Positions 1 through 64,000 of a DNA stretch of 64,000 bases are shown piece by piece; positions within the stretch are counted from its first letter, which is position 1; every line of letters begins with the position of its first letter. The stretch lies in IMG/VR virus record IMGVR_UViG_3300005739_000025, one strand, 5' to 3'. Source of the DNA: a virus. Taxonomy: Duplodnaviria; Caudoviricetes. A program made the position numbers and the translations under genes. The notes below the pieces were generated by a model. That model did no database searches, had not been told where the DNA came from, and saw nothing but the letters and a program-made list of their open reading frames with translations.

Positions 1-1
1 A

Positions 2-229
2 GAAAAGTATCTGAAGAGGAACGTCAAGTTGTTCAAAGCCGGGGAATTAGGCTTTAAGGATGATGTAAGGATGATCTTTGATGATGCAAGCACTCTCTAC
101 CTGGCCGGAGGCTTTATGGTTCATGGCGACTTCGATCAGGCCTATGGTATGTTGTCTAAGATGGATACAGCAGTGAGGGAGGAAGTACCAGCTTATATCT
201 GGAATTACTTGGAAAAGTTCGCCAAGTAA
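2..229 (+). CDS. Early hypothetical protein, 5'-truncated by the window; paralogue of 3182-3475
   Basis: Frame open from nt 2 (EKYLKRNVKLFKAGELGFKDDV...); aligns by eye with TYLTKNTKLFFNGQWEEDDI...LDTLVRDEIPNSVWNYMQKY of 3182-3475. Confidence 0.8.
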   Translation, partial: EKYLKRNVKLFKAGELGFKDDVRMIFDDASTLYLAGGFMVHGDFDQAYGMLSKMDTAVREEVPAYIWNYLEKFAK

Positions 230-324
230 CTAATCATCGAAGATGCGTTGCCGGCCCGGAGAGGGGCTATTAACCACAGATAAAAGCCTGGCAAGGGGAT
301 AAGGGTTCCGGTATACTTTAAACA

Positions 325-528
325 ATGAACAAACCAATGGTCGATTTACTGGTCGATAGGCTCAGAAAGACATGGGCTCTGGCAGAATCTTTGAATGGGG
401 TAAGAGGGGTGGCTCAGATTAGACGGGACTATTGCGATACGTGCAATGATATTATCGGACTGCTTAAAAAAGAACACGGTCTTAGTAGTGAAGAGGTAAA
501 TAAGATTTGGACTGATATAGAGGACTAA
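325..528 (+). CDS. Small early hypothetical protein
   Basis: 67-aa ORF; ATG 7 nt after TATACT of promoter motif. Confidence 0.8.
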   Translation: MNKPMVDLLVDRLRKTWALAESLNGVRGVAQIRRDYCDTCNDIIGLLKKEHGLSSEEVNKIWTDIED

Positions 529-529
529 T

Positions 530-739
530 ATGAACGGAGACATCAAAAGACAATTCAAAGTCAATCTGAAGATGGTAGGTCTAGACGGAAATGCGTTTGC
601 TATCATGGGGGCATTTCAGGCTCAGGCCAGAAAAGAGGGCTGGACAAAAGAAGAGATCAATGAGGTCTTGGATAAAGCCAGGTCAGGGGATTACGATAAT
701 CTTGTGGCAACTATAGCAGAACATTGTGTTAATCCGTAG
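530..739 (+). CDS. Conserved phage hypothetical protein (DGNAF...SGDY type)
   Basis: Motifs GLDGNAFAIMG and ARSGDYDNL recognised from a widespread small phage protein family of unknown function. Confidence 0.8.
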   Translation: MNGDIKRQFKVNLKMVGLDGNAFAIMGAFQAQARKEGWTKEEINEVLDKARSGDYDNLVATIAEHCVNP

Positions 740-885
740 AAAAACGGAGGAAATCTAGTAAAAACCTGCAGATTTAATAGCAAAACCGAGCGAATAGGTG
801 CGTATATCTGATAGGAACGTATTACATATCACGGTGTTACATTATTTCGCTTGAAGATATCGTAAGTTCCTGCATAATGATTGGG

Positions 886-1080
886 ATGAATAAGAAAAAC
901 GAAGAAAAGCTCAAACAGAAGCAATTGAAAGCAATCAACGGTCGATTAGAGAAGCTCGTCGACAAGATGAACAAAGACTACAACAACTGCATCCAGGAGC
1001 TTTTGCAGCTCTCGGTGCTGTTGCAGAACATCGAAACAAGCGGTGAAGCGCTCAACACCAACAAGGCTCTGATGCGATAA
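886..1080 (+). CDS. Small early coiled-coil protein
   Basis: Start moved to ATG 886 (7 nt after CATAAT); helical heptad-like sequence. Confidence 0.75.
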   Translation: MNKKNEEKLKQKQLKAINGRLEKLVDKMNKDYNNCIQELLQLSVLLQNIETSGEALNTNKALMR

Positions 1081-1292
1081 TGGATAAGAACTATACATTA
1101 CAAGAGCTCTCTGATTTGCTTGTTCAGCTCGGCAAAAAGCGTCACGGACTAGATTGCGCTTATCCTTTTGCACTCGGAACGGTTATAGGGATGGTGGACT
1201 TCCATATTAAGAACAACCCTGATAGGCTTCAAGAGGTCATTAACGAGCGCTATAGCTTTACACAGAAAGAACTAGCCAATGCACATAAGTAA
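1080..1292 (+). CDS. Small early hypothetical protein
   Basis: TAATG overlap with upstream gene; 70 aa. Confidence 0.75.
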   Translation: MDKNYTLQELSDLLVQLGKKRHGLDCAYPFALGTVIGMVDFHIKNNPDRLQEVINERYSFTQKELANAHK

Positions 1293-1449
1293 CGTAGATT
1301 GGGCCCTGGAGGCCGTAGATAGAGCAGCCCAGGCTGAAGAACTAGAGACTCTCGTAGCGGAAATCAAGTCTATAGTTGAGTCTCCGTTCTATAAAGACTC
1401 AATGCTCAGGTCTTTGATTACAAGGGAGATACAAAAAGCTGGTTACTAA
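1279..1449 (+). CDS. Small hypothetical protein (56 aa, not in ORF track)
   Basis: Hand translation MHISNVDWALEAVDRAAQAEELETLVAEIKSIVESPFYKDSMLRSLITREIQKAGY*; fills the gap up to the next promoter. Confidence 0.7.
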   Translation: MHISNVDWALEAVDRAAQAEELETLVAEIKSIVESPFYKDSMLRSLITREIQKAGY

Positions 1450-1475
1450 CAAAGGTTCCTCTATACTTAAACGTG

Positions 1476-1667
1476 ATGAATAAGAACACCAAATTCCACA
1501 AAGACCTCTTGGCCTTTGTCCGTTACATCCACAACAACGACACCATGACCATGGAGAAGAAGTACTACGCTTTGGTCTCCACTCTGGGACACGACCTCAA
1601 CGGGGTGATCAATGAAGATGCTTTCTTCTCACCGCGGTGCTCGGGTTATTCCAAGCTGGAAGAGTAA
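1476..1667 (+). CDS. Small early hypothetical protein
   Basis: ATG 8 nt after TATACT; MNK start. Confidence 0.8.
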   Translation: MNKNTKFHKDLLAFVRYIHNNDTMTMEKKYYALVSTLGHDLNGVINEDAFFSPRCSGYSKLEE

Positions 1668-1693
1668 TTAAGGTTCCGGTATTATAGGAGCTG

Positions 1694-1945
1694 ATGAATA
1701 AGAAAGAACTAACCAAGGACTCTATCACCGGGGCGGTATTCCGGTATGGTACGGCCAAGCTAGGCAACCACTGGATGGATGGTGAGGAGGTTGTTATGAT
1801 AACCCTCAAGTCCTTAAAGGACGGGTATGCCTCCTACCATCAGGTCGTTGATCTCAACACGGCCTACGAGCTCAAGTGTCAATTGGACAGGCTTTTGGGG
1901 ATCCAAATGCGTAATTGGGCCAAGAATCAGCTTGTAAACCGCTAA
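1694..1945 (+). CDS. Small early hypothetical protein
   Basis: ATG 8 nt after TATTAT; MNK start. Confidence 0.8.
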   Translation: MNKKELTKDSITGAVFRYGTAKLGNHWMDGEEVVMITLKSLKDGYASYHQVVDLNTAYELKCQLDRLLGIQMRNWAKNQLVNR

Positions 1946-1967
1946 TAGTTCCGTTACTCTATTAACA

Positions 1968-2333
1968 ATGGCTAAAGTAGAACACCGTAGAATCAATCGC
2001 ACCGTTGTCACGATCACCGAGGACGAGCTTCTCAAGAACCTCAAATCGACATACGCAGACATCATTCTTGATACAGACAGAGAAGATCTGGCCTCGGTCG
2101 TTGGCAGGTTTCTCAATGATTGTAGAGAAGTGGAACAACAGCGCTATGTCAAGCTGTTCAGGGATGGTATGACTATGATGCTCCTAGGGGACACGTTTGG
2201 GACCGTTGTGGACAAGTACTTCATCGATAAGAAGAAGCCCAAGCACTACGATACCGGGGAAATGGAGATCTTGGTGGTCATTGATTGCGGGGATCACATG
2301 CAGACCATTTACGAACAAGACCTCCAATACTAA
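1968..2333 (+). CDS. Early hypothetical protein
   Basis: 121-aa ORF; ATG 7 nt after TACTCT. Confidence 0.8.
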   Translation: MAKVEHRRINRTVVTITEDELLKNLKSTYADIILDTDREDLASVVGRFLNDCREVEQQRYVKLFRDGMTMMLLGDTFGTVVDKYFIDKKKPKHYDTGEMEILVVIDCGDHMQTIYEQDLQY

Positions 2334-2413
2334 AGTCTTATTCATCAACCGCCCGGATGAGAAAATATCGGGCTTGCACCGAGGCGGTTCTTCATATATT
2401 ATAAAGATCTAAC

Positions 2414-2584
2414 ATGAAACAAAAAACGAAACAGAAACTGGTTAGTAATCAAATCCAAAGCATCCGTAACGCTATCAAGGGCCTTTATCAGCTCAAGCGC
2501 AATGGTTGTTACTTGGATGCTCGTCAGCGCAAGGCCGTCTATGCTATCGCTAGCAATGACCTCGCCCCGCTCGAGTGGGCCTAA
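2414..2584 (+). CDS. Small basic protein (56 aa, not in ORF track)
   Basis: MKQKTKQKLVSNQIQSIRNAIKGLYQLKRNGCYLDARQRKAVYAIASNDLAPLEWA*; preceded by TTGCAC(2374)-17 nt-TATTAT(2397). Confidence 0.7.
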   Translation: MKQKTKQKLVSNQIQSIRNAIKGLYQLKRNGCYLDARQRKAVYAIASNDLAPLEWA

Positions 2585-2674
2585 GACCAGGTTCTTTGGT
2601 TAAGTAGTATAGCTTCCCTTCAATGGGCCACGTACTACGAGTACTAGGCTAGAATAGTACGGAACAACAACAAT

Positions 2675-2701
2675 AAAGGGTAGGTCTAGCACTACCCTTT
2701 T
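2675..2701 (+). terminator. Probable intrinsic terminator
   Basis: AAAGGGTAG-gtctagca-CTACCCTTT stem-loop followed by T run, just upstream of the next promoter. Confidence 0.55.
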
Positions 2702-2741
2702 CCCCTGGAATAGATTTAAAGTTCCCGTATACTGATTGGTG

Positions 2742-2924
2742 ATGAATAAGACAAACGAACTGATCAAGATCCTAGACGAGTTCTATGGCAATGGCATATT
2801 GGGTTTAGCCTCAAAGGTCGGCTACTTGACGGGTATGCTAAAGGAGATAGAACTGGAGTACAAGTCCGCTGGGACAATCTACGAAGAGCACATCCAGCAC
2901 ATCAAAAAGAATCTTTGCAAGTAA
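2742..2924 (+). CDS. Small early hypothetical protein
   Basis: Start moved to ATG 2742 (8 nt after TATACT). Confidence 0.75.
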   Translation: MNKTNELIKILDEFYGNGILGLASKVGYLTGMLKEIELEYKSAGTIYEEHIQHIKKNLCK

Positions 2925-2950
2925 TTAAAGTTCCGCTATACTGATAGGTG

Positions 2951-3160
2951 ATGAAACACAAAATTCAAATTTTAGATGGCTGTGGGCGGGAAATTAAGAT
3001 TATTGAACGCACTCTTAAGTACAAAGGTTTGTTCAAAGGTAATGTAAACATACCACCTCTTTTTTGTAGCTATAAAGGCACGAGTTATAGCGTTGCGTAT
3101 GATATACTCGAAAAGCGCAATAAAACTTATTTAGACAACTTTTGCATTGTAGTTGATTAA
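2951..3160 (+). CDS. Small early hypothetical protein
   Basis: ATG 8 nt after TATACT. Confidence 0.75.
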   Translation: MKHKIQILDGCGREIKIIERTLKYKGLFKGNVNIPPLFCSYKGTSYSVAYDILEKRNKTYLDNFCIVVD

Positions 3161-3181
3161 AGGTTCCGATATACTATTGGT

Positions 3182-3475
3182 ATGATTAAGACACCGAAAG
3201 GCAAAGAGTACGGTAAGCGCATGAAGGTTCTCTCCATCACTTACCTCACCAAGAACACCAAGCTGTTCTTCAACGGTCAGTGGGAGGAAGACGATATCGA
3301 ACTGCTCTACACCGACGCAGCTAACCTTGCCATGATTGGTCAGTACCTGATCGATGGCAATATCAACGCAGCCTACAGTCTTGCTTCTGAGCTTGACACG
3401 CTCGTCCGCGATGAGATCCCGAACTCGGTCTGGAACTACATGCAGAAGTATACAGAAGAGCTTGCTGCAGCTTAA
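3182..3475 (+). CDS. Early hypothetical protein, paralogue of 2-229
   Basis: ATG 6 nt after TATACT; ends ...EELAAA*. Confidence 0.85.
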   Translation: MIKTPKGKEYGKRMKVLSITYLTKNTKLFFNGQWEEDDIELLYTDAANLAMIGQYLIDGNINAAYSLASELDTLVRDEIPNSVWNYMQKYTEELAAA

Positions 3476-3498
3476 CAGTTCCGCTATACTGATAGGTG

Positions 3499-3720
3499 AT
3501 GAATAAGAAAACGTTCAAGTTCGAGGTCAGCTTTAACCTCAACCTAGCCAAAGGAGAGAAGCTCGACACAACGTCGATCCGCTCTTTTCAGACCCAGCTC
3601 TTCAATTTCGTCCAGGAGTGGAATGGCAATAACGGCTACTTCTATGGCTATGACTCCATCTACGGCGATAGAGACATCGACCCTACCGCCATCAAGGTTA
3701 AAAGGCTTGTCAGCCGCTAA
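3499..3720 (+). CDS. Small early hypothetical protein
   Basis: ATG 8 nt after TATACT; MNK start. Confidence 0.8.
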   Translation: MNKKTFKFEVSFNLNLAKGEKLDTTSIRSFQTQLFNFVQEWNGNNGYFYGYDSIYGDRDIDPTAIKVKRLVSR

Positions 3721-3740
3721 GCTTCCTGCATAATAATTGT

Positions 3741-3893
3741 ATGATCAATAACATCATCCAGTACATCAAAGACGTTAAGCATACGATGAGCTATAGCACC
3801 ACCGATGACATCATCTGGATCTATATGCCATTGGTCGTTATGATAGCGACGGTGTCGTTTGCTATCTGCTCTATCATCTTCACCATCCTTTAA
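3741..3893 (+). CDS. Small membrane protein (50 aa, not in ORF track)
   Basis: ATG 6 nt after CATAAT; C-terminal hydrophobic stretch IIWIYMPLVVMIATVSFAICSIIFTIL. Confidence 0.7.
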   Translation: MINNIIQYIKDVKHTMSYSTTDDIIWIYMPLVVMIATVSFAICSIIFTIL

Positions 3894-3894
3894 T

Positions 3895-3981
3895 ATGACC
3901 GAACAACAACTCATCACAATGATAGCCGTTATGTCATGGCTGTCCGAACAATCACTCCAAGTCAAAGTCTGGAACAACTAA
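3895..3981 (+). CDS. Micro-ORF (28 aa)
   Basis: MTEQQLITMIAVMSWLSEQSLQVKVWNN*; spaced 1 nt from both neighbours (TAA-T-ATG). Confidence 0.5.
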   Translation: MTEQQLITMIAVMSWLSEQSLQVKVWNN

Positions 3982-3982
3982 T

Positions 3983-4222
3983 ATGTCATTCGACGTCGAT
4001 ACACTCAAGCACACAAACGTACTTAATGTTGATCAGCTCTATCAAGACTATCCTCTTGGATCGATTGATGACCTCAATCCATCTGATGATAAAGAAGAGC
4101 TGAGACATATTGAGCTATTGTCTAAAGAAGTACTCAGTGAAGAAGAGGCCCAGGAGCTGGACCTCCTAACGGACAAGTTTATTAACGATCTGAATGATCG
4201 GGTAAGTAAGATAGTCTTCTGA
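3983..4222 (+). CDS. Small acidic hypothetical protein
   Basis: 79-aa ORF, last gene of the early array. Confidence 0.75.
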   Translation: MSFDVDTLKHTNVLNVDQLYQDYPLGSIDDLNPSDDKEELRHIELLSKEVLSEEEAQELDLLTDKFINDLNDRVSKIVF

Positions 4223-4280
4223 GACGCACATGATGTGGTGATGGATAGCTAGAGGGTGTGGTCTAGCTATAGAGGTGGGT

Positions 4281-4316
4281 GGGGTGCTAGAGACTGTGGT
4301 GGTTCTCTAGCACCCC
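4281..4316. repeat. Perfect 13-bp inverted repeat (hairpin)
   Basis: GGGGTGCTAGAGA (4281-4293), 10-nt loop, TCTCTAGCACCCC (4304-4316). Confidence 0.9.
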
Positions 4317-4466
4317 CGTGTGTCTAGAGAGCAGCACGGCTATAGAGGCTAAGGACGGAAATTTGCTCTATATAGAGAACAGGGTCTTAAACTTGGGTTC
4401 CCATGCTTCCGCGCGGGTGCAAATTTTTCGTGCTAAAATCAGCTATATGGAACTTAGACCGGAGTA

Positions 4467-4907
4467 TTATCTATCCAATACATCTACTATATCACCAAAG
4501 AGTTCTTTTGATTGTGGCTTTAAGGTTTCAGAGAAGTCTTCTTCCTCTTTATAGCCTATACCTGTATCGGTAAAGGCACCTTTAAGTAATTCTAGTAACG
4601 TCTTTTTACTAGATATATGAGCTATTCTCATTGTTTTTTTATGCCTATTATATGGAGCTTCATATGTCTTTATATGCTTATCTATATTAGCCCAATTACC
4701 AGGTCTATCTTCTGGTTTCATTGTTTTAAATATATTGACCCATTTAATAGGCATCTTCGTTACAGGAAACATCTTTATTAGCGGATCTTTACCTCTAAGA
4801 ACTGAATGATCATACTTTATAAACAGTATCCATAGTCTTTTAACTTTATTGGCTAATACTTCATCATATGTCTTTCCTATATTGGTTAGGTCTCTTTTAA
4901 AGTACAT
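4467..4907 (-). CDS. Hypothetical protein with C-terminal KP..K..FGDI tag
   Basis: Ends LKPQSKELFGDIVDVLDR*; TAAATA 7 nt before ATG. Confidence 0.85.
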   Translation of the reverse strand: MYFKRDLTNIGKTYDEVLANKVKRLWILFIKYDHSVLRGKDPLIKMFPVTKMPIKWVNIFKTMKPEDRPGNWANIDKHIKTYEAPYNRHKKTMRIAHISSKKTLLELLKGAFTDTGIGYKEEEDFSETLKPQSKELFGDIVDVLDR

Positions 4908-4914
4908 TCTTATA

Positions 4915-4999
4915 TATTTACATTTTTCGGCAACGACCCTTCGGTTTATATATAAGGGAAAAAATTTTTGTGCAAAATTTTCGTTCTAAAATCAGCCAT
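4915..4999 (-). repeat. Copy of repeated late-promoter intergenic cassette
   Basis: 4915-4955 matches 6365-6405 at 40/41 nt (tatttacatttttcggcaacgaccct[t/a]cggtttatatataa); similarity continues to about 4999/6448. Confidence 0.85.
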
Positions 5000-5048
5000 T
5001 AGGTTTTATTATAATTTTTAATTGCTTTTTGTTGATTAAATATTATTA

Positions 5049-5468
5049 ATGGTTGATTGTAATGTTGATAATATATTGGTATCAGGAGCTCAGGTTGGGA
5101 GGGTAAATGGAACATATTCAAATGTCGGACTATTAAGTGGTTTTTCATTCTTTACAAAAGATAATGCTACTCAATACTTCTTTATAAGAATTTCATTAAC
5201 TTCATTAAGATGGGAGATATATGCAACTCCTCTCTTTAGCCCATCTGCACCTCAATCAGTACTTTATTATAGCTCTCAGAGCTTTGATTCAATAGCAAAT
5301 ATCCCTCCATGTCCCTCTGACCCCACTATTGTTTGGTCAGGCCCTTATAACCCAGTACCTACTGTAAGTCAGGTGTCTAAAGTTCAGATGAGAGATTTTA
5401 AATTTGCTACAGCAACAGAAGCTGGGTCAGCTCGCTTTAGACGTCTAGTTGCTTTAGGTTACGTTTAA
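5049..5468 (+). CDS. Late hypothetical protein, possibly virion-associated
   Basis: TAAATA 6 nt before ATG; beta-rich Ser/Thr/aromatic composition. Confidence 0.75.
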   Translation: MVDCNVDNILVSGAQVGRVNGTYSNVGLLSGFSFFTKDNATQYFFIRISLTSLRWEIYATPLFSPSAPQSVLYYSSQSFDSIANIPPCPSDPTIVWSGPYNPVPTVSQVSKVQMRDFKFATATEAGSARFRRLVALGYV

Positions 5469-5848
5469 TCTTTTGGTATCCACTCCGAGGCCATCTTCTT
5501 GTGCTCCTCACCGTCCTCACGCTGGGATAGCTCTTCATCTCTACTAGCTATATCTTTATTATATCCCTTTACTATCTTCCAGGCATCTTCTCTTGACTGA
5601 AACTTACCTTCACTATCTATAAATCCATCTTGGAACTTCTTCTTTTCGTACATTTTATAGAATTTTTCAGCAGCGACATCTACGTGTACGTTATTAATAG
5701 CAGCCAGACGCTTAATGATTCTATCATGGACGTTGGCGTGCATATCACCTTTCCTCCCGGCTATTACCTTTCCGGACGGCAATTTTACAGCAGGTGCCAC
5801 TATCTTTAAGTTCTCCAGTAACAGATTTACTATAGAATCAAACTTCAT
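5465..5848 (-). CDS. Conserved phage hypothetical protein with internal-protein-like leader
   Basis: Leader MKFDSIVNLLLE; body motif IVAPAVK...H...QDGFIDSEGKFQSREDA resembles a common phage family. Confidence 0.8.
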   Translation of the reverse strand: MKFDSIVNLLLENLKIVAPAVKLPSGKVIAGRKGDMHANVHDRIIKRLAAINNVHVDVAAEKFYKMYEKKKFQDGFIDSEGKFQSREDAWKIVKGYNKDIASRDEELSQREDGEEHKKMASEWIPKD

Positions 5849-5850
5849 TA

Positions 5851-6359
5851 CTAACCTCTTCTGTTCTTTATATACATAAAGATACGCTCTACTATATCGC
5901 CAGATACAGTCGGACCTAGTTTTTGTTTTACTTCTGGTGTTTCAACTCTCTGGCGAATCCTCTCCATTAACTCGTTATCATCGGTTATGTTATAGAGGTC
6001 TTCAAAGTAATAATCTAATAGTGTATTAGGTGAAAATTGTTCTTTAACCGGCATTGCCTTACGGACAGGTACCTTTTGACCCATTCTCTCCTTATTAGCT
6101 AATTCTCTGGCCTGATCAACTAAGTTAACTATCTTCTTAAAGTCTACACCCATTTGTAAGAACTTTTGATTTAAACTATCCATTTTACCAGATAATAAAT
6201 CCGCATACATACCTGGTGTGTCTTTTTTATAAGATCTAACAACAGACGAGGGTCTTTGGTTATGTTATGGGTTAATTGCTTTAAACCTAACTGGTTAACA
6301 GTCATCATGTCCTGGGCGACGTTTTCTAATAACTTCTTTACTGTCCTATCGAAATTCAT
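5851..6359 (-). CDS. Hypothetical protein split by a -1 frameshift at A-AAA-AAG (62-aa short form, about 169-aa fusion)
   Basis: Track ORFs 6171-6383 and 5851-6210 overlap; heptamer AAAAAAG at 6228-6222 in frame; true start MNFDRTVKKLLE at 6359, 5 nt after TAAATA. Confidence 0.65.
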
Positions 6360-6364
6360 ATTAT

Positions 6365-6472
6365 TATTTACATTTTTCGGCAACGACCCTACGGTTTATA
6401 TATAACGAAAAAATTTTTGCTCGATTTTTTTGTTACAAAACTAGCCATAAGGAACTTAGACCCGGGTATTAT
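6365..6472 (-). repeat. Most complete copy of the repeated intergenic cassette
   Basis: Shares 41-nt block with 4915-4955, ggaacttagacc..gtattat with 4449-4470, and partial similarity with 7126-7152. Confidence 0.85.
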
Positions 6473-7125
6473 GGTATAGCTTCGAATTTACCCTTTATAC
6501 CCAAACCACCACCGGATATTAAACTATTCTTCATATCTGGTGGTACTTCAGTATTAAGAAACTGCATTAATGAGGCAACACCAGCTGCCCCAGGTCCGGT
6601 TATTCTTGGAGGCCTCATTTTTATCTTCCCAGTCTCAAACGCTTTTTGTAATTTATTATATATTTGTTGAAACTTATTAAAATCTCTTTCAGTCTTAAAC
6701 CCCCAATCACCTGTTTTAGGATCTCTTACAATTCTCTGAATAGTCTTTATATCTGTTGATGGGGCGTCAGCAGGTAGTACTTTATAATTTCTATTAGCAA
6801 AAGAATCTTTACTAGAAGCTATGGCCTGTTCAGTAGGTTCTTTTTTAAATAACCACTTATACATTCTATAAGCTGGATCTTCCAACTTATCTCTATCAGC
6901 TCTCAATACATACCCCAATTTTTCACCAAGCTTCTTATCTCTAACGTTCATAGGAAAGTACTGACTTTTAGGTTCTGGTTTATCTACAAAATAGGAATCA
7001 CCACCATAACCAGTAGATCTTACCTTACCAGTTTTCAATATATTACGCACTTCTTCTGAGCCAGTAGAAACACGAGACCCTAAATTTTGTTCTAGTAATC
7101 TGTTTACTAGTCTATCAAAATTCAT
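6469..7125 (-). CDS. Hypothetical protein with internal-protein-like leader
   Basis: Start moved to MNFDRLVNRLLE (7125), 5 nt after TAAATA. Confidence 0.8.
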   Translation of the reverse strand: MNFDRLVNRLLEQNLGSRVSTGSEEVRNILKTGKVRSTGYGGDSYFVDKPEPKSQYFPMNVRDKKLGEKLGYVLRADRDKLEDPAYRMYKWLFKKEPTEQAIASSKDSFANRNYKVLPADAPSTDIKTIQRIVRDPKTGDWGFKTERDFNKFQQIYNKLQKAFETGKIKMRPPRITGPGAAGVASLMQFLNTEVPPDMKNSLISGGGLGIKGKFEAIP

Positions 7126-7161
7126 ATTATTATTTACTATTTGCGGCATAGAACCTTCGGT

Positions 7162-8754
7162 TTAAAAATATTCCTGTAATACTTCTTTAAAATAATTTTT
7201 ATCCGATTCACCCAAGGTATCAAATATATCACCAAAGTGTTTTTTAGTTTCCGGTTTTAATGGCAATTCATCAGGAATAAATTCATATACACCTGGTTGG
7301 GTTTGAAATTCTATATAACTTTTTTGTATCTTTCTTAATTGTTTTTCCGATCCAGTAAACATGCTGTTATTAAAATCCCCCTTCCATTGATTGTATACTC
7401 TAACACCTCTATACTGGTTTGACCAGGAAGAACTAATAGGAAACTGTAATGCCTCTTTATAAAGTTTTAATCTTTTTCCTCTTAAGTCACTAAGTGGCTG
7501 CAGCCAATATTTTACCTGCATTACAGAATCATCATCGTCATTATCAGTATATGTAAACGACATTACCCAAAGAGGCTCTTTTCTTTCCGTACCTTCTTTT
7601 AAAGAAGACAAAATATCGCTAAAGTGTTCTTTGGTTTTTGGCTTAAGGTCTAGCTCTTCTTTCATTCTAGTACCATATATATAATTCTTATAGTCTAAAA
7701 ATTCTTTGTTAACCTTATCCTTTGGACCTATAAACGCTATTACCGTGGAGTACTTTCCAATATAGTTTCCAAGTCGTACATCTATATCTTTATCATCTTC
7801 ATAGAGACCGTGTTTGTAATTAACTTTATGATTGACTAGATTTTCTACTATCTCTTTATCCTTATCATTTAACCCTTCTAGACGCATATGTTTATAATCA
7901 GCATAAGCTACCTCCGTACCTCTTGGTTTATAGATCTTAATCAAAAATATAAACTTTTCTTTTTGCTGTCTACTCTCCTGCAACGCCGTAAAGATATCAC
8001 CAAAATGTTTTTTAGTTTCTGGTTTAACAGGTAAATCTTCTTCTAAACTTTTAAATGTAATTTTATAAGTCTTTATTAAATCCTTAACATCTGATAAAGA
8101 ATTAATAATGAAAGCTAGCCTGTATCTCACCTTACCACTATTATAGTGCTGTAATTCATAAGCCTTCATACCTGGAGTTGTTTTATATTGTTTCATCATC
8201 TTAAGTAACTTTTTTTCATCATCTGTCATCTCACTTATTTTTTTATAACTGTAAAGAGCTCTTTCTTCTGAGTAATACGCTTTTGGGTTCTCCCTCAACA
8301 CTCTTAGAAAGAATATATATTTGTCTCTATTTTTAGATTCATCTAAATTTGTAAGTATATCTTCAAAAGCTTCTCGAGATTTAGGTCTCATAGTTTTTTT
8401 AGCATATTCATTTTTAAGTTTCTTTATTATTTCTTCTCTATGTACATCCCACCAACGGTAAGATGCTTTATATGATGATTCATAGTCGCCTAGGTATTTG
8501 CTTACCACTAGATCTTTAAAAGAATAACCCGGTGTGTCCATATACTCTACAATTTCAATTACAGCATACTGCTCTCTTAAACTCTTATACCAACCTTCTT
8601 GTGGATCTTTATTTTCTAGTCTTACAGTGTATATAATTTCTCTATTATCTTTATCTATTTTTATATCTTGTACTGTTATTTTTACTGGTAAATCACTATA
8701 GAATATATTCTGAAATGATTCGGCTATGCTGTATAAATCTCTTTTACGGTTCAT
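7162..8754 (-). CDS. Four-module putative polyprotein, each module ending in the KPETKKHFGDI tag plus LxE
   Basis: Tags at 8356-8388, 7993-8025, 7612-7644, 7225-7257, followed by LDES, LQES, LKEG, LGES. Confidence 0.85.
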   Translation of the reverse strand: MNRKRDLYSIAESFQNIFYSDLPVKITVQDIKIDKDNREIIYTVRLENKDPQEGWYKSLREQYAVIEIVEYMDTPGYSFKDLVVSKYLGDYESSYKASYRWWDVHREEIIKKLKNEYAKKTMRPKSREAFEDILTNLDESKNRDKYIFFLRVLRENPKAYYSEERALYSYKKISEMTDDEKKLLKMMKQYKTTPGMKAYELQHYNSGKVRYRLAFIINSLSDVKDLIKTYKITFKSLEEDLPVKPETKKHFGDIFTALQESRQQKEKFIFLIKIYKPRGTEVAYADYKHMRLEGLNDKDKEIVENLVNHKVNYKHGLYEDDKDIDVRLGNYIGKYSTVIAFIGPKDKVNKEFLDYKNYIYGTRMKEELDLKPKTKEHFSDILSSLKEGTERKEPLWVMSFTYTDNDDDDSVMQVKYWLQPLSDLRGKRLKLYKEALQFPISSSWSNQYRGVRVYNQWKGDFNNSMFTGSEKQLRKIQKSYIEFQTQPGVYEFIPDELPLKPETKKHFGDIFDTLGESDKNYFKEVLQEYF

Positions 8755-8755
8755 A

Positions 8756-9949
8756 TTAACAATGATAATTTAAGTACCTTTGAGCAGCCTTAGCTGTATT
8801 ATTACCTTTATTCTTTTGTTTTGATTTAATTCCTCTAGCTTTAGAACAAGACATCTTACCTTTTACTTGTCGTTTTAGAATACCAGGTCTCACCGGATCG
8901 TGTATAGATTTTTCTGATAAACAACTATCCATTATATTATCAAATATATCACCAAAGTGTTTTTCTGTTTCTGGTTTAAAATCTAGCTCTGGTTCGAATT
9001 TTCCTCTACCTGACCCAAAAGTAAGTATATTATTATCTAAAACTATTCTTAAATTGTCCTTCCCACCAATAAATGCATAATGCTTTCTTAATACAGGGTA
9101 AAATTTAGCTCCTGTGTAATGAGATGTATATTCTCTCTCATTAAATGTACCTCTTATTTTATTATTGTCTACATAAAATGTCATATCATTTAAACGTTCT
9201 TTATCCCTTTCTGTTAAGTCCTTTAATGGTTTTATTTTATAGTAATGTTTAGAATCCTTTGAAGCTTCATTTATGTTCATGAATAGAATATAGGGTTCTT
9301 GACCTTCCGGTATTTTAATTTCATCCATTAAATCGTTTATTGCTTCAACACTTTCGTTTAAACCGACTATTATATCACCGAAATGCTTTTGAGTCTCCGG
9401 CTTCATTGACTTTTTAATTTCATATGCATTAAGGGTCTTATTGTTAACCTTATCTAAAAATTTACCCAACTCCATCAAATCATTATCATTACTACTATCA
9501 TACGGTTTACCATACATTTTTCTACTACGTTTTAACTCTCTTATACCAGATTTAATATCGGTACTAATATCCTGACTTTGAGCAGTTGTTAGGTGAGTTA
9601 GTCCAGAATGTATCATTTGACCATGGGTGCCCTTACCCTTCAATTCGGGTTCATAAAGATATATATCTGTTTCTACTTCGTCTTCATTCATTGCCCAATC
9701 ATATATTGTTCTTATAACTTTATATTTTTTCTTTGAAGTTCTATCTTCAACATCATAATCAAATACTGCTTCACCATCTTCATTATAATATTTTTGTAAT
9801 GTAGAAATATAAAATCTACCATTGTCAACACTCTCGTTAAGACCACCCATTACACCATCAAAGTGTTTTTTTGTTTTTGGTCTAGCAGCTAAAACTTTTT
9901 TATCTTGTAAATTTTCCAATAAATTGCTAATTGTTTTATAGAATCCCAC
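8756..9949 (-). CDS. Multi-module putative polyprotein with three tags and a basic Cys/His C-terminal domain
   Basis: GTG 5 nt after TAAATA; tags at 9851-9883, 9371-9403, 8945-8977; C-terminus SIHDPVRPGILKRQ...SCSKA...AAQRYLNYHC. Confidence 0.85.
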   Translation of the reverse strand: MGFYKTISNLLENLQDKKVLAARPKTKKHFDGVMGGLNESVDNGRFYISTLQKYYNEDGEAVFDYDVEDRTSKKKYKVIRTIYDWAMNEDEVETDIYLYEPELKGKGTHGQMIHSGLTHLTTAQSQDISTDIKSGIRELKRSRKMYGKPYDSSNDNDLMELGKFLDKVNNKTLNAYEIKKSMKPETQKHFGDIIVGLNESVEAINDLMDEIKIPEGQEPYILFMNINEASKDSKHYYKIKPLKDLTERDKERLNDMTFYVDNNKIRGTFNEREYTSHYTGAKFYPVLRKHYAFIGGKDNLRIVLDNNILTFGSGRGKFEPELDFKPETEKHFGDIFDNIMDSCLSEKSIHDPVRPGILKRQVKGKMSCSKARGIKSKQKNKGNNTAKAAQRYLNYHC

Positions 9950-10003
9950 AATTTTATTTAAGATTTAAAGTATATTTTTAGCTACTATTCGTTATAATAA
10001 ATT

Positions 10004-10714
10004 GTGGGTAAATCTATAGTCTATTATGGTTATATAGGAAATGATATGTATGTTGAGCCAGAAAAAGTCTGGCCAACAGCTATAGGTAATTGTCTATTGT
10101 TGTCTAAACTACATTCTGATGGCACGGCCGGTGGGGTGACTAAATGCCCCGCTTTCAAAGAATTTTATAAAAATACATTTTTAATAACCTCACCCTTTGA
10201 TTATAAACTTAATATAACAGATAGGAAGTTTCAATGTTATGATTATGATCAAGATTTTTATGATAGATATATCATTACAAGAGATGTTTCTAATAGAGTA
10301 TTAAGCTTAAGAGCACCAGAAATTATATTTTTTAGTGAAGATAAAAACTTGGAACTGGAAATGTTGCCTCCTCTTTTAAGTCCTAATATGTTTTCTAATT
10401 GTTTGTACATAACAGGCAAATACAACATAGGAAAACATTTTCGTACACTAGAATTAGCTTTAGCTTTAAGAGAGGATAAAGAATTAGAGATTAATTCAGG
10501 AGACAGTCTATATTATGTTAGATTTAACACGGACAATGAAGTAGAGTTAAGAAGATTTTTATTCAATACAGAACTAATGCAAATTATAACTTATATAACA
10601 AATATAAGAACTTATACTAAAAAAATAAAACCGTTATGTGAGTACTATACTAAAGCTATGCAATTCGGTTATAGAAATAAAATTCTTAAAAATATACGTA
10701 AAAATTTATTTTAA
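10004..10714 (+). CDS. Conserved phage hypothetical protein
   Basis: GTG 5 nt after TATAAT(9993); KCPAFKEFYKNTFLITSPFD motif typical of hypothetical genes of aquatic T4-like phages. Confidence 0.8.
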   Translation: MGKSIVYYGYIGNDMYVEPEKVWPTAIGNCLLLSKLHSDGTAGGVTKCPAFKEFYKNTFLITSPFDYKLNITDRKFQCYDYDQDFYDRYIITRDVSNRVLSLRAPEIIFFSEDKNLELEMLPPLLSPNMFSNCLYITGKYNIGKHFRTLELALALREDKELEINSGDSLYYVRFNTDNEVELRRFLFNTELMQIITYITNIRTYTKKIKPLCEYYTKAMQFGYRNKILKNIRKNLF

Positions 10715-10745
10715 CGTGATTAACAGCAGAATAAATAATTATACA

Positions 10746-10949
10746 GTGAAAGTAAATGACTCGTCTTTCTATAAAGAGTTCTTAGCAATGAAAGAAGAGA
10801 TTTTAAAACACAAATGGTACGAGTCTGAAAGAGTAGGCTATGATATAGGATTTTCTAGAGCGTTAATTGACTGGACTATAAAATTTAAATCTACCTTTTT
10901 AAAACAAAGAAAGAAAAAAATTAAATCGTATATTTCATACCCAAATTAG
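10746..10949 (+). CDS. Small DUF4032-like protein
   Basis: Start moved to GTG 8 nt after TAAATA; EEILKHKWYESERVGYDIGFSRALIDW resembles the DUF4032 signature (recalled, not searched). Confidence 0.65.
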   Translation: MKVNDSSFYKEFLAMKEEILKHKWYESERVGYDIGFSRALIDWTIKFKSTFLKQRKKKIKSYISYPN

Positions 10950-11292
10950 AGGGTTGAGTTTGAGGAGCTGTAGGAGCGACTCTACCTGTAGGGGCTGTTA
11001 ATTTAGCTAGTAACACTGTTATATTTTCTATAGCTTTCATCATATTGTTTAGTTTTTGATCTAATGAGTTTATCTGATTAGTGAGATTTTGTAAGTTCGG
11101 TGCACCACCTGTTGATGTGCTTTGAGTATTGCTCATAGCTGTGGGAGCGCTAAAACTATTAGCATTTGGTGTAGATGACGTAGGAACTGTAGGCTGAAAA
11201 CTGTTTGGATTCAAAGCCATAGGAGGAGTTGCCTCTTTAACTAAACTTTTAGTATAGTTTTCAAAAATATTATTGAAATCTTCTTTTTTCAT
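10921..11292 (-). CDS. Low-complexity P/T/S protein with coiled coil and leader
   Basis: MKKEDFNNIFENYTKSLVKEA leader; LTNQINSLDQKLNNMMKAIENI heptads. Confidence 0.8.
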   Translation of the reverse strand: MKKEDFNNIFENYTKSLVKEATPPMALNPNSFQPTVPTSSTPNANSFSAPTAMSNTQSTSTGGAPNLQNLTNQINSLDQKLNNMMKAIENITVLLAKLTAPTGRVAPTAPQTQPSNLGMKYTI

Positions 11293-11570
11293 TACCAGTT
11301 TTTACAAGAAAAATATTTTGCAGTTCCAGGCTTTGCTGATGAACATTTGTGACGCGCTCTAAAAGATTTGCGACGTTTTGGATTTGATTTTTTAATTCTT
11401 CTTTTTGGATCACCATAATGTACGCGTTTTAACTTACCACCAACTCGAGCACATCTCATATATTTTTTATCTGTTCTCGTTGATGATTGCTGACCGGTAA
11501 CTTTAGTACATCTGCTACCTTTTTTTGCTTCTTCTAAAATTTGATTAACTAAATTATCGAAATTAAGCAC
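11292..11570 (-). CDS. Small basic conserved phage protein (GDP...RRKSFRARHxC...W family)
   Basis: Start moved to GTG 11570 (MLNFDNLVNQILEEA), overlapping the upstream stop; motif VHYGDP...RRKSFRARHKC...YFSCKNW common in aquatic T4-like phages. Confidence 0.8.
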   Translation of the reverse strand: MLNFDNLVNQILEEAKKGSRCTKVTGQQSSTRTDKKYMRCARVGGKLKRVHYGDPKRRIKKSNPKRRKSFRARHKCSSAKPGTAKYFSCKNW

Positions 11571-11781
11571 TTCTATATTCCCCTTCGATATCATGAGCTA
11601 TTTGCATTAACCTATCACCATCCCCTCTTCTTGCTTTCATAGAAGATATTCTAGTAGCTATAGCTGCAATTTCAGAAGCTAAATTGATCATTTTATTTTT
11701 ATGCTCTGGCGGTTCACCAATATCAGATTCATAAACTTTTGAATACGCCTCAGAAATATTATATAACTCATTCTTCTTCAT
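11563..11781 (-). CDS. Small protein with leader
   Basis: TATAAATA 5 nt before ATG; MKKNELYNISEAYSKVYES. Confidence 0.8.
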   Translation of the reverse strand: MKKNELYNISEAYSKVYESDIGEPPEHKNKMINLASEIAAIATRISSMKARRGDGDRLMQIAHDIEGEYRSA

Positions 11782-11789
11782 AAATGTAT

Positions 11790-12743
11790 TTATAAAGAAC
11801 CTATAATGTCTCCGAAATGTTCTTTTGTTTTAGGCTTCATATTTTTAGTGCTCAGTATCTTTAATCTTTCTTTTTGTGACATTAAAGCAATTTTTAAAAC
11901 CTCAAATGCATCTTTATCAACATCTAATGTATTATTTGTCAAACCATCATACAACTCATACCCACCTATATATGTTAAAGATTTACCCCCTTGTTTATGT
12001 TTTTTTAATGGAATAAGATCCGTATCCCAACGTTTAGTTTTTTTATCTAATATTTTTCTCTTTAATTCTAATCCTAAAAACATAGGTGTTTTTTCATCTA
12101 CAGAATAAGAAAAGTGCTGTAATATTTCATAAAACTTTACACCTTTAGAAGTATTATACCTCACCGTTATTTCATCAATTATTTTGTTATATCTATAACC
12201 AGGATTCTTTGAATATATTCTATTAAAGTCTATAATTTCGGGCTCATTTGTTTGCCTTGACTCTGAAACCGCGCCTAATATATCACCAAAGTGTTTTTTA
12301 GTCTCCGGCTTCATACCCATTGCCTCAATACTCCTCTTTTTCATATCAAAATTACTAACTTGATCTAAAATTTCTTCAATTATTCTAAAACCTTTTTTAT
12401 TTTTAAAATATGGATGCTTATGAATAGCGTGAGCCGCTACTAAATTCATTGGCAGCTCTTTCATTAAATTACGATCTATTGAATGAAGGATCATACCTTC
12501 TTCGCTATTATATCTGCAGTGAAAAATTGCAGTAGATTGTAATATACCAGGCTTATCTTCCTTCAATTTTTCAAAAATCTGAAAAACATTAAACCTTTCT
12601 TTTGTAATAGTATCTTCAAACCTAAAAAAATCGTTTATAAAATGATTAGAAATATCTCTTCTAAATTCTATAAGCTCTACATTTACAGGCTCTGATTTGC
12701 CTCTACTATACGCCTCAAATATTAACTTAGATGTAATATCCAC
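11790..12743 (-). CDS. Two-module tagged protein
   Basis: Leader MDITSKLIFEAY; tags at 12279-12311 (then AVSES) and 11805-11837 (then GSL*). Confidence 0.85.
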   Translation of the reverse strand: MDITSKLIFEAYSRGKSEPVNVELIEFRRDISNHFINDFFRFEDTITKERFNVFQIFEKLKEDKPGILQSTAIFHCRYNSEEGMILHSIDRNLMKELPMNLVAAHAIHKHPYFKNKKGFRIIEEILDQVSNFDMKKRSIEAMGMKPETKKHFGDILGAVSESRQTNEPEIIDFNRIYSKNPGYRYNKIIDEITVRYNTSKGVKFYEILQHFSYSVDEKTPMFLGLELKRKILDKKTKRWDTDLIPLKKHKQGGKSLTYIGGYELYDGLTNNTLDVDKDAFEVLKIALMSQKERLKILSTKNMKPKTKEHFGDIIGSL

Positions 12744-12755
12744 ACTTATATTTAA

Positions 12756-13298
12756 TTATAAAGAAGATAATATGTCACCAAAATGCTTTTGTGTTTCTGG
12801 CTTCATGTTTCTTAATCTTAAGTAGTTGTTTAGATTTTTTAACTCATCTTTAGAATAAACACCCTCGGTCACCGATAAATCTTCATAATCATTTAATACA
12901 TCTGCCATTACGTGCTTTATAAGATTTTTCATATCATCTAACATAGGTCCATGTTTATGTCTGCTTTTAGCATTATGAACAAGCTCTAATACAAAATAGT
13001 AAACATATCTAGGAAAATTTAATTTATCTGTTAAACCATACTTACTACGTAAATTTATTAAAATATTTTTTCTATGCATTCTAAACGGTCCAAGCTCAAA
13101 TAACCCTCTTACTAAAAACGGTAACAAAGGTATACCAACAATATTATTAAACATATCATAGAGTTTATTCTCTAGCCACGATTGTCCTCCTAATTCCCTC
13201 AATTGCCACAAAGTTTCAGTATTTTTCTTTATAGCAATATTAAAAAGAAAAGCAGCAACTTTATCAGCGTATTCGTTCTCGCTCGGTGTTAATGTCAT
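12756..13298 (-). CDS. Helical protein with C-terminal tag
   Basis: Ends MKPETQKHFGDILSSL*; ATGA overlap with upstream gene. Confidence 0.85.
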   Translation of the reverse strand: MTLTPSENEYADKVAAFLFNIAIKKNTETLWQLRELGGQSWLENKLYDMFNNIVGIPLLPFLVRGLFELGPFRMHRKNILINLRSKYGLTDKLNFPRYVYYFVLELVHNAKSRHKHGPMLDDMKNLIKHVMADVLNDYEDLSVTEGVYSKDELKNLNNYLRLRNMKPETQKHFGDILSSL

Positions 13299-14389
13299 AA
13301 CTCTCTTAAAATATCTCCAAAATGTTCTTTTGTTTTCTTTTTCATTCTAGTATCTGAAAAATAATTAGAATCCATAAGGTTTAATAGCAATGCATTTTTT
13401 AAAAACACCTCTGCTATCTTGTAGTTAGTATCATAGGAGTGAGGAAAATAACAATAATATATGTACGATGTATTAACGTGGGATTTTCTATCTTGCATTA
13501 ATATTTCTAAATATTTTTTAGCATTTGGACCAGCGTTATATGATGTTACACCTGTATCCAATAAACCATTTACCTCATTTACATCTATTTCTGGATTATT
13601 ATACACACAATCATATAAAACATGTTTTTCTATGTAAGGTTGTAAAAACTTAGTGAGTATAAAATCATCCGGATCTTCACTTACATATATATTTTCTTTT
13701 ATTACCAAATATGGCATTATATTAAGTTTTACTAGTGAATATAGTTCGTGCTGATTTCTAATTTTAGAGAGCGCAGTGCCTCTATATTTGTAACCTGTTA
13801 AATCATTGGCTAAATTAGCTACTATTTCGCAAATTCTTTTTTCAAAGTCTACCAACTTTAAACTTTTTATCTTACCTGCAGATGTATGTTGATAGCTTTC
13901 TAAAATGCTTTTATATTGTTCATTAAACCCCAAACCTTTTATGATATCACCAAAATGTTTTTTTGTCTCAGGTTTAAACGCTAGTCCTTCTTTTTTATAC
14001 GCCAGCAACCAATTTGCTTTTTTTTCTACCTCCGACATGTAGGTTCCTTGTCTATAAAAATCAGGTACTTTCTTTTGCATTTTATCAAAGTCTTTATCAT
14101 CTCTATCTGTAAAAACATAACCTTTAAAAAGAGTGCTATCTGCTTTTAATGCAACAATAATTTGAGAATGGTTTGCAAAATCTAACTTAGTTCTTTTTCT
14201 ACTATTTTTTGTATTGACAAATACAAATGCAAATCTTTCAAAATTATTATTCTCTAAATAATTTATAATCTTTTGTAGGTTATCTTTGTTATAGTTTATA
14301 AAAAGATTGCTATTAATTCCTGGAAACGCTTTTCTTACTATATTTCCATTATAAATCTTACCAACCTTTAATTGATTAAAAACTTTCAT
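13295..14389 (-). CDS. Two-module tagged protein
   Basis: Tags at 13943-13975 (then GFNEQYKSILES) and 13310-13342 (then REL*). Confidence 0.85.
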   Translation of the reverse strand: MKVFNQLKVGKIYNGNIVRKAFPGINSNLFINYNKDNLQKIINYLENNNFERFAFVFVNTKNSRKRTKLDFANHSQIIVALKADSTLFKGYVFTDRDDKDFDKMQKKVPDFYRQGTYMSEVEKKANWLLAYKKEGLAFKPETKKHFGDIIKGLGFNEQYKSILESYQHTSAGKIKSLKLVDFEKRICEIVANLANDLTGYKYRGTALSKIRNQHELYSLVKLNIMPYLVIKENIYVSEDPDDFILTKFLQPYIEKHVLYDCVYNNPEIDVNEVNGLLDTGVTSYNAGPNAKKYLEILMQDRKSHVNTSYIYYCYFPHSYDTNYKIAEVFLKNALLLNLMDSNYFSDTRMKKKTKEHFGDILREL

Positions 14390-14988
14390 TTATCTAACGC
14401 TCCAAATATATCTCCAAAATGTTTTTTAGTCTCAGGTTTTAAACTTTTATTGAATACGTATTTTTCCCAATAGCTATGTCCCTCTTCAGCGTATTTTTTA
14501 GCTAGTGCATGAAACATAATAGCTAATACTCTAAATCCCTTATCATATAATTCACCATCTTCTAATTCTTCAAATAAACGTTTAAACTCTATTCGCCTCC
14601 CAGCACCTCCAACATACTTTAATAAAGATTTATTAAGAATTTTTTCTATCTTGTCTTTATCTTCATCTTTTAATATACTTTCGCGGGGCTGCATTAAATC
14701 GTAAAAAAACCATCCAATATGCTTTTGCGTCCTTTCATCCACATTAGGATCAAACTTAAATAACCTTCTAAAATTTGCTGTATTCTGATCTTCTATATCA
14801 GTATTATAATACATGTTTGATTTTGCTCTTTGTCTTTCAGTTTTAAATCTATTAGATTTTGGTAGAGCTTTATACTGATTTCTTTTTCTTAACAACATGT
14901 TTATAGTGTAAGTAAGAAGCTTATGTTCTTCTGGAGTTACATCTACCAGTATTTCCTCTAAGAAAAGAATATACTTTTTGAAGTTCAT
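14386..14988 (-). CDS. Protein with leader and C-terminal tag
   Basis: MNFKKYILFLEE; ends LKPETKKHFGDIFGALDK*; TAAATA 6 nt before ATG. Confidence 0.85.
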   Translation of the reverse strand: MNFKKYILFLEEILVDVTPEEHKLLTYTINMLLRKRNQYKALPKSNRFKTERQRAKSNMYYNTDIEDQNTANFRRLFKFDPNVDERTQKHIGWFFYDLMQPRESILKDEDKDKIEKILNKSLLKYVGGAGRRIEFKRLFEELEDGELYDKGFRVLAIMFHALAKKYAEEGHSYWEKYVFNKSLKPETKKHFGDIFGALDK

Positions 14989-15000
14989 CTAAATTATTTA

Positions 15001-15678
15001 TTAACTGTTGATACCTGCGAGTATATCCCCGAAATGCTTTTGAGTCTCTGGCTTCATAGTTCTTTTAATTCTATATTTTTTTAACGATTTATAAAAACTA
15101 TTTTGGCTCATAACTTCTACCCAACCATCTCTATCATAAAGAGCAATACTTCCAATAAAAGCGTACATACCAGTTCTAATTATTTCTTTAATTTTTTCTA
15201 TATCATTATATACACCTTTAAAGTTCTCTCTTCCCCACCCATCTAATCCCCCAATCATCATAGTGATTGATACTGAGTATTCACTTTTTTTCCAAATAGT
15301 ATTCGCTTTTTTCTTGTCAAATAATCTATCTATTAATGCTTTTACGGAAGGTTCTTTATCTAATTCTAAAAAAGTACCTCCAACATAGTCCCAGTCATCA
15401 TCTCTTCTTGGTTTATGATCTATTAAATTACATAAAAATTTGTATATATTTTTTATAATGTAATCTTCATCCGGATAGTAGATCGCTTCATCAGTAGCAA
15501 TACCACCAGGCCTATTAAAAGGTTGTTTTGCTAATTTAAAATAATATTTTTGTAAAAATTGTGAAATAAGAGTTATGCAATCTTCTTCTCTTTGTGTTAA
15601 AGGTATTGGCCTGTACCCGTCTACCTCTGGAAAACGTGTACCTTCGATTATCGTTCGAACTTGCTCGTAAAAGTCCAT
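15001..15678 (-). CDS. Protein with leader and C-terminal tag
   Basis: Start moved to MDFYEQVRTIIEG (15678); ends MKPETQKHFGDILAGINS*. Confidence 0.85.
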   Translation of the reverse strand: MDFYEQVRTIIEGTRFPEVDGYRPIPLTQREEDCITLISQFLQKYYFKLAKQPFNRPGGIATDEAIYYPDEDYIIKNIYKFLCNLIDHKPRRDDDWDYVGGTFLELDKEPSVKALIDRLFDKKKANTIWKKSEYSVSITMMIGGLDGWGRENFKGVYNDIEKIKEIIRTGMYAFIGSIALYDRDGWVEVMSQNSFYKSLKKYRIKRTMKPETQKHFGDILAGINS

Positions 15679-15682
15679 CTCA

Positions 15683-15925
15683 TTATCTTGCAGATGGTAT
15701 CCAGCTTGCATCCTCAGGATTTTCTGGAAGTTTTAATGTTTTAGCCTGACCTTGATCAGATCTATAACCCTCAATTAAGTCTAAAACTTTTTTTAAACCT
15801 TCAGCTATTTGATCTAAAACATCACCTTTTACTGCCTCTGCATCTTCATCTGGCATTTGTTCTTGTTGAGAACATTGAGATTCTACTACAGTTTTGTATG
15901 CTTTATATATGCTGCTATTATTCAT
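15683..15925 (-). CDS. Small protein with leader
   Basis: MNNSSIYKAYKTVVES; tightly packed in operon. Confidence 0.75.
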   Translation of the reverse strand: MNNSSIYKAYKTVVESQCSQQEQMPDEDAEAVKGDVLDQIAEGLKKVLDLIEGYRSDQGQAKTLKLPENPEDASWIPSAR

Positions 15926-15926
15926 A

Positions 15927-16412
15927 TTATCTTGTTAATAAGTTTCTTAAGTTATACATTATAGACCAAACAGATGGTCTACTGATTACTCTTTTTATTT
16001 CCTCTAAAAGAGAACGGTCTTTAATGTGAGTTGTTGCGTAACTTTTTATAAACTCTTTTAGTTGATTAATATCTATATTTTTATATCTATCTAATCCAAA
16101 GTTCTCTAAACCTAAAAAGAAAGCGTCTTCTACTTCGTCAATTAAATCTTTTATATAAGGAAGATTCGATTGGAACATAAAGTATTTTGATTTTCTTTCT
16201 ACAGGTTTTTGAACTAGCTTTGTATTTTCTACATTACTATTTTCTGCAAAGTTTTCCAAAAGTTTATTAAACTCTGAATAGTTTCTTTCAACACCCAAAA
16301 GTTTTTTATACTTTGAATTCTCTAAAATTTGTCTTTGTTTTTCAGTTAACTTATGTTTACCGTAGTAATATTTTTCAGCTAACAATTTTAATTTTTTGTC
16401 TCTTGAGTTCAT
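15927..16412 (-). CDS. Hypothetical protein
   Basis: Start moved to MNSRDKKLKLLAE (16412), 1 nt after the AAA gene stop. Confidence 0.75.
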   Translation of the reverse strand: MNSRDKKLKLLAEKYYYGKHKLTEKQRQILENSKYKKLLGVERNYSEFNKLLENFAENSNVENTKLVQKPVERKSKYFMFQSNLPYIKDLIDEVEDAFFLGLENFGLDRYKNIDINQLKEFIKSYATTHIKDRSLLEEIKRVISRPSVWSIMYNLRNLLTR

Positions 16413-16413
16413 A

Positions 16414-18009
16414 TTATTTTGTTGCGCAGCCTCCACCTGCAATAATTTTTTTAATTCTTGGAAGAACTTCTTCTAAGAATTCTTTTTTGACCGCTGGATC
16501 AAACTCTTCATAAACTACAAAGTCTAACATGAATGTTAGAAGATCTCTAGGCATATCTTTATTTAAAGTCTCAAACATAACACAAACTGCTTCTGGAGAT
16601 AAATTGTTCATTATTTTAGCTAAACCTATCATTACCTCTCTATCATCAGGTGATATTTTATCCCCAGCCCCTTTAGCATTTTGTGATGCAATTCTAAGTT
16701 TGTTTGCTACAAACACAATTAAAGCTAACATTTTATCTAAGGGTTGATCTTTAAGATACTTTTTAGGATCTTTTAAAATCTTACCCATATCAAAAGATTG
16801 AATGTGTTTTAAGAAAGTATCAAATCTATTTGCCCACGGTACACCAGCGCGCTGAGCAGCAAATAATCTAATGTTTTCCATCGCGTTAAATGATCTACCA
16901 GATGCTTTTTGTTCATCATACTTCTTTCTGAAATATTCTATACCCTTAGAAATCTTTTCTAACACTCTAGGAGTCACAAATGGATTTTCGCCGTTCGGTT
17001 CTTTGTATAGGGCGTCTTCAGGTACAGCTTTTGTGAACGCTACAATAGCATCATCTATACCGGCATTAACAGCATAGTCTCTCCATTCATCTGGATTTAC
17101 TACAAGAACACCAGCTCCAAAGCGGTTAATGTTAGCAGGAGAAATTGGCTCGTTTCCAAAAAGTTCACCCATGTTACATGCAGCTACTATTCCGACGTCT
17201 TTGGCAATTCTCCTGTCACCCAAAACTCTATCAAGTACAATTTTAAACGCAGCGTCTTTTACTTCTTTAGATCCTTGATTGAATTCATCCAAAAATAAAA
17301 ATCCATCTGCACCTTCTCTTGTTAAAAGATAAGCCCATGAAGGTGGACTATAAACTGTGTAAGGTTTATCAGATTTTACAGGTACACCCACGACGTCTGA
17401 TCTATCCATTTCTGCTAATCTTAAATCCACATAAACAAAATAGGAAGTGGGATCTTGAATAAGAGCATCTCTTTCTTCATCACTTAGATCAAAAAATTCT
17501 ACATATTCTTTGTTCTTTTCATTAGCAATTCTTTTTGATACTTGTTTAAAAATACTACTCTTACCCACACCTGGATCACCAATTAATAGGAAAGACTCTT
17601 TCATATCATAAGCAGCTTCTGCTTGTTCTTCTACTTGTCTTATAGACATTTCTGGAAATTCTGTCTCTTTCCAGCTTATAAGATCTGAATCACCGAATCT
17701 AGGAATATCTACTATTGATGTTGGATCTTGTTTTATTTGAGAAGCAACCTGCGCTTCTTTGTTAGCAGCTGAAATTAATGGCTGCGCTTGTTTTACAATA
17801 TCATCGGAGCTTATTTCAGGTTCTTGAGCTTGTTGAGCTATTTCACCAGCCTGACCTTTTAGTTGGGAAGCTTTTTGCTGAACACTTTTAGGGTTAACTT
17901 GTTTACCCTTAACCATTTGCATTGGTTTTGAAAAAGGAACCTCACCACCTACCGCTTCATTTAAAACTTTTTTGTATAGATTGAATATATTCTTGGAATT
18001 AGAGTCCAT
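16414..18009 (-). CDS. MoxR-type AAA+ ATPase
   Basis: Walker A GDPGVGKS, Walker B FLFLDEFN, FKIVLDRVLG, PANINRF, TPRVLEK; adjacent to a vWA gene. Confidence 0.85.
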   Translation of the reverse strand: MDSNSKNIFNLYKKVLNEAVGGEVPFSKPMQMVKGKQVNPKSVQQKASQLKGQAGEIAQQAQEPEISSDDIVKQAQPLISAANKEAQVASQIKQDPTSIVDIPRFGDSDLISWKETEFPEMSIRQVEEQAEAAYDMKESFLLIGDPGVGKSSIFKQVSKRIANEKNKEYVEFFDLSDEERDALIQDPTSYFVYVDLRLAEMDRSDVVGVPVKSDKPYTVYSPPSWAYLLTREGADGFLFLDEFNQGSKEVKDAAFKIVLDRVLGDRRIAKDVGIVAACNMGELFGNEPISPANINRFGAGVLVVNPDEWRDYAVNAGIDDAIVAFTKAVPEDALYKEPNGENPFVTPRVLEKISKGIEYFRKKYDEQKASGRSFNAMENIRLFAAQRAGVPWANRFDTFLKHIQSFDMGKILKDPKKYLKDQPLDKMLALIVFVANKLRIASQNAKGAGDKISPDDREVMIGLAKIMNNLSPEAVCVMFETLNKDMPRDLLTFMLDFVVYEEFDPAVKKEFLEEVLPRIKKIIAGGGCATK

Positions 18010-18017
18010 AAAGTTAT

Positions 18018-19523
18018 TTATGAGTGAGATACGTCAATAAAATAGGTAGGACCGAATTTTTTAAGAATCTCGTCTGTACCATCCATTGTGATAAAAAATA
18101 ATTTTTTAGGGGCTTGGGGTAGAATAGGATTATCCTCTACATATCCGTCAGTAAAAACTAATAAACCGCCTTTAATTGGTTTACCTTGATAATACTTGTC
18201 TAAAAATTGTTTTACGCTTGAAAGAGTTGTTCCACCCCCATGAGCTTTCATATTCATTAAACCTTCAGTTATCTTTGACATACTCATTTTAGATGTATCT
18301 ATTTCAAAATGATCAGCAACAGTAGCGTCCCAAAGTAATACTAAAATCTTTACCTTATTATTTCTAAAAACTTTTAAAATATCTATAATTCCGCCTAAAA
18401 AAGTTTTTAATACAGGGTCTGTTATAGACCCACTAGTGTCGATAGCTACTACAGCTTGCAATTCATTTTTAACAGTATACCTTCTTGGGTGAAAGTAAGT
18501 TCCACCACCCAATCTTCTACTCTCTCTTGACCAATCTGTTTTAACTACAGACGAACCAACTATAAAATTCTTTAACAATTGTTTCCAATTAACTTTGGCA
18601 CTTAGTAGTCTTTTATCAAAAGATCTAGGCATACCCGGGTCAGTGCCTCTTCTTTTTGCTTCATCTTGCGCTTGTTGTGCTGCCTCTTGAACTTTACTCT
18701 TTAGTGCGTTATCTCTTTGCTGATCCGACATACCAGATGTATCGTTTTTTTGGTAAACCGGATCATTAGAAGGTACTTTTTCACCCTTTATTTGTTCAGC
18801 CTCTTGAGGTGTTAAATGTTTGTCCAGCTCACCCATCTGGTCTATTACTTGTTGAATACACTGTTTGACCTGTTCAGGGGGACCACTTTTAATTAATATA
18901 TCATATAATTGTTCTGCGTCCATGTCAGTTATATCGACCTTTTTCATTTGAATTCCGGTAACATTTAAAGAAGGAGATTTGCCTTTAGTGTTTATTTTTG
19001 CTTTTGATGCATCTGGTATCTCAATTATCCATCTACCATTTTTATTTTGAGGTATAAGACCCATCTTAGGTAAGGAAATACCCATATCTACTAAATCTCT
19101 ATTCATTATGTAATCGGTAGCATAATTCCAAATCGTCATATCTCTTCCTCTTTGTCTTGTGAACGTCAAAGTTGCTATATGCATTACTTCGTGAGCTAAA
19201 ACACCCATTACTTCATCATCAGATAACTCGTTTAAAACGAAATTTGCGTTAATATAAATGTTTGCAGAGTTATCCACAGCCATAGTGTTAATCCCGTAAC
19301 GAGCTGCTTCTTCTGGTTTTATAACAACAGTTTTAAGCTTTTGAAGAGTTAAACCAAAAAAAGGATAAACTTTATATAATCTAAACTTGGCTCTTACAAG
19401 TTTATCTTCAAAAGTCTTAAATACCTTAGGGTCCATAGGAGCTTGATCTGTTGGACCTGCTTGTTCTAGTAGTATTCTTCTATAAGATTTAAATATAGAA
19501 TCTCCATCAAAGTTATAGCGCAT
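18018..19523 (-). CDS. Metallopeptidase-vWA domain protein (DUF2201-like)
   Basis: TMAVD, LAHEVMH (HExxH), IWNYATDYIMN, vWA MIDAS VAIDTSGS, GGGT, VFTDGY; start moved to MRYNFDGD (19523), removing the overlap with the + strand gene. Confidence 0.85.
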   Translation of the reverse strand: MRYNFDGDSIFKSYRRILLEQAGPTDQAPMDPKVFKTFEDKLVRAKFRLYKVYPFFGLTLQKLKTVVIKPEEAARYGINTMAVDNSANIYINANFVLNELSDDEVMGVLAHEVMHIATLTFTRQRGRDMTIWNYATDYIMNRDLVDMGISLPKMGLIPQNKNGRWIIEIPDASKAKINTKGKSPSLNVTGIQMKKVDITDMDAEQLYDILIKSGPPEQVKQCIQQVIDQMGELDKHLTPQEAEQIKGEKVPSNDPVYQKNDTSGMSDQQRDNALKSKVQEAAQQAQDEAKRRGTDPGMPRSFDKRLLSAKVNWKQLLKNFIVGSSVVKTDWSRESRRLGGGTYFHPRRYTVKNELQAVVAIDTSGSITDPVLKTFLGGIIDILKVFRNNKVKILVLLWDATVADHFEIDTSKMSMSKITEGLMNMKAHGGGTTLSSVKQFLDKYYQGKPIKGGLLVFTDGYVEDNPILPQAPKKLFFITMDGTDEILKKFGPTYFIDVSHS

Positions 19524-19550
19524 AAGTAAACCATAAGTATTTAGATATTC

Positions 19551-21212
19551 ATGCATAGTTTTAAAGATTTTATTAAATTGTATGAAGCGACTTTGCAAGA
19601 GCTTAGAAGTAAAGGCTTTGTAGAGCCGGGCCCTAGAGCTAGACATCAAATAGGTGACTATGTTATTATTAAGTCTGACGGTCGTTGGCCAATGTATCAA
19701 TCGGCTAGATCTTCACCATATATAGGACAATATGGTAAAGTGGTAGGCTATAAACAGGCAACAGGTTCGTATGTTAAATATGCCGTAGAGTTTCCAGATA
19801 AAAACGTTGAAGCGTTTCATAGTCATTACGTTGCAGGCTCATTTAAAGATGAAACTTCTGCAAAAAAATATGCCTTAGATCCAAAAAAGAAAAGAAATCC
19901 TACGGGTATTAATTTCAATCCGAAAATTAAACCTGAAGACTTAAAGGGTTATGTAGACGGTGTAAATAGATTAGTTGCTAATGCTAAATTTGAAGAACTA
20001 TTAAATAAAATATTTTCACAACAACCTTTTGAACTTAACAGATTAGAAAAACCTATATCCTTTAATAGTGATGACGGTAAGTATGTAGCAACTATTTTGA
20101 TGTCTAGACCCTTAAAGGGTATGTTAAAGCCAGGTAATAAAATAAGATCCTACGACAGTGTTAATTTAAGAATAACTAGCAATAGCTTTAGAAAATATAT
20201 AAGCGAAAATATTTGTATATATAGACTTAATAATACAGTAAATGGTAAACTGGTAAATGAAACCGGGGCAACTAGACTCTTTAATGTGACGTATAGTCAT
20301 AGTCCTTACAATGTAGTCAAGCCACACTTAAAGTTAGAACACTTACTTTACGAAGATAGAACAATTGATTTTACAGATAAAAATACCCTACTTAAATCAA
20401 TTTATAATAGCGGTCTAGGCACACTTTCAACTAAGGTTTTTAATTTGTACCCTAATGCTACAAAAGATAATCAAATATTTGAAGAAAATTACTCTAAACC
20501 TTTTATAGAAACTATGAACTTTTTAAATGGTAATTTTTCCTTAGAAGAAATTTTTAACAGCTTATATCAAGTAACAGAGAGGGGTGGGAAAAAATTTATT
20601 GGTGTACATAGAGTAAATGCAAACGCTGATACTTTAAGATTTTTCTTAAACTATGAATTCGACCCCACTAAAAAGCGTTCCGGTAGAGATCAAACATTAG
20701 TTATAATTGAAGATAATCCAAACAGAATAAAACAGATACCCCTGGGCATGCCTAAAGTAGTGATTCAACCTAAAGATGCATATTACAGAAAAATCTATCC
20801 AAAATTATTAAATCTTAACATGATTCCTGATACAGTTAAGGATCTTACATTATATAATCTCGAAATTAAATCCCTACAAGGTCTTCCAGAACAAATGGAT
20901 GCCTTACACATAGACCACAGCTTTATGGAATCTTTAAAAGGTCTTACAACTAAAGTTATAAAAGGTGAATTTAGAGTAAGAACAGATTTAAAGACTCTTC
21001 AAGGCGGTGAACACACAGTCTGTGGTAAGCTGGATATATATGATAATAGAAGCTTAAAATCTTTAAAAGGAATTCCCAAAGCTAAAGAATATACACTACC
21101 AAATCAATTTACGGTTAAAGACGCGCAAAAAGAAGTTCAACAAAGAGAGTTTATAGGAAATTTAAAGCCAAAAACTAAAGAGACATTTGCAGATATTTTT
21201 GGTTCTTTATAA
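19551..21212 (+). CDS. Large protein with leader, leucine-rich-like repeats and C-terminal tag
   Basis: MHSFKDFIKLYEA; repeats IKSLQGLP/MESLKGLT/LKTLQGGE/LKSLKGIP; ends LKPKTKETFADIFGSL*. Confidence 0.85.
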   Translation: MHSFKDFIKLYEATLQELRSKGFVEPGPRARHQIGDYVIIKSDGRWPMYQSARSSPYIGQYGKVVGYKQATGSYVKYAVEFPDKNVEAFHSHYVAGSFKDETSAKKYALDPKKKRNPTGINFNPKIKPEDLKGYVDGVNRLVANAKFEELLNKIFSQQPFELNRLEKPISFNSDDGKYVATILMSRPLKGMLKPGNKIRSYDSVNLRITSNSFRKYISENICIYRLNNTVNGKLVNETGATRLFNVTYSHSPYNVVKPHLKLEHLLYEDRTIDFTDKNTLLKSIYNSGLGTLSTKVFNLYPNATKDNQIFEENYSKPFIETMNFLNGNFSLEEIFNSLYQVTERGGKKFIGVHRVNANADTLRFFLNYEFDPTKKRSGRDQTLVIIEDNPNRIKQIPLGMPKVVIQPKDAYYRKIYPKLLNLNMIPDTVKDLTLYNLEIKSLQGLPEQMDALHIDHSFMESLKGLTTKVIKGEFRVRTDLKTLQGGEHTVCGKLDIYDNRSLKSLKGIPKAKEYTLPNQFTVKDAQKEVQQREFIGNLKPKTKETFADIFGSL

Positions 21213-22232
21213 TTCTATAGCGTTTCTACCAGATATAAAACCTTCAGGATAAATACCACCCCTTAGATTTTCAACAACTATTCCTTCACTTTCTATTCTT
21301 CTACCCACACGATAAGTTGCAGCAAAATATGCTTTATAGTCACCCTTGAATGCCCAGGTAACATCATCAGCAGTATGCATGGTATCTGAAAAATTTAACT
21401 CATAAATTTTACCTTTACCTTTTAGTGTAGGATCACCTTGACCAATACACTGAACAAAATTTCTTCCAAAATTCTTACTTCCTTGATTCCAATCAAACCC
21501 ATAAACGGATTTACCAACTAATTTTTTACCTTGATCATCTTTAGGCACTTCTCTCTTAAAACTCATTCCACTCTGTGCAATATTGCTATTGTAATTAGAC
21601 TTTAAGTAGTCATAAACATCTTTAATAAAGTCTTTAACTAATTTACTGTTATAAATTTCAACACCAGAGTCTCTGGATAACCCACTATATTGTTGAAAAG
21701 CGCTAGAGCCGCCTTCCTTCTTATGAGATATAAACCCTACCTCTTTTTCTTTATCGTCAATTAAAGCTATATCAGCTTTAGGATCTCCAATTATATGTTT
21801 AGAGCTAGCCTTAACAACATTTTTTATTTTATACTTTCCAATTTTTATTGTTATTGGTCCACCACTTTTTTTAACTGCTTCTTTTACGAGAGCATCCAGA
21901 TTGTTAGATGCTTTTTCTTCAGCTTCTTTTCTATTTTTACCTAAAGGCTTTACAACTATATTGACATTGTTATCCAAAGCTACTAATCCAATAGAAGAAA
22001 TATTTCTAATAGTCTTGTTATCTGGTTTAATAAATCTAGCATTTTGATCCTTAAAGATATCTACAATTTTATTCATAGCATTTAATCTATTACCTTTAGT
22101 GTATGCAAAAACCTTATTACCTTTCATTTTCACTAAAAATTGATTATTTTCTAATCTAGTAATAATATCGATTAAGATATCTTCTTTAGATTTTTCTTCT
22201 ACAACATTTAAAAACTTTTTAAAATTAATCAT
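21207..22232 (-). CDS. Putative PD-(D/E)xK-like nuclease with leader
   Basis: DPKADIAL...GFISHKK...FQQYSG pattern resembles a restriction-endonuclease-fold family of T4-like phages; leader MINFKKFLNVVEE. ORF is secure, function is not. Confidence 0.5.
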   Translation of the reverse strand: MINFKKFLNVVEEKSKEDILIDIITRLENNQFLVKMKGNKVFAYTKGNRLNAMNKIVDIFKDQNARFIKPDNKTIRNISSIGLVALDNNVNIVVKPLGKNRKEAEEKASNNLDALVKEAVKKSGGPITIKIGKYKIKNVVKASSKHIIGDPKADIALIDDKEKEVGFISHKKEGGSSAFQQYSGLSRDSGVEIYNSKLVKDFIKDVYDYLKSNYNSNIAQSGMSFKREVPKDDQGKKLVGKSVYGFDWNQGSKNFGRNFVQCIGQGDPTLKGKGKIYELNFSDTMHTADDVTWAFKGDYKAYFAATYRVGRRIESEGIVVENLRGGIYPEGFISGRNAIEL

Positions 22233-22501
22233 AACTTTTTAAGTTGTATTTCAGTTTTTTTAAGTTTGTCTCCAGGTTTAAAATTCTTACCCTTATTCTT
22301 TACTTCAAATTCAATCAAATTGCCAGCTATTCTCTTACCATCTTTAACCTTTTTTACAGATCTAACTACACCTTTAGCATCTTTTTCTTTACACCCTGGA
22401 TTAATATCTTTTACTCTATCACCAGGTTTTAGCTCGTTAACACAAACGTTGCAACTATCTTCTTTTAATAAACTGTTTACTAATTTGGAAAAAAGACCCA
22501 T
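22229..22501 (-). CDS. Small SH3/KOW-like basic protein with leader
   Basis: LKPGDRVKD...GVV..V; MGLFSKLVNSLLKE; TAAGTA 5 nt before ATG. Confidence 0.7.
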   Translation of the reverse strand: MGLFSKLVNSLLKEDSCNVCVNELKPGDRVKDINPGCKEKDAKGVVRSVKKVKDGKRIAGNLIEFEVKNKGKNFKPGDKLKKTEIQLKKL

Positions 22502-22509
22502 GTATATAC

Positions 22510-22938
22510 TTATTCAGGCCATACGTACTCTAAGTCACGAGGAACTGTTGGCCACAAAGATCCATAAAATAAAGGATCTTTTTGCACAAGCATAGATTTA
22601 TGTGATAAATGAATATTATTATTACCTAACCAATAAGGCATCTTTAAATCTTGAGAGTTATCGTAATGAGCTTCTATTTTATCTAAACAAGTGTCATTAT
22701 AACCTCGCGATATCCATTCATTACATATAGCTATACCATAGAATACTAATGCATTAGAGTAATCATGCCACATTTTTCTGCAAGGGTGGTTTTTCCAACC
22801 TCTTATAGGCTGATTGGTTTTTATTTTCTTTATTGAATTTAAAAGCTGTAAAACTTCAACTCTTTGTTTGCCAAGACGCTTTTGATCTAATACTTTAGCC
22901 GAACTTTGGAAACATTCAAATGGCAAAAACGTTTGCAT
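22510..22938 (-). CDS. Pyrimidine-dimer DNA glycosylase family protein (MSMEG_6728/DenV-like)
   Basis: MQTFLP...LDQKRLGKQRVE...GWKNHP..KMW...EW..RGY.DT family signature. Confidence 0.85.
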   Translation of the reverse strand: MQTFLPFECFQSSAKVLDQKRLGKQRVEVLQLLNSIKKIKTNQPIRGWKNHPCRKMWHDYSNALVFYGIAICNEWISRGYNDTCLDKIEAHYDNSQDLKMPYWLGNNNIHLSHKSMLVQKDPLFYGSLWPTVPRDLEYVWPE

Positions 22939-22961
22939 CTACTATAATGATAAATAGTTTT

Positions 22962-23393
22962 ATGAAAATTCAAGAAATTTACGATATTATTGTTGAAAGT
23001 AAAGTGGGAAGATTTTCAGGAGCTGGTATTATATTTTTTGACGGAAAAAGGGTATTGTTACTTAAAAAAAATAATAATAGATGGGTGTTTCCTGGAGGTA
23101 AGCCCATTCAAGGAGAAACACCCCTACAAACAGCTAAAAGAGAAACTAAAGAAGAGGTTGGTAGATGTCCAGGCGAAATAGTTTCAGAATTAAAATTTGA
23201 AATCGACGATAGAACATTTCACTCTTTTATTAGCAAGATTAATAAAATATTTGATGTAGAGGTTTCCGATGAGCATAAAGATTATACTTGGATTGATTAT
23301 AAAAAAATTAGAGATCTTAAATTACACAAGAATATACTTTTTACTATTAAGAAAGTGATTAAGAAATTAACTGAACTAGATGTTGATAAATAA
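22962..23393 (+). CDS. Nudix hydrolase
   Basis: Nudix box GGKPIQGETPLQTAKRETKEEVG; start moved to MKIQEIYDIIVES, 5 nt after TAAATA. Confidence 0.9.
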   Translation: MKIQEIYDIIVESKVGRFSGAGIIFFDGKRVLLLKKNNNRWVFPGGKPIQGETPLQTAKRETKEEVGRCPGEIVSELKFEIDDRTFHSFISKINKIFDVEVSDEHKDYTWIDYKKIRDLKLHKNILFTIKKVIKKLTELDVDK

Positions 23394-23415
23394 AATTTTT
23401 GTAATATAATAATGT

Positions 23416-24057
23416 ATGGCAAAATTTTTCTCTACTAAAGTTATAGAATTAGGCTCTGCTGCTTTTAGACAACCTAAAGCAACAAGTCACTGCAAATTTG
23501 TTCATGGCTATAGGTTAAAAGCAAAGATCTGGGTTGCAGCAGAAATTTTAGATAGTAATAACTGGGTATTTGATTTTGGCTCATTTAAAGAGCTTAAAGC
23601 TACCTTACAAAAGACTTTTGACCATAAGCTTGTGATAGATAAAAATGATCCTGCTAAACATGTCTTTAGAGAGTTAGAGAGATACGGAGCTGTTGACATT
23701 ATAGAGATGGACGGTGTTGGTATAGAAAAGTTTGCTGAGTTTGTGTTTAATCAAACAGATACTTTTGTAAAATATACAACTCAAAATAGAGTTTGGTGCG
23801 AAAAGGTTGAAGTGTTTGAACATGAAGATAATTCTGCAATTTATCAGATATCAGATAAAAAAACTGATGAATGCAAATCCAAGTGCTGTAAAAAAGAAGA
23901 GCCAACATTACCAAGTGTAATTGAAAAGGCAGAGGAACCAGTTCCATTACAAACCCAATCAAATATTCCAGCCCCTGGACCACAACCGGCTCAATTTGGT
24001 AACAAAGTAACTACTGGGTGGTCGAATCCTTTTGCGGGGACCAGCTGGGGAGCGTAG
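23416..24057 (+). CDS. queD: 6-carboxy-5,6,7,8-tetrahydropterin synthase with C-terminal extension
   Basis: SHCKFVHGY, WVFDFGSFKELK, FDHKLV, EKFAEFVF, VEVFEHEDNSA; ATG 5 nt after TATAAT. Confidence 0.88.
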   Translation: MAKFFSTKVIELGSAAFRQPKATSHCKFVHGYRLKAKIWVAAEILDSNNWVFDFGSFKELKATLQKTFDHKLVIDKNDPAKHVFRELERYGAVDIIEMDGVGIEKFAEFVFNQTDTFVKYTTQNRVWCEKVEVFEHEDNSAIYQISDKKTDECKSKCCKKEEPTLPSVIEKAEEPVPLQTQSNIPAPGPQPAQFGNKVTTGWSNPFAGTSWGA

Positions 24058-24898
24058 AAGTAGTAATATTAGAGCACTGAGAGTTTTTCTTACATTCTTT
24101 AGTTGTCTCTTTAGCTATTAGATAAGCTTTTTTGAGCTGTGTAAACTTTTTAACAATATACTTACATATATCAGATCTCATAATATCATCTTCATCAAAT
24201 TCTACGCAGTATATACCTTTTTCTTGTGCCTCTTCATTAAGAAAAGCATTGTAAACATCTAAGAAACCAGATTTACCTGTAGGGAGATCAGATTGTGCCG
24301 GGTCTCCACATATTATAAGCTTACTAAACTGACCCATTCTGGTCATAATTGTCTGAATCTCAGAATATACAGCATTTTGCATTTCATCTGCTATAACAAA
24401 GTTGACATTAAAAGAAGCACCCCTTAAGTAGTTAACAGGTGTAGGTTTTACCCTTTCTTCTGTAAAGAGACGTTTAATATCGTGTTCTTTTATCAGTTCT
24501 TCTAGTTTATCAGCTAGCGGTAATGCAAAAGGTCTAAATTTATCACTACTCTCACCTGGTAAGCTACCTAAACTTTTTGTAGCACTCTCTACAATAGATC
24601 TTACATAAATGATTTCTGTAACTCGTTTAGATGCTAGCATTTTTAATGCAGAATATACCGCTAACAAGCTTTTACTAGTACCAGCTGGACCGTTCAAAAA
24701 TACTATCTTAGTATTTTTATTATTGATTAATTCAATAACAGCTTTTTGTTTTTCTGTCCATGGTAGATCTTTTATTTTTAAATCAAAGTCTATTTTATCT
24801 CTTTGAAATACATAAGGTGAATTATCTGTTGCAGACAAAGTTATCGTTTTAGAGTTACGTAACTCTTTACTATTACGACTACGAGTTTTTTTACTCAC
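24011..24898 (-). CDS. phoH: PhoH-like ATPase
   Basis: GPAGTSKS, LGSLPG, YLRGASF, IADEMQN, TRMG...CGDPAQSDL. Confidence 0.92.
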   Translation of the reverse strand: MSKKTRSRNSKELRNSKTITLSATDNSPYVFQRDKIDFDLKIKDLPWTEKQKAVIELINNKNTKIVFLNGPAGTSKSLLAVYSALKMLASKRVTEIIYVRSIVESATKSLGSLPGESSDKFRPFALPLADKLEELIKEHDIKRLFTEERVKPTPVNYLRGASFNVNFVIADEMQNAVYSEIQTIMTRMGQFSKLIICGDPAQSDLPTGKSGFLDVYNAFLNEEAQEKGIYCVEFDEDDIMRSDICKYIVKKFTQLKKAYLIAKETTKECKKNSQCSNITTSTLPSWSPQKDSTTQ

Positions 24899-24949
24899 TC
24901 ATTTATATTTAGTCTAGATATTATAAAGCTATATAGTATAATAATCATT

Positions 24950-25714
24950 ATGGAATCTATCGATATTACTAAAGAGACGTTATTTTTATCTGACGACAAA
25001 GTTTTTTATACTATAGAGGGGGAAGGTGAATTTATCGGTAAACCTTCCGTATTCATGAGGTTATCGATGTGTAACTTGACATGTATTGGATTTGCATCCG
25101 AAGATTCCCCTAACGGGTGTGACTCGTTTATATCTTGGTCAGTAAAGAATAAAATGACATTTGAAGAGATCTTTAAGATGATGGAAGAGAATGGGTATAT
25201 AGAACATCTTAAGAATAAAGCTATTCTCAAACTTACTGGTGGCGAACCTTTAATTCAACAAAAACAGTTGTTAAAGTTTATTGAAGTCTTTACAGAGAGA
25301 TATGGCTTTATTCCGGTGATTGACTTTGAGACAAACGCAACTCTCTTCCCTGATAGCGATTGGAATCAAAAGTGGATGGCAACATTTACTACCTCTCCTA
25401 AACTTACCACTAATGGAGACCCAGAAGAAAAGACCTATAAGCCTGATGTTCTTAAATGGCATGTTGAGCACAACTCCGGATTTAAATTTGTCATTACTTC
25501 AGATAAAGATATAGAAGAAATTTGGAGTAAGTATGTAGAAAATAAAAACGGCGTCAACGTTCCGCTAAATAGAATTTGGTTTATGCCTTGTTGTGGTTCT
25601 AGACAAGAGCATGTAGAGAATGCTGCAGCAGTTGCAGAGTATGCTAAAGCCATGCACGTCAACTTTTCACCAAGATTACAATTAGTAATCTGGGATAAAG
25701 CGTTGAAGGTATAA
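24950..25714 (+). CDS. queE: 7-carboxy-7-deazaguanine synthase (radical SAM)
   Basis: FYTIEGEG..IGKPSVFMRLSMCNLTC...CDS, LTGGEPL, ETN, SPK, RLQ; near queD. Confidence 0.92.
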   Translation: MESIDITKETLFLSDDKVFYTIEGEGEFIGKPSVFMRLSMCNLTCIGFASEDSPNGCDSFISWSVKNKMTFEEIFKMMEENGYIEHLKNKAILKLTGGEPLIQQKQLLKFIEVFTERYGFIPVIDFETNATLFPDSDWNQKWMATFTTSPKLTTNGDPEEKTYKPDVLKWHVEHNSGFKFVITSDKDIEEIWSKYVENKNGVNVPLNRIWFMPCCGSRQEHVENAAAVAEYAKAMHVNFSPRLQLVIWDKALKV

Positions 25715-25729
25715 TAAATAAATATACCT

Positions 25730-26686
25730 ATGGCTTATAATAAGGACTCAAGATCTATATTTGATAGATATGTAAATAAAATACTTCAAGAGGCAGGTGA
25801 AGGTGATGTAGCTCGTTCACAATTTAGTGATGAACCAGTAGATCCCAAAGCTCAAGCAGAAGAACTTAAAAAGCGCGCCGAAGCACTTAATGATGCAGCT
25901 AAAAAATACCCTGGTCAAAAAGTATTCTTACAACAAGATGGAACTTATGCACCAGCTTCACAAGCAGATAAACAGTTTACTGCAGTAGGCGATAAAAGCG
26001 CCCCTGGTGAAGGTTTTAACGCTGTTACAAAAGATAATCCAGAACCACCACCTACAGAGACAAAAACAGCAGCTGAAGTTCCAGCTACACAACAATTAAC
26101 TAAAACAACAACAAACCCACCAACTCCAGAAGAGATAAAACAATATGGTGCAACTGGTGCCGAATTAAGACAATCAAGCGGTGGGCAATTTATGTCTAGA
26201 GAAGACAGAACCAATCAAGAAAAGGTTGACGCTATTTTAGGAAAAGGCAAATACAAAGCAGGGTCAGCCGAAGCTAATTTAGCATTGGCAGATTATTTTA
26301 AGAAAAATCCCATATCTTCTAAAACTTCTGCAGCAGTACCCCCATCGACAACTCAACCATTACAAACAGTTAATACCGGAAGACCTGGCCAACCTGTGGG
26401 TAGTATTTCAACACCAGGAATTCAATCAACCCCAGGTTATAATGCAGAATTTAACCCCACAGCAAATAATCAGACACAAGGTAGTTCTATGAGCTTAAAA
26501 CCTTCACAACCTTCTTTAAGTGATCTTGGAATTCAAGTTACTTCAGGTCAAAAGCCCGTCACTACAACACCAGCTCCAGTAGCTCCAGCAGCTCCGACTT
26601 CCACAACACAACCCCCAAAACCTAAAAATAGAGCAGAAGCAGCAACTCTAGCTAGAAATAGAAACCCACAACCAAAAAGTGCATAA
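25730..26686 (+). CDS. Low-complexity (P/T/Q/A) putative internal head/ejected protein
   Basis: TAAATA 5 nt before ATG; leader MAYNKDSRSIFDRYVNKILQEA. Confidence 0.8.
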   Translation: MAYNKDSRSIFDRYVNKILQEAGEGDVARSQFSDEPVDPKAQAEELKKRAEALNDAAKKYPGQKVFLQQDGTYAPASQADKQFTAVGDKSAPGEGFNAVTKDNPEPPPTETKTAAEVPATQQLTKTTTNPPTPEEIKQYGATGAELRQSSGGQFMSREDRTNQEKVDAILGKGKYKAGSAEANLALADYFKKNPISSKTSAAVPPSTTQPLQTVNTGRPGQPVGSISTPGIQSTPGYNAEFNPTANNQTQGSSMSLKPSQPSLSDLGIQVTSGQKPVTTTPAPVAPAAPTSTTQPPKPKNRAEAATLARNRNPQPKSA

Positions 26687-26712
26687 TTATTTTATTAGAT
26701 ATAAATAGTTTA

Positions 26713-27405
26713 ATGGTTACTTTTAAGAGCTTTTTAAAAGAAGCAGTTCTACCACAACAACAAACTCAACAAGCATACCAAGGCGGTCAAGGTGGCGGCG
26801 GTAGAGTTACTCAATCTCATAATGGCACTAGAAATCAGCCTTTATCGCAGGCATTAGTAGTAACAATTCAAAAGGGTTTAGCTGGAACAGGTTTAGATTG
26901 GCATAGTTATAGTGGAGGTCAGCCCGCACGCGGCACGAGTAAAGCAAGAGTAGGAAGCACAAGACACGATAACGGTAGAGCTTCAGATGGTTATTTTAAA
27001 GATGCAGCAACAGGTAGAGTTTTAGACGCTGCAAATGCTGCAGATAGACAAAGAATAGCAGGCGCGTTAGGTAAGCTAAGACAGTCAGGTATTCAAGGTC
27101 TAGGCTGGGGCCCAGGGTATATGGGCACAAAAAACTTTCATATAGATATCGTCTCTCCAGAAATTTGGGGTGAAAATGGAAGAAGTGCAAACGCTCATCA
27201 ATGGGTCGTAGCTGCAGCGGGTGGAAGTGTTCTACCCCCTTCTTCATCCGAATATGGTATTGGACAAGACGGTCAAACAGCAGCTGCCGGTGGTGGACAA
27301 CAGCCTACTGCTTCTGATTATGATTCAGTAGGAGCCGCTGTTGGTGGGCTTCAATCTGGTGTTTCTAAAATTTTAGGAGGTATAAGTAATCCAACAAGCC
27401 TATGA
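26713..27405 (+). CDS. M15-type zinc peptidoglycan peptidase with internal-protein-like leader
   Basis: STRHDNGRASD (H-x6-D) and FHID zinc-ligand motifs; leader MVTFKSFLKEA. Confidence 0.7.
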   Translation: MVTFKSFLKEAVLPQQQTQQAYQGGQGGGGRVTQSHNGTRNQPLSQALVVTIQKGLAGTGLDWHSYSGGQPARGTSKARVGSTRHDNGRASDGYFKDAATGRVLDAANAADRQRIAGALGKLRQSGIQGLGWGPGYMGTKNFHIDIVSPEIWGENGRSANAHQWVVAAAGGSVLPPSSSEYGIGQDGQTAAAGGGQQPTASDYDSVGAAVGGLQSGVSKILGGISNPTSL

Positions 27406-28055
27406 AAACCTTTAAACAATTTTTATTAGAAATAAAACTAGTAAACATACCTTATGACGGTAGAACCGCCCCTACTAGGTATAATAATCCAGGCGGTGCT
27501 TACCCTTCATCATCGTTTGAAAAATTTGGAATGAAAGGTTACGGTATTATTGGTGGTGGCCATAAAATAGGATATTATGATAATGTAGCTGATGGTGTTG
27601 CTGCCAACATATATCATTTAAGAAAAATGCCAATTGTAGGTAAAACGGTAGCTGAAGCTAGAAATTATTGGGTTACAGGTAGAATGGGCGGTAGAAAAAG
27701 TTTGCCAGGTATGAATGATAATCAAGTCATTACTGCTGAGCTACTTAAGGATCATAACTGGTTAGCTGCTTGGATGGTAGCTACTGCAAAAGAAGAAGGT
27801 TTTAAAGGGACTTTAGATAGAAATGTATTTGATGCAGCGTTTAAAAAACTTGATAATGTGTCTAATTACGACCCTTCTAAAGCACCAGAATTACAAGGAA
27901 CTCAAGCAACAGGTGGTACCCCTCAACCAGGTACAGAAAATACACCAGGTGGTGAGGCTAATAATGCGCCAACCTATGAAACACCAGCAGCTGCTGTTGC
28001 AGGTTTGTTAGGCGGTTTAGATAAACTAAAAAAAGCGATAACACCGTCTCTTTAA
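27402..28055 (+). CDS. Lysozyme-like putative muralytic protein with leader
   Basis: TRYNNPGG...Y.....G..A....L...T..E...YW resembles the R.NNPG lysozyme-fold virion proteins; leader MKTFKQFLLE. Confidence 0.55.
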   Translation: MKTFKQFLLEIKLVNIPYDGRTAPTRYNNPGGAYPSSSFEKFGMKGYGIIGGGHKIGYYDNVADGVAANIYHLRKMPIVGKTVAEARNYWVTGRMGGRKSLPGMNDNQVITAELLKDHNWLAAWMVATAKEEGFKGTLDRNVFDAAFKKLDNVSNYDPSKAPELQGTQATGGTPQPGTENTPGGEANNAPTYETPAAAVAGLLGGLDKLKKAITPSL

Positions 28056-28069
28056 CATAAATAATTATT

Positions 28070-28939
28070 ATGGATCGCGATAGTAAGTTAATTTTTGAGA
28101 ATTATCATAAAAAAGTAATTTTAGAAGCTGACACAACACAAGAAAACGATGATGAAAGTTGGATGACATCTTGGTTAGGTATTCCCCCTGAAGTTGTCTT
28201 TCCGTTAAAAGTTTTAGATCCTACAGGTGTTTTAAGTTATGAGGATGCCTATAAAGCCATTAACAACTACTCAGAAAGAAGAGATGTACCATCTTTTGTA
28301 ATGATGTTACTTTCTATATTTTGTGCTCTACCCAATTTTGGTTTATTAGCCGCTGGTGTTGGAGGAGCTGGGTGGGCAGCAGTAAAATCAGGTGCGAGAG
28401 CAGCAGTGAAAGCAGGACCTCACGCAGCAATGTCATTTGGTGAAAAGCTACTAGCTGGAATTTCTAAAACCCCTGGTTTAGCACCTAAAGCGGTAAAAGC
28501 TGTTGATGAATTAGTAGCACAAGGAATAATAAAAGATAAAATGGCAGCTGCTGTACTAAAAGAAACATTTAAAACAGGTAGCTTAAATGGAGTGATAACA
28601 GGTTTAGGTAAAAAAGGATCTCTTACAGCTAAATATGGTGCAAAAAATGTGGAAAATATAATGAGTAAAATACCTATTAGTGGAAGAATGGCGACAAAAG
28701 CTGGTTTTGATACAAGTATTAAAAAAGGTATTTATGGTAAATTGGCAAAAACGAAGCTAGGTACAAGAGCATTAATGAATATTGGAGATTCTAATTTATT
28801 ACCGGGTAAACTTTATAAACCAAAATCATCTGCTTCTGAACAAGAGCAAGAACAAGAACCCCGTACATCCCCTGGTAAATCTAGAGAAGAAGTTTTAGAT
28901 CAATTAAAAAAACTTAGACAAAGAGCAGGATTAGAATAA
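28070..28939 (+). CDS. Gly/Ala-rich hydrophobic-helix protein with leader (candidate membrane-inserting ejection protein)
   Basis: MDRDSKLIFENY; FVMMLLSIFCALPNFGLLAAGVGGAGWAAV hydrophobic segment. Confidence 0.7.
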   Translation: MDRDSKLIFENYHKKVILEADTTQENDDESWMTSWLGIPPEVVFPLKVLDPTGVLSYEDAYKAINNYSERRDVPSFVMMLLSIFCALPNFGLLAAGVGGAGWAAVKSGARAAVKAGPHAAMSFGEKLLAGISKTPGLAPKAVKAVDELVAQGIIKDKMAAAVLKETFKTGSLNGVITGLGKKGSLTAKYGAKNVENIMSKIPISGRMATKAGFDTSIKKGIYGKLAKTKLGTRALMNIGDSNLLPGKLYKPKSSASEQEQEQEPRTSPGKSREEVLDQLKKLRQRAGLE

Positions 28940-28940
28940 A

Positions 28941-29954
28941 ATGACACCTTTAGAAATTTTAAATCAATTGAACAGTATTATTGAAGGAGCAGACGCAAGC
29001 GCTTTAGCCGATCCTCAAACTGTTCAAAGTATTGCTAATACTTTTTCCGGTGCGGTAAAATTAACTCTTAATAATCCTTCTGTATTATCTCAAAATTTTC
29101 AAGACTACGTTCAAGCAATTACAAATTTTAGTAATTTATCGGACCCCTTTTCTACTATTACTGAAAACGAATTAATAGGTACATCTTTTAACAAGATGAT
29201 GGATTTATTATCTAAATCTGGGCCATCAGAAAATGGTGAACAACCTTCTGACGAACAACCTCAATCACCAGAGCCTCAAGATCAGCCCCCCACACCACCT
29301 GCACCACCTGCTGCACCCGACAGAGATGCACCACAACCTCCTCCACCACCACCCACGCCACCTGCTCCTCCAAAACCTCCAGGTTCCCCAACAAACGTAC
29401 CTTCAGACTCTAAATCCCAAAAACCAGCACCTTCTTCAAACTCAAGTAAGGAACCCTCTGATTCAGAAGAATCGTTGTTCAGAAAATTTCATGGAACGAG
29501 CTTTGATCCAAAATCGTCAATGGATAAGAGAAAAATGGAAATGCTTAGACAAGCGGAAAAAGAAGTAGGTTCTAAAGATGAATCAAAACTAAGACAAGCC
29601 GCTTATGCACTACAATACGGTGGTAAACAACCTTCTTCTAGTAGTAAAACTACTTCTAAGTCACCAACAGTTAAGTTTGGTGATACTCAACAACCTACTT
29701 ATATTCAAGTTGCCGGTGGTAAATTTGTTCCTGCTTCCAATAAAGATGTTGCAGCTGGTAATCAAATATGGATTAAAAATCCGAGAAAAGGGCAAGGAGA
29801 AACACACAAGCCAAACTATGTTCAGGTTAGAACTGAAAAAGGTGAAAGCTTGAGACCCAAGTCTCAACTACCTGGTACACTAGGATCATTATCAAACTTT
29901 TTAGGCGACGTAGGCAATACGCTTGATAAAACATCAAGAAAACCAAGAAGATAA
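28941..29954 (+). CDS. Proline-rich hypothetical protein with leader
   Basis: MTPLEILNQLNSIIEG; PPTPPAPP tract; small domain LFRKFHGTSFDPKSSMD. Confidence 0.8.
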   Translation: MTPLEILNQLNSIIEGADASALADPQTVQSIANTFSGAVKLTLNNPSVLSQNFQDYVQAITNFSNLSDPFSTITENELIGTSFNKMMDLLSKSGPSENGEQPSDEQPQSPEPQDQPPTPPAPPAAPDRDAPQPPPPPPTPPAPPKPPGSPTNVPSDSKSQKPAPSSNSSKEPSDSEESLFRKFHGTSFDPKSSMDKRKMEMLRQAEKEVGSKDESKLRQAAYALQYGGKQPSSSSKTTSKSPTVKFGDTQQPTYIQVAGGKFVPASNKDVAAGNQIWIKNPRKGQGETHKPNYVQVRTEKGESLRPKSQLPGTLGSLSNFLGDVGNTLDKTSRKPRR

Positions 29955-29992
29955 TTCTTGATAATCAGTAAAAATATACTATATATAAATGT

Positions 29993-30721
29993 ATGAGAAT
30001 TGCTTTTAGTGGAGCTGCATGCACAGGCAAAACTACAACTGTTAACGCTTTTTTACAAAAATGGCCAAACTACACATTGGTAAAAAGCGATTACAGAAAA
30101 ATAATTAAAAAGACGAAAAAGCATAGTAAAAACGTTACACCAAAAAGTCAAAAAGAAATTTTGGATATTTTAATTAAAGAAAGTTCACCCTTTACACCCC
30201 ACGATAAGGTTTGTTATGATAGATGTGCACTAGACAATTTAGTTTATTCTCTCTGGGCACATGGATCGGAAAAAAAAGGATTTAGTGAAAAGTTTATTTC
30301 TCAAACAATTGAATCTGTAAAAGAAGCAATGAGATATCTAGATGTTATTTTTATATTTTCTAGAGACTTAATGCCTCCTAATATTGAAAGTGACGGTACA
30401 AGGGAAACGGACCCTATTTATGTTAAGGAGATAGATAATATTTTTAAAGCAATTGCCAAACAAGCTCAAGACGATATAGCCAAATCGCCTTTCTTTCCTA
30501 AAGATGATTCACCAGCAGTAATAGAAATTCATGGTACAACAGAAGAAAGATTAGCCCAAATTGCACTTTACGTAACACCAGAAGGTACTGCATATGGTGA
30601 AGAACAATCCGTATTTAATATGGAAGAGCTTAATAAAATGTATTCTTTACTAGCGGATCAAAAGCACTTACTGACTGATGAGCAAAAACAAAAGTTAGGA
30701 TTGTTGGATTTGAATAAATAA
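29993..30721 (+). CDS. P-loop nucleotide kinase-like protein (AAA_28/NadR-type)
   Basis: IAFSGAACTGKTT; CYDRCALDNLVYS. Confidence 0.8.
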   Translation: MRIAFSGAACTGKTTTVNAFLQKWPNYTLVKSDYRKIIKKTKKHSKNVTPKSQKEILDILIKESSPFTPHDKVCYDRCALDNLVYSLWAHGSEKKGFSEKFISQTIESVKEAMRYLDVIFIFSRDLMPPNIESDGTRETDPIYVKEIDNIFKAIAKQAQDDIAKSPFFPKDDSPAVIEIHGTTEERLAQIALYVTPEGTAYGEEQSVFNMEELNKMYSLLADQKHLLTDEQKQKLGLLDLNK

Positions 30722-30726
30722 GAGTA

Positions 30727-30936
30727 GTGAAAGACTACAATAGTAAGTTTAATAACATAATGGAAAATTTTGGTAGTATTCTTTTAAAAAAGAGAATGTT
30801 TTATCCTAGAAACTTTAAACTATCTGATAAATTTACTAATACATTAAAAGAAGAAATTAAAAGACTTAAAAAAGAAGGTCTTTCAGATTCTAAAATTATA
30901 GAAAAATTATCTAAGTGTATTAGATTTTATTGTTAA
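30727..30936 (+). CDS. Small basic late protein
   Basis: GTG 6 nt after TAAATA. Confidence 0.7.
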   Translation: MKDYNSKFNNIMENFGSILLKKRMFYPRNFKLSDKFTNTLKEEIKRLKKEGLSDSKIIEKLSKCIRFYC

Positions 30937-31544
30937 TCTAAACCTACAACAATAGTATAGGAATAAAATCTTTCAACCACAGACGATATATTTGAACTAA
31001 CGAATAAAGTGTATGTTGTATCGTTTCCTACCTCTACAGGTACACCACTTAATGAGAATGTGGTAAATTCTCCAGGGGATTGATAATAAGAGTTATAGTC
31101 TGGCGAAGAATATAGTCTCTTAACGTTTATATCTGAATTGGTAAAATCCGCTGCTAAAGTCGGTATTGTTACAACGATAGTAGCGGTGGTTTCGTTAGCG
31201 GCTATACTAAATTGTCTCTTTCTATATACAACACTACTTCTTGTTTGGTTTATAGCGCTTAATAATTGGATATCTGTTGTGTTTGATATTACTCTAGCTG
31301 ATAAGCTTCTATAGTCTGAACTAACAGCGGAAACAGCGGTAGATAAACTTATTTGCGAAGCAGACAAAGAAAATATATTGTTAGCTATTCCATTATAGAA
31401 ACTAGTATTTTGAGGACCTATAACAAAATCGCTAAAATCTAACTTGTTTGTACCAGCATTATTCTCTACAATCAAATAGTTACCAGCTAATATTTGTTCT
31501 AATTGTGGCAACTCTTTAACGTTAATTGTATTAAAATTATTCAT
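30933..31544 (-). CDS. Late protein, probable fibre-associated structural protein
   Basis: TAAATA 6 nt before ATG; I.ELP...I..G.YLIVE N-terminus, short coiled coil, beta-rich C-terminus. Confidence 0.7.
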   Translation of the reverse strand: MNNFNTINVKELPQLEQILAGNYLIVENNAGTNKLDFSDFVIGPQNTSFYNGIANNIFSLSASQISLSTAVSAVSSDYRSLSARVISNTTDIQLLSAINQTRSSVVYRKRQFSIAANETTATIVVTIPTLAADFTNSDINVKRLYSSPDYNSYYQSPGEFTTFSLSGVPVEVGNDTTYTLFVSSNISSVVERFYSYTIVVGLD

Positions 31545-31553
31545 TTAAAGTAT

Positions 31554-31919
31554 TTATCCTAATATTACAACCCTGTAATTAGCGGTATTTAAAATATTAG
31601 GAAATGATAATGTTATAGTATTAGTTGTAGTATGTAAAACTGTATAATTTGATGTTAATTGATAAAACGTTGTATTGTCATATACATTTGTGATTAAATC
31701 TCTAGAATTTAGATTATGAATAACTGTATAAACATTATCAGTTCCATTACCTATATTGGAAACAAATTTAGTACTACCTCCAATATAACTTTTCATGTAT
31801 TCACCTAAAGTAGATAATTTTAAGGTAAAGGTGTTAGAATCTTGTATAATCAATTTATCACCAGCACTTAAAAAGTTATTTTTTGTTGGTAATTGATCTA
31901 TAAAAACACTAGTAGGCAT
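31554..31919 (-). CDS. Late protein, probable fibre-associated structural protein
   Basis: IDQLP N-terminus; GNGTDNVYTVIHNLNSRDLITNVYD module seen in large-phage fibre proteins. Confidence 0.7.
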   Translation of the reverse strand: MPTSVFIDQLPTKNNFLSAGDKLIIQDSNTFTLKLSTLGEYMKSYIGGSTKFVSNIGNGTDNVYTVIHNLNSRDLITNVYDNTTFYQLTSNYTVLHTTTNTITLSFPNILNTANYRVVILG

Positions 31920-31946
31920 ACAATTTATTTAGGTAGATATTTAAAT

Positions 31947-31959
31947 GTTCCACTATAAT
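31947..31959 (+). promoter_or_regulatory. Early-type promoter heading the glycosyltransferase cluster
   Basis: GTTCC-ac-TATAAT, ATG 8 nt later: same geometry as the 305-3734 array. Confidence 0.75.
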
Positions 31960-31967
31960 ATATAATT

Positions 31968-32771
31968 ATGATTTTTGTAGGTATTGTAACTTGTAATCGT
32001 CCAGATTATTTTAATAAGTGCTATCAACATATAAAACAATGTTCGGATGTAGATTTTATTGCTGTTGTAAACGACGGTAAAGACGATGTTAATGTTGAGC
32101 AAGACACAATTTATATAAAGCATAAAAAAAATACTGGAGTAGGCAAAAGCAAAAACGATCTCTTTAATGCAGCATTAAAGATTAAAAGTATTGAACATAT
32201 ATTCATAGTTGAGGATGATATTATTGTTAAAGATTGTTCAGTTTTTAAAAAATATATAGAAGCAAAAGAATTGACAGGAATTAATCACTTCATGTTTGGC
32301 TATCACGGTCCCGCCAACAAGAATAATATATCTAAAGGACCCCCTTGTCCGCGTTACGTAATAGATTATAATATAATCAAATTAGCTATTAACACCCATT
32401 CGGTAGGAGCGTTTTGCTATTATAGTAGAGAGTGCTTGGAAAAAGTAGGGTTAATCGACGAAGAGTATTTAAATGCATTTGAACACGTAGATCACGACTA
32501 TAGATTAGCAAAAGCAGGGTACACAACACCTTATTGGAATTGGCCCGATCTAGCAAACAGTTGCGATTATTTAGACGAAATAGAATGTTCAGAAAACAGT
32601 AGTTCAATTAGACCTAGGACTGATTGGATGGAAAACATTAAAAGAGGAGCTGAAATATTTAGAAAAAAACATACATATTTACCAGCATGGCAAAATGCTG
32701 TACCTGATACCCCAAAACCAGAACTTATAAAAGTATTAAAAGAGATTAAGAAAAAGCACGGTAAAAAATGA
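31968..32771 (+). CDS. Glycosyltransferase family 2
   Basis: IVTCNR, VVNDG, GVGKSKN, FIVEDD, GLIDEEY..AFEHVD. Confidence 0.85.
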   Translation: MIFVGIVTCNRPDYFNKCYQHIKQCSDVDFIAVVNDGKDDVNVEQDTIYIKHKKNTGVGKSKNDLFNAALKIKSIEHIFIVEDDIIVKDCSVFKKYIEAKELTGINHFMFGYHGPANKNNISKGPPCPRYVIDYNIIKLAINTHSVGAFCYYSRECLEKVGLIDEEYLNAFEHVDHDYRLAKAGYTTPYWNWPDLANSCDYLDEIECSENSSSIRPRTDWMENIKRGAEIFRKKHTYLPAWQNAVPDTPKPELIKVLKEIKKKHGKK

Positions 32772-33562
32772 TAACATTTATTGTTTATATAAGAAAAGAT
32801 TCAGATGAAAGAACTAAAAATTTAAATTTAGTTTTACCGTATTATACTAACTTATTTCCTGATGCTAAATTTATATTCGTAGAAGATAGTAGTGAAAACT
32901 ATTTTAGTTACTTAAAAGATAAAAAAAATACCAAATATATATCTGTGTTGAATGATGGTCAGTATAACAAAAGTAAAAGCTACAATGTAGGCTTAGCTTA
33001 TGCAGATACAGATATAGTTTGCTTTTTAGATATAGACTGTATTGTTAGTAAGGAAAATATTCAAAAAGGGATTACAACATCTTTAGAATATAACAATATA
33101 TGTATAGGTTATAATGGAGTTAGTATATATTTCACATATAAAACTAAAAACAGTATAAATGAATCAGATAATCTTTATGATTATCTAGACTGCTTGGTAG
33201 ATAAAAGTAAGCTATATTTAAATTACGAAAATGAATATTATCTGGTTGGTAATCTTAAAGCAGTTGGAGGTTGTTTAATAGGGAGAGATGAGGTGTTTAA
33301 GGAGATTAACGGATTTAATCCTAATATTATTGGTTGGGGATACGAGGATAATGAAATAATAAAACGAGCCCTCAAGTTAGAAATTGATGTATGCTATATT
33401 AATACATCTAAACCTTACCTATTTCATCTCCCTCACGGTGTTGACGGGGTTGATAAAAGCAAACACGAACACTATGAAGAAAACTTTTATCTTTATAACA
33501 AAGTTTGTAATAGTTCAAAACTAAACTTGGAGGAATATATTAAAACATGGTCATTAATTTAG
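32768..33562 (+). CDS. GT-A glycosyltransferase (GT2/GT7-like)
   Basis: YNKSKSYNVG, FLDIDC, INGFNPNIIGWGYEDNE, FHLPH. Confidence 0.85.
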   Translation: MITFIVYIRKDSDERTKNLNLVLPYYTNLFPDAKFIFVEDSSENYFSYLKDKKNTKYISVLNDGQYNKSKSYNVGLAYADTDIVCFLDIDCIVSKENIQKGITTSLEYNNICIGYNGVSIYFTYKTKNSINESDNLYDYLDCLVDKSKLYLNYENEYYLVGNLKAVGGCLIGRDEVFKEINGFNPNIIGWGYEDNEIIKRALKLEIDVCYINTSKPYLFHLPHGVDGVDKSKHEHYEENFYLYNKVCNSSKLNLEEYIKTWSLI

Positions 33563-34350
33563 TAGATTCTAACTTTGAAGGAAGAGATTTAAAAGCTAAT
33601 CCAAGATTTTTTAAATGGTGCACTGATAATAAACAAGTTAGTGAAAATATATTTTTCACCGACTATCAGTTTAACATGGCTAATAAGTTAAAAACTGGAC
33701 AAAACAAAATAGCATGGTTATTAGAACCAAAAGCAATATTACCGGTAATATACTCGTATATTGAAGAACATTATACAGACTTTTATAAAATATTAACATT
33801 TGATAGAGATTTAATATCTAAAATAGATAACGGTCTATTTTGTCCTTATGGTACGTATTGGGTAGATGACAAAGTTAATTATGAAAAGAAAAGATTAGTC
33901 TCAATCATAGCCTCTTTTAAGAATACTACCAAGGGTCAGAATCTTAGACATAGAATTATAGAAAGCTTCGGTAACAAAATTGATGTTTATGGTAAACATC
34001 CGGACTATAAATTTGTTGAAAGTAAAAATGAAGCATTAGACAATTACTATTTTTCAATAGCGGTAGAAAATTCAATTCAAAATAGCTATTGGACAGAAAA
34101 ACTTTTAGATTGTTTTATGACAAAAACAATTCCAATATATTATGGAACTAGAGATGTTGTAAACTTCTTTAATAAAAGGGGAATAATATTTTTTGATAAT
34201 ATAGAACAGCTAAACTATATTTTAAACAATATATCACCTGACATTTATGAGGAGAGAAAAGAGTTTATCGAAGAAAACTATAATCTCGCAAAACAATATA
34301 AGGATCCAGAAGATTATATTTTCTACAACTATAAGGAACTACTAAAATGA
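33547..34350 (+). CDS. GT10-like (fucosyltransferase-type) glycosyltransferase
   Basis: YYFSIAVENS...YWTEKLLDCF..KTIPIYYG. Confidence 0.8.
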   Translation: MVINLVDSNFEGRDLKANPRFFKWCTDNKQVSENIFFTDYQFNMANKLKTGQNKIAWLLEPKAILPVIYSYIEEHYTDFYKILTFDRDLISKIDNGLFCPYGTYWVDDKVNYEKKRLVSIIASFKNTTKGQNLRHRIIESFGNKIDVYGKHPDYKFVESKNEALDNYYFSIAVENSIQNSYWTEKLLDCFMTKTIPIYYGTRDVVNFFNKRGIIFFDNIEQLNYILNNISPDIYEERKEFIEENYNLAKQYKDPEDYIFYNYKELLK

Positions 34351-35021
34351 CAGTAGACGTAATTATTCTTTCATATACAAAGAACGTTCAATATTATAAT
34401 ATACTACAAAAGTGTCTCACCACACTTAAGGCGTCCGAGGGTGTTGATGTTAATACTATAGTTGTTGAGACTAATAAAAAACTTAAGGACAAGTTAGATA
34501 CCCTTAAATTACCTATAGACAAATTCATAGTCCCAGACGATGAAAAGTTTAATTATAATAAATTTCAAAACTATGGACTAGAACATAGTAAAAACGATTA
34601 TATTTGTTTTTCCAATAATGACGTATTTTACGAGAAAGATACTCTTAAGACATTAGTAAAACATTTAGACAAATACGATTCGGTTAGTCCCTGGGAAAGA
34701 AGAATGTCATATATGTTTTTCCCTAAACCAGGCATTTATGAAGGCTATTCTTCTAGACAATATGTAACTGGATGGTGTATTATGACAAAACGTAAAACCT
34801 TGGATATAATTGGTAAAATGGATGAGAAATTTTCGTTCTGGTTTGCAGATGACGATTACTCTAAAATGCTTCAAATTAACAACCTTAAGCATGCTCTAAT
34901 TGGCGACGCGGTTGTTGATCATATGGTAGGACAAAGTCATGATTTATGGCCTCCTGAAGAAAGACATAATCAGACTGACGGGTTGGGTAAGGTGTTTGAA
35001 GAAAAATGGAACAAAAAATGA
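34347..35021 (+). CDS. Glycosyltransferase family 2
   Basis: FNYNKFQNYG, FSNNDV, GKMDEKFSFWFADDD. Confidence 0.85.
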   Translation: MTVDVIILSYTKNVQYYNILQKCLTTLKASEGVDVNTIVVETNKKLKDKLDTLKLPIDKFIVPDDEKFNYNKFQNYGLEHSKNDYICFSNNDVFYEKDTLKTLVKHLDKYDSVSPWERRMSYMFFPKPGIYEGYSSRQYVTGWCIMTKRKTLDIIGKMDEKFSFWFADDDYSKMLQINNLKHALIGDAVVDHMVGQSHDLWPPEERHNQTDGLGKVFEEKWNKK

Positions 35022-35851
35022 ACATATATGTAACTATGCCTGGTAATAGAATGGCAGGTTTAATGTCATACTTTATACAAGCAGTTAGTAATTTTAAAGT
35101 AATAGATAATACACAAGATAAGATGTATATCAAATACGACCACAATATGCTGTATTTGGATATGTCTAAATTAGAACTTAATGTATGGGATTATTATTTT
35201 GAACAACCATTTACTTTTACAAAAGAAGAAATTAAAGAAGCTAACGTTATTAAAGATGTATGGTTTAAAGGGGGTTTAGGAGTGTTTCCCACTAGACCTT
35301 CAGCTGAACTATACAAAGAAGCAAATAATCTAATTAAGAAGTATGTTAAGTTAAAAGAGTATACTCAAAATAAACTTGATACCTTTTATACTGAATCTGG
35401 CTTAAAGGATAGTAAATTTTTAGCTATACACAAAAGAGGAACCGATCACCATACTATGGACGCCGAACATCTTTTACCATTAATTAGGCCAGTTATAGCT
35501 TTAGAAAATTTCTTTAAACATACTGATGAAGTAGTAGATGATTTTGATAAAATTTTAATCTGCTCTGATGAAGAAGATATTGTTAATAAGTTTAAACAGA
35601 GATATGGTAATAAGATTGTTAGTTACGATAGTATAAGATCGTTAGATAGTAAACCTATTGGCATACATTACAGTATAGGAAGACAGAACCCTTATAAAAT
35701 GGGGGAAGATATTATTCTGGAAGTTTATTTAATGTCCAGAGCTCACACAATTATGAGAACAGTTTCAAACGTTTCCATATCAGTCATAATGTTGAATAAT
35801 GACATTAACGTTATTAATATAGATAAAGAAATTAACTACGAAAACCTATGA
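35018..35851 (+). CDS. NodZ/O-fucosyltransferase-like protein
   Basis: LAIHKRGTDH, ICSDEED, DIILEVYLMSRAH...SNVS; start at ATGA overlap. Confidence 0.7.
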   Translation: MNIYVTMPGNRMAGLMSYFIQAVSNFKVIDNTQDKMYIKYDHNMLYLDMSKLELNVWDYYFEQPFTFTKEEIKEANVIKDVWFKGGLGVFPTRPSAELYKEANNLIKKYVKLKEYTQNKLDTFYTESGLKDSKFLAIHKRGTDHHTMDAEHLLPLIRPVIALENFFKHTDEVVDDFDKILICSDEEDIVNKFKQRYGNKIVSYDSIRSLDSKPIGIHYSIGRQNPYKMGEDIILEVYLMSRAHTIMRTVSNVSISVIMLNNDINVINIDKEINYENL

Positions 35852-37146
35852 TTAATCTAAAAAATACTACCCTTGTTGTTGTCGATACTAAACAGCCTCA
35901 TTTAGCTGTAAAAGCTTTAGAAAAAACTTGTGAAAGCATTGACTTTAAAAGAGTAATTTTATTTTCCGATAAAAAGCCTTTTAATTTTAATAATAAATTT
36001 GAATTTATAGAGATTCCTAATATTACAAATTTAGTTGAGTATAGTAAATTTATTGTTAATAAGCTCCCTGATTATATTGATACAGATTTTGTTTTTAGTA
36101 TACATCATGATGGTTTTGTTATAAACCCAGATAAATGGAATGATGATTTCTTAAAATATGACTGGATAGGTGCTCCTTGGAAAAAAGACGCACATTTCTT
36201 ATACAAAGGTGAAAGAGTAGGAAATGGTGGGGTATCTATTAGAAGTAAAAAATTAATGGATCTTGCTAAAATGTATGATTGCGATAACCATGAAGATACA
36301 TTTATATGTTGCAACTTAAGACCGTTTTTAGCTAATAAAGGTATAAAATTTGCTCCATTAGATTTAGCTGCAAAATTTTCAATAGAATTTGGAAGTGATG
36401 ATTTAAATGTAGAGTTTGAAGATGTTTTTGCCTTTCACGGCAAACACACACCTAAACATATTAATGAAATTAAAAATCTACACTTCAAGTACTACAAAGA
36501 AGATCTAATTAAAATGGATCAAGAACAACTTAAAGCTTGGCTAAGAGAAGAAGCAGGTAGCAGCCAACCGGACTATTTTTATTGTAAAACAAAAGGTAAT
36601 TTAACCCTACAACAAATACCAGAAGAATATTTTGAATTGCTTCAAATATTTAAAAATTCTAATATTAAAACATATCTTGAGCTAGGTGTAGCCAACGGTG
36701 GGAGCTTTTTTGTAAATTCTATATTTTTACAAAATACAGCAGAACAATTACATTGTGTAGATAATTTAGCTTACAAAGACACCCATGTTAAGCAGACTAA
36801 AGAAAAGATAGAATCTAAAGTTAATAAGCTTAAAGAATTATTCCCTGAAAAAGAATTTAAATTCTTTAATTCCACAACAGATGAATTTTTTGCTCAAAAT
36901 AAAAAGACCTACGATTGTATTTTTATAGATGCAGATCATTCCTATGAAGGAGTTAAAAAAGATTTTGAAAATGCTTTAGAGGTCCTGAACGAAAATGGCA
37001 TATTAATATTCCATGATATTGCTAACGCTGAAGTAGGTGTTTGTAAATTGTGGAATGAAATAAAAGACAATTTTAAAGATAGCAAAGAATTTAAGTACTC
37101 TGCAGTTGAATGGTATAATTGCGGTATTGGAGTAATTTATACATAA
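35848..37146 (+). CDS. DUF5672-like GT domain fused to class I SAM methyltransferase
   Basis: HHDGFV...YDWIGAPW...VGNGGVSIRSKK..ED; C-terminal YLELGVANGGS, IFIDADHSYEGVKKD, IFHDI. Confidence 0.8.
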   Translation: MINLKNTTLVVVDTKQPHLAVKALEKTCESIDFKRVILFSDKKPFNFNNKFEFIEIPNITNLVEYSKFIVNKLPDYIDTDFVFSIHHDGFVINPDKWNDDFLKYDWIGAPWKKDAHFLYKGERVGNGGVSIRSKKLMDLAKMYDCDNHEDTFICCNLRPFLANKGIKFAPLDLAAKFSIEFGSDDLNVEFEDVFAFHGKHTPKHINEIKNLHFKYYKEDLIKMDQEQLKAWLREEAGSSQPDYFYCKTKGNLTLQQIPEEYFELLQIFKNSNIKTYLELGVANGGSFFVNSIFLQNTAEQLHCVDNLAYKDTHVKQTKEKIESKVNKLKELFPEKEFKFFNSTTDEFFAQNKKTYDCIFIDADHSYEGVKKDFENALEVLNENGILIFHDIANAEVGVCKLWNEIKDNFKDSKEFKYSAVEWYNCGIGVIYT

Positions 37147-37934
37147 TGGGTAATGAGCTTAATGTTAAAATAGCGGTTAATTCCGTCATTTCTCACTCAC
37201 GTAAATCTATTCCAATTTTAGTTGAATCTTTACTATTGGCGGGTTTTAAGGAGACAGATATATTAATCGTTGAAGGTGGGTATACAGAAAGAACAGTAGA
37301 AGATCATTTAGGTTTAAAATATATTAAAACAGACCATAACTCAATTGATTTTACAGGGCTAATAGAGATAGTAGAACACAGTATACCAGCTGATTATTGG
37401 TTCTACATGCATGATACTGCTGCTGTAGGTAAAAATTTTAGAAATATATTATTAGAGAAATTAGATACAAATTATCAAAAAATTGCTTTATACGATAGTA
37501 GAGCCTCAATGAATATAGGAGCCTATAAATTTGACTATCTAATGAAACATAGAAATTATTTATTAACTAGAAAAAATACTGATTATTCTAGGTTTAGTAT
37601 ATTAGAAGCAAAGCGGGTAGCTACAATGCAGGAAGATTTACTGCTTTGGAAATTAGGCGATACACCTTGTGGCTGTTTTGGTACAGATAGATTAGAACCT
37701 ACACCTCCAGAAGATTTAAAGTATCTTACAGATGTTCTTAAGGTAGATCTCAATCCAATTAACGTTGAGCTATATGATGGAGAACAAACTATAGTTTGCT
37801 ATAGACCTTACGGGGAAGAGTTTGCACCTAGATTGATAGAGTATTATAAACATTTAGATTTTTATAAATTTAAATCTAATTATGGTGCAAATAACCCTAC
37901 AGGTGATAGAGAAAAATTTGTAATAAATTTATAG
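37146..37934 (+). CDS. Putative glycosyltransferase-related protein
   Basis: TAATG-coupled start MGNELN; YWFYMHDT motif; cluster context. Confidence 0.6.
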   Translation: MGNELNVKIAVNSVISHSRKSIPILVESLLLAGFKETDILIVEGGYTERTVEDHLGLKYIKTDHNSIDFTGLIEIVEHSIPADYWFYMHDTAAVGKNFRNILLEKLDTNYQKIALYDSRASMNIGAYKFDYLMKHRNYLLTRKNTDYSRFSILEAKRVATMQEDLLLWKLGDTPCGCFGTDRLEPTPPEDLKYLTDVLKVDLNPINVELYDGEQTIVCYRPYGEEFAPRLIEYYKHLDFYKFKSNYGANNPTGDREKFVINL

Positions 37935-37935
37935 T

Positions 37936-38580
37936 ATGAATATAGTTGGAAAACTTATAAGCAATTATAAGCCTAACAATAACAAATTGTTTAATTTTGT
38001 TATACCAACTTTTGAAGGCGGTTATAAACTTGAAGTTATAATAAATTGTTTATTAGCTCAAACTAAACAAAATCATCATATTACAGTAGTTTCAGACGGA
38101 CCAGAAGATAATACAATAAAACAATTACAGAAGTATTATAATTTAGAAAACTTCAGTTATTATACTTTAGATCGTAGATATAATGACTGGGGCCATACAC
38201 CTAGAAATTTTGGTCTTTATCAATCTGAATGTTTGTTTACAATAATGACGGGGTTTGATAATTATTATATGCCAGTATTTGTGAATTCTTTTGAAAAAAA
38301 ATACTTAGATAATAATAATGTAGGTTTTATATATTGTGATTTTGTTTTAAATCATCCTAGAGAAGGTGTCTGGTATCACAAATATTTGGATGCAAAAGTA
38401 ATTAATAGTAGTATTGATATAGGTTGCTTTGCTGCAAGAACAGATATAATTAAAGAAGTAGGTTTAAGAAACGATGTTTTCGCTGCTGATTGGTATCTTA
38501 TAGAAGGTATGTTACCTAAATTTGAGCAAAGAAATCTACAGATAGAAAAAGTGAATCAAACTTTATATGTCCACAACTGA
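37936..38580 (+). CDS. Glycosyltransferase family 2
   Basis: FVIPTF, VVSDG, WGHTPRNFG, GFDNYY, ADW. Confidence 0.8.
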   Translation: MNIVGKLISNYKPNNNKLFNFVIPTFEGGYKLEVIINCLLAQTKQNHHITVVSDGPEDNTIKQLQKYYNLENFSYYTLDRRYNDWGHTPRNFGLYQSECLFTIMTGFDNYYMPVFVNSFEKKYLDNNNVGFIYCDFVLNHPREGVWYHKYLDAKVINSSIDIGCFAARTDIIKEVGLRNDVFAADWYLIEGMLPKFEQRNLQIEKVNQTLYVHN

Positions 38581-39310
38581 TCCAACAATTACAGTAGTAG
38601 CAATTGCTTATAATGAAGAGGAGATGATGCCGTTCTTCTTAAATCATTACAGTAAATTTTGTGAACATATAGTTATCTACGATAACCATTCTACTGATAA
38701 TACAGAAAAAATTTGTAACGCTTTTGATAAGTGTAAAGTTACTGTGGTTAAGTATGATACTAATAACACATTAAATGATGAAAAATATCTTGAAATAAAA
38801 AACAATGTATACAGGGATTACAATACCGATTATTGTATTGTTGTAGATTCTGATGAATTTCTGTACCATGAAAATATGAAAGATTTTCTTAAACAACATA
38901 AAGATGTTAGTGTTTTTAAACCTCAAGGTTATAACATGATCTCTGAAGTATTTCCCAAAGGCGAAGACATAATGGAGGTTAAGACTGGAGCACCAGAGAT
39001 AAACTACTGCAAAAAGTGTCTATTTAAAATTAAAGATATAGGTAGAATAAACTATATTATGGGGTGTCACGCTGGTGACTTCTACGACCATAACGGTAAT
39101 ATGATAGAACCTGTTTATAACAGCGACTTAAAACTCTTACATTATAAAAATCTATCTTTTGAGTATAGATATAACAGAAGCGTTTTATTTGAAAAGAGAA
39201 TGAGCGAGTTTAATAGATCTACAGGATTCGGTATACATTATACCTTTACTAGAGATAGACAACTAGCAGAATTTAATGTATTGCTTTCACAAGCAACAAA
39301 AGTAATATAA
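38567..39310 (+). CDS. Glycosyltransferase family 2-like
   Basis: AYNEEEMMPFFLNHY, IYDNHSTD, VVDSDEF, LLHYK. Confidence 0.85.
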   Translation: MSTTDPTITVVAIAYNEEEMMPFFLNHYSKFCEHIVIYDNHSTDNTEKICNAFDKCKVTVVKYDTNNTLNDEKYLEIKNNVYRDYNTDYCIVVDSDEFLYHENMKDFLKQHKDVSVFKPQGYNMISEVFPKGEDIMEVKTGAPEINYCKKCLFKIKDIGRINYIMGCHAGDFYDHNGNMIEPVYNSDLKLLHYKNLSFEYRYNRSVLFEKRMSEFNRSTGFGIHYTFTRDRQLAEFNVLLSQATKVI

Positions 39311-39314
39311 TATT

Positions 39315-39860
39315 ATGCCTACAGAAACAGGAATTTATTTAAAAGAAGAAATAGAATACGGTCATTTACATTCTAAAAGTTTATTGAATAATATAACTCA
39401 TATTATCGATAATAGTTTACCAGTAATAGACTTTGGTTGCGGAACAGGTTATTATGTGGAAGAGCTTAATAAAAAGGGTTATAAAGCTATAGGAGTTGAC
39501 GGTATATACATAGGCGATAATAAGGATATTAAAATTTTAGATATATCTGAACATGTTGATTTAGGTATAAAAGGAAATGTTATATCTCTTGAGGTTGGAG
39601 AACATATACCTGAACAAAAAGAAGATATTTTTATTAGCAATTTAATTAATCACTGTTCTAATATTTTAATACTATCTTGGGCTGTGGAAGGACAAATGGG
39701 TATAGGACATATAAATTGTAAAAATAATAACTATATAATTAATAAATTAATAGATTACGGTTTTGAGTTTAGTGAAAATATGACAAAAATTTTAAAACAT
39801 AACATTGAACAGCATTGTAACTATTTTTATAACACTTTAATGGGATTTAAAAAAATATGA
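39315..39860 (+). CDS. Class I SAM-dependent methyltransferase
   Basis: VIDFGCGTGYY, GVDG, SLEVGEHI, GQMGIGHINC. Confidence 0.85.
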   Translation: MPTETGIYLKEEIEYGHLHSKSLLNNITHIIDNSLPVIDFGCGTGYYVEELNKKGYKAIGVDGIYIGDNKDIKILDISEHVDLGIKGNVISLEVGEHIPEQKEDIFISNLINHCSNILILSWAVEGQMGIGHINCKNNNYIINKLIDYGFEFSENMTKILKHNIEQHCNYFYNTLMGFKKI

Positions 39861-40501
39861 CACCAATTTCTGTAGTTTTAACTTCTTGTGGAAGACATGA
39901 CTTGTTAGATCAAACAATAGTCTCTTTTAACAACACAAATACCTACCCTATAGATGAATTTATAATAATAAATGATTCCGGTAAAGATGAAGATTTTGAT
40001 TATTTAAGAAAAAAATATACTCCAAATTTTAAAATAATTCATAATAATAAACAATTAGGTCAACTAAAGACTATAGATAAGGCATATGACTTTGCTAATA
40101 ATTTCTACATATTTCATTTAGAAGACGATTGGTTATTTGAAGAAAAAAATTATTATATCGAAAATTCACTATCAATTTTGGATAATAATTACGATATTCA
40201 CCAAGTTTGGCTTAGACATGAATATGATAATCCTCATAAATGTAAAACTGAAGAAATAGATTTAGATGGGGTAAAGGCATTTGAAGTTGAACGCAATTAT
40301 CAAGATGTTTGGAATGGGTTTTCTTTTAACCCAGGTTTAAGAAGAAAGACAGATTATAATACTATGTTTCCTAATGGATATTCAGAATTTGCAGACGAAA
40401 AAGAGTGTGCAATTCAATCAGCAAAATTTGATTATAAAGTTATTAGATTAAAAAACACCACTTGTAGACATTTAGGTTATGGAAGATCAACAAGTAATTG
40501 A
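39857..40501 (+). CDS. Glycosyltransferase family 2-like
   Basis: LTSCGR.DLL, IFHLEDDW, FSFNPGLRR, RHLG. Confidence 0.8.
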   Translation: MTPISVVLTSCGRHDLLDQTIVSFNNTNTYPIDEFIIINDSGKDEDFDYLRKKYTPNFKIIHNNKQLGQLKTIDKAYDFANNFYIFHLEDDWLFEEKNYYIENSLSILDNNYDIHQVWLRHEYDNPHKCKTEEIDLDGVKAFEVERNYQDVWNGFSFNPGLRRKTDYNTMFPNGYSEFADEKECAIQSAKFDYKVIRLKNTTCRHLGYGRSTSN

Positions 40502-41147
40502 AAATTTAATTTTAGGAGAGACCTGTTTACTTAATGTTCAATTAAGAAGATTGGGTATTACTTCAGGACCGCATAATATTTTCGATAACGCTTTAGTAAA
40601 CTTGGACGGTGTATATGAGATCGTTAATAATGATTTTCAAGATATGATATCTAGCTGTGATTTCAAACGCTATACATTTTACCCAGACCATAACATTTCC
40701 TACAGCAAGTTTATTAGTTCAAAATATACTTTAGATAAAGATAATATATTTTCCTGGGATGTATTTTCACATTTTCACACAGACTCGTTATCTCAAGATA
40801 TTATAGATAGTTTAGAAAGAAAAATACAACGAACAAAATTGTTATTTGAAAATAAAAATAAGCTAAGATTGTTCTATTACTATAGATATAGTAAAAAATA
40901 TAATATAGAGAAATTAAAAGAAAAAATTAATGAATTTTTAAATCTTTTGAAATTTAAATATAATAAAGAATTTAAGTTTGTTTTATTGACTAACAATATA
41001 GTAGAAAATAATAAAAACTTAATTTACATTAACGATAGTTTTCAACATTTTCATTTTGATACAGTAAATTCTTGGATTGGGATAGATGAAAATTGGGATG
41101 GTAAGAGTGATAATGATTTATTCGATTTAATGAAGGAGAAGCTATGA
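40479..41147 (+). CDS. Hypothetical protein (possibly DUF1796-like)
   Basis: LGETC...LRRLG...FD N-terminus, F.H; weak recall. Confidence 0.5.
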   Translation: MEDQQVIENLILGETCLLNVQLRRLGITSGPHNIFDNALVNLDGVYEIVNNDFQDMISSCDFKRYTFYPDHNISYSKFISSKYTLDKDNIFSWDVFSHFHTDSLSQDIIDSLERKIQRTKLLFENKNKLRLFYYYRYSKKYNIEKLKEKINEFLNLLKFKYNKEFKFVLLTNNIVENNKNLIYINDSFQHFHFDTVNSWIGIDENWDGKSDNDLFDLMKEKL

Positions 41148-41713
41148 AAACCCTTATAGTATCTAGATTTAATGAAGATTTAGATTGGTTATATAAAGTT
41201 AAAGATTGGAAAATAGCTCTATACAACAAAGGTCAAGATATTAATTTAGATTGTATAAAACTACCTAATGTTGGTAGAGAGGCAGAAACTTATCTCAACT
41301 TTATTGTTAACAACTACGATACTTTAAAAGGAATATATGCATTTTTTCAGGGTTATCCCTATGGACATGGTTTAAGTAATAATGAAAATATAATTTCAGA
41401 TTTAGAAAGTATAAATGAAAATTTAGGTTTTCAATTTTTTAAAAATTCTAGAATTTTGTACTGTGACCATAGAGGGTTACCAGATCATGACACAGGGTTA
41501 AATATTAAAGATTACGTAAGTAAGTATAATATAAAAATACCAGAAGTATTGACGTTTTCACCAGGAGCTCAATTTGTCGTAAAGGCTGAAAATATTAAGC
41601 TCAGAGATAAAACATTTTATATAAATTTACTCAATTCAGTTAACTACGATATCAAACCGGTAGAAAGTTATATTTTAGAAAGATTATGGAAATACATTTT
41701 TGAAAATGAATAA
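41144..41713 (+). CDS. DUF3431-like protein
   Basis: IVSRFNEDLDW, YNKG, LPNVGREAETYL, FFQG.PY.H, GAQF.V, LER.W. Confidence 0.8.
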   Translation: MKTLIVSRFNEDLDWLYKVKDWKIALYNKGQDINLDCIKLPNVGREAETYLNFIVNNYDTLKGIYAFFQGYPYGHGLSNNENIISDLESINENLGFQFFKNSRILYCDHRGLPDHDTGLNIKDYVSKYNIKIPEVLTFSPGAQFVVKAENIKLRDKTFYINLLNSVNYDIKPVESYILERLWKYIFENE

Positions 41714-42392
41714 ATTTTGTTTAATTCCGTTTTTTGGGGGTGATAGTTCCGCAGCTCATAGTAAAAAAGAAAAAAGAAAAGAGTACTTAATAAAAACTAT
41801 AGGTAGTTTAAAAAAAGATTTTAATAATATATTAATTACTGTTTTTAATAACTATGATAAAGATCTAATAAAAGACGCACATGATAATATTTTTATTATT
41901 GAATGTAATCCTGTTTATTTACCATCCACATCTATAAGATTTGTACAAAAAGAATTTTCATTCGATTCAATTTTAGTTACAGAGGCTGATCACAAATTTA
42001 TTATAAATTTTAATCTTATAGACAATAACCTAAAAGATAATAATTATTTTTCTCCCCATAGATTAGAAAAAGTTTATAATAAAAGCAAATTAGTAGATAA
42101 TAATATTGAAGTAAAAGGGATTTCATACAATTTACCCAATACTCCAAAAGAGTTAAGCAATGTTATAGATGAAAATTTTTATTTACCGGTAAATGCCTAT
42201 ACTGCATTTGGAGGTTCTTTTTACTGTTCTGAAAGAGTTTTTAAAAATGTTATATTTAAAGACTCTATAGAATACCCCGTAGAGCATGCGACAGGGTTTG
42301 ACATGTACCATTCAGGCAATAAATGTTATAGAACGATTAACGTATTTGATTTTTGTAATATACACTTAAGTGGTGAAGAGTATTTACAATAG
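41700..42392 (+). CDS. Hypothetical protein, end of glycosylation cluster
   Basis: Long ORF; VTEADH, PHRLE, GGSFY, VEHATG. Confidence 0.75.
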   Translation: MKMNKFCLIPFFGGDSSAAHSKKEKRKEYLIKTIGSLKKDFNNILITVFNNYDKDLIKDAHDNIFIIECNPVYLPSTSIRFVQKEFSFDSILVTEADHKFIINFNLIDNNLKDNNYFSPHRLEKVYNKSKLVDNNIEVKGISYNLPNTPKELSNVIDENFYLPVNAYTAFGGSFYCSERVFKNVIFKDSIEYPVEHATGFDMYHSGNKCYRTINVFDFCNIHLSGEEYLQ

Positions 42393-42857
42393 TGCTGCTT
42401 GAAAGTGCATCCAGTCGTAATTTTTAACCCTACCTAAACTGACCCAACCTTCAGATTCTACAATCTTCCAAAAAGCTTCGTACTCTTTTTTAGCAAATAC
42501 TGCTTTATCTTTTTTCCATTTTAATCTATTTCTATCTGGGTCTAAATCTACAGCAGCACCCCAAGAATGTATAGACCATGCAGATCCACCACGCATTTTA
42601 CGAACGTTTAAACAACCACCGAAACTATTTAATTTAAGCTTTTGTATCTCTTTTAAACCGTATGTTTTTAACGTTTGTTCGAAAATCTTATACAATGATT
42701 CAGCACATTTTTTATTACAGGACATCTTTCTTACTTTAGCTTTTATATCCCACGCTAAATACATTTCATATGGTAAATCAATCTTAATTTGATTCTCTCC
42801 TACAGATCCATAATAGGATGTCATTGATGCAAAATTTTGTTTTGGCCACTTATTCAT
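42384..42857 (-). CDS. Endolysin, M15 family peptidase
   Basis: GGCLNVRKMRGG..WSIHSWGAAVDLDP...DWMHFQ (SxHxxGxAxD ... HxQ). Confidence 0.9.
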   Translation of the reverse strand: MNKWPKQNFASMTSYYGSVGENQIKIDLPYEMYLAWDIKAKVRKMSCNKKCAESLYKIFEQTLKTYGLKEIQKLKLNSFGGCLNVRKMRGGSAWSIHSWGAAVDLDPDRNRLKWKKDKAVFAKKEYEAFWKIVESEGWVSLGRVKNYDWMHFQAALL

Positions 42858-43320
42858 ATGGTTGATTTTCTACCCAGTTTAAAGGTGCATAAGATCTATC
42901 ACTTTTATACTTATCAGCATACAATTGAACAATTGTTTCTTGTACTTCTTCTTTAACATACTGTATATCACCCTTTAATGATGTATTGGATTCAGTATTG
43001 TATCTAAAATCTATAGCTGCTTGTAATCCTAGATACGCTGAAATTATAATAGCAAAAATTTTTATCGTCTCAACAAATATAGTTACAAATGGTGTTGTTA
43101 TAGTGGGTAATGGAGCTGTTAAGAAAAGAATAAAAACACTAATACCGTAAAATAGTATTAACATTAATATGGAAGTAAACACAACAAAAAATTTCTTACT
43201 TCTAAGGAAATTAATAGATTTCATTTCCTCAACATAATTTGTAGGTGTGTTTGGCGGTACTTTATCGTGACTAAGCATTGCAGCAATAGACTGACCAAAT
43301 TGGACTACTCTGTCCCACAT
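42850..43320 (-). CDS. Holin-like membrane protein
   Basis: Two hydrophobic segments after RSKKF; adjacent to the endolysin; TAAATA 5 nt before ATG. Confidence 0.65.
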   Translation of the reverse strand: MWDRVVQFGQSIAAMLSHDKVPPNTPTNYVEEMKSINFLRSKKFFVVFTSILMLILFYGISVFILFLTAPLPTITTPFVTIFVETIKIFAIIISAYLGLQAAIDFRYNTESNTSLKGDIQYVKEEVQETIVQLYADKYKSDRSYAPLNWVENQPYE

Positions 43321-43348
43321 GTAATTATTTAGTCAAATAGACTAATAA

Positions 43349-43468
43349 TTAGAATATTAAAGCGCCCAATATAAACGCAACAATTAATCCTATAATTACA
43401 CCTGCTTTTTTGGGATTTTCTTTTATCCAATTATCGATTTTAAGATAATATTTTGTTAATTTATCCAT
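43349..43468 (-). CDS. 39-aa single-TM protein (not in ORF track)
   Basis: MDKLTKYYLKIDNWIKENPKKAGVIIGLIVAFILGALIF*; TAATG-coupled to upstream gene. Confidence 0.7.
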   Translation of the reverse strand: MDKLTKYYLKIDNWIKENPKKAGVIIGLIVAFILGALIF

Positions 43469-43995
43469 TATAGTAAAAACCAAACTAATGATGAAAACAA
43501 TAACGCACCACCAAATGGCACACCTAGATTATATGGAGGAGGCGCTAAATTCATAAATTGTAGTCCAAGAAGTACACCAACACCTGCAGCAATTACAGCT
43601 GCAATTAATTTTAATCTATGATAACGCTTTACTGCAGCATTATACTTTTCCATAAATTTCTGTGCTTCAGCTTGTTGTATTATTCCCCACTCTTTTAAAG
43701 CATCAGCTGATTTTTGAACTTTTACTGTTCTTTCTTCACTTTGTTTTAATTTAGCCTGAGCGTTAGCTAATGATACTTTTAATTTAGCATTTTCTTCTTT
43801 AGCTGAAACCAACTCAGCTTTAATTTCTTTAACTATATTTCTTCCTTCAGATAGAGTTGGTTTTTTAGGCTCTTCTTTTAAAACTTGCTGTTGTTCTTGA
43901 ACTTTAGGCTGTTTTTTAACAAATGGCCAAGAATAGCCAGTTGAAATAAGTAACATTAATAAAACGGCTGCTGTTAATATTTTTTTCATAATCAT
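43468..43995 (-). CDS. Spanin-like coiled-coil membrane protein
   Basis: Signal-peptide-like N-terminus, long coiled coil, two C-terminal hydrophobic segments; lysis context. Confidence 0.6.
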   Translation of the reverse strand: MIMKKILTAAVLLMLLISTGYSWPFVKKQPKVQEQQQVLKEEPKKPTLSEGRNIVKEIKAELVSAKEENAKLKVSLANAQAKLKQSEERTVKVQKSADALKEWGIIQQAEAQKFMEKYNAAVKRYHRLKLIAAVIAAGVGVLLGLQFMNLAPPPYNLGVPFGGALLFSSLVWFLL

Positions 43996-44270
43996 TCAGG
44001 TTTTAAAACTACTTTATCTTTAGCAAACAAGAGTTCTATTTGTTCTAAAAGTGTATCCAATCTTTCTGCTAATCTTAATGCTCTGTCTATCTTTACGGAA
44101 ACATTTTCATTTTCCTGATCTGCGTTATTAAGCTCATCTTTTACTTGTTTTAATGACTCAATAACTTTTTCAGTATTAACTTGAGGTGGTAGTGGTCTTT
44201 TATGTGCAGGGTCCAAACAAACACACCCAGTCAATAAAAGAATAGAACTTAAAATTAGAGCTAATCTCAT
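43992..44270 (-). CDS. Lipoprotein, o-spanin-like
   Basis: Lipobox LLLTGC, Pro-rich linker, coiled coil; ATGA-coupled to next gene. Confidence 0.7.
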   Translation of the reverse strand: MRLALILSSILLLTGCVCLDPAHKRPLPPQVNTEKVIESLKQVKDELNNADQENENVSVKIDRALRLAERLDTLLEQIELLFAKDKVVLKPE

Positions 44271-44334
44271 AATATAATTTATATTTATAGCATTAATTAA
44301 TCAACTTTTTTTTAATATTACATAAATAATTTTA

Positions 44335-46041
44335 GTGATAAACACAAACGTAGTTAGAAACTATCAAACTGCAGAATACGGTAAATTTGTTGAATTAAAA
44401 GATTCCAGGTATCCTGCAGTTTCTGTTACTAGATTTTCCTATCCAGATAACACAAACGCGTTTCCCTCTAATTCTAGTGCACAGACTGTATCCTCTGTGG
44501 AGATTTATCCAAAATACGGGGTTTTATCTTATATAACAAATTTTGACGATATGGCGGTAACTCTGTCTGCAGAAAATGTTAATATTGGTTCTGTTACAAT
44601 TAAAGACAATAATACCGGTGCCATGGCGGATGTTGTAGCTGATCCTGATAATGGTTTAAATGCCTTAAGAGTTATATCCCAGGATTTAGAGTCAATAATT
44701 GATGATGTAACAATAGGCGACAAACAAGGGAATACTGCCAGTGTTAACCCAGGTCTATCTGCGCTAATGGTTCAAGTTGTTAATACAGATCAAGCTCCTA
44801 ATAAGATAGCTTATGCTGACTCTCCTAATTTAGATGCATTTGGAAGATTGAGAGTGTCTGAACCTTTTTCATTATTTGATTCAAAGTCACTTCATGATTT
44901 GAGTCCTTTGGTGTTTAATCATGTATTGAGTGGCTCAGGAGATGCTCAGTTTGATATTAATGATGCATCAGTAAATTTGACAACTAATACAGCAAACAGT
45001 TTTGCAATAAGACAGACATTTACAAGATTTGGTTATCAGCCAGGAAAGAGTCAATATGCTTTATTCACAGGTGTAATGGAGCCTCAGCCTAATGTAATCA
45101 AAAGATATGGTCTTTTTACAAGCTTAACCGCTGTCCCTTATACACCAAATGTTGGTTTATATTTTGAAGCTTCTGACGGAGAAATGAGCGTTTGGATTAA
45201 TAACTTAAATGGTGGAACATCAACAACTCCATCCCAGTCAGCTGTAAGAGCTAATTGGAACTTAGACCCGATGAATGGTAATGGTCCAAGTGGTATTAAT
45301 TTATCTTTTGATAAAGCTCAAATCTTTGTAATAGATTATGAGTGGCTTGGGGTAGGAAGAGTGAGGTTTGGTTTTGTAGTTGAAGGAAAAATATATTACT
45401 GTCACGAATTTAATAACGCAAATATTGTAACAGCTCCTTATCTCTTTACACCCAATTTACCTGTAAGAGCTGAAATAAGACAAACAGGTCCTGGTTCTGG
45501 TTCTTTTAGAGTCATTTGTCAAAGTGTAATGAGTGAAGGTGGTCACAATATGGCTGGTGTTACTCATAGTGTTTATACTTCAGCGGTCGGCCTTAATATT
45601 AATACAGCGGGTCAAAGAAGAGCTATTCTTGGCTTAAGACTACAATCAAATAAGCTAGACAGTATTACAGAAATTCTAAATGCATTTGTTGGAGTCAATC
45701 CAGGTGGTTCAAGCTCTGTGGCTCATTTTAGATGGGAAATTGTTTTAAACCCAACAATAGGAGGCACAACACCTGTTTGGACTAATATAACAAATTCAAA
45801 TCTTCAGAGCTTTATTGCATCAGATGAAACAAATACCGTTACAGGTGGTACAGATTTATTAACAGGTATTGGAAATGTTGGTACACCTATTGATATATTT
45901 TCTTCTAACTTTCAAAGATTTAAAAGATTAGGGTGTAGTATTAATGGTATAAGAGATGAGATATATCTTGTTATAACCCCTCTTGTTAACCCTGCTAATA
46001 ATGGGGTGTGGGGTACTTTAACTTACCTAGATGCAGATTAA
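44335..46041 (+). CDS. Virion structural protein (DAFGRLRVS / YQPGKS family)
   Basis: GTG 6 nt after TAAATA; LDAFGRLRVSEP, FGYQPGKSQ, IDYEWLGVGRVRFG motifs of large-phage lectin-like structural proteins. Confidence 0.8.
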   Translation: MINTNVVRNYQTAEYGKFVELKDSRYPAVSVTRFSYPDNTNAFPSNSSAQTVSSVEIYPKYGVLSYITNFDDMAVTLSAENVNIGSVTIKDNNTGAMADVVADPDNGLNALRVISQDLESIIDDVTIGDKQGNTASVNPGLSALMVQVVNTDQAPNKIAYADSPNLDAFGRLRVSEPFSLFDSKSLHDLSPLVFNHVLSGSGDAQFDINDASVNLTTNTANSFAIRQTFTRFGYQPGKSQYALFTGVMEPQPNVIKRYGLFTSLTAVPYTPNVGLYFEASDGEMSVWINNLNGGTSTTPSQSAVRANWNLDPMNGNGPSGINLSFDKAQIFVIDYEWLGVGRVRFGFVVEGKIYYCHEFNNANIVTAPYLFTPNLPVRAEIRQTGPGSGSFRVICQSVMSEGGHNMAGVTHSVYTSAVGLNINTAGQRRAILGLRLQSNKLDSITEILNAFVGVNPGGSSSVAHFRWEIVLNPTIGGTTPVWTNITNSNLQSFIASDETNTVTGGTDLLTGIGNVGTPIDIFSSNFQRFKRLGCSINGIRDEIYLVITPLVNPANNGVWGTLTYLDAD

Positions 46042-46055
46042 TAAATACTAATAGT

Positions 46056-46883
46056 ATGTTTGTTGGTATTTTAGCTTTAACAGCTTTTGTTATTGCGGGT
46101 GTGGCAGCTTATTTTTCCGTTCAAGGCATTGCTACTCTTTATGCAGGTGCTTTTATTTCCGTACTGGTAATGGCTGGTGCTTTAGAAGTCGGAAAGCTAG
46201 TTGCAACTAGCTTTCTTTATCGCTATTGGCATAAGACCAATCTACTATTAAAAACGTATATTTTAGTAGCGATTCTTTTACTAATGGGTATTACATCTAT
46301 GGGTATATTTGGTTTCTTAACTTCTGCTTACCAATCTAGTTTAGTAGAATATTCACAAGCTGAAACTCAACAAACTTTTTTAGTATCACAAAAAGATATT
46401 CTACAGAAAGAGTTAGAGTCATTAACACTTAGAGTTGATACATTAAACAAATCACGTTTAGCACAAGAACAAAGATTGCCTTCAATGTCACGAAGAGCTG
46501 CAGCTCCTGTATATGAAGATATAAAACAATCAGGTGAGGAGATAACTCAGGCAAGAAACAGAATGAATGAAATCTTTACAGAAATTAAAACTCTGGATGT
46601 TCAAGTCTTAGAAGCTCAAAAACAAAGCGGTCAACAAAAAGATATCGGTACTTTAAAGTATGCTGCCGAGCTATTCAATACTGATATTAATACAATTGTT
46701 AAATGGTTTACTTTAGCTATTATTGTTGTATTTGATCCACTAGCAATTGCTTTAGTTTTAGCTTATAATATTGCCACAAATAGAAAATTTAATGACGATG
46801 AAGTTGAAACAGTGAAAGAAGAAGTTACAACGTTAGGTAGAGTTAAACGTATGTTTAACGGTAAAGCTAAATACAGGAATTAA
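46056..46883 (+). CDS. Conserved phage multi-TM coiled-coil membrane protein
   Basis: AAYFSV.G, LEVGKLV, ITSMGIFGFL, IIVVFDPLAIAL; start moved to ATG 8 nt after TAAATA. Confidence 0.85.
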   Translation: MFVGILALTAFVIAGVAAYFSVQGIATLYAGAFISVLVMAGALEVGKLVATSFLYRYWHKTNLLLKTYILVAILLLMGITSMGIFGFLTSAYQSSLVEYSQAETQQTFLVSQKDILQKELESLTLRVDTLNKSRLAQEQRLPSMSRRAAAPVYEDIKQSGEEITQARNRMNEIFTEIKTLDVQVLEAQKQSGQQKDIGTLKYAAELFNTDINTIVKWFTLAIIVVFDPLAIALVLAYNIATNRKFNDDEVETVKEEVTTLGRVKRMFNGKAKYRN

Positions 46884-46884
46884 T

Positions 46885-47022
46885 ATGAAATACAGTAATA
46901 GAAGAAATTATAGGGATCAAATAATTGTAGAAGAAGAAATAATTACTAAAAAAACGGTAGTTAAGAAAAAAGAAAAAAGTCTCTTAAAAAGTTTACTAAA
47001 CAAGTTCATTAAAAACAAATAA
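46885..47022 (+). CDS. 45-aa basic micro-protein (not in ORF track)
   Basis: MKYSNRRNYRDQIIVEEEIITKKTVVKKKEKSLLKSLLNKFIKNK*; fills the gap exactly. Confidence 0.55.
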   Translation: MKYSNRRNYRDQIIVEEEIITKKTVVKKKEKSLLKSLLNKFIKNK

Positions 47023-47030
47023 ATATAATT

Positions 47031-47267
47031 ATGGACGATATTCAAAATACTTTAGATGCTTTAAAAGATTCTGTTTATGAGATTAACAGAATTATAAGAG
47101 ACAATTTAAATGATGAGCAAAATTTAAGATTTTTAAAAGCCAACATAGATCACTTATCTTTAAAGATCGCAGATAATGAAGTTGACCAAGCTTTAACCGG
47201 ACAAGATAATATAAATGTAATAAATGCCATTACAAACGGCACAAGTTATTATCAAGCTAATTCCTAG
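47031..47267 (+). CDS. Small late helical protein
   Basis: TAAATA 5 nt before ATG. Confidence 0.75.
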   Translation: MDDIQNTLDALKDSVYEINRIIRDNLNDEQNLRFLKANIDHLSLKIADNEVDQALTGQDNINVINAITNGTSYYQANS

Positions 47268-47299
47268 TTGCTAATTATTTTTTTACATTAAAATAAATT

Positions 47300-48208
47300 G
47301 TGAGTAAAAAATTCACAATATTTCATGTAGATGGCGGTGTAGGCAAAAATATAGTTGCTACTAGTGTAGTAAGAGCGATTAAAAAAAATTACCCAGATAG
47401 AGAACTAGTAGTTGTATCTCACTATCCAGAAATCTTCATTCATAACCCTAATATTTACAGAGTTTATAAGCTTGGTATGTGTTCTTATTTTTATGAAGAT
47501 TATATTAGAAATAAAAACTCTTTAATATTAAGACAAGAACCTTATTACTCTAGTGACGTTATTAATAGAAATAAAAATTTATCCCACGCCTGGTGTGATA
47601 GTTTAAATATAAATTTTGATTCTGAGAAACCTGAATTATTTTTTAATGTAATAGAAGAACAAAATGCTGATCTGTTATTTAAAAATATTAATAATAATAA
47701 ACCAGTAATAGCAGTACAGACAAACGGGGGATCGGGTTATGAAAATAACAATATAACTTTTAATTGGTATAGAGATGTTCCAATAAGTTTAATTCAACCA
47801 GTAATAGACAAATATAAAGATGTTTTTACCTTTGTTCAAATAAGATCAGAAAATCAACCAGTTTTAGAAAACACATCACAAGTAAAACTCACCATTAGAG
47901 AAATACTTTTATTACTCAGTAAAACTTCAGGCTCCATTTCTATAGATTCTTTTACACAGCATGCTTTAGCCTCGTTTAACAAACCATCTGTAGTTTTGTG
48001 GGTGGGAACATCTGAAAAGGTTTTTGGATATAGTAAAAATAAAAATATTATTTCTAGTTACAGATCAGAATTAGATAATTTGGAAAGTTATTTAGAACCT
48101 TACCCTCTTATTACCAAAGGTCATCAATGTCCAAAAAATTATAACCCATATAATTTATTTGATCCTAATATTATAGATCAAAACTTTAAAGAATTATATT
48201 TAAGCTAA
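47300..48208 (+). CDS. GT-B glycosyltransferase (GT9-like)
   Basis: [37 protein letters not shown]...KPS.VLW. Confidence 0.8.
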
Positions 48209-49333
48209 TTTTACAATATTAAAATAAGAACCTGATAGAGCTCTGCTTTGTAATTTTCTATCATCGTCAAATTCTTGTGAAAGAGAATAACTTACTTTAA
48301 ATGTACCTGTAACACTTGATTGCCACGTCATTGTTCCAAATAATGATGCGGGGAAATCTAAGTTACCAGCTATTATATCGGTTGTAGTATTGTTTGCCAA
48401 TCTTACAGGTTTAACCGAATCGTTCAACAGCCCGTTTCCTATTAAAACTGCAGGTGATACTGGATATGATTGATTGTTATACGCAGGACCAGTAAATCTG
48501 AATCTTATATTGCCTTCAGTAATAAGGTTATAGTTTACAGCATAAACTCCAGGAGCGCTTAATGTAACGGATAAGTTTGCGTCGTCAAAAAATGTATTTA
48601 AACCACTAGTTACTTGGGTGTGAGAGGTTTTTAATACATAAATGTTTGATAATACAGGTGTAAAGGTAACTTGACTACCGTTTATACCTGCAGTACCTTG
48701 TGGTCCCGTTGCCCCGGTGGGACCTGTCGGTCCTGTAGCTCCTGTTGCGCCTGTTGCACCAGTAGCACCTGTAGGACCTGTAGCCCCGGTTGCACCGTTC
48801 GTTCCATTTGCACCGGTAGGTCCAGTGGCACCTGTTGGTCCTGGAACAGTTGAGCTAGCACCAGTAGCACCTGTAGGACCTGTTGCACCTGTAGGTCCAG
48901 TTGCTCCAGTAGCTCCTACTGGACCTGTAGGTCCGGTAGAACCCGTATCACCTCTAACACCTTGAGGACCTGTAACACCTTGTGCTCCTTGAACGCCTTG
49001 AACACCTTGTGCTCCTTGAACACCTTGTGGGCCTGTTGGACCTTGTGGGCCTGTTGGACCTTGTGCACCTGAAGGTCCAGTTGTACCTGTAGCCCCTGTT
49101 GGACCTGTTGGACCTATAGGCCCTTGAGGGCCTTGTGGTCCGGGTGAACCTGTTAACCCAACGTAAAGACTTGCTGAAATTGGTCCAAAAACTGTTAATG
49201 AACCGAATATATTTTGATTAGCTGTAATAGAAGCTGAATAACAACTATCAATTAAATCTCCAAAATCTGCTTGTGTTGGGAAATCCCCTGTTTCGAATCT
49301 ACTTTTAAGGTACTCTAAAGACTGTATGGCCAT
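48200..49333 (-). CDS. Collagen-like fibre protein
   Basis: N-terminal [22 protein letters not shown], long G-X-Y tract (about 48680-49160), beta-rich C-terminal domain; TATAAATA 5 nt before ATG. Confidence 0.9.
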
Positions 49334-49364
49334 ATTATTATTTATACGGCTACTATATAAAATG

Positions 49365-49820
49365 TGGAGATGAGGGGAGTTGAACCCCTGTCCATATAAC
49401 CTACACTTAAAGGTCTACATGTTTAAATGTCTTTAGCATTCTAGCCACCGTACGGTAACTTGGACTTTTAGGCTGCTTGGCGACACTAACCTTAGTTTTA
49501 AGTCTGCCTATAGATTATTATCGCAAACCTACATACGGAGGATTTTATTTTGTTACGTTGATACAGTCCACAGTTCAACTACCTCTGCTAGCAATGTAAT
49601 CTTAGAGGATCTAATTACAAGGACCTTAGGCTGCTAAGAGATACTCTTCTTCAGCGCCAACGAGGAACTCGTCAGCATTGTTAAAGATATACTCGGCTTC
49701 AGCCAAGATATCTGCAGTGTTATCTTCTGCATTTAGTTTTTAATCGATTTTTACGAGGCCATCGATCAACCTCGACATGCACTTAAAGTTTCAACTATAT
49801 GTCGAATCCAGTACATCCCC
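49365..49820 (-). ncRNA. ssrA: tmRNA (456 nt; CCA not encoded)
   Basis: 5' GGGGATGTACTGGATTCGAC; 3' GGACAGGGGTTCAACTCCCCTCATCTCCA; G3-U Ala acceptor stem; pk1-like segment; tag ORF 49730-49626 ending LAA*. Confidence 0.93.
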
Positions 49821-49881
49821 AAATTTCAAAGATCTTTAATATTATAAGTATTTAATTAACTAATCAATAATAAATAATTTA

Positions 49882-50106
49882 GTGCCTGTAGAAATTAAAC
49901 ATATTGATACTTTTCAAACTAGATTTTTCAATTCCTTTGTAAATTTAACAAAACAAGATAGTACGAAATACCCTGCCGTTACTACTACTAGAATAGAGCC
50001 AAATTATCTTCAAGGAACGTCAATGGATCTGTTAACTTCTTATTCTATCTATGATCAATTTGCTTTAAGAGTCTGGGCAAATAACTCTCCTTTATCCTCA
50101 ATTTAA
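49882..50106 (+). CDS. Small late protein related to the N-terminal domain of 44335 and 50138
   Basis: FVNL...TKYPAVTTTR vs FVEL.DSRYPAVSVTR; GTG 5 nt after TAAATA. Confidence 0.7.
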   Translation: MPVEIKHIDTFQTRFFNSFVNLTKQDSTKYPAVTTTRIEPNYLQGTSMDLLTSYSIYDQFALRVWANNSPLSSI

Positions 50107-50137
50107 TTGCATTTTTTTAAATAAGTATTAATAGAAT

Positions 50138-51085
50138 ATGTCCGATCGAATTGTTAAAGGTTATCAATCTGCAGAGTACGGAAAATTTTTAGAATTAAGT
50201 AATAATAGCAATTTCCCCCCTGTATCAGTTGTTAGATGGTCTTATCCAGACACAACATCTGCATTCCCTGGTAATTCTGCTGCTCAGCCCTTAAGCTCAG
50301 TAGACATCTATCCAAAATATTCGGTTTTAACAACCTTAACAAATCCAGAAGATATATCTATCTCTCTTTCAGCTGGAAATATAAACGTAAATTTATCTGA
50401 TGTAGAAAATCTAGTAAATAAATCTAATACTCTTTTAGATAATTTAACAGGAAATGTTTTAGATATAGAAGCGTTGGTCAGTACCAACAATACATATACA
50501 AACGAAATACGTGTATATTCTAATAATATTCCTACTATAGCATCAGATACTAGTTATCTCGACGATATTTATAACTATGCTACTTTTACATACGGGCAAG
50601 TTGCTATCATAAACAACACTACTAATGAAGTTCGTAACTCTTTATTTAATGGAATTGGTGGGTATTCATTAGGCGGTTATTTTAATAGCTATAACATATT
50701 TCTTTCTAGCATAGATGCAACACTTAAAAATGGTCTAAATGTAGAAGGTGGTGGAGGTACATTTACAGAGGCACCCGTTAAAAAGATAGCTTCAGACACT
50801 CTGGTAAGTTCCTTTATTACCCCTAGTGCAAACAGAATATATAATATATTTGGTGTATCTACTGCTAGTGTAGGTCAATATCTTCAAATTTATGATGTTG
50901 CTGGAACAACTCCAACAGGCACACCTGCTGGTATATTTTTCGTTCCTGCAAATAGTAATTTTAATTTTGAATTTGTAAAAGGTATGCCATTTACAAATAC
51001 TAACGCACTAATTGTTAACAGTATTACACCTATAGATTATAATGCAGGTAATAGCGATCTATTTATAACTGTAATATACAACTAA
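50138..51085 (+). CDS. Virion structural protein sharing an ~80-aa N-terminal domain with 44335
   Basis: YQSAEYGKFLEL...SYPDTTSAFPGNSAAQPLSSVDIYPKY vs YQTAEYGKFVEL...SYPDNTNAFPSNSSAQTVSSVEIYPKY. Confidence 0.85.
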   Translation: MSDRIVKGYQSAEYGKFLELSNNSNFPPVSVVRWSYPDTTSAFPGNSAAQPLSSVDIYPKYSVLTTLTNPEDISISLSAGNINVNLSDVENLVNKSNTLLDNLTGNVLDIEALVSTNNTYTNEIRVYSNNIPTIASDTSYLDDIYNYATFTYGQVAIINNTTNEVRNSLFNGIGGYSLGGYFNSYNIFLSSIDATLKNGLNVEGGGGTFTEAPVKKIASDTLVSSFITPSANRIYNIFGVSTASVGQYLQIYDVAGTTPTGTPAGIFFVPANSNFNFEFVKGMPFTNTNALIVNSITPIDYNAGNSDLFITVIYN

Positions 51086-51098
51086 ATAATAAAAAAAA

Positions 51099-54000
51099 AT
51101 GTCTATCTCAACAACAAATACAGAAAATTTAGGGGAAGCTAGAAGAACTCGTAACGTGTATGATAATTACGATAATTTATTATCTGTTGTAAAGTATGAT
51201 AAAAATGAAAGAGTTGATTATGTTTTAAAAACGAAAGGTAATGTCCCTGGCAAGGCCGTAGAAACACAAAAATTAGAACAAATACAAGTAGATATTAATA
51301 GATCAGCAACAAACTTGACAGCAGAATCAGCGACATTAAGAGCTAGAGTTTATAAAAACGATAATAGTAAAGTGTTTGAAACAGGTTTTATATACTGGGT
51401 AGGTAACCCCAGAGATAATGTTTTAGGAAAACCAAGAGTACGTAATATTTTTAATACACCAAATGTATTTAAAGGTAACTATTCTTTGAATATAACAGAT
51501 CTTCAAGATACAGCAACCTACAACTACAGAGCATACGTAATTCATGAATATGGGACAAATTATAGTGAAGTCAATCAATTTAATACCGTAGATTCAACTA
51601 CAATCTTTAGCATAGCAGGCGACAGATTTTCAGGACCATCCCCCCTTAAAGTAAATCTTTCTGCAATAAATGCAGGATTTGGCGACTTTACATACGCCTG
51701 GAATATGACAGGAGGCCAAATAGGTTTTAATTATCCGTTAAATAGTATCAATATAACAGCATCCGGTCAAGGGTACACCCCAACAACAAACAACTATACT
51801 CTACAGAGTATAACAATAGGAATGTCTGGTACTGCTTATGATATAACGGATAATATTATTGTTAGGGTAAATGGGATACCAACGCCTAGCTTAACGGCTA
51901 ATTTAGGATTTAACCCAACAACATTAACCTATGGTATTACATCAGTGAGCGTACCCAATGAGCCTTTATCTGGTTATCAAACTGATAATCTTAAAATTAC
52001 ATTCGTAGCACAGAGTAGTGCATCTCTTTTCTTTGTTGGGATAGGAGACAGTAATGATCTACCATATACAGATGAAGCCTTAATTGCTTCTTCTATTCAA
52101 ACATTAGATCCAGCGCCAGAATTTATTCTACATACAGGTGATATTAATCAAGAAGATCTATCAGGTAAATTTGTTGATAATTTTTTACCTCTTTGGAATT
52201 CATCCCCTTTAATATCTTCATTCTATCTTGCTTTTGGTAATCACGATTTACAAGGCGGGGATTACGGTAATTATCTTTTTGACTATTTACCTGCTACAAG
52301 AGAAAGCATAGGATCAACCAATAGAACAAATAAAAAATATTGTTATGATTTTGTTAAAGGGTTGTGTCATTTCTTTGTTATTAATACTGGTAATAATGAC
52401 ATACAAAGCTTAGGTACGGCTGGCGACCCATTCGCGAATATAAACAGTCAGCTTGATGAAATTATACCAAAAATTCAAGCATCAAATTCAAGATGGAAAA
52501 TATTCGTATGTCACAGACCACCTTATACTAATGATGTACAGCACAGACAAGGATTTTTTAATTACAACTCAACATTCTGGAATAACATTGAATCGAGGTT
52601 AAACTTTGAAAATTTAGGAATTGATGTTGTTTTAAATGGTCATGGCCAACAATATTCAGTGTTTCAAAAAAACGGTGTGTATTTTATACAAAACGGTTTT
52701 GGTGGAGCTAATAGAAGAGGTATATTAGAGCCTTTCGTACCTGAAACTGTAATAAATATTACCAATCTAGCCGGTTATATCAAATATTATGTAAGTTTTG
52801 ATGACTTTAGGTGGGAAGTTATTAATGTAGAAAATAATAACATTGTTGATGAGAGAACAATATCTAAAACAGGGACAGCTGGAATACCAGCCTCGGGTAC
52901 AGGTATAGGCGATTCTTACATAGTAACTAGAGAGAATAAAGTTTTAGTAAATAATGTTTATCAACCATCCTTATCAGCAATAACATATCTCGATCCTGAA
53001 ACTGGTTATTGGTCTGTTTCAACTATAAAATTTTTAACCGGTCCTATAATTTATAGTAATTCTGGTACAAGAGCAATAACACTATCAACTAATGGACCTG
53101 TCAACCAACCAGCAACTTTTACTGCCAATACTAGTATTGGTATTACTAATGCTGACTACTTAACTCGTACCATCACTCATACCTTCTCAACTGGAGGTAA
53201 TTTTATTGTTAGAGCTTTTGCAATACTAGGTAATAATATAGAAAAACAAGCGCAAAGAGTTGTTAGAGTAACTGGAACTTCTAACTTCCTACCTGAATGG
53301 CAATCTGTATTAACCTCACCATTCGCTAATAATGTTATTGCGGCGTATGACTTTCGTAACTTAGCCGGTTCACCTGGGATAAACGAGTATCCATTTTTGT
53401 TATATACCTTTGAACCTTCTTACGTTACAGTTGCTGGGTACAGTAATAACCCCGCTCAAAATAGAAGTTTATTTGTTAAATCCCCATTTATTCCTGATCC
53501 CCTTGCTGGAAGTATTGCTGTAGGTGGATATACAACACAAGGTATACCACTGAGATTAACGTCTAATAGCTATATACCTTTCGGTATAGGGGGGTATGAT
53601 ATTGGAGGTTATAATACAGAAAGTCTGTTTGGACAAGGTATAATAGAAAGTGGCAAGGCTTTAAGATTTGATCCTATACTTTTACCAGCTGGTTATTACT
53701 ATTCCGCTAACTACCCAGGAGGCTATTACGAATCTCAATCATGGTTTGCAGGTGGGGTAGGACTTGACGTTGCTTTTGATACACGTAGACCGTTCACTGT
53801 ATCAATGTGGGTAAATTATACAGAATTTAAAGATCCAGGTACTAAAATATTTTCAATTTTAGATTGGAGAAGTATGCCATACAGTATTACCCAATCTACA
53901 ACTGCTTTAAGTATATTTAAAAATGCATTTAACAATGAAATTATTGCAGGGTATGGTGGTGAAGAACCAGTTGCTGGTTATTTTACTGGCTATCCGATGT

Positions 54001-55913
54001 TATGTACTTGTGACCCTGCAAAAATGCTTACTCCAAATCAATGGAATCACATGGTTGTTACAAGAGATAATAATAGTATTTATAGTTATTATAAAAATGG
54101 TTCGCTTATGCTTTCCGGGACACCTGGAATGGGATTGTGGGGTAATGAAATTATATCCGGGCCTAGTAGCTTTCACGGTACATCTTTTACATTTGATGGT
54201 GCCGCGGGCTATTCTTCTGGTATCCTTGTAGGAAATACTACAGAGTTGTTGTCTCAAACAGCACCTCCAAGCGGTTTATTTGACTCCCTAGCAATTTGGA
54301 GAAAGGCTCTTAATCAAAATGAAGTTACAGAGCTTTATAATTCTGGAGCAGGTACTGAAGATTTTGCTTTTTATAAGCCTATAGTAGGACCAAAACTATG
54401 GCTCGGCGGCAGAGGTCAATTTAACAGAGAATTTGCTAATAGATTTCAAGATTATAGACCAACCATTAATACAACATTTGAATATAAAGGAGACTCATAT
54501 TGGGATAATGTAAGTTTGTATGCTCAATTTGATGGTACAGAAGCTTCTACAAATATTATAGATTCATCTAGTAATGCTGTAGAGTTATCGTCAACTAATG
54601 TAACAATATCTACAAATACTAAAAAATACGGATCTGGCTCAGGTTTCTTTAATGGTACAAGTTGTGCAATTACAACTCTATCTAGCGAAGATTATTGTCA
54701 TTTCGATGATGATGACTTTACAATTGAGTGGTGGGATTATATAGCAGGTTATTCAGGTTTTAGTAATTATAGTCCAATACTATTTTACGGCAACCCGGGA
54801 TTTTTACAACTTAATTCTATACCAGATGAAGAAAGATTTAATACATCTTTAGGTATAGCATACCATGGCAACAGAGATGATCATGTTGTAGTTTGGGTTG
54901 GTGGTTATCCAAACACTAAATTATATTTTAATACTGGTAGTAGAAGTCTCTCTACATGGAGTCATAACGCCTTAACAAGAAGTGGTTCTACATGGAGATT
55001 TTTTAGAGACGGTTTTTCAACTAATTTAAATTTTGGTAGTAGTAGGATTGGAGGCTATGGTGTTGTTGGGGGTCCAAGAACAGGCAGCATCGGCACAGCT
55101 TACATAGGGGGATATGAAAGTTTAAGAAATACTAATTTAGGACCACAACAATATTATTTTAATGGTTACATTGATGATTTAAGAATTACAAAACATGTAG
55201 CACGTTACACAACAAACTTTGTAGTACCCACAACATCATATCCTGTAGAACTGGGCGATATAATCGGTACAAGATTTAATAGAAATATGCCCCAAGGTCA
55301 GGCAGGATCCTTTGCAGTGGCACAAGAAACGGTTCCTGTAACATACCCCCATACACTAGTATTTGTAGGAAAAGCTGACGTAACAATTGGAAGTAGAACT
55401 ATTTTTCAAAACATACAAACAACATATAGTGATCAAAATATAAATCCTGATTTAAGAGGCGGTCAACAAATAGAAAGAGCTATCTTTAGTCGTGGAACTT
55501 TATTTGAAAATATTCCAGGATTATCCCCATCAAACGCACAAATAGATGCTAATGTAGGGGGATATTATACACCAACGGGCAATGAATGGTTTTACATTTC
55601 ATACAGTTTCCTAGGGCCAAACAACAATGATAATATTAGATATTATCTACAAACACCAACTGTATCAGGAGAAGGCATTCTCAACGGCTACAACGCACCA
55701 GGGTTTAATGGAATACCCGGGTTTGGTCTCGGAGGCTATGCTTTAGCTGGATATACTGGTAATTTAAATTCTATTCATCAAAATGCAAATATTATTCAAG
55801 GTATTGCAAGACTTGGAATTTATATTAATCAAGGTTTCCCTACACATAGTGACATGGTGTCATTATTCCAAACAGTAACTGCAGGCCCTGCCAACGATTT
55901 ACCATTACAATAA
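51099..55913 (+). CDS. 1604-aa virion protein: FN3/PKD-like, metallophosphoesterase and two LamG-like domains
   Basis: YNYRAYV and GPSPLKVNLSA (FN3/PKD-like); GDSN/HTGDIN/GNHD/CHRPPY/LNGH phosphoesterase motifs; FTVSMWV..WNHMVVTR..FDSLAIW and FTIEWW..WSHNALTRSG..FNGYIDDLRITK LamG motifs. Confidence 0.85.
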   Translation: MSISTTNTENLGEARRTRNVYDNYDNLLSVVKYDKNERVDYVLKTKGNVPGKAVETQKLEQIQVDINRSATNLTAESATLRARVYKNDNSKVFETGFIYWVGNPRDNVLGKPRVRNIFNTPNVFKGNYSLNITDLQDTATYNYRAYVIHEYGTNYSEVNQFNTVDSTTIFSIAGDRFSGPSPLKVNLSAINAGFGDFTYAWNMTGGQIGFNYPLNSINITASGQGYTPTTNNYTLQSITIGMSGTAYDITDNIIVRVNGIPTPSLTANLGFNPTTLTYGITSVSVPNEPLSGYQTDNLKITFVAQSSASLFFVGIGDSNDLPYTDEALIASSIQTLDPAPEFILHTGDINQEDLSGKFVDNFLPLWNSSPLISSFYLAFGNHDLQGGDYGNYLFDYLPATRESIGSTNRTNKKYCYDFVKGLCHFFVINTGNNDIQSLGTAGDPFANINSQLDEIIPKIQASNSRWKIFVCHRPPYTNDVQHRQGFFNYNSTFWNNIESRLNFENLGIDVVLNGHGQQYSVFQKNGVYFIQNGFGGANRRGILEPFVPETVINITNLAGYIKYYVSFDDFRWEVINVENNNIVDERTISKTGTAGIPASGTGIGDSYIVTRENKVLVNNVYQPSLSAITYLDPETGYWSVSTIKFLTGPIIYSNSGTRAITLSTNGPVNQPATFTANTSIGITNADYLTRTITHTFSTGGNFIVRAFAILGNNIEKQAQRVVRVTGTSNFLPEWQSVLTSPFANNVIAAYDFRNLAGSPGINEYPFLLYTFEPSYVTVAGYSNNPAQNRSLFVKSPFIPDPLAGSIAVGGYTTQGIPLRLTSNSYIPFGIGGYDIGGYNTESLFGQGIIESGKALRFDPILLPAGYYYSANYPGGYYESQSWFAGGVGLDVAFDTRRPFTVSMWVNYTEFKDPGTKIFSILDWRSMPYSITQSTTALSIFKNAFNNEIIAGYGGEEPVAGYFTGYPMLCTCDPAKMLTPNQWNHMVVTRDNNSIYSYYKNGSLMLSGTPGMGLWGNEIISGPSSFHGTSFTFDGAAGYSSGILVGNTTELLSQTAPPSGLFDSLAIWRKALNQNEVTELYNSGAGTEDFAFYKPIVGPKLWLGGRGQFNREFANRFQDYRPTINTTFEYKGDSYWDNVSLYAQFDGTEASTNIIDSSSNAVELSSTNVTISTNTKKYGSGSGFFNGTSCAITTLSSEDYCHFDDDDFTIEWWDYIAGYSGFSNYSPILFYGNPGFLQLNSIPDEERFNTSLGIAYHGNRDDHVVVWVGGYPNTKLYFNTGSRSLSTWSHNALTRSGSTWRFFRDGFSTNLNFGSSRIGGYGVVGGPRTGSIGTAYIGGYESLRNTNLGPQQYYFNGYIDDLRITKHVARYTTNFVVPTTSYPVELGDIIGTRFNRNMPQGQAGSFAVAQETVPVTYPHTLVFVGKADVTIGSRTIFQNIQTTYSDQNINPDLRGGQQIERAIFSRGTLFENIPGLSPSNAQIDANVGGYYTPTGNEWFYISYSFLGPNNNDNIRYYLQTPTVSGEGILNGYNAPGFNGIPGFGLGGYALAGYTGNLNSIHQNANIIQGIARLGIYINQGFPTHSDMVSLFQTVTAGPANDLPLQ

Positions 55914-55921
55914 ATATACAT

Positions 55922-56917
55922 ATGAGAGTTAACTTAAACAAAGTTGCAGAACAGATTATACCTGAATACTGTCATAAGCAATTTGTTGACAATGTTTCGG
56001 AAATATCTCTACCACCCCTGTATCGTGGTGCACTTAGAACCTTTTACCCGTCTACAATTAAAAGACAGAAAAGTGGAGATAAACTTCGTAGATATATATT
56101 TACCTACAATTCAAACGGTAAGTTTGATTTTATTGCTACAAGACACGGGCAAAGAAACGGTGGTAATAATATAAGACCAGATGAAGTACAGTTAAATGTT
56201 ACATTAACAGACCCGGAAAATAATTTTGCAGTACTTAAAAGCAGAAATTTTAATAAAGTTTCTAATAATGTTTATACTTTTGGCCAGGTTACAAGAATTA
56301 TATATGTAAATCAAACTTATTACTGGCAAGAAAGACTTCCCGAGGATAATATTTTTAATAGTTTATATTATTCAGCACCAACAACAAATTCTTTAGAAAA
56401 TGCTGATAAAGAAAACGATGTAAACTGGTTTCAATTTGGTACAAATAAATATGTAATTGCAAATAGCACAGGCGTCGGTTTCTATAATAATAATACTTTA
56501 GTAGGTTTAAATAGTTGGCCTATTAAAAATGAAGAAATAAAAGTAAAAAGATATATTACACAGGATAGTCAAAATGTAAATTCTTTTTCTACTGATCTTG
56601 TTACTGAGACAAGACCAGTAATGCTTGACGACTCATATTTACATAAATGCTTTAACAATGTAAAGCTCGATGCTTATGACACGGTATTCGTAGAGGTATT
56701 ATGGAAAGAATACACCAATAAAACATCATTTAGAGCGAGTAAGCCAATATGGATTGGTGAATCATTTACTATTCCAGTACTAAAAGGTAGAGTTTATAGA
56801 GTCGGGACTTTGGCAAAGAGTAATGGCGTTAATGATTATGACGTCGTAACATTTGCACAAAGGACAAAAATTAAAACAACAAGAAATAAAAGAGGAGGAA
56901 ATACAGTTTATAGATAA
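55922..56917 (+). CDS. Late hypothetical (probable structural) protein; possibly exon 1 of an intron-split gene
   Basis: TAAATA 5 nt before ATG; its stop codon abuts the group I intron core. Confidence 0.8.
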   Translation: MRVNLNKVAEQIIPEYCHKQFVDNVSEISLPPLYRGALRTFYPSTIKRQKSGDKLRRYIFTYNSNGKFDFIATRHGQRNGGNNIRPDEVQLNVTLTDPENNFAVLKSRNFNKVSNNVYTFGQVTRIIYVNQTYYWQERLPEDNIFNSLYYSAPTTNSLENADKENDVNWFQFGTNKYVIANSTGVGFYNNNTLVGLNSWPIKNEEIKVKRYITQDSQNVNSFSTDLVTETRPVMLDDSYLHKCFNNVKLDAYDTVFVEVLWKEYTNKTSFRASKPIWIGESFTIPVLKGRVYRVGTLAKSNGVNDYDVVTFAQRTKIKTTRNKRGGNTVYR

Positions 56918-57128
56918 AATGTAAAAAAATAATTTAGGCCCGTACTGGGTGAATTCGGTGAAGCCGTAACGTAAAGACGATGGTAATACCGAGCCAAGTT
57001 AGAAGCCAACTTCTAAAAGGTGTAGAGACTACTGGAGGTAAAATGGTTTACCTTAATAACCAGCTAGAGCGCCCAGCAGTACATTACTGAAGATATAGTC
57101 CACCCGTTGAGAAATCAATGAATATGTG
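56916..57128 (+). mobile_element. Group I intron (IA-like) catalytic core without homing endonuclease; boundaries provisional
   Basis: P3 ctgggtg(56945)/cgcccag(57070); P4 ttcggt/accgag; P6a ttagaag/cttctaa; P7 gacta(57027)/tagtc(57096); P7.1 aggtaaa/tttacct inside ctgg/ccag; P8 cagta/tactg; J8/7 AAGATA; P9 ttga-GAAA-tcaa. Confidence 0.85.
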
Positions 57129-57150
57129 TTGCCGTTAGGCGAAGGGGTCA

Positions 57151-59856
57151 ATGACACAAAACAGTGAGATAAGAGTATTAAATGAAATACTTAAAGACGG
57201 AATACGTATCAACGACGTAGAGCGTGATAACGTACAAAAATTCCGTGTATCAACTCCACAAGCAATGATTGATACCGATTTTGAATACTCATTGCAAGGT
57301 ACAAAATGGGAATTAGTTAACTTAAACAACAACGTACCTTCAGTATTTGCTCGTGCCAATGAACCTGCTTATACAGCAGAGCAAGTGAATAGCATTACTA
57401 TTTCACCTAGCGGTAGTAGAGATGTGGTAGTATCTGTTAATATTCAACCTGGAATTCCTTTTGCGGTTGGCAATCCTATCGTTTTAAAGGAAACAGCTGA
57501 CACAACTTATGTTGATGGTGCTTATGTAATTAAGGCCCTATCCGGTTCAAGAGCTTTTATTGTTACAACTAAATCTCCTGGTCCACTTTCTACCATAGGC
57601 ACTAACTTTAAAACCCCTTATACCACAATTTTTACAGGAGACTTCTATACCAATTCCCAAATTCTAACTTTAGGCCTTTCTGCTATATCAGGTACTAAAG
57701 ATGCAGTTATAGAATTTACTGAGCCGCACGCATTATTTTTGGATTCACCGATTACTGTAATTGACGTAGACAAGCCAGGAGCTACTTACATAGGCTCATT
57801 CAAAGTAAAAGACGTTTTATCAGATAGTATGGTAACGTTTGTTACAGATGAATCAAATAATTATGATAACAACAACTCTTTAGTTGAAAAACTTTCTAGT
57901 TTAAGAGTGTATGCTCGCGGTGAGGGAGTTGCAATACATAGATTTTTTGATGGTGGTGTACAAATTAACCCGGGTACAGCTTCACCAAACGCTCAAATTA
58001 TACGTCAAACAAGAAAATATTTTAGATACCAATCAGGTAAAAGCATGCAGTTTAGTACTGGAGTACTGTTAAAGCCTGTTTACGAAGTTACTAATGCTTA
58101 TGTTGACACAACAAATTTTGACTTATCTACATATTCTTTTTATGATTTTATTATAACCACAGAACAGTACCACGGGTTCTCTCCTGTTGATAGTCACCGT
58201 CAAGGTGCTATAGTTGAATTGGTTGGTTTTACTGTTACTAACGGTACAAACCCCTACAATAAAAGATTTGAAGTAGCGGAAGTAATAAATTCAAAAACAT
58301 TTAAAGTTAAAATACCGGTTAGTGAATTTAATCCATTTCCAACAACAGACTTAAACCCAGGTGGTATTGCAGAAGTAGAAGTTCAAGGTTGGAACGATGC
58401 AACAGTAAGAACTGGTATGTTTGATGATCAAAACGGAATATTTTTTGAATGTGATGGGGAGTCATTAACTGTGGTAAAAAGATATAGTACCACACCAACT
58501 AATGGAACAGTAAGTGTAAAAACAGGAAAGAGGTTAATGACATCTTTTGATGGAAATACCAAATTTAAAACTCAATTTACTGAAAATGATTACGCTGTAA
58601 TAAGAGGACAGTCTTACATGTTTTCTAGTATAGTAAATGACACTTCGGCTTACATAGTCCCTGCTTACAGAGGACCTGATGCTGATAATATAAAGATTTA
58701 TAAAACCTTAGAAGAAAGAATTAAACAAAGTGAATTTAATTTAGATAAACTTGACGGTACAGGTCCTTCTGGGTATGTTCTTGATTTAACAAGAATGCAA
58801 ATGGTGTTTATTGATTATTCTTGGTATGGAGCCGGAAAGATTAGATTCGGTGTCAGATCTACTGATGGTATTATTATATATTTCCACGAGATCTCCAATA
58901 ATAACGTTAACAGAAAAGCCTATATGCGCTCTGGTAATTTGCCTGGCCGTTTTGAAATTCAAAGCCGATCAAAAACAGGCACACTATTAACCTCTCTATC
59001 AACTAACACTTTGAGCGCGTTAGTATCTTTTACAGATGCTGCAAAGTTGCCTGAAAAAGGACGTATTATTGTAAACAATGAGTATATAAAATATACAAAA
59101 TCAATAACATCCACCAACAATGGTTTAATATTAAATTTCGATCAAAGAAATACAGCTAATCTATTAAATGGTCCTGTTACGGCTAACGTAGGAGATGGTT
59201 TTATATCTTATAATCAAAATTGTTCTCCAGCATTAAGTCATTGGGGTGTTTCAGTTATTATGGATGGTAATTTTGATCCAGACAAATCATATCTTTTTAC
59301 TGCTGCTACTTCTGGTAACTTTGCTGTTACACCTGATGAAAGAGCAATTTTATCAATTCGATTAGCACCGTCTGTAGATTTTGGTATTCCAGGATCTTTC
59401 GGTGTAAGAAGTCTTGTAAATAGATCATTAATTACACTAAAAAGTATAGGCGTTGCAGTAACAAGACCATCTCAGATTATAGCTAGAGTAAACGTAGAAG
59501 ATTCAAGATTTAAAATAGACAATAATTGGCTACCGGCCGGTAACGGTAGTATTGCTCAATATATGGATCATACTGGTTCTACAGGTACCTTCTCTGCATC
59601 TGGTAGAGGCGGAGACGTTGTGGCAGCGTTTTATATCACTCCAAATATTAACTTCGGTACAACTAGTAGAATTTGGATTAACGACGCATTTGATATTGAT
59701 GTTATTAGAGAATTGGGCAATAGTATTTTAGGTGGTAATAATTCATACCCTGATGGACCTGATATTCTCACATTATTTGTAAGAACTATCGAGGGTACAG
59801 GTAGTACTAACGGGGAAGCACGTGCTAGAATTTCCTGGACAGAAGCTCAAGGCTAA
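57151..59856 (+). CDS. Large virion structural protein (RVSTPQ..IDTDFEY / YQSGK family)
   Basis: FRVSTPQAMIDTDFEY, RQTRKYFRYQSGKS, IDYSWYGAGKIRFG; distantly related to 44335-46041. Confidence 0.85.
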   Translation: MTQNSEIRVLNEILKDGIRINDVERDNVQKFRVSTPQAMIDTDFEYSLQGTKWELVNLNNNVPSVFARANEPAYTAEQVNSITISPSGSRDVVVSVNIQPGIPFAVGNPIVLKETADTTYVDGAYVIKALSGSRAFIVTTKSPGPLSTIGTNFKTPYTTIFTGDFYTNSQILTLGLSAISGTKDAVIEFTEPHALFLDSPITVIDVDKPGATYIGSFKVKDVLSDSMVTFVTDESNNYDNNNSLVEKLSSLRVYARGEGVAIHRFFDGGVQINPGTASPNAQIIRQTRKYFRYQSGKSMQFSTGVLLKPVYEVTNAYVDTTNFDLSTYSFYDFIITTEQYHGFSPVDSHRQGAIVELVGFTVTNGTNPYNKRFEVAEVINSKTFKVKIPVSEFNPFPTTDLNPGGIAEVEVQGWNDATVRTGMFDDQNGIFFECDGESLTVVKRYSTTPTNGTVSVKTGKRLMTSFDGNTKFKTQFTENDYAVIRGQSYMFSSIVNDTSAYIVPAYRGPDADNIKIYKTLEERIKQSEFNLDKLDGTGPSGYVLDLTRMQMVFIDYSWYGAGKIRFGVRSTDGIIIYFHEISNNNVNRKAYMRSGNLPGRFEIQSRSKTGTLLTSLSTNTLSALVSFTDAAKLPEKGRIIVNNEYIKYTKSITSTNNGLILNFDQRNTANLLNGPVTANVGDGFISYNQNCSPALSHWGVSVIMDGNFDPDKSYLFTAATSGNFAVTPDERAILSIRLAPSVDFGIPGSFGVRSLVNRSLITLKSIGVAVTRPSQIIARVNVEDSRFKIDNNWLPAGNGSIAQYMDHTGSTGTFSASGRGGDVVAAFYITPNINFGTTSRIWINDAFDIDVIRELGNSILGGNNSYPDGPDILTLFVRTIEGTGSTNGEARARISWTEAQG

Positions 59857-59899
59857 CAAATTCAGTTGAAATAGCTTATCTAAAGGATAAGTTTTATAA

Positions 59900-61111
59900 A
59901 TGTTAAAGGTATGCGCGTTGTTGCCTGATTATTTAGATACACCTATGGGTGGGCTTGGTGTACAGTTTATGGAGATGTATGCTCACTTAAAGGATAGAGT
60001 AGATTATTATATTGTTGGGTTACCAGAAAAACCTAACGTTAAACATTTTAAATCAAATCTAACACCTTTTGACAACTTTCAGTACCCATCAATTAATAAC
60101 ATTTATCATCAATTACTTTATTATCATAATGCATTAAGTTTTAATGTAGATTTCGATATAATACATGCTTTTGATTGGTCAACAGCACTTGCAGGAGTTT
60201 ATTTATCAAGGAAATTAAACAAGCCTCTTGTATATGGTATGAATCTTTCCTCAAAAAATCTAAATCAGGTTGGAACCTTTTTTTGTACCAATGTAAAAAC
60301 ACCTGACGGACATTTTTTAAACCAGTATATGATAGAAGTTGAACAATTAGGTTTAAAATATTCTAATAGAATAACACAAGTTTCACAGTACTATGAAAAC
60401 TTATACAGCCAATATAAAGATAAAACAGTAATAATTTACAATGGTCTCGATGTTAAAAAATGGACCCCTTCACGAAAAGTAAAATTTCCTGGTAAAAATA
60501 AAATAAAGGTTTGTTATATAGGTCGCGCCTGTGATATGAAAGGAATAGACATGATAACTGGCTGTGATATTCCAGATAATATTGATTTTTATTTTGTTGC
60601 AGCTAAAAAAGGTGCTGAAAGTAAAGTCTGGAAGGATATAACTAACAAAATTAATAATATTAATATATTTCATATTAAAGGACTTTTTGGTCAAGATAAA
60701 ATTGATTTTCTACATGCAATGGATGGTGTGGTAATGCCATCAAAACATGAGCCTGCAGGTATAGTTGCAATGGAAGCGTTAATATCAAAAAACATTCTAA
60801 TTACGACAGCTGCTGGTGGTATTGCTGAGACTGTAGAAGATATTGACTACATGGAGTGTCATAGCAGTAAAGAACTGCAACAATGTTTAGAGACTTTAGC
60901 GAGTTTAGATGAGCAAAGTATAGATAATTTAAAAAATGCTGGCTATAAAAAAATGTTAGAAAGAGATTGGAGTTTTTCTGCAAATCAACTATATAATTTA
61001 TATCAGGAAGTTAAAGGAGAAGAACCGTTACCTGATATGTCTCGTACTTTAGAAAAAACTATACAAGATATTGAGGAATATAACAAAAAAGAAGACGCGT
61101 TTATGTTTTAA
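59900..61111 (+). CDS. Glycosyltransferase family 4
   Basis: GGLGV, IIHAFDWST, YNGLD, YIGR...KG, VMPSKHEPAGIVAMEAL. Confidence 0.9.
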   Translation: MLKVCALLPDYLDTPMGGLGVQFMEMYAHLKDRVDYYIVGLPEKPNVKHFKSNLTPFDNFQYPSINNIYHQLLYYHNALSFNVDFDIIHAFDWSTALAGVYLSRKLNKPLVYGMNLSSKNLNQVGTFFCTNVKTPDGHFLNQYMIEVEQLGLKYSNRITQVSQYYENLYSQYKDKTVIIYNGLDVKKWTPSRKVKFPGKNKIKVCYIGRACDMKGIDMITGCDIPDNIDFYFVAAKKGAESKVWKDITNKINNINIFHIKGLFGQDKIDFLHAMDGVVMPSKHEPAGIVAMEALISKNILITTAAGGIAETVEDIDYMECHSSKELQQCLETLASLDEQSIDNLKNAGYKKMLERDWSFSANQLYNLYQEVKGEEPLPDMSRTLEKTIQDIEEYNKKEDAFMF

Positions 61112-61112
61112 A

Positions 61113-62255
61113 ATGAAAGTATTAGCAATAGTTCCAGATTTTATAAAAGAACCTTCCGGTGGTTTAGGCGAACAATTTCGTCATATGATGGAACATCTCG
61201 AAGGTAAAGTAGAATACTACATAGTAAGTTATCCGGAAGAAAATAATTATAAAAACTATAAAGCCGCTAGAGCACCTTTTATGCTCGATCATGCAGCTCT
61301 CACGACTATTTACGGTCAGTCCATATATTTTCTTAAAGCATTAGAGTTTCAAGAAGACTTTGATGTTATACACGCTTTTGATTGGTCTACGTTTTATGCA
61401 GGGTGGTTGTGCAAAGAACACTTCAAAAAGCCATTGGTAGTTACAGTTAATTTATCTTTAAGAGGTTTAAATAATGCAGGTATATTTTATTGTCAAGATC
61501 CAAAAACAATAGACGGTAATAGAATTAATCAATTGCAAATATATTTTGAAGAACTAGGTGTTATAGCTGCAAATAAAGTCGTTCACGTATCAGAATATTA
61601 CAATAAATTGTTTCCTCAACAAATACAAGATAAATCTAAAGTTATTCCTAACGGTATTGAAATAGAAAAGTGGGTTAAAAAGAGAGATGCAAAATTGCCA
61701 GGCAAAAATAAATTAAAATTTTGTTATATAGGTAGAGCTTCTTCAATGAAAGGATTAGACACAATACTAAATTGTGATATACCGGATGATATTGATTTTT
61801 ACTTTGTAGTTTCTTCTAAAAATGCAGAGGAACCCTATTTTACAAACATTAAAAATAAAGCTAACGGTAAGAATATTTTTTATATACCTGGTCTATATGG
61901 ACAAGACAAGATAGACTTTCTTTATGCAATGGACGGTGTAGTAATGCCCTCTATACACGAACCTTTTGGTATAGTTGCGTTAGAGGCCTTAATATCAGAA
62001 AACTTCTTTATATCCACGGGAGCTGGTGGTTTAAGAGAAATTGTAGAAGGTATTGAATGGTTTGAAATTCAAAATAGTTTTGATTTATTAAATACATTTA
62101 AAAAAATACAAGCTTTATCATCTGAAAATAAACAAAAAATTCTACAAAAAGGTAAAGAAAGAGCATTGCAGTATCCCTGGTCGACAGCAGCTAATCAATT
62201 GTATAAAGTTTATACAGCAGTAGGACCATCCAAAACAATAGAATTTTATACTTAA
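61113..62255 (+). CDS. Glycosyltransferase family 4, tandem paralogue
   Basis: Start moved to MKVLAIVPDF; VIHAFDWST, VMPSIHEPFGIVALEAL; aligns along its length with 59900-61111. Confidence 0.9.
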   Translation: MKVLAIVPDFIKEPSGGLGEQFRHMMEHLEGKVEYYIVSYPEENNYKNYKAARAPFMLDHAALTTIYGQSIYFLKALEFQEDFDVIHAFDWSTFYAGWLCKEHFKKPLVVTVNLSLRGLNNAGIFYCQDPKTIDGNRINQLQIYFEELGVIAANKVVHVSEYYNKLFPQQIQDKSKVIPNGIEIEKWVKKRDAKLPGKNKLKFCYIGRASSMKGLDTILNCDIPDDIDFYFVVSSKNAEEPYFTNIKNKANGKNIFYIPGLYGQDKIDFLYAMDGVVMPSIHEPFGIVALEALISENFFISTGAGGLREIVEGIEWFEIQNSFDLLNTFKKIQALSSENKQKILQKGKERALQYPWSTAANQLYKVYTAVGPSKTIEFYT

Positions 62256-62259
62256 TAAA

Positions 62260-62907
62260 ATGGAATTTTTGGAACATATATTTTACAATAAAAAAAATAA
62301 GTTCTATAACGAGGGTAAAATAAACACGAAAAGCTGGACCGCAGATAATTTAAAGTGTTTTATTAAAAAATATAGAAAACCATATGAAGATCTCTTTAAA
62401 GAAAAAGCTTCTATAGAACAACTAGTTCAAGCTCGTCAAAAAGATTCTAGTATAGATTGGTTCCCTGAAATATTTTGGCATAACAAAAAAGATATAGCTG
62501 TGTTTGAGTATGTTGGAGAATCTATTAATAGCTTAAATATTCCTAAAGATTATAGAGAACAATTTAATAAAATCTTTTCAGATTTGTTAAACATGGGTTT
62601 AATGCATAGTAAAATAGTAGAATTTAATAGATATAAAGGCACATTTTATGAAAAAAATTTTTTTGAAACTACAAAAAATATTTTTGACAACGAACTAACA
62701 GTTTTAAATAACAAATTATATCTTGTTGATTACTCTGGACATCTAGTTAAGATTAAAAAATCAAATAGATTTGAATCTTTAGCTTGGGATAAAGATAAAG
62801 AAGCTCTTTATTCTAAATCTATTAATATAGAAGAATATAAAAAAGAAATAGAAAAATTTTTAGATACAATTAAAAAAAGAGAGGACCATAAAGATCCTCT
62901 CTGTTAA
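62260..62907 (+). CDS. Hypothetical protein, possibly kinase-like fold
   Basis: VFEYVGE...GLMH...LYLVDY pattern but no intact HxD catalytic loop; ORF secure, function weak. Confidence 0.5.
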   Translation: MEFLEHIFYNKKNKFYNEGKINTKSWTADNLKCFIKKYRKPYEDLFKEKASIEQLVQARQKDSSIDWFPEIFWHNKKDIAVFEYVGESINSLNIPKDYREQFNKIFSDLLNMGLMHSKIVEFNRYKGTFYEKNFFETTKNIFDNELTVLNNKLYLVDYSGHLVKIKKSNRFESLAWDKDKEALYSKSINIEEYKKEIEKFLDTIKKREDHKDPLC

Positions 62908-62939
62908 CTGCAGTTACGCTTATTTAGCGTTATACTAAA

Positions 62940-63134
62940 TTAGGCAACTTGAAGTCCAGCCTTGCGGATAGCACGGGTAAAATCACGTGCATCAACACGA
63001 CGCAAAGAACGGGCATGCTGATTGGATTGCTCCAAAACATTAACACGCTTGACGGTGAATTCACCGTTGCGGCTACGCTCGATCTTAGCGAAGAAGGTCT
63101 TCGGACGAAGGTTCTTATTTGTGTAATCGATCAT
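62940..63134 (-). CDS. Small basic protein
   Basis: 64 aa, Arg/Lys-rich; TATAAT and a canonical AAAGGAG Shine-Dalgarno upstream; GC-richer codons. Confidence 0.8.
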   Translation of the reverse strand: MIDYTNKNLRPKTFFAKIERSRNGEFTVKRVNVLEQSNQHARSLRRVDARDFTRAIRKAGLQVA

Positions 63135-63184
63135 CGTTTAACTCCTTTCACTATTCATTATATAACATAAATATCTTAATCAAT

Positions 63185-63919
63185 ATGAAATTTGCAGATT
63201 TTTTATTAATAGAAGAAAAATTTTCAGACTCAATACTTAATAGAACTGTAAATTACTTAGAAAAAGAAAAAAAAGTACTATTTTTAACAACTTCTAATAG
63301 ACCACCAAGTGATGAAACAGATGTTCCAAAAAGTACACAATTAGCCAAATATATTCAAAGTAGATTAGGGTTGTTAAAATGTGAGATAATAGATGTATCT
63401 AAACTTAACATTTATAATTGTGTTGGTAATGTAAGCACAAAAGAGGGTAATCAGTGCGGAGTAAAAGGTGCATTACTTAAAAATAAGGAAAAAAACCCTT
63501 CCGGGTATCATAGATGCTGGGTGTCTTACAGTCACGATGACGATGAATTATGGAAAGTTACAAAATCGCTGTTTGAGTCAACAGCGGTTGTGTTTTTTGG
63601 TTCTGTAAGATGGGGCCAAATGAATGCTTATTATCAAAAATTAATAGAAAGACTTGATTGGATTGAAAATAGACATACAACTTTGGGGGAAAATAATATA
63701 ATAAAGAATATTAAAGCTGGTATAATAGCAGTTGGCCAACAATGGAACGGTAAACAGGTTATAGAAACTCAAAAACAAGTTTTTAAATTTTACGGATTTA
63801 AAGTGCCTGAGGAATTATCCTGGAATTGGCAGTATTCAGATAATCCAAATTTAGAGACTAAAGAGTCTTACAAGAAAGCTATTACTACTTTTGATAAAGT
63901 TTTTAAACTAAATAATTAG
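63185..63919 (+). CDS. Flavodoxin-fold (NADPH-dependent FMN reductase-like) protein with leader
   Basis: VLFLTTSNR..KST.LA, NIYNC.G.VS, DDELW.V...L.ES.AVVFFGSVRWG..YQKLIERL; start moved to MKFADFLLIEE. Confidence 0.8.
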   Translation: MKFADFLLIEEKFSDSILNRTVNYLEKEKKVLFLTTSNRPPSDETDVPKSTQLAKYIQSRLGLLKCEIIDVSKLNIYNCVGNVSTKEGNQCGVKGALLKNKEKNPSGYHRCWVSYSHDDDELWKVTKSLFESTAVVFFGSVRWGQMNAYYQKLIERLDWIENRHTTLGENNIIKNIKAGIIAVGQQWNGKQVIETQKQVFKFYGFKVPEELSWNWQYSDNPNLETKESYKKAITTFDKVFKLNN

Positions 63920-63920
63920 A

Positions 63921-64000
63921 ATGAACAATTTTGATATAACTTATAGTATATTACTAGAAGAGTTTTTAAATGAGGAGGATTTAACTACCAGGGGTACAGA
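63921..64000 (+). CDS. Late protein, 3'-truncated by the window
   Basis: ATG 6 nt after TAAATA; MNNFDITYSILLEEFLNE leader. Confidence 0.65.
   Translation, partial: MNNFDITYSILLEEFLNEEDLTTRGT

Follow-up and report, generated by a model that had tools for sequence, protein, structure and literature searches.

Why would a phage place one short peptide at the end of otherwise dissimilar proteins, and also repeat it inside long open reading frames? The question arises from a 64-kb window (the whole stretch of DNA analysed, 64,000 nucleotides), whose source is a jumbo phage, T4-like and about 244 kb in size, that has been seen in metagenomes only. Nine genes of the window carry 16 copies of a tag with the pattern [KR]-P-[EK]-T-x-[KE]-H-F-G-D-I-Φ-x-x-L (consensus [ML]-K-P-E-T-K-K-H-F-G-D-I-[LFIM]-x-x-L). 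The strict core H-[FYWL]-G-[DE]-[ILVF] returned 11 copies in a six-frame scan of the window, and a looser 15-residue pattern returned exactly 16 over all frames, recovering every copy listed by the first-pass annotation and none at any other site in the 64 kb. Fifteen tags lie on the minus strand and one (21165-21209) on the plus strand. The tagged genes, together with their tags as placed by the loose-pattern scan, are:

19551..21212, plus: tagged protein of 553 aa, LRR-like C-terminal half, leader MHSFKDFIKLYE, C-terminal tag
21165..21209, plus: tag KPKTKETFADIFGSL, then stop
15001..15711, minus: single-module tagged protein; the real start is probably the Met at 15678, giving leader MDFYEQVRTIIEG
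15010..15054, minus: tag KPETQKHFGDILAGI, then NS and stop
14386..14988, minus: all-alpha tagged protein of 200 aa, leader MNFKKYILFLEE, TAAATA 12 nt upstream
14395..14439, minus: tag KPETKKHFGDIFGAL, then DK and stop
13295..14389, minus: two-module protein of 364 aa, with a full leader, GFNEQYKSILE then S, after its internal tag
13931..13975, minus: internal tag KPETKKHFGDIIKGL
13298..13342, minus: C-terminal tag KKKTKEHFGDILREL, then stop
12756..13298, minus: single-module tagged protein of 180 aa without N-terminal leader
12759..12803, minus: C-terminal tag KPETQKHFGDILSSL, then stop
11790..12743, minus: two-module protein of 317 aa, GTG start, TAAATA 11 nt upstream
12267..12311, minus: internal tag KPETKKHFGDILGAV, then SES
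11793..11837, minus: C-terminal tag KPKTKEHFGDIIGSL, then stop
8756..9949, minus: protein of 397 aa with three tags, in the order leader GFYKTISNLLEN, degenerate tag, module, tag, family-A module, tag and a basic, Cys-containing tail of 56 aa
9839..9883, minus: degenerate internal tag RPKTKKHFDGVMGGL, then NES
9359..9403, minus: internal tag KPETQKHFGDIIVGL, then NES
8933..8977, minus: internal tag KPETEKHFGDIFDNI, then MDSCLSE and K
7162..8754, minus: four-module protein of 530 aa with four tags; modules 2-4 form paralogous family A
8344..8388, minus: internal tag RPKSREAFEDILTNL, then DES
7981..8025, minus: internal tag KPETKKHFGDIFTAL, then QES
7600..7644, minus: internal tag KPKTKEHFSDILSSL, then KEG
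7213..7257, minus: last tag KPETKKHFGDIFDTL, then GES and a 13-aa tail
4467..4907, minus: single-module tagged protein of 146 aa, TAAATA 13 nt upstream
4476..4520, minus: variant C-terminal tag KPQSKELFGDIVDVL, then DR and stop

The start proposed at Met 15678 is based on the N-terminus of P0019, which reads MEFYEQVRIIIEG, and the orthologue of the 553-aa protein (P0041) retains the tag.

One account of such repetition is that the tag-coding DNA serves recombination, as a joint at which phages exchange and reshuffle modules, the peptide itself being nearly functionless. The module order and fusion state of the relatives do change exactly at the tags, and one tag pair has an exact run of 27 nt in common. 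The nucleotide sequences nevertheless make this extremely improbable, as the mean identity among tags is only 67%, the median exact run is 8 nt, and 45% of the codon pairs for the same residue use different codons. Given this mean identity and the share of synonymous pairs, the tag is not a DNA repeat; the synonymous pairs also mean that the conserved thing is the peptide, and selection on the tag, judged by codon usage, acts at the peptide level. Conservation of P, T, H, F, D and I is 90% or higher when 38 tags of this phage and one relative are aligned, and in orthologue pairs the tags are 79% identical vs. 64% for the bodies.

The tag peptide is under selection at the C-terminal end of modules with at least two unrelated folds, and once the tags are removed most module families have no similarity to each other. 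The earlier description of the carriers as diverse proteins stands to that extent, but several modules of the long ORFs belong to a single paralogous family of about 110 residues. In AlphaFold models, the alpha/beta family-A module reaches a pLDDT > 90 with a tag helix at about 60, and the all-alpha protein at 14386 has its leader at 38 and its tag at 57-74. Judged by these values, the tag is an appendage outside either core; it is modelled on these two unrelated folds as a kinked, loosely attached, amphipathic terminal helix, with F, I, Φ and L on the hydrophobic face and T, H and D as near-invariant polar residues. P, T, H and D are conserved more strictly than a simple amphipathic docking helix would require.

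The position of the tag follows a rule. Among 116 non-redundant tags from several phages, 68 are C-terminal and 48 internal. The last Leu is the exact protein end in 42 of the C-terminal ones, which halt at this Leu or just past it and do not require E at +2, whereas E stands at +2 in 40 of the 48 internal tags (with S at +3 in 21 of those 40) and the remaining internal tags have L/I-x-E a few residues further on. These counts bear out what the first-pass annotation had raised for checking, namely that a tag is either C-terminal or followed by LxE, and its details for the window were likewise accurate: seven copies end at the stop or at most three residues before it, seven of nine internal copies are directly followed by [LV]-x-E-[SG], and the other two have LSE or ILES a few residues on. 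T4 gp21 cleaves after L/I-x-E (PMC9026906), and at the sequence level the x-E(-S) behind internal tags fits this site. L/I-x-E is not depleted within the tagged modules (36 observed vs. 25.6 expected), so the modules lend no additional weight to the idea that they meet a protease of this kind, and no gp21-family protease gene was seen within the 64-kb window.

Modules that are joined in one phage are separate genes in another, which is expected if both forms yield the same products. For instance, P0013 consists of the 15001-module, a tag and the 14386-module, P0016 of the 15001-module and the second module of 13295, and P0017 of the first module of 13295 and the 12756-module, while P0027, P0042 and P0044 are stand-alone forms of internal modules; a single ORF holds at most four tags here and five in relatives. 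In the fused forms, the tag and L-x-E lie at the site where the split gene has its T4 capsid-targeting-like N-terminal leader: the P0013 junction HFGDIITGLNE (then S) is matched in the alignment by the split gene's leader NFKKYILFLEE, and P0020 has a leader in place of the degenerate tag of 8756-9949, ahead of an identical SVDNGR.

Our preferred reading, to which we give about an even chance, is that these would be late cargo modules packed into the head, which the prohead protease separates and which each keep a docking helix at the C-terminus. If no processing took place, the tag would instead be just the C-terminal helix, best conserved part of small phage proteins that form one fast-evolving family and may act in the cell rather than in the virion, the long ORFs would be ordinary tandem multi-domain proteins from gene fusion, and x-E-S a helix cap or linker preference. 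The paralogy of modules 2-4 of 7162-8754 and of many others, the frequency with which phages fuse and split adjoining genes, and module bodies that do not avoid L-x-E are all in line with this. It seems unlikely to us, as the tag also occurs on an all-alpha fold and on the LRR-like 553-aa protein in addition to the alpha/beta modules, most module families are unrelated beyond it, E at +2 goes with internal tags, and orthologue junctions replace a cleavable-type leader.

Head packaging is further suggested by the surroundings of the tags, where leaders resembling the T4 capsid targeting sequence (CTS) are found at the N-termini of many neighbouring genes. The untagged neighbours are:

5465..7149, minus: genes adjoining the array, leaders MKFDSIVNLLLEN, MNFDRTVKKLLEN and MNFDRLVNRLLEQ
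10921..11781, minus: three small genes of 72, 100 and 123 aa within the array; the product of 100 aa is strongly basic, with leader LNFDNLVNQILEE
16414..18009, minus: MoxR-type AAA+ ATPase, leader-like N-terminus ..IFNLYKKVLNE then A
18018..19700, minus: HExxH metallopeptidase (DUF2201_N, from the Pfam match of an orthologue) and VWA protein, leader ..IFKSYRRILLE then Q; probable start at 19523
25730..29954, plus: five genes with T4-CTS-like leaders, including MVTFKSFLKE then A and MKTFKQFLLE then I; without the canonical tag, candidate head-internal protein genes

The CTS of T4 is MKTYQEFIAE, and the same spacing is found in MKTFKQFLLE and MVTFKSFLKE of the window and in MKTFKSFITE of the tagged P0033. 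The T4 string occurs in PMC8442874, and within the 10-residue CTS, residues 4 and 7 serve targeting and residues 8 and 10 processing (PMC9026906). When a matrix was built from 13 N-terminal leaders, the tags were not among its best internal matches; leader and tag are alike in hydrophobic pattern and in position but not in sequence. TAAATA precedes the ATG by 10-14 nt (mostly 11-12) in 16 of 84 genes vs. 0.35 expected, including tagged genes and the tail-fibre gene. Judged by a virion protein, whose best matches are T4-like cyanomyophages, the phage is T4-like.

Because T4 capsid-targeting-like leaders are many and the late-type TAAATA motif is shared with virion genes, the tagged genes would be late genes, and their products would enter the prohead as the internal proteins of T4 do. 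Where modules are strung together, a prohead protease of the gp21 family (L/I-x-E) would cut after the L-x-E behind each internal tag and free each module bearing the C-terminal tag that stand-alone proteins have, the tag helix and L-x-E of a fused form standing where the split downstream module would have its own N-terminal leader. The retained tag would be a helix that docks to a single shared partner, most probably part of the prohead core or of the inner capsid, and may serve at the C-terminus as a signal for loading or retention. A mere loading signal would be superfluous on the many tagged proteins whose N-terminus already bears a leader; roughly half lack such a leader, and these above all would need the tag. 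The polyprotein arrangement proposed by the first-pass annotation is partly supported, by the x-E rule, the fused and split modules, the leaders, TAAATA and the T4-like background, but not by the undepleted L/I-x-E.

Among 1.84 billion proteins searched with a profile, the tag is carried by only 54, all metagenomic, and no tag matches were found in Pfam, PHROG, IMG/VR or the literature. A different partner would be available next to the array, where the tag could be recognised by the MoxR AAA+ ATPase and by the VWA/HExxH-metallopeptidase (DUF2201), both encoded directly upstream. The VWA MIDAS would bind the invariant Asp of H-F-G-D, and either the zincin instead of the prohead protease would cut the junctions or the ATPase would remodel or unfold tagged proteins, a scheme compatible with head packaging. 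The order VWA-peptidase, MoxR, 161-aa gene, 75-80-aa gene and tag array on one strand is kept in four phages (the window, L001, L011 and L015), with the ATPase gene at the head of the array; in the VWA protein the HEVMH zincin motif and the D-T-S-G-S (DxSxS) MIDAS are intact, both enzymes have leader-like N-termini, and the near-invariant T, H and D of the tag make a polar face. These four phages are syntenic relatives, however, so the linkage may be mere inheritance, and the pair is common in tagless phages (605 phage records match the ATPase vs. the 54 tag-profile proteins). Outside that operon lie a second tag cluster of the relative, at L008 13964-16567, and also the tagged gene 19551-21212. 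L-x-E followed by S is the classic gp21-type site, and we know of no such specificity for DUF2201 peptidases; a role of the pair in recognition of the tag appears distinctly improbable.

The tag could also act after injection or in the infected cell, as a linear motif docking many effectors on one host hub (e.g., a chaperone, protease adaptor, membrane or secretion component), with packaging and cleavage secondary or absent. In favour of this, mature ends keep the tag, since stand-alone genes end at Leu and a cut at L-x-E cannot take it off; the near-invariant polar residues suggest a specific receptor, and the modules are many, variable and shuffled, as in effector arsenals. A similar motif is absent from the libraries and literature searched, and the CTS-like leaders and late-type promoters indicate the virion, which makes a host hub very unlikely.

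For the preferred reading of packaged and cleaved modules, the nearest known systems are the T4 internal proteins (IPI, IPII, IPIII and Alt, with CTS and gp21), likewise unrelated small proteins that share only a short terminal peptide, with alike leader spacing, L/I-x-E before a small residue, and a late-type promoter motif and background comparable to those of this phage. In T4, Alt and gp21 are also processed on the C-terminal side (PMC9026906). The shared peptide here differs in being C-terminal, longer and of another sequence, in being predicted to remain on the mature protein, and in occurring alongside N-terminal leaders and several times per ORF; no such arrangement of tagged modules as polyproteins was found in the T4 literature searched. 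Giant phages (phiKZ gp175, 201phi2-1, SPN3US gp245) also mature head and ejection proteins by proteolysis, and large phages pack dozens of proteins and use a gp21-related protease that cuts after Glu in a three-residue motif (PMC9026906, PMC10052503). Of the 14 sites mapped in SPN3US, 13 serve to take off N-terminal propeptides, and the sole C-terminal propeptide is the protease's own (PMC10052503). The giant-phage motif is S/A-x-E (phiKZ) vs. L-x-E here, and neither a shared C-terminal tag nor module strings are reported for these phages. Encapsulin cargo-loading peptides and the coat-binding helix of P22-type scaffolding are C-terminal, dock inside an HK97-fold shell and sit on otherwise unrelated cargo; they have no sequence relation to the tag and are an analogy for its mode of action, not family. 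In viral polyproteins, too, several functional units are joined in a single chain and a short conserved motif marks every joint, whereas here the virus is a phage with a dsDNA genome, separate genes for the same units exist as well, and an identical C-terminal peptide would stay on each unit. The shared tag and the protease-like joints point to an undescribed way of sorting proteins, which are probably packed in the head.

All frames of the 64 kb were scanned for the tag, a 15-residue peptide with the consensus [ML]-K-P-E-T-K-K-H-F-G-D-I-[LFIM]-x-x-L. A strict core pattern found 11 copies, and a looser 15-residue pattern found exactly 16 and none other, spread over nine ORFs (4467-4907, 7162-8754, 8756-9949, 11790-12743, 12756-13298, 13295-14389, 14386-14988, and 15001-15711, all minus, and 19551-21212, plus). 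This agreed with the 16 copies in nine genes reported by the first-pass annotation, whose layout of seven C-terminal and nine internal copies, seven of the latter directly followed by [LV]-x-E-[SG], was likewise recovered. The mean nucleotide identity among the tags was 67%, and different codons were used in 45% of the codon pairs coding for the same residue; what is conserved is therefore the peptide, and an origin of the tag as a DNA repeat or through recombination only was rejected on these grounds. Conservation of at least 90% was seen for each of P, T, H, F, D, and I when 38 tags (window and relative) were aligned, and between orthologues the tags were 79% identical vs. 64% for the bodies of the modules, i.e., the units between tags. 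Recoding or read-through was considered and rejected, as was a 2A-like or self-cleaving peptide (no matching motif).

When the profile of the 38 tags was searched against 1.84 billion representative proteins, 54 were retrieved at E ≤ 0.001, all of them metagenomic and without names, and 17 carried two to five tags apiece. No tag relatives were found in IMG/VR by pattern scan and profile-guided scan, a tagged protein had no match by blastn or tblastn in 50,697 GenBank phage records, and none of the nine tagged proteins had a Pfam match that passed the family's cut-off. PHROGs gave no match for 14386-14988 (the sole tagged protein scanned against it), the neighbouring genes had no meaningful family in Pfam or PHROGs, and a literature search returned no occurrence of the tag strings. 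The array was compared across four phages (the window and the relatives' loci L001/L008, L011, and L015), and the same tag array was present in all four, with a second cluster of six tags in one relative (L008 13964-16567).

The window codes for phage virion and tail-fibre proteins, with a G+C content of 30–35% across most of its length. The 530-aa tagged protein (7162-8754) was found on a 244,006-bp contig, with a close relative on a 237,194-bp ENA metagenome scaffold. Because the 901-aa virion protein (57151-59856) matched T4-like cyanomyophages only (among them S-PM2, S-RSM4, and S-RIM, ~35% identity), the source was treated as a presumed uncultured T4-like jumbo phage. Positions 1-4400 have 44% G+C vs. 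~30% elsewhere and hold densely set small plus-strand ORFs (56–121 aa) without family matches, probably an early-gene block of differing composition. At 31968-42392 (plus), ~14 ORFs of 180–430 aa follow in a row at very low G+C (26–29%), one of them with weak methyltransferase matches, and glycosyltransferase-like genes lie farther along (59900-62255); this block and the downstream genes appear to be a large modification or glycosylation block, unusual in a phage.

A 117th pattern match proved spurious, as it lay in a non-coding frame, which left 116 true non-redundant tags. C-terminal tags made up 68 of these (≤ 4 residues from the stop), 42 of them ending exactly at the last Leu, and 48 were internal, with Glu at +2 past the last Leu in 40 and Ser at +3 in 21. 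In the exceptions among the internal tags, L/I-x-E comes slightly later (GFNEQYKSILE↓S, MDSCLSE↓K, and FGAKIE↓D; arrows mark presumed cut sites). The T4 prohead protease gp21 cuts after L/I-x-E (PMC9026906), and by motif comparison the L-x-E↓S at tag junctions fits this specificity. In a depletion test, L/I-x-E was not depleted inside tagged modules, and this independent check therefore gave no support. The alternative that the strings are plain multi-domain proteins that undergo no processing is one that we regard as unlikely.

With the tags left aside, modules paired as orthologues between phages, and their fusion state varied. P0013 (this and the other P numbers denote proteins of relatives) consists of the 15001 module, a tag, and the 14386 module, which in the window are two separate adjacent genes. 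In P0016 the 15001 module is fused to the second module of 13295-14389, and in P0017 the first module of 13295-14389 is fused to the 12756 module, the Met of the formerly separate downstream gene being retained after ...LSVKE↓S. A relative encodes the fourth module of 7162-8754 on its own (P0027), and internal modules also exist as stand-alone forms (P0042 and P0044). The P0013 junction reads ...KHFGDIITGLNE↓SFEIKIDDRLKRFLTY, the split gene matching its downstream module reads MNFKKYILFLEE↓ILVDVTPEEHKLLTY, and MAFFT aligned the tag helix of P0013 with the leader (a T4-capsid-targeting-like N-terminal peptide) of that split gene. The N-terminus of P0020, MEFYSKVKSILNNLKE↓SVDNGR, stands against a leader, a degenerate tag, and LNE↓SVDNGR in the window protein. 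As expected of polyproteins, sequence comparison found both a conserved junction motif and units that also occur singly.

A 56-aa basic, Cys-containing tail shifts between proteins as well, invariably placed directly after x-E. This mini-module (~50 residues, pattern ..S[IV]HD[PA]VRPGILKRQVKGKM[ST]CSKARGIKSKQKNKGNNTAKAAQRY[IL]NYHC), which might be released as a DNA-binding internal peptide, was found on three different proteins in different phages:

Occurrences of the basic mini-module
Window 8759-8926, minus strand: basic mini-module
L001 11269-11973: basic mini-module at the C-terminus
P0020: basic mini-module at the C-terminus

L001 11269-11973 is one 234-aa gene composed of a leader (MQFNKTVNMLLEN), a body, and the basic tail. 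Its window counterpart lacks the tail and is split by a frameshift on the minus strand into 6171-6359 (residues 1–54) and 5851-6210 (residues 52–174); the split at 5851-6359 may reflect decay to a pseudogene, a faulty assembly, or programmed frameshifting.

Leaders of two types, F-x-x-Φ-Φ-x-x-L-x-E and a shorter M-K-T-F-x-x-F-L-x-E, occur on many genes of the array and its surroundings. Variants of the former, longer type are present on several tagged genes, and roughly half of the tagged proteins lack a leader. The spacing of the short leaders is the same as in the T4 capsid targeting sequence (CTS), MKTYQEFIAE, a string that occurs in PMC8442874. In the T4 CTS, residues 4 and 7 act in targeting and residues 8 and 10 are required for processing (PMC9026906). 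With a T4-type leader defined as ~10 residues with an aromatic at 4 and 7, I or L at 8, and E at 10, three sequences were assigned to this type:

CTS-like leaders of the T4 type
Window 27402: CTS-like leader, MKTFKQFLLE
Window 26713: CTS-like leader, MVTFKSFLKE
P0033, a tagged protein: CTS-like leader, MKTFKSFITE

A strict leader pattern matched 9 of 85 N-termini vs. 10 internal matches in 17,297 positions, six of the internal ones being internal tags with their L-x-E and four non-tag. Because tags did not rank highly with a position matrix made from 13 N-terminal leaders, the claim of a tag-leader sequence similarity was dropped, and the likeness lies in hydrophobic pattern and position (positional replacement), not in sequence. 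The best internal match to this matrix in the whole window (..ERNYSEFNKLLENFA..) is at residue 44 of 15927-16412 (minus), a conserved 161-aa gene after MoxR, and could reflect a ~55-residue propeptide or a mis-called start. At 26713-29954 (plus), three leader-bearing proteins have tag-like C-termini, ending before the stop in ..ILGGISNPTSL, ..GGLDKLKKAITPSL, and ..NFLGDVGNTLDKTSRKPRR, which may be degenerate variants of the second half of the tag; an H-x6-D ... H-I-D pattern in the first gene (26713-27405) recalls M15-type cell-wall peptidases, but Pfam gave no match for it.

TAAATA was located 10–14 nt (mostly 11–12) 5' of the ATG in 16 of 84 genes vs. 0.35 expected, the set comprising tagged genes, leader genes, the MoxR gene, and tail-fibre and virion genes, and GTG-start tagged genes had the same arrangement.

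Examples of TAAATA before a start codon
4907, 6359, 9949, 11781, 12743, 14988, 18009, 25730, 26713, 28070, 44335, and 49333: start codons preceded by TAAATA

The strict TATAAATA was not enriched (7 observed vs. 17.6 expected), and the enrichment was confined to the shorter TAAATA placed at a constant spacing from the ATG. From its likeness to the T4 TATAAATA motif we infer that TAAATA may be a late promoter. Since the gap to the start (11–12 nt) leaves almost no space for a 5' leader or Shine-Dalgarno sequence, the arrangement suggests near-leaderless late mRNAs.

Iterative search placed modules 2–4 of 7162-8754 in a paralogous family of ~110 residues (family A) with ~30 others. In its AlphaFold model (mean pLDDT 84), the tag forms a helix of its own (pLDDT ~60) after an alpha/beta domain at residues 10–108 (pLDDT above 90). 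For the 14386 protein the model (mean pLDDT 80) is all-alpha, with the leader at pLDDT 38 and the tag, a helix kinked at G-D, at 57–74. Given a separate or low-pLDDT tag helix in two unrelated models, the tag is predicted to be an appendage on unrelated folds. Neither model had a fold relative in PDB Foldseek, BFVD, VIA-align wide, or AFDB clusters (best E 0.04, best Z 4.0), the family A domain (~100 residues, alignment A2) had no structural relative in PDB or BFVD, and ESM Atlas gave LRR-type leads only, for 19551-21212.

In four phages the tag array is headed by a MoxR AAA+ ATPase and an HExxH-VWA protein (DUF2201), each with an N-terminus that resembles a leader, and two conserved genes (161 aa and ~78 aa) come next:

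Locations of the MoxR and HExxH-VWA pair
Window 16414-19700, minus strand: MoxR and HExxH-VWA pair
L001 1-2735: MoxR and HExxH-VWA pair
L011 286-3305: MoxR and HExxH-VWA pair
L015 1-2280: MoxR and HExxH-VWA pair

The main alternative is that the VWA domain could bind the invariant Asp of the tag. Its appeal lies in the conservation of the pair upstream of the array, a linkage kept in four syntenic phages, in the intact D-T-S-G-S MIDAS motif of the VWA protein, and in the invariance of that Asp among the 38 aligned tags; MoxR-VWA pairs are, however, widespread in phages without tags. A complex predicted for the VWA-peptidase and the last 38 residues of 14386-14988 scored 0.00, a value obtained without controls that speaks neither for nor against binding. 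The MoxR/VWA DNA found nothing by blastn or tblastn in the 50,697 phage records, and the MoxR ATPase had distant N4-like matches only.

In the simplest account, late proteins would be loaded into the prohead, strings of modules would be cut after the L-x-E behind each tag, and each unit would retain a common C-terminal helix docking to one partner; that the proteins are packaged and cleaved, which protease acts, and what the tag does are steps that we only infer. Tentatively, and as a possibility that in its entirety we rate below even chances, a clade of T4-like jumbo phages might use the tag as a new C-terminal signal for sorting proteins. More than 20 shuffled cargo modules would be recognised through their common 15-residue helix by a single receptor, which could be a component of the prohead core or else the co-encoded MoxR-VWA machine, itself leader-bearing, by way of a contact between MIDAS and Asp. 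Cuts by the prohead protease would leave the signal at the end of each unit of the polyproteins, and the signal would control capsid loading, retention, or ordered exit.

To our knowledge, the N-terminal CTS of T4, which already serves for foreign protein delivery, is the sole well-understood rule by which a phage head is loaded with arbitrary proteins. The T4 internal proteins with their CTS and gp21 are the closest known system, and in giant-phage counterparts of T4 processing N-terminal propeptides are almost always removed (PMC9026906, PMC10052503). New here, if still unproven, would be a distinct shared tag that sits at the C-terminus and seems to stay on the protein, and its repetition at the joints of module strings that are interchangeable with single genes. 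If true, neo-C-termini ending in ...H-F-G-D-I-x-x-x-L-x-E are predicted, and the more than 10 module families without detectable relatives would become candidate injected effectors. Such a signal would also explain the fast shuffling of modules in the tag loci and offer a new means of getting cargo into capsids. A second signal, C-terminal and retained after maturation, and cargo genes encoded singly or as protease-cut strings would together show how large phages organise a big cargo.

Follow-up and report, generated by a model that had tools for sequence, protein, structure and literature searches.

Leader-bearing genes of the window

The window, the whole 64,000-nucleotide stretch of DNA analysed here, comes from an uncultured T4-like giant phage and encodes about 25 leader-bearing late proteins that are otherwise unrelated. 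All 23 of the 23 leader strings quoted in the initial annotation begin at the first codon of an ORF, with ATG in 20 cases and GTG in three (9949, 11570 and 12743); at 6359, 7125, 15678 and 63185 the leader start is an internal ATG of the longest ORF, and at 19523 it is an internal ATG within a TTG-started ORF. The annotated number of about 27 leader proteins is a fair one, with 23 firm and 3 to 5 looser cases (4467-4907, 5851-6210, 30727-30936, 28941-29954 and the Nudix gene from 22962). The genes are given below by leader form, a slash marking the predicted cut and bits being leader HMM scores.

5465..5848, minus strand, class A leader gene: 127 aa; MKFDSIVNLLLE/N; 22.0 bits
6171..6359, minus strand, class A leader gene: 62 aa; MNFDRTVKKLLE/N; 23.4 bits; repeated promoter cassette in front
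6469..7125, minus strand, class A leader gene: 218 aa; MNFDRLVNRLLE/Q; 22.0 bits; same promoter cassette as 6171..6359
8756..9949, minus strand, class A leader gene: 397 aa; GTG start; GFYKTISNLLE/N; 20.9 bits
11292..11570, minus strand, class A leader gene: 92 aa; GTG start; LNFDNLVNQILE/E; 21.4 bits
14386..14988, minus strand, class A leader gene: 200 aa; MNFKKYILFLE/E; 17.2 bits; C-terminal tag
15001..15678, minus strand, class A leader gene: 225 aa; MDFYEQVRTIIE/G; 12.7 bits; C-terminal tag
19551..21212, plus strand, class A leader gene: 553 aa; MHSFKDFIKLYE/A; 19.6 bits; shared C-terminal tag at the end
21207..22232, minus strand, class A leader gene, phrog_13937: 341 aa; MINFKKFLNVVE/E; 21.8 bits
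22229..22501, minus strand, class A leader gene: 90 aa; MGLFSKLVNSLLKE/D; 16.9 bits
26713..27405, plus strand, class A leader gene: 230 aa; MVTFKSFLKE/A; 11.4 bits; TATAAATA upstream
27402..28055, plus strand, class A leader gene: 217 aa; MKTFKQFLLE/I; HMM A 14.5 bits
63185..63919, plus strand, class A leader gene: 244 aa; MKFADFLLIE/E; 15.2 bits
63921..64000, plus strand, the 14th class A leader gene, cut at the window end: MNNFDITYSILLE/E

7162..8754, minus strand, class B-like leader gene: 530 aa; MNRKRDLYSIAESFQNIF; 28.6 bits; two internal tag copies
10921..11292, minus strand, class B leader gene: 123 aa; MKKEDFNNIFENYTKSLVKE/A; 37.1 bits
11563..11781, minus strand, class B leader gene: 72 aa; MKKNELYNISEAYSKVYE/S; 34.2 bits; TATAAATA upstream
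11790..12743, minus strand, class B leader gene: 317 aa; GTG start; DITSKLIFEAY...; 31.5 bits; two tag copies
15683..15925, minus strand, short class B leader gene: 80 aa; MNNSSIYKAYKTVVE/S; 26.4 bits
16414..18009, minus strand, MoxR-type AAA+ ATPase with class B leader: 531 aa; MDSNSKNIFNLYKKVLNE/A; Pfam AAA_5; phrog_1297
18018..19523, minus strand, DUF2201 metallopeptidase/VWA protein with class B leader: 501 aa; MRYNFDGDSIFKSYRRILLE/Q; Pfam DUF2201_N, DUF2201, VWA
25730..26686, plus strand, class B leader gene: 318 aa; MAYNKDSRSIFDRYVNKILQE/A; 34.7 bits
28070..28939, plus strand, class B leader gene: 289 aa; MDRDSKLIFENYHKKVILE/A; 38.5 bits

4467..4907, minus strand, candidate with a looser class B-like start: 146 aa; MYFKRDLTNIGKTYDEVL; 7.1 bits; variant C-terminal tag
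22962..23393, plus strand, Nudix hydrolase: Pfam NUDIX; MKIQEIYDIIVE/S, loosely leader-like; 4.1 bits for the longer ORF
28941..29954, plus strand, weak candidate, by eye: 337 aa; MTPLEILNQLNSIIE/G; both HMMs below 4 bits
30727..30936, plus strand, weak candidate: 69 aa; GTG start; KDYNSKFNNIMENF; 7.3 bits, in the range of the best controls

A separate C-terminal tag is present on many leader bearers. In 8756..9949 a tag copy follows directly after the leader, suggesting a multi-module protein, and over its final 54 residues it matches, at 74% identity, a leader-bearing protein of 63 aa that stands alone in G001, a complete relative of 218.4 kb with gp20-24-type head genes. Orthologs of 19551..21212 bear leaders in both L001 (MHSFKQFLVLIEA) and G001 (MSFKEYIEEA), and the L001 orthologs of 11292..11570 and 4467..4907 begin with MNNFEALVNKILEE and MNRKRDLSAIGKTYQDIL, respectively. 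The Nudix protein probably starts at 22962, since its L001 ortholog begins at that Met.

Two tests place these N-termini beyond chance, and the claim of shared leaders is thus upheld. When residues 2-23 of 77 genes were compared by nearest-neighbour BLOSUM62 score, paralog pairs excluded, 13 of the 77 N-termini exceeded the 99th percentile of 231 internal-segment controls and 10 exceeded their maximum. HMMs trained on the listed leaders, one per class, matched 25 window genes at the threshold of at least 7 bits, compared with 2 of 236 control 28-mers starting at an internal Met, and at 4.5 bits or more they matched 18 of 30 genes in a syntenic relative outside the training set. The glycosyltransferase cluster, QueD, the QueE-like gene and the fibre genes, cited earlier as an internal control, all fall below the leader threshold, and in the window none of the PhoH or virion-structural genes reaches it. 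The codons for the conserved residues vary among leader genes (TTT/TTC for Phe; TTA/CTG/CTA/TTG/CTT for Leu; GAA/GAG for Glu), so that leader conservation lies at the protein level and not in the DNA; together with the statistics, this rules out chance and DNA-level conservation.

The late promoters ascribed to leader genes are confirmed in part, as 14 of 24 have TAAATA within 80 nt upstream, 11 of these 14 at 11-13 nt before the start codon. They do not distinguish leader genes, however: the motif also precedes 16 of 48 other genes (p = 0.07). TAAATA marks late genes in general. An 81-nt repeat comprising promoter and first codons stands ahead of three leader genes (4874-4954, 6324-6404 and 7090-7170).

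Leader chemistry and likeness to T4

The leaders are amphipathic helices of 10-21 residues, with a helical hydrophobic moment of 0.58-0.66 against 0.46 for other N-termini and 0.41 for internal segments. Of 22 leaders, 21 combine a Glu at P1 with L, I, V or F at P3; this Glu lies at residues 10-14 in class A and 15-21 in class B. A clean hydrophobic-x-Glu at the expected place is missing in two proteins assigned to class B, 7162-8754 and 11790-12743, the latter with an atypical site (GKSE at 18, or LIE at 26). Class B follows the pattern D/S-x-x-I-F-x-x-Y...h-x-E over 15-21 residues. Of the proposed two leader classes, the two forms are recognisable but intergrade, and hybrids such as the leader of the G001 ATPase exist; judged by these sequences, they are better described as two length variants of one signal, consisting of aromatic-x-x-aromatic/hydrophobic, a variable helical spacer and hydrophobic-x-Glu.

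This signal resembles the capsid-targeting sequences (CTS) of the T4 internal proteins IPI, IPII and IPIII, described by Mullaney and Black in 1996 and reviewed in PMC9026906 and PMC3012670. The T4 record (NC_000866) gives MKTYQEFIAE/A for IPII and IPIII, as stated in the initial annotation, MKTFKEF...ITE/A for IPI, MAKINELLRE/S for gp24 and MELITELFDE/D for Alt. T4 propeptides are 10-19 residues long, and amber-suppressor mutagenesis assigned residues 4 and 7 to targeting and residues 8 and 10 to processing (PMC9026906). Like the T4 CTS and the gp21-cleaved propeptides of Alt and gp24, the window leaders are N-terminal and 10-20 residues long; as in the CTS, they have an aromatic residue at 4, Phe or another hydrophobic residue at 7 and a hydrophobic-x-Glu end, with unrelated mature proteins behind them. 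MKTFKQFLLE of 27402..28055 is the closest match to IPI, IPII and IPIII, and both it and MVTFKSFLKE carry residues of this kind at all four mapped positions (aromatic 4, Phe7, Leu8, Glu10). The setting is also that of T4: a T4-like phage, late promoters, an S77 prohead protease in relatives, and Alt as a precedent for an enzyme as cargo. Unlike T4, with its handful of bearers, the window has about 25 in 64 kb, a longer class B form and a 12-residue class A form that T4 lacks, among its cargo a MoxR AAA+ ATPase/VWA-peptidase pair as well as proteins of at least 500 aa, and many bearers with the separate C-terminal tag.

The cleavage motif of phiKZ-like phages is small residue-x-Glu. The window leaders are short and have L/I/V at P3, and are thus of T4 type. 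The likeness to the giant phages phiKZ, 201phi2-1 and SPN3US lies in their many head-internal proteins, enzymes included, which a gp21-related protease cleaves behind a Glu and which enter the host by ejection (PMC5694885, PMC9026906). In SPN3US, four head proteins besides gp81 have propeptides of more than 100 residues and only that of gp45 is of T4-like length (PMC5694885).

Enzymes behind the leader

Both the AAA+ ATPase and the vWA-peptidase with leaders, named in the initial annotation, are recovered by Pfam. The ATPase has a linker of about 100 residues ahead of the Walker A motif. Among 138 diverse representatives of its homologs, 101 have an N-terminal extension and 37 do not; a leader scored in 33 of the 101 (11 class A, 22 class B) and in none of the 37 (p = 8e-6). 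The class B leader is kept in VWA-peptidase homologs down to about 35% identity, some homologs have class A-like leaders (MFLTFRQFIES, MRDxTSIxKILES), and in distant ones the domain lies directly at the N-terminus without a leader. Across these sequences the leader behaves as a movable module, occurring as class A, class B or a hybrid on homologous enzymes and absent from the short homologs. The VWA protein, as modelled by AF2, has a helix at residues 4-21 (pLDDT 48-61), then residues 21-26 below 50 and a domain from residue 32 above 90; this separate helix and low-confidence linker would place the predicted cut at the helix-linker junction. For two other leader proteins, too, the Atlas structural matches lie past the leader; for one of them, 21207..22232, they start at residue 30-46.

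The remaining enzyme assignments fared unevenly. The protein at 63185..63919 is probably an FMN-reductase-like flavoprotein: Atlas feature matches of 0.92-0.96 lead to viral clusters with PF03358 (FMN_red), and the Pfam search gave nothing at E < 0.01. As to the two muralytic enzymes, the Atlas model of 27402..28055, from about residue 12-20 onward, weakly resembles phi6 P5 and LysM/CHAP-neighbour folds (TM about 0.5), with no match in Pfam and PHROG searches, and the second call found no support. A nuclease-like cargo was not confirmed by Pfam, PHROG or structural matching. The Nudix hydrolase is confirmed as such by its Pfam domain, and its leader, read from the probable start, is loose and low-scoring.

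Probable capsid targeting and its alternatives

We consider it likely that these leaders act as capsid-targeting propeptides of the T4 type, expanded to a huge extent and in two intergrading forms. The short amphipathic N-terminal helix would dock each protein onto the prohead scaffolding core during head assembly, cleavage behind the conserved Glu of hydrophobic-x-Glu would fall to a prohead serine protease of T4 type (gp21 family, Peptidase_S77), and the mature protein, now unattached, would stay in the head until it exits with the DNA at infection. Such a protease is encoded in G001 (E = 5.6e-30), where it keeps the GEMNHP and SSR motifs, which align with T4 gp21; G001 is a relative sharing only about 43% identity with the window in the VWA protein, which limits what its protease says about the window. 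By score, G001 has about 20-35 leader-bearing genes, and leader modules are shuffled among relatives. The absence of the leader from external structural proteins, glycosyltransferases and Que enzymes counts for capsid targeting, as does the late-type TAAATA at many leader genes. Several observations call for caution, among them the late promoters common to leader genes and other genes and the two class B proteins that have no clean hydrophobic-x-Glu. Against a 68%-identical relative, leaders are 65% identical, mature parts 65% and the next 15 residues 63%, and this equality counts against the capsid-targeting reading. S-TIM61, a cultured T4-like cyanophage, encodes this MoxR/VWA pair with neither protein bearing a leader, so these enzymes need not act inside a head. 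T4 gene 61.1 begins MKTFKEFIKED, and thus the motif alone does not prove packaging; its product is, to our knowledge, not known as a head protein. From the sequence features as a whole, we infer core binding, cleavage, virion presence and injection of the leader proteins.

An alternative is that the leader proteins belong to the prohead core or scaffold or assist in assembly, and are processed and then degraded or expelled before DNA packaging rather than delivered to the host; targeting and cleavage would work as above, and only the fate would differ. The G001 scaffold protein has a class A-like leader at its own N-terminus, gp21 likewise processes T4 gp22, gp67 and gp68, which are lost according to the T4 record notes, and a chaperone role in assembly would suit the MoxR ATPase/VWA pair. 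However, the bearers are too many, too different and too fast-evolving to make up a scaffold, and most have folded mature domains behind a short propeptide. Moreover, polymorphic T-even internal proteins with only the CTS in common are delivered anti-defence proteins (PMC3012670, citing Repoila et al. 1994 for the ip loci). The window proteins are likewise diverse and fast-evolving with only the CTS-like leader in common, with cassette-like exchange at the leader-coding 5' end; unlike the ip loci, the set is an order of magnitude larger, is scattered through several operons on either strand and counts large conserved enzymes among its members. We regard the scaffold alternative as unlikely.

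The leader might instead be a recognition peptide for another partner (the DUF2201 metallopeptidase, a RiPP-like modifying enzyme or a chaperone), unrelated to the head, as the presence of a metallopeptidase gene and a radical-SAM-type gene among the leader genes could suggest. Yet the latter adjoins QueD and is therefore probably QueE and not a SPASM maturase, the metallopeptidase itself bears a leader, the match to the T4 CTS includes its four functionally mapped residues, and the leader co-occurs with a T4-type protease in relatives, which makes this possibility very unlikely. Recombination might instead account for most of the N-terminal sharing, with cassettes of promoter, start and unselected leader copied before new genes, as at the polymorphic T-even ip loci. 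This would fit the 81-nt repeat and the shuffling of modules between relatives; it is highly improbable, as most leaders differ in DNA with the amino-acid pattern alone kept, and leaders on orthologs persist over deep divergence and switch class without loss, while recombination at CTS DNA is compatible with a functional CTS. A role in translation initiation or mRNA regulation, for which the promoter spacing and the lack of a Shine-Dalgarno sequence would put the first codons at the very 5' end of late messages, was already disfavoured and is extremely improbable given free synonymous variation at conserved residues, the same spacing in other late genes without a leader, and leaders on operon-internal genes.

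We found no paper describing comparable leader expansions on phage proteins. On the capsid-targeting reading, this lineage would have placed the signal on about 25 proteins in the window alone, among them a MoxR-type AAA+ ATPase and the VWA metallopeptidase that partners it, along with a probable flavoprotein and many rapidly evolving proteins of unassigned fold, and the phage thus probably packs and injects a far larger protein kit than T4.

A leader shared by unrelated proteins

About 24-28 genes of the window encode proteins with a short N-terminal leader, and three independent checks show that the pattern is not a product of chance. First, in an unsupervised comparison of residues 2-23, from which pairs homologous in their mature parts were left out, the nearest neighbour scored above the 99th percentile of internal-segment controls for 13 of 77 genes and above the control maximum for 10 of 77. 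Second, leader HMMs, trained on the N-termini listed in the initial annotation, gave scores of at least 7 bits for 25 window genes, as against 2 of 236 control segments starting at an internal Met; in L001, a syntenic relative kept out of the training, 18 of 30 genes matched at 4.5 bits or more. Third, the codons at the conserved Phe, Leu and Glu positions vary from gene to gene, thus indicating that selection acts on the leader peptide. A hand-made regular expression was also tried; it was too loose, with matches in 5/245 internal controls, and failed to pick up the shortest leaders, and the HMMs and the unsupervised test were used instead.

All 23 of the leader N-termini quoted in the initial annotation were found at the start of an open reading frame with an initiator codon, and its count of about 27 bearers is a fair one. 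It had also taken the leaderless glycosyltransferases, QueD/QueE and fibre proteins as an internal control, which holds, because none of the glycosyltransferase, QueD/QueE, PhoH, fibre and structural genes of the window scores as a leader bearer. Behind the leader the proteins have little in common: in BLASTP among themselves the mature parts share nothing beyond a short C-terminal tag and some repeated modules, their Pfam domains are different from one another or absent, and most have no match in Pfam or PHROGs.

The leaders take the following forms (h, hydrophobic residue).

Class A, short form: 10 residues (MKTFKQFLLE, MVTFKSFLKE)
Class A, longer form: 12-14 residues, M-x-F-D/K-x-h-h-x-x-L-L-E
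Class B: 15-21 residues, …D/S-x-x-I-F-x-x-Y-x-x-x-h-h-x-E

Common to all of them is an aromatic-x-x-aromatic/hydrophobic pair followed by hydrophobic-x-Glu, with the predicted terminal Glu at residue 10-14 in class A and 15-21 in class B; the residue after it is usually A, E, N, Q or S. Two class B members, 11790-12743 and additionally 7162-8754, are without a clean hydrophobic-x-Glu cleavage motif. The helical hydrophobic moment of the leaders is 0.58-0.66, compared with 0.46 for other N-termini and 0.41 for internal segments. An AlphaFold2 model of the VWA-peptidase, built on 22 homologs, shows residues 4-21 as a helix of their own, at low to moderate confidence, and residues 21-26 have pLDDT below 50; since the confident domain begins only at residue 32, the predicted cut site LLE20/Q would lie at the junction of helix and linker. 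The Atlas structural matches of two other leader proteins likewise begin behind the leader. Between the window and L001 (68% identical), the leaders (65% identity) are not better conserved than the mature parts (65%) or the 15 residues directly behind the leader (63%).

Comparison with phage T4 and the head genes of a relative

The N-termini of phage T4 (NC_000866) used for comparison are the following (slash, cleavage position).

IPII and IPIII: MKTYQEFIAE/A
IPI: MKTFKEFTSTTTPVSTITE/A
gp24: MAKINELLRE/S
Alt: MELITELFDE/D
gp22: MLKEQLIAE/A

The first 10 residues of IPIII are enough for incorporation into the head, and in the T4 capsid-targeting sequence (CTS) residues 4 and 7 are the main determinants of targeting, and residues 8 and 10 those of processing (PMC9026906). 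The short class A leaders with F4, F7, L8 and E10 match all four of these mapped positions. With Asp at position 10, the T4 leader is still targeted but no longer processed. F4 and F7 are present in MKTFKQFLLE, MVTFKSFLKE, MHSFKDF and MINFKKF; the remaining class A and the class B leaders keep the aromatic-x-x-aromatic/hydrophobic pair shifted by 1-8 residues, and we infer that the shifted pairs are equivalent to T4 positions 4 and 7. The window leaders also stand at the extreme N-terminus, with Glu at 10-21 as compared with the 10-19 residues of T4 propeptides (PMC9026906). P3 is L, I, V or F and P1 is Glu in 21 of 22 leaders, in agreement with the hydrophobic (L/I) P3 and Glu P1 of the T4 CTS. 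Finally, unrelated mature parts stand behind one type of leader, which is a known T4 principle, because the highly diverse internal proteins of T-even phages have only the CTS in common (PMC3012670).

A propeptide of another kind was also considered and does not fit. The cleavage motif of phiKZ-like phages has a small residue at P3 of an x-Glu site. Ejection proteins of the SPN3US type carry long N-terminal propeptides, often of more than 100 residues (PMC5694885), and the window leaders are only 10-21 residues long with L, I, V or F at P3.

Resemblance to the leader alone is no proof of packaging, since T4 gene 61.1 (L025, the T4 genome, 18966-19130, minus strand) also encodes a product, of 54 residues, that begins with a near-perfect CTS, MKTFKEFIKED. 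To our knowledge, this product is not known as a head protein.

G001 is a complete 218.4-kb relative found in IMG/VR by a profile-guided scan. It encodes a Peptidase_S77 protein (E = 5.6e-30) in which the GEMNHP and SSR motifs, with their His and Ser, are kept and can be aligned to T4 gp21; the protease gene adjoins gp22- and gp23-like genes. The evidence for a gp21-family protease and a gp22-type scaffold in the lineage comes from this relative. The leader HMMs matched about 22 genes of G001 at 6 bits (5/598 controls) and 35 genes at 4.5 bits, where 11 genes had a control match. Among the matches is the scaffold protein itself, with the N-terminus MNFKEILKDQFKDLITEE, as the gp22 scaffold of T4 has its own cleaved N-terminus. 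A complex prediction that paired this protease with residues 1-40 of one of the leader proteins of G001 gave a score of 0.00, with the partner poorly folded, and speaks neither for nor against. Metagenomes contain the protease family in great abundance. There are at least 120 homologs, and all among the matches listed are at least 69% identical to the G001 protein; the gp21 of the window's own genome is absent among the 120 listed. Within the window, 46008-46883 encodes a 291-residue membrane-like protein that is 50% identical to the product of G001 110301-111170, which directly adjoins the prohead protease gene.

Putative cargo, C-terminal tag and recruitment of the leader

Several enzymes had been named as leader bearers in the initial annotation, and the identities that can be assigned are as follows.

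16414-18009: AAA+ ATPase, AAA_5 MoxR-type
18018-19523: DUF2201_N/VWA metallopeptidase
63185-63919: probably FMN-reductase-like protein, a lead only
27402-28055: possible muralytic enzyme, a weak fold lead
from 22962 (most likely start): Nudix protein

The ATPase and the VWA-peptidase are both confirmed, and the flavoprotein is retained as a lead. For one of the two proposed muralytic enzymes, the Atlas model shows a weak likeness (TM ~0.5) to phi6 P5 and to folds adjoining LysM/CHAP domains; the second was not confirmed, and neither was any nuclease among the leader bearers. The Nudix gene is present, but its N-terminus is only loosely leader-like.

The ATPase and the VWA-peptidase show how the leader behaves as a movable module. 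Homologs of the VWA-metallopeptidase retain the class B leader M-x-Y-N-x-D-R-D-S-I-F-x-x-Y-x-x-I-L-L-E-Q down to about 35% identity, and Tyr14 is retained by at least 90% of the 22 sequences aligned. Some carry a class A-like leader instead (MFLTFRQFIES, MRDxTSIxKILES), and in more distant homologs of about 400 residues the catalytic domain stands directly at the start. For the ATPase, an exhaustive profile-free search gave 150 representatives; 33 of the 101 homologs with Walker A beyond residue 50 score as leader bearers (11 class A, 22 class B), compared with 0/37 of those without an N-terminal extension (p = 8e-6), and 95 of the 101 extended homologs have a hydrophobic-x-Glu site within the first 26 residues. 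The ATPase of G001 begins with a hybrid leader, MKLFKDIMSLQEAYSNILNEA. Since such hybrids occur, we read A and B as two intergrading forms of one signal rather than as separate routes.

In the cultured T4-like cyanophage S-TIM61 (L027 1500-3640), a MoxR ATPase and VWA-like pair of short form, adjoining Hsp20, is without leaders; the leader was added to the pair only in some lineages. The peptidase of Vibrio phage phiKT1024 is likewise without a leader. A literature search yielded no useful paper showing MoxR/VWA pairs in virions.

A tag, M/L-K-P-E-T-K-K-H-F-G-D-I-x-x-x-L, roughly 16 residues in length, stands at the end of or within about nine proteins encoded between 4467 and 21212 of the window; seven of these also have an N-terminal leader.

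4467-4907: variant form of the tag
7162-8754: tag at the C-terminus
8756-9949: N-proximal copy
11790-12743: tag at the C-terminus
12756-13298: tag at the C-terminus, no leader
13295-14389: tag at the C-terminus, no leader
14386-14988: tag at the C-terminus
15001-15678: tag at the C-terminus
19551-21212: tag at the C-terminus

The last 54 residues of the 397-residue protein 8756-9949 are 74% identical to a stand-alone 63-residue protein of G001 (91949-92140; 11949-12140 in L017, a part of G001; minus strand) that bears a class A leader of its own, MQTFKQYLLE. Between relatives, therefore, cargo modules are fused and split, and this fits with a polyprotein-like processing.

Promoters, probable mechanism and meaning

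The window has a low GC content over most of its length (28-38%) and encodes collagen-like tail-fibre and virion-structural genes, PhoH, QueD, a QueE-like radical-SAM gene, a denV-like glycosylase, a Nudix gene and a 10-kb glycosyltransferase cluster. Megablast found no near match among cultured phages, and scanning viral contigs with a single protein revealed no close relative. The VWA protein is on a 244-kb contig in the protein index; an exact 39-mer, searched towards the rest of the genome, had no match in JGI metagenome contigs.

Leader genes were proposed to be driven by TAAATA late promoters. Of 24 leader genes, 14 have the motif within 80 nt upstream; in 11 of the 14 its spacing to the ATG is a fixed 11-13 nt, and some copies have the full T4 late consensus TATAAATA; leader genes without their own copy lie in co-directional runs behind TAAATA-headed genes. 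Leader genes are, however, not singled out, as 16 of 48 other genes, including fibre and structural genes, have the motif as well (p = 0.07). The pattern is consistent with late expression of the leader genes. At many sites, e.g. 6359, 7125, 9949, 11781, 12743, 18009, 26713, 28070, 44335, 48200-49333 and 55922, TAAATA stands 11-13 nt before a start codon that has no Shine-Dalgarno sequence. Because the spacing is fixed and no Shine-Dalgarno is present, late mRNAs may be nearly leaderless, or TAAATA may double as an initiation signal.

A different motif, GTTCC-N2-TATACT, occurs in six exact copies before small open reading frames at 305-3490, in a GC-richer region (1-4400), and a seventh, near copy, GTTCCACTATAAT at 31947-31959 (GTTCC-N2-TATAAT), heads the glycosyltransferase cluster; 0 of 100 shuffles reach 7 matches. 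It is probably an early or middle promoter of the phage. A repeated intergenic cassette (4405-4470, 4874-5003, 6324-6472 and 7090-7170), made of 81-nt, 46-nt and 47-nt repeat families that are 60-79% identical to the reference copy, spans the promoter, the start and the initial codons of three leader genes. In appearance it is a duplicated promoter-leader unit or a substrate for recombination.

We consider it most likely that the leaders target proteins to the capsid as in T4 and are then removed by the prohead protease, and we hold this view with reasonable confidence. Delivery of the leader proteins into the host is a further step, for which we see the chances as even. The class A leader is an already known type of signal. 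The novelty lies in the scale, in the longer class B form, in the recruitment of the MoxR/VWA enzyme pair and in the fact that a separate C-terminal tag occurs alongside; no paper describing such leader expansions was found in the literature searched. A bolder proposal, which we regard as tentative and rather doubtful, is that uncultured T4-like jumbo phages of a widespread clade load dozens of proteins into the capsid by means of a combinatorial address code, consisting of interchangeable class A/B leaders and the separate C-terminal tag. An ATP-driven MoxR/VWA-metallopeptidase machine, which has no leader in cultured cyanophages, would be part of this cargo. If this were true, the injected proteome could be read straight from the sequence, and would by far exceed that of every characterised T4 relative in size and in enzyme content.

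Should the leaders act as they do in T4, a simple sequence rule would predict the capsid-carried proteins of these abundant freshwater phages. The head-loading system would then accept cargo of at least 500 residues, including ATPases, and tolerate at least two leader architectures, and enzymes that are cytoplasmic in other phages would have been recruited to it. Such cargo would be injected ahead of gene expression, and it is among these proteins that anti-defence and host-takeover functions are expected. This may help in finding counter-defence proteins and in the engineering of protein delivery based on the T4 CTS.
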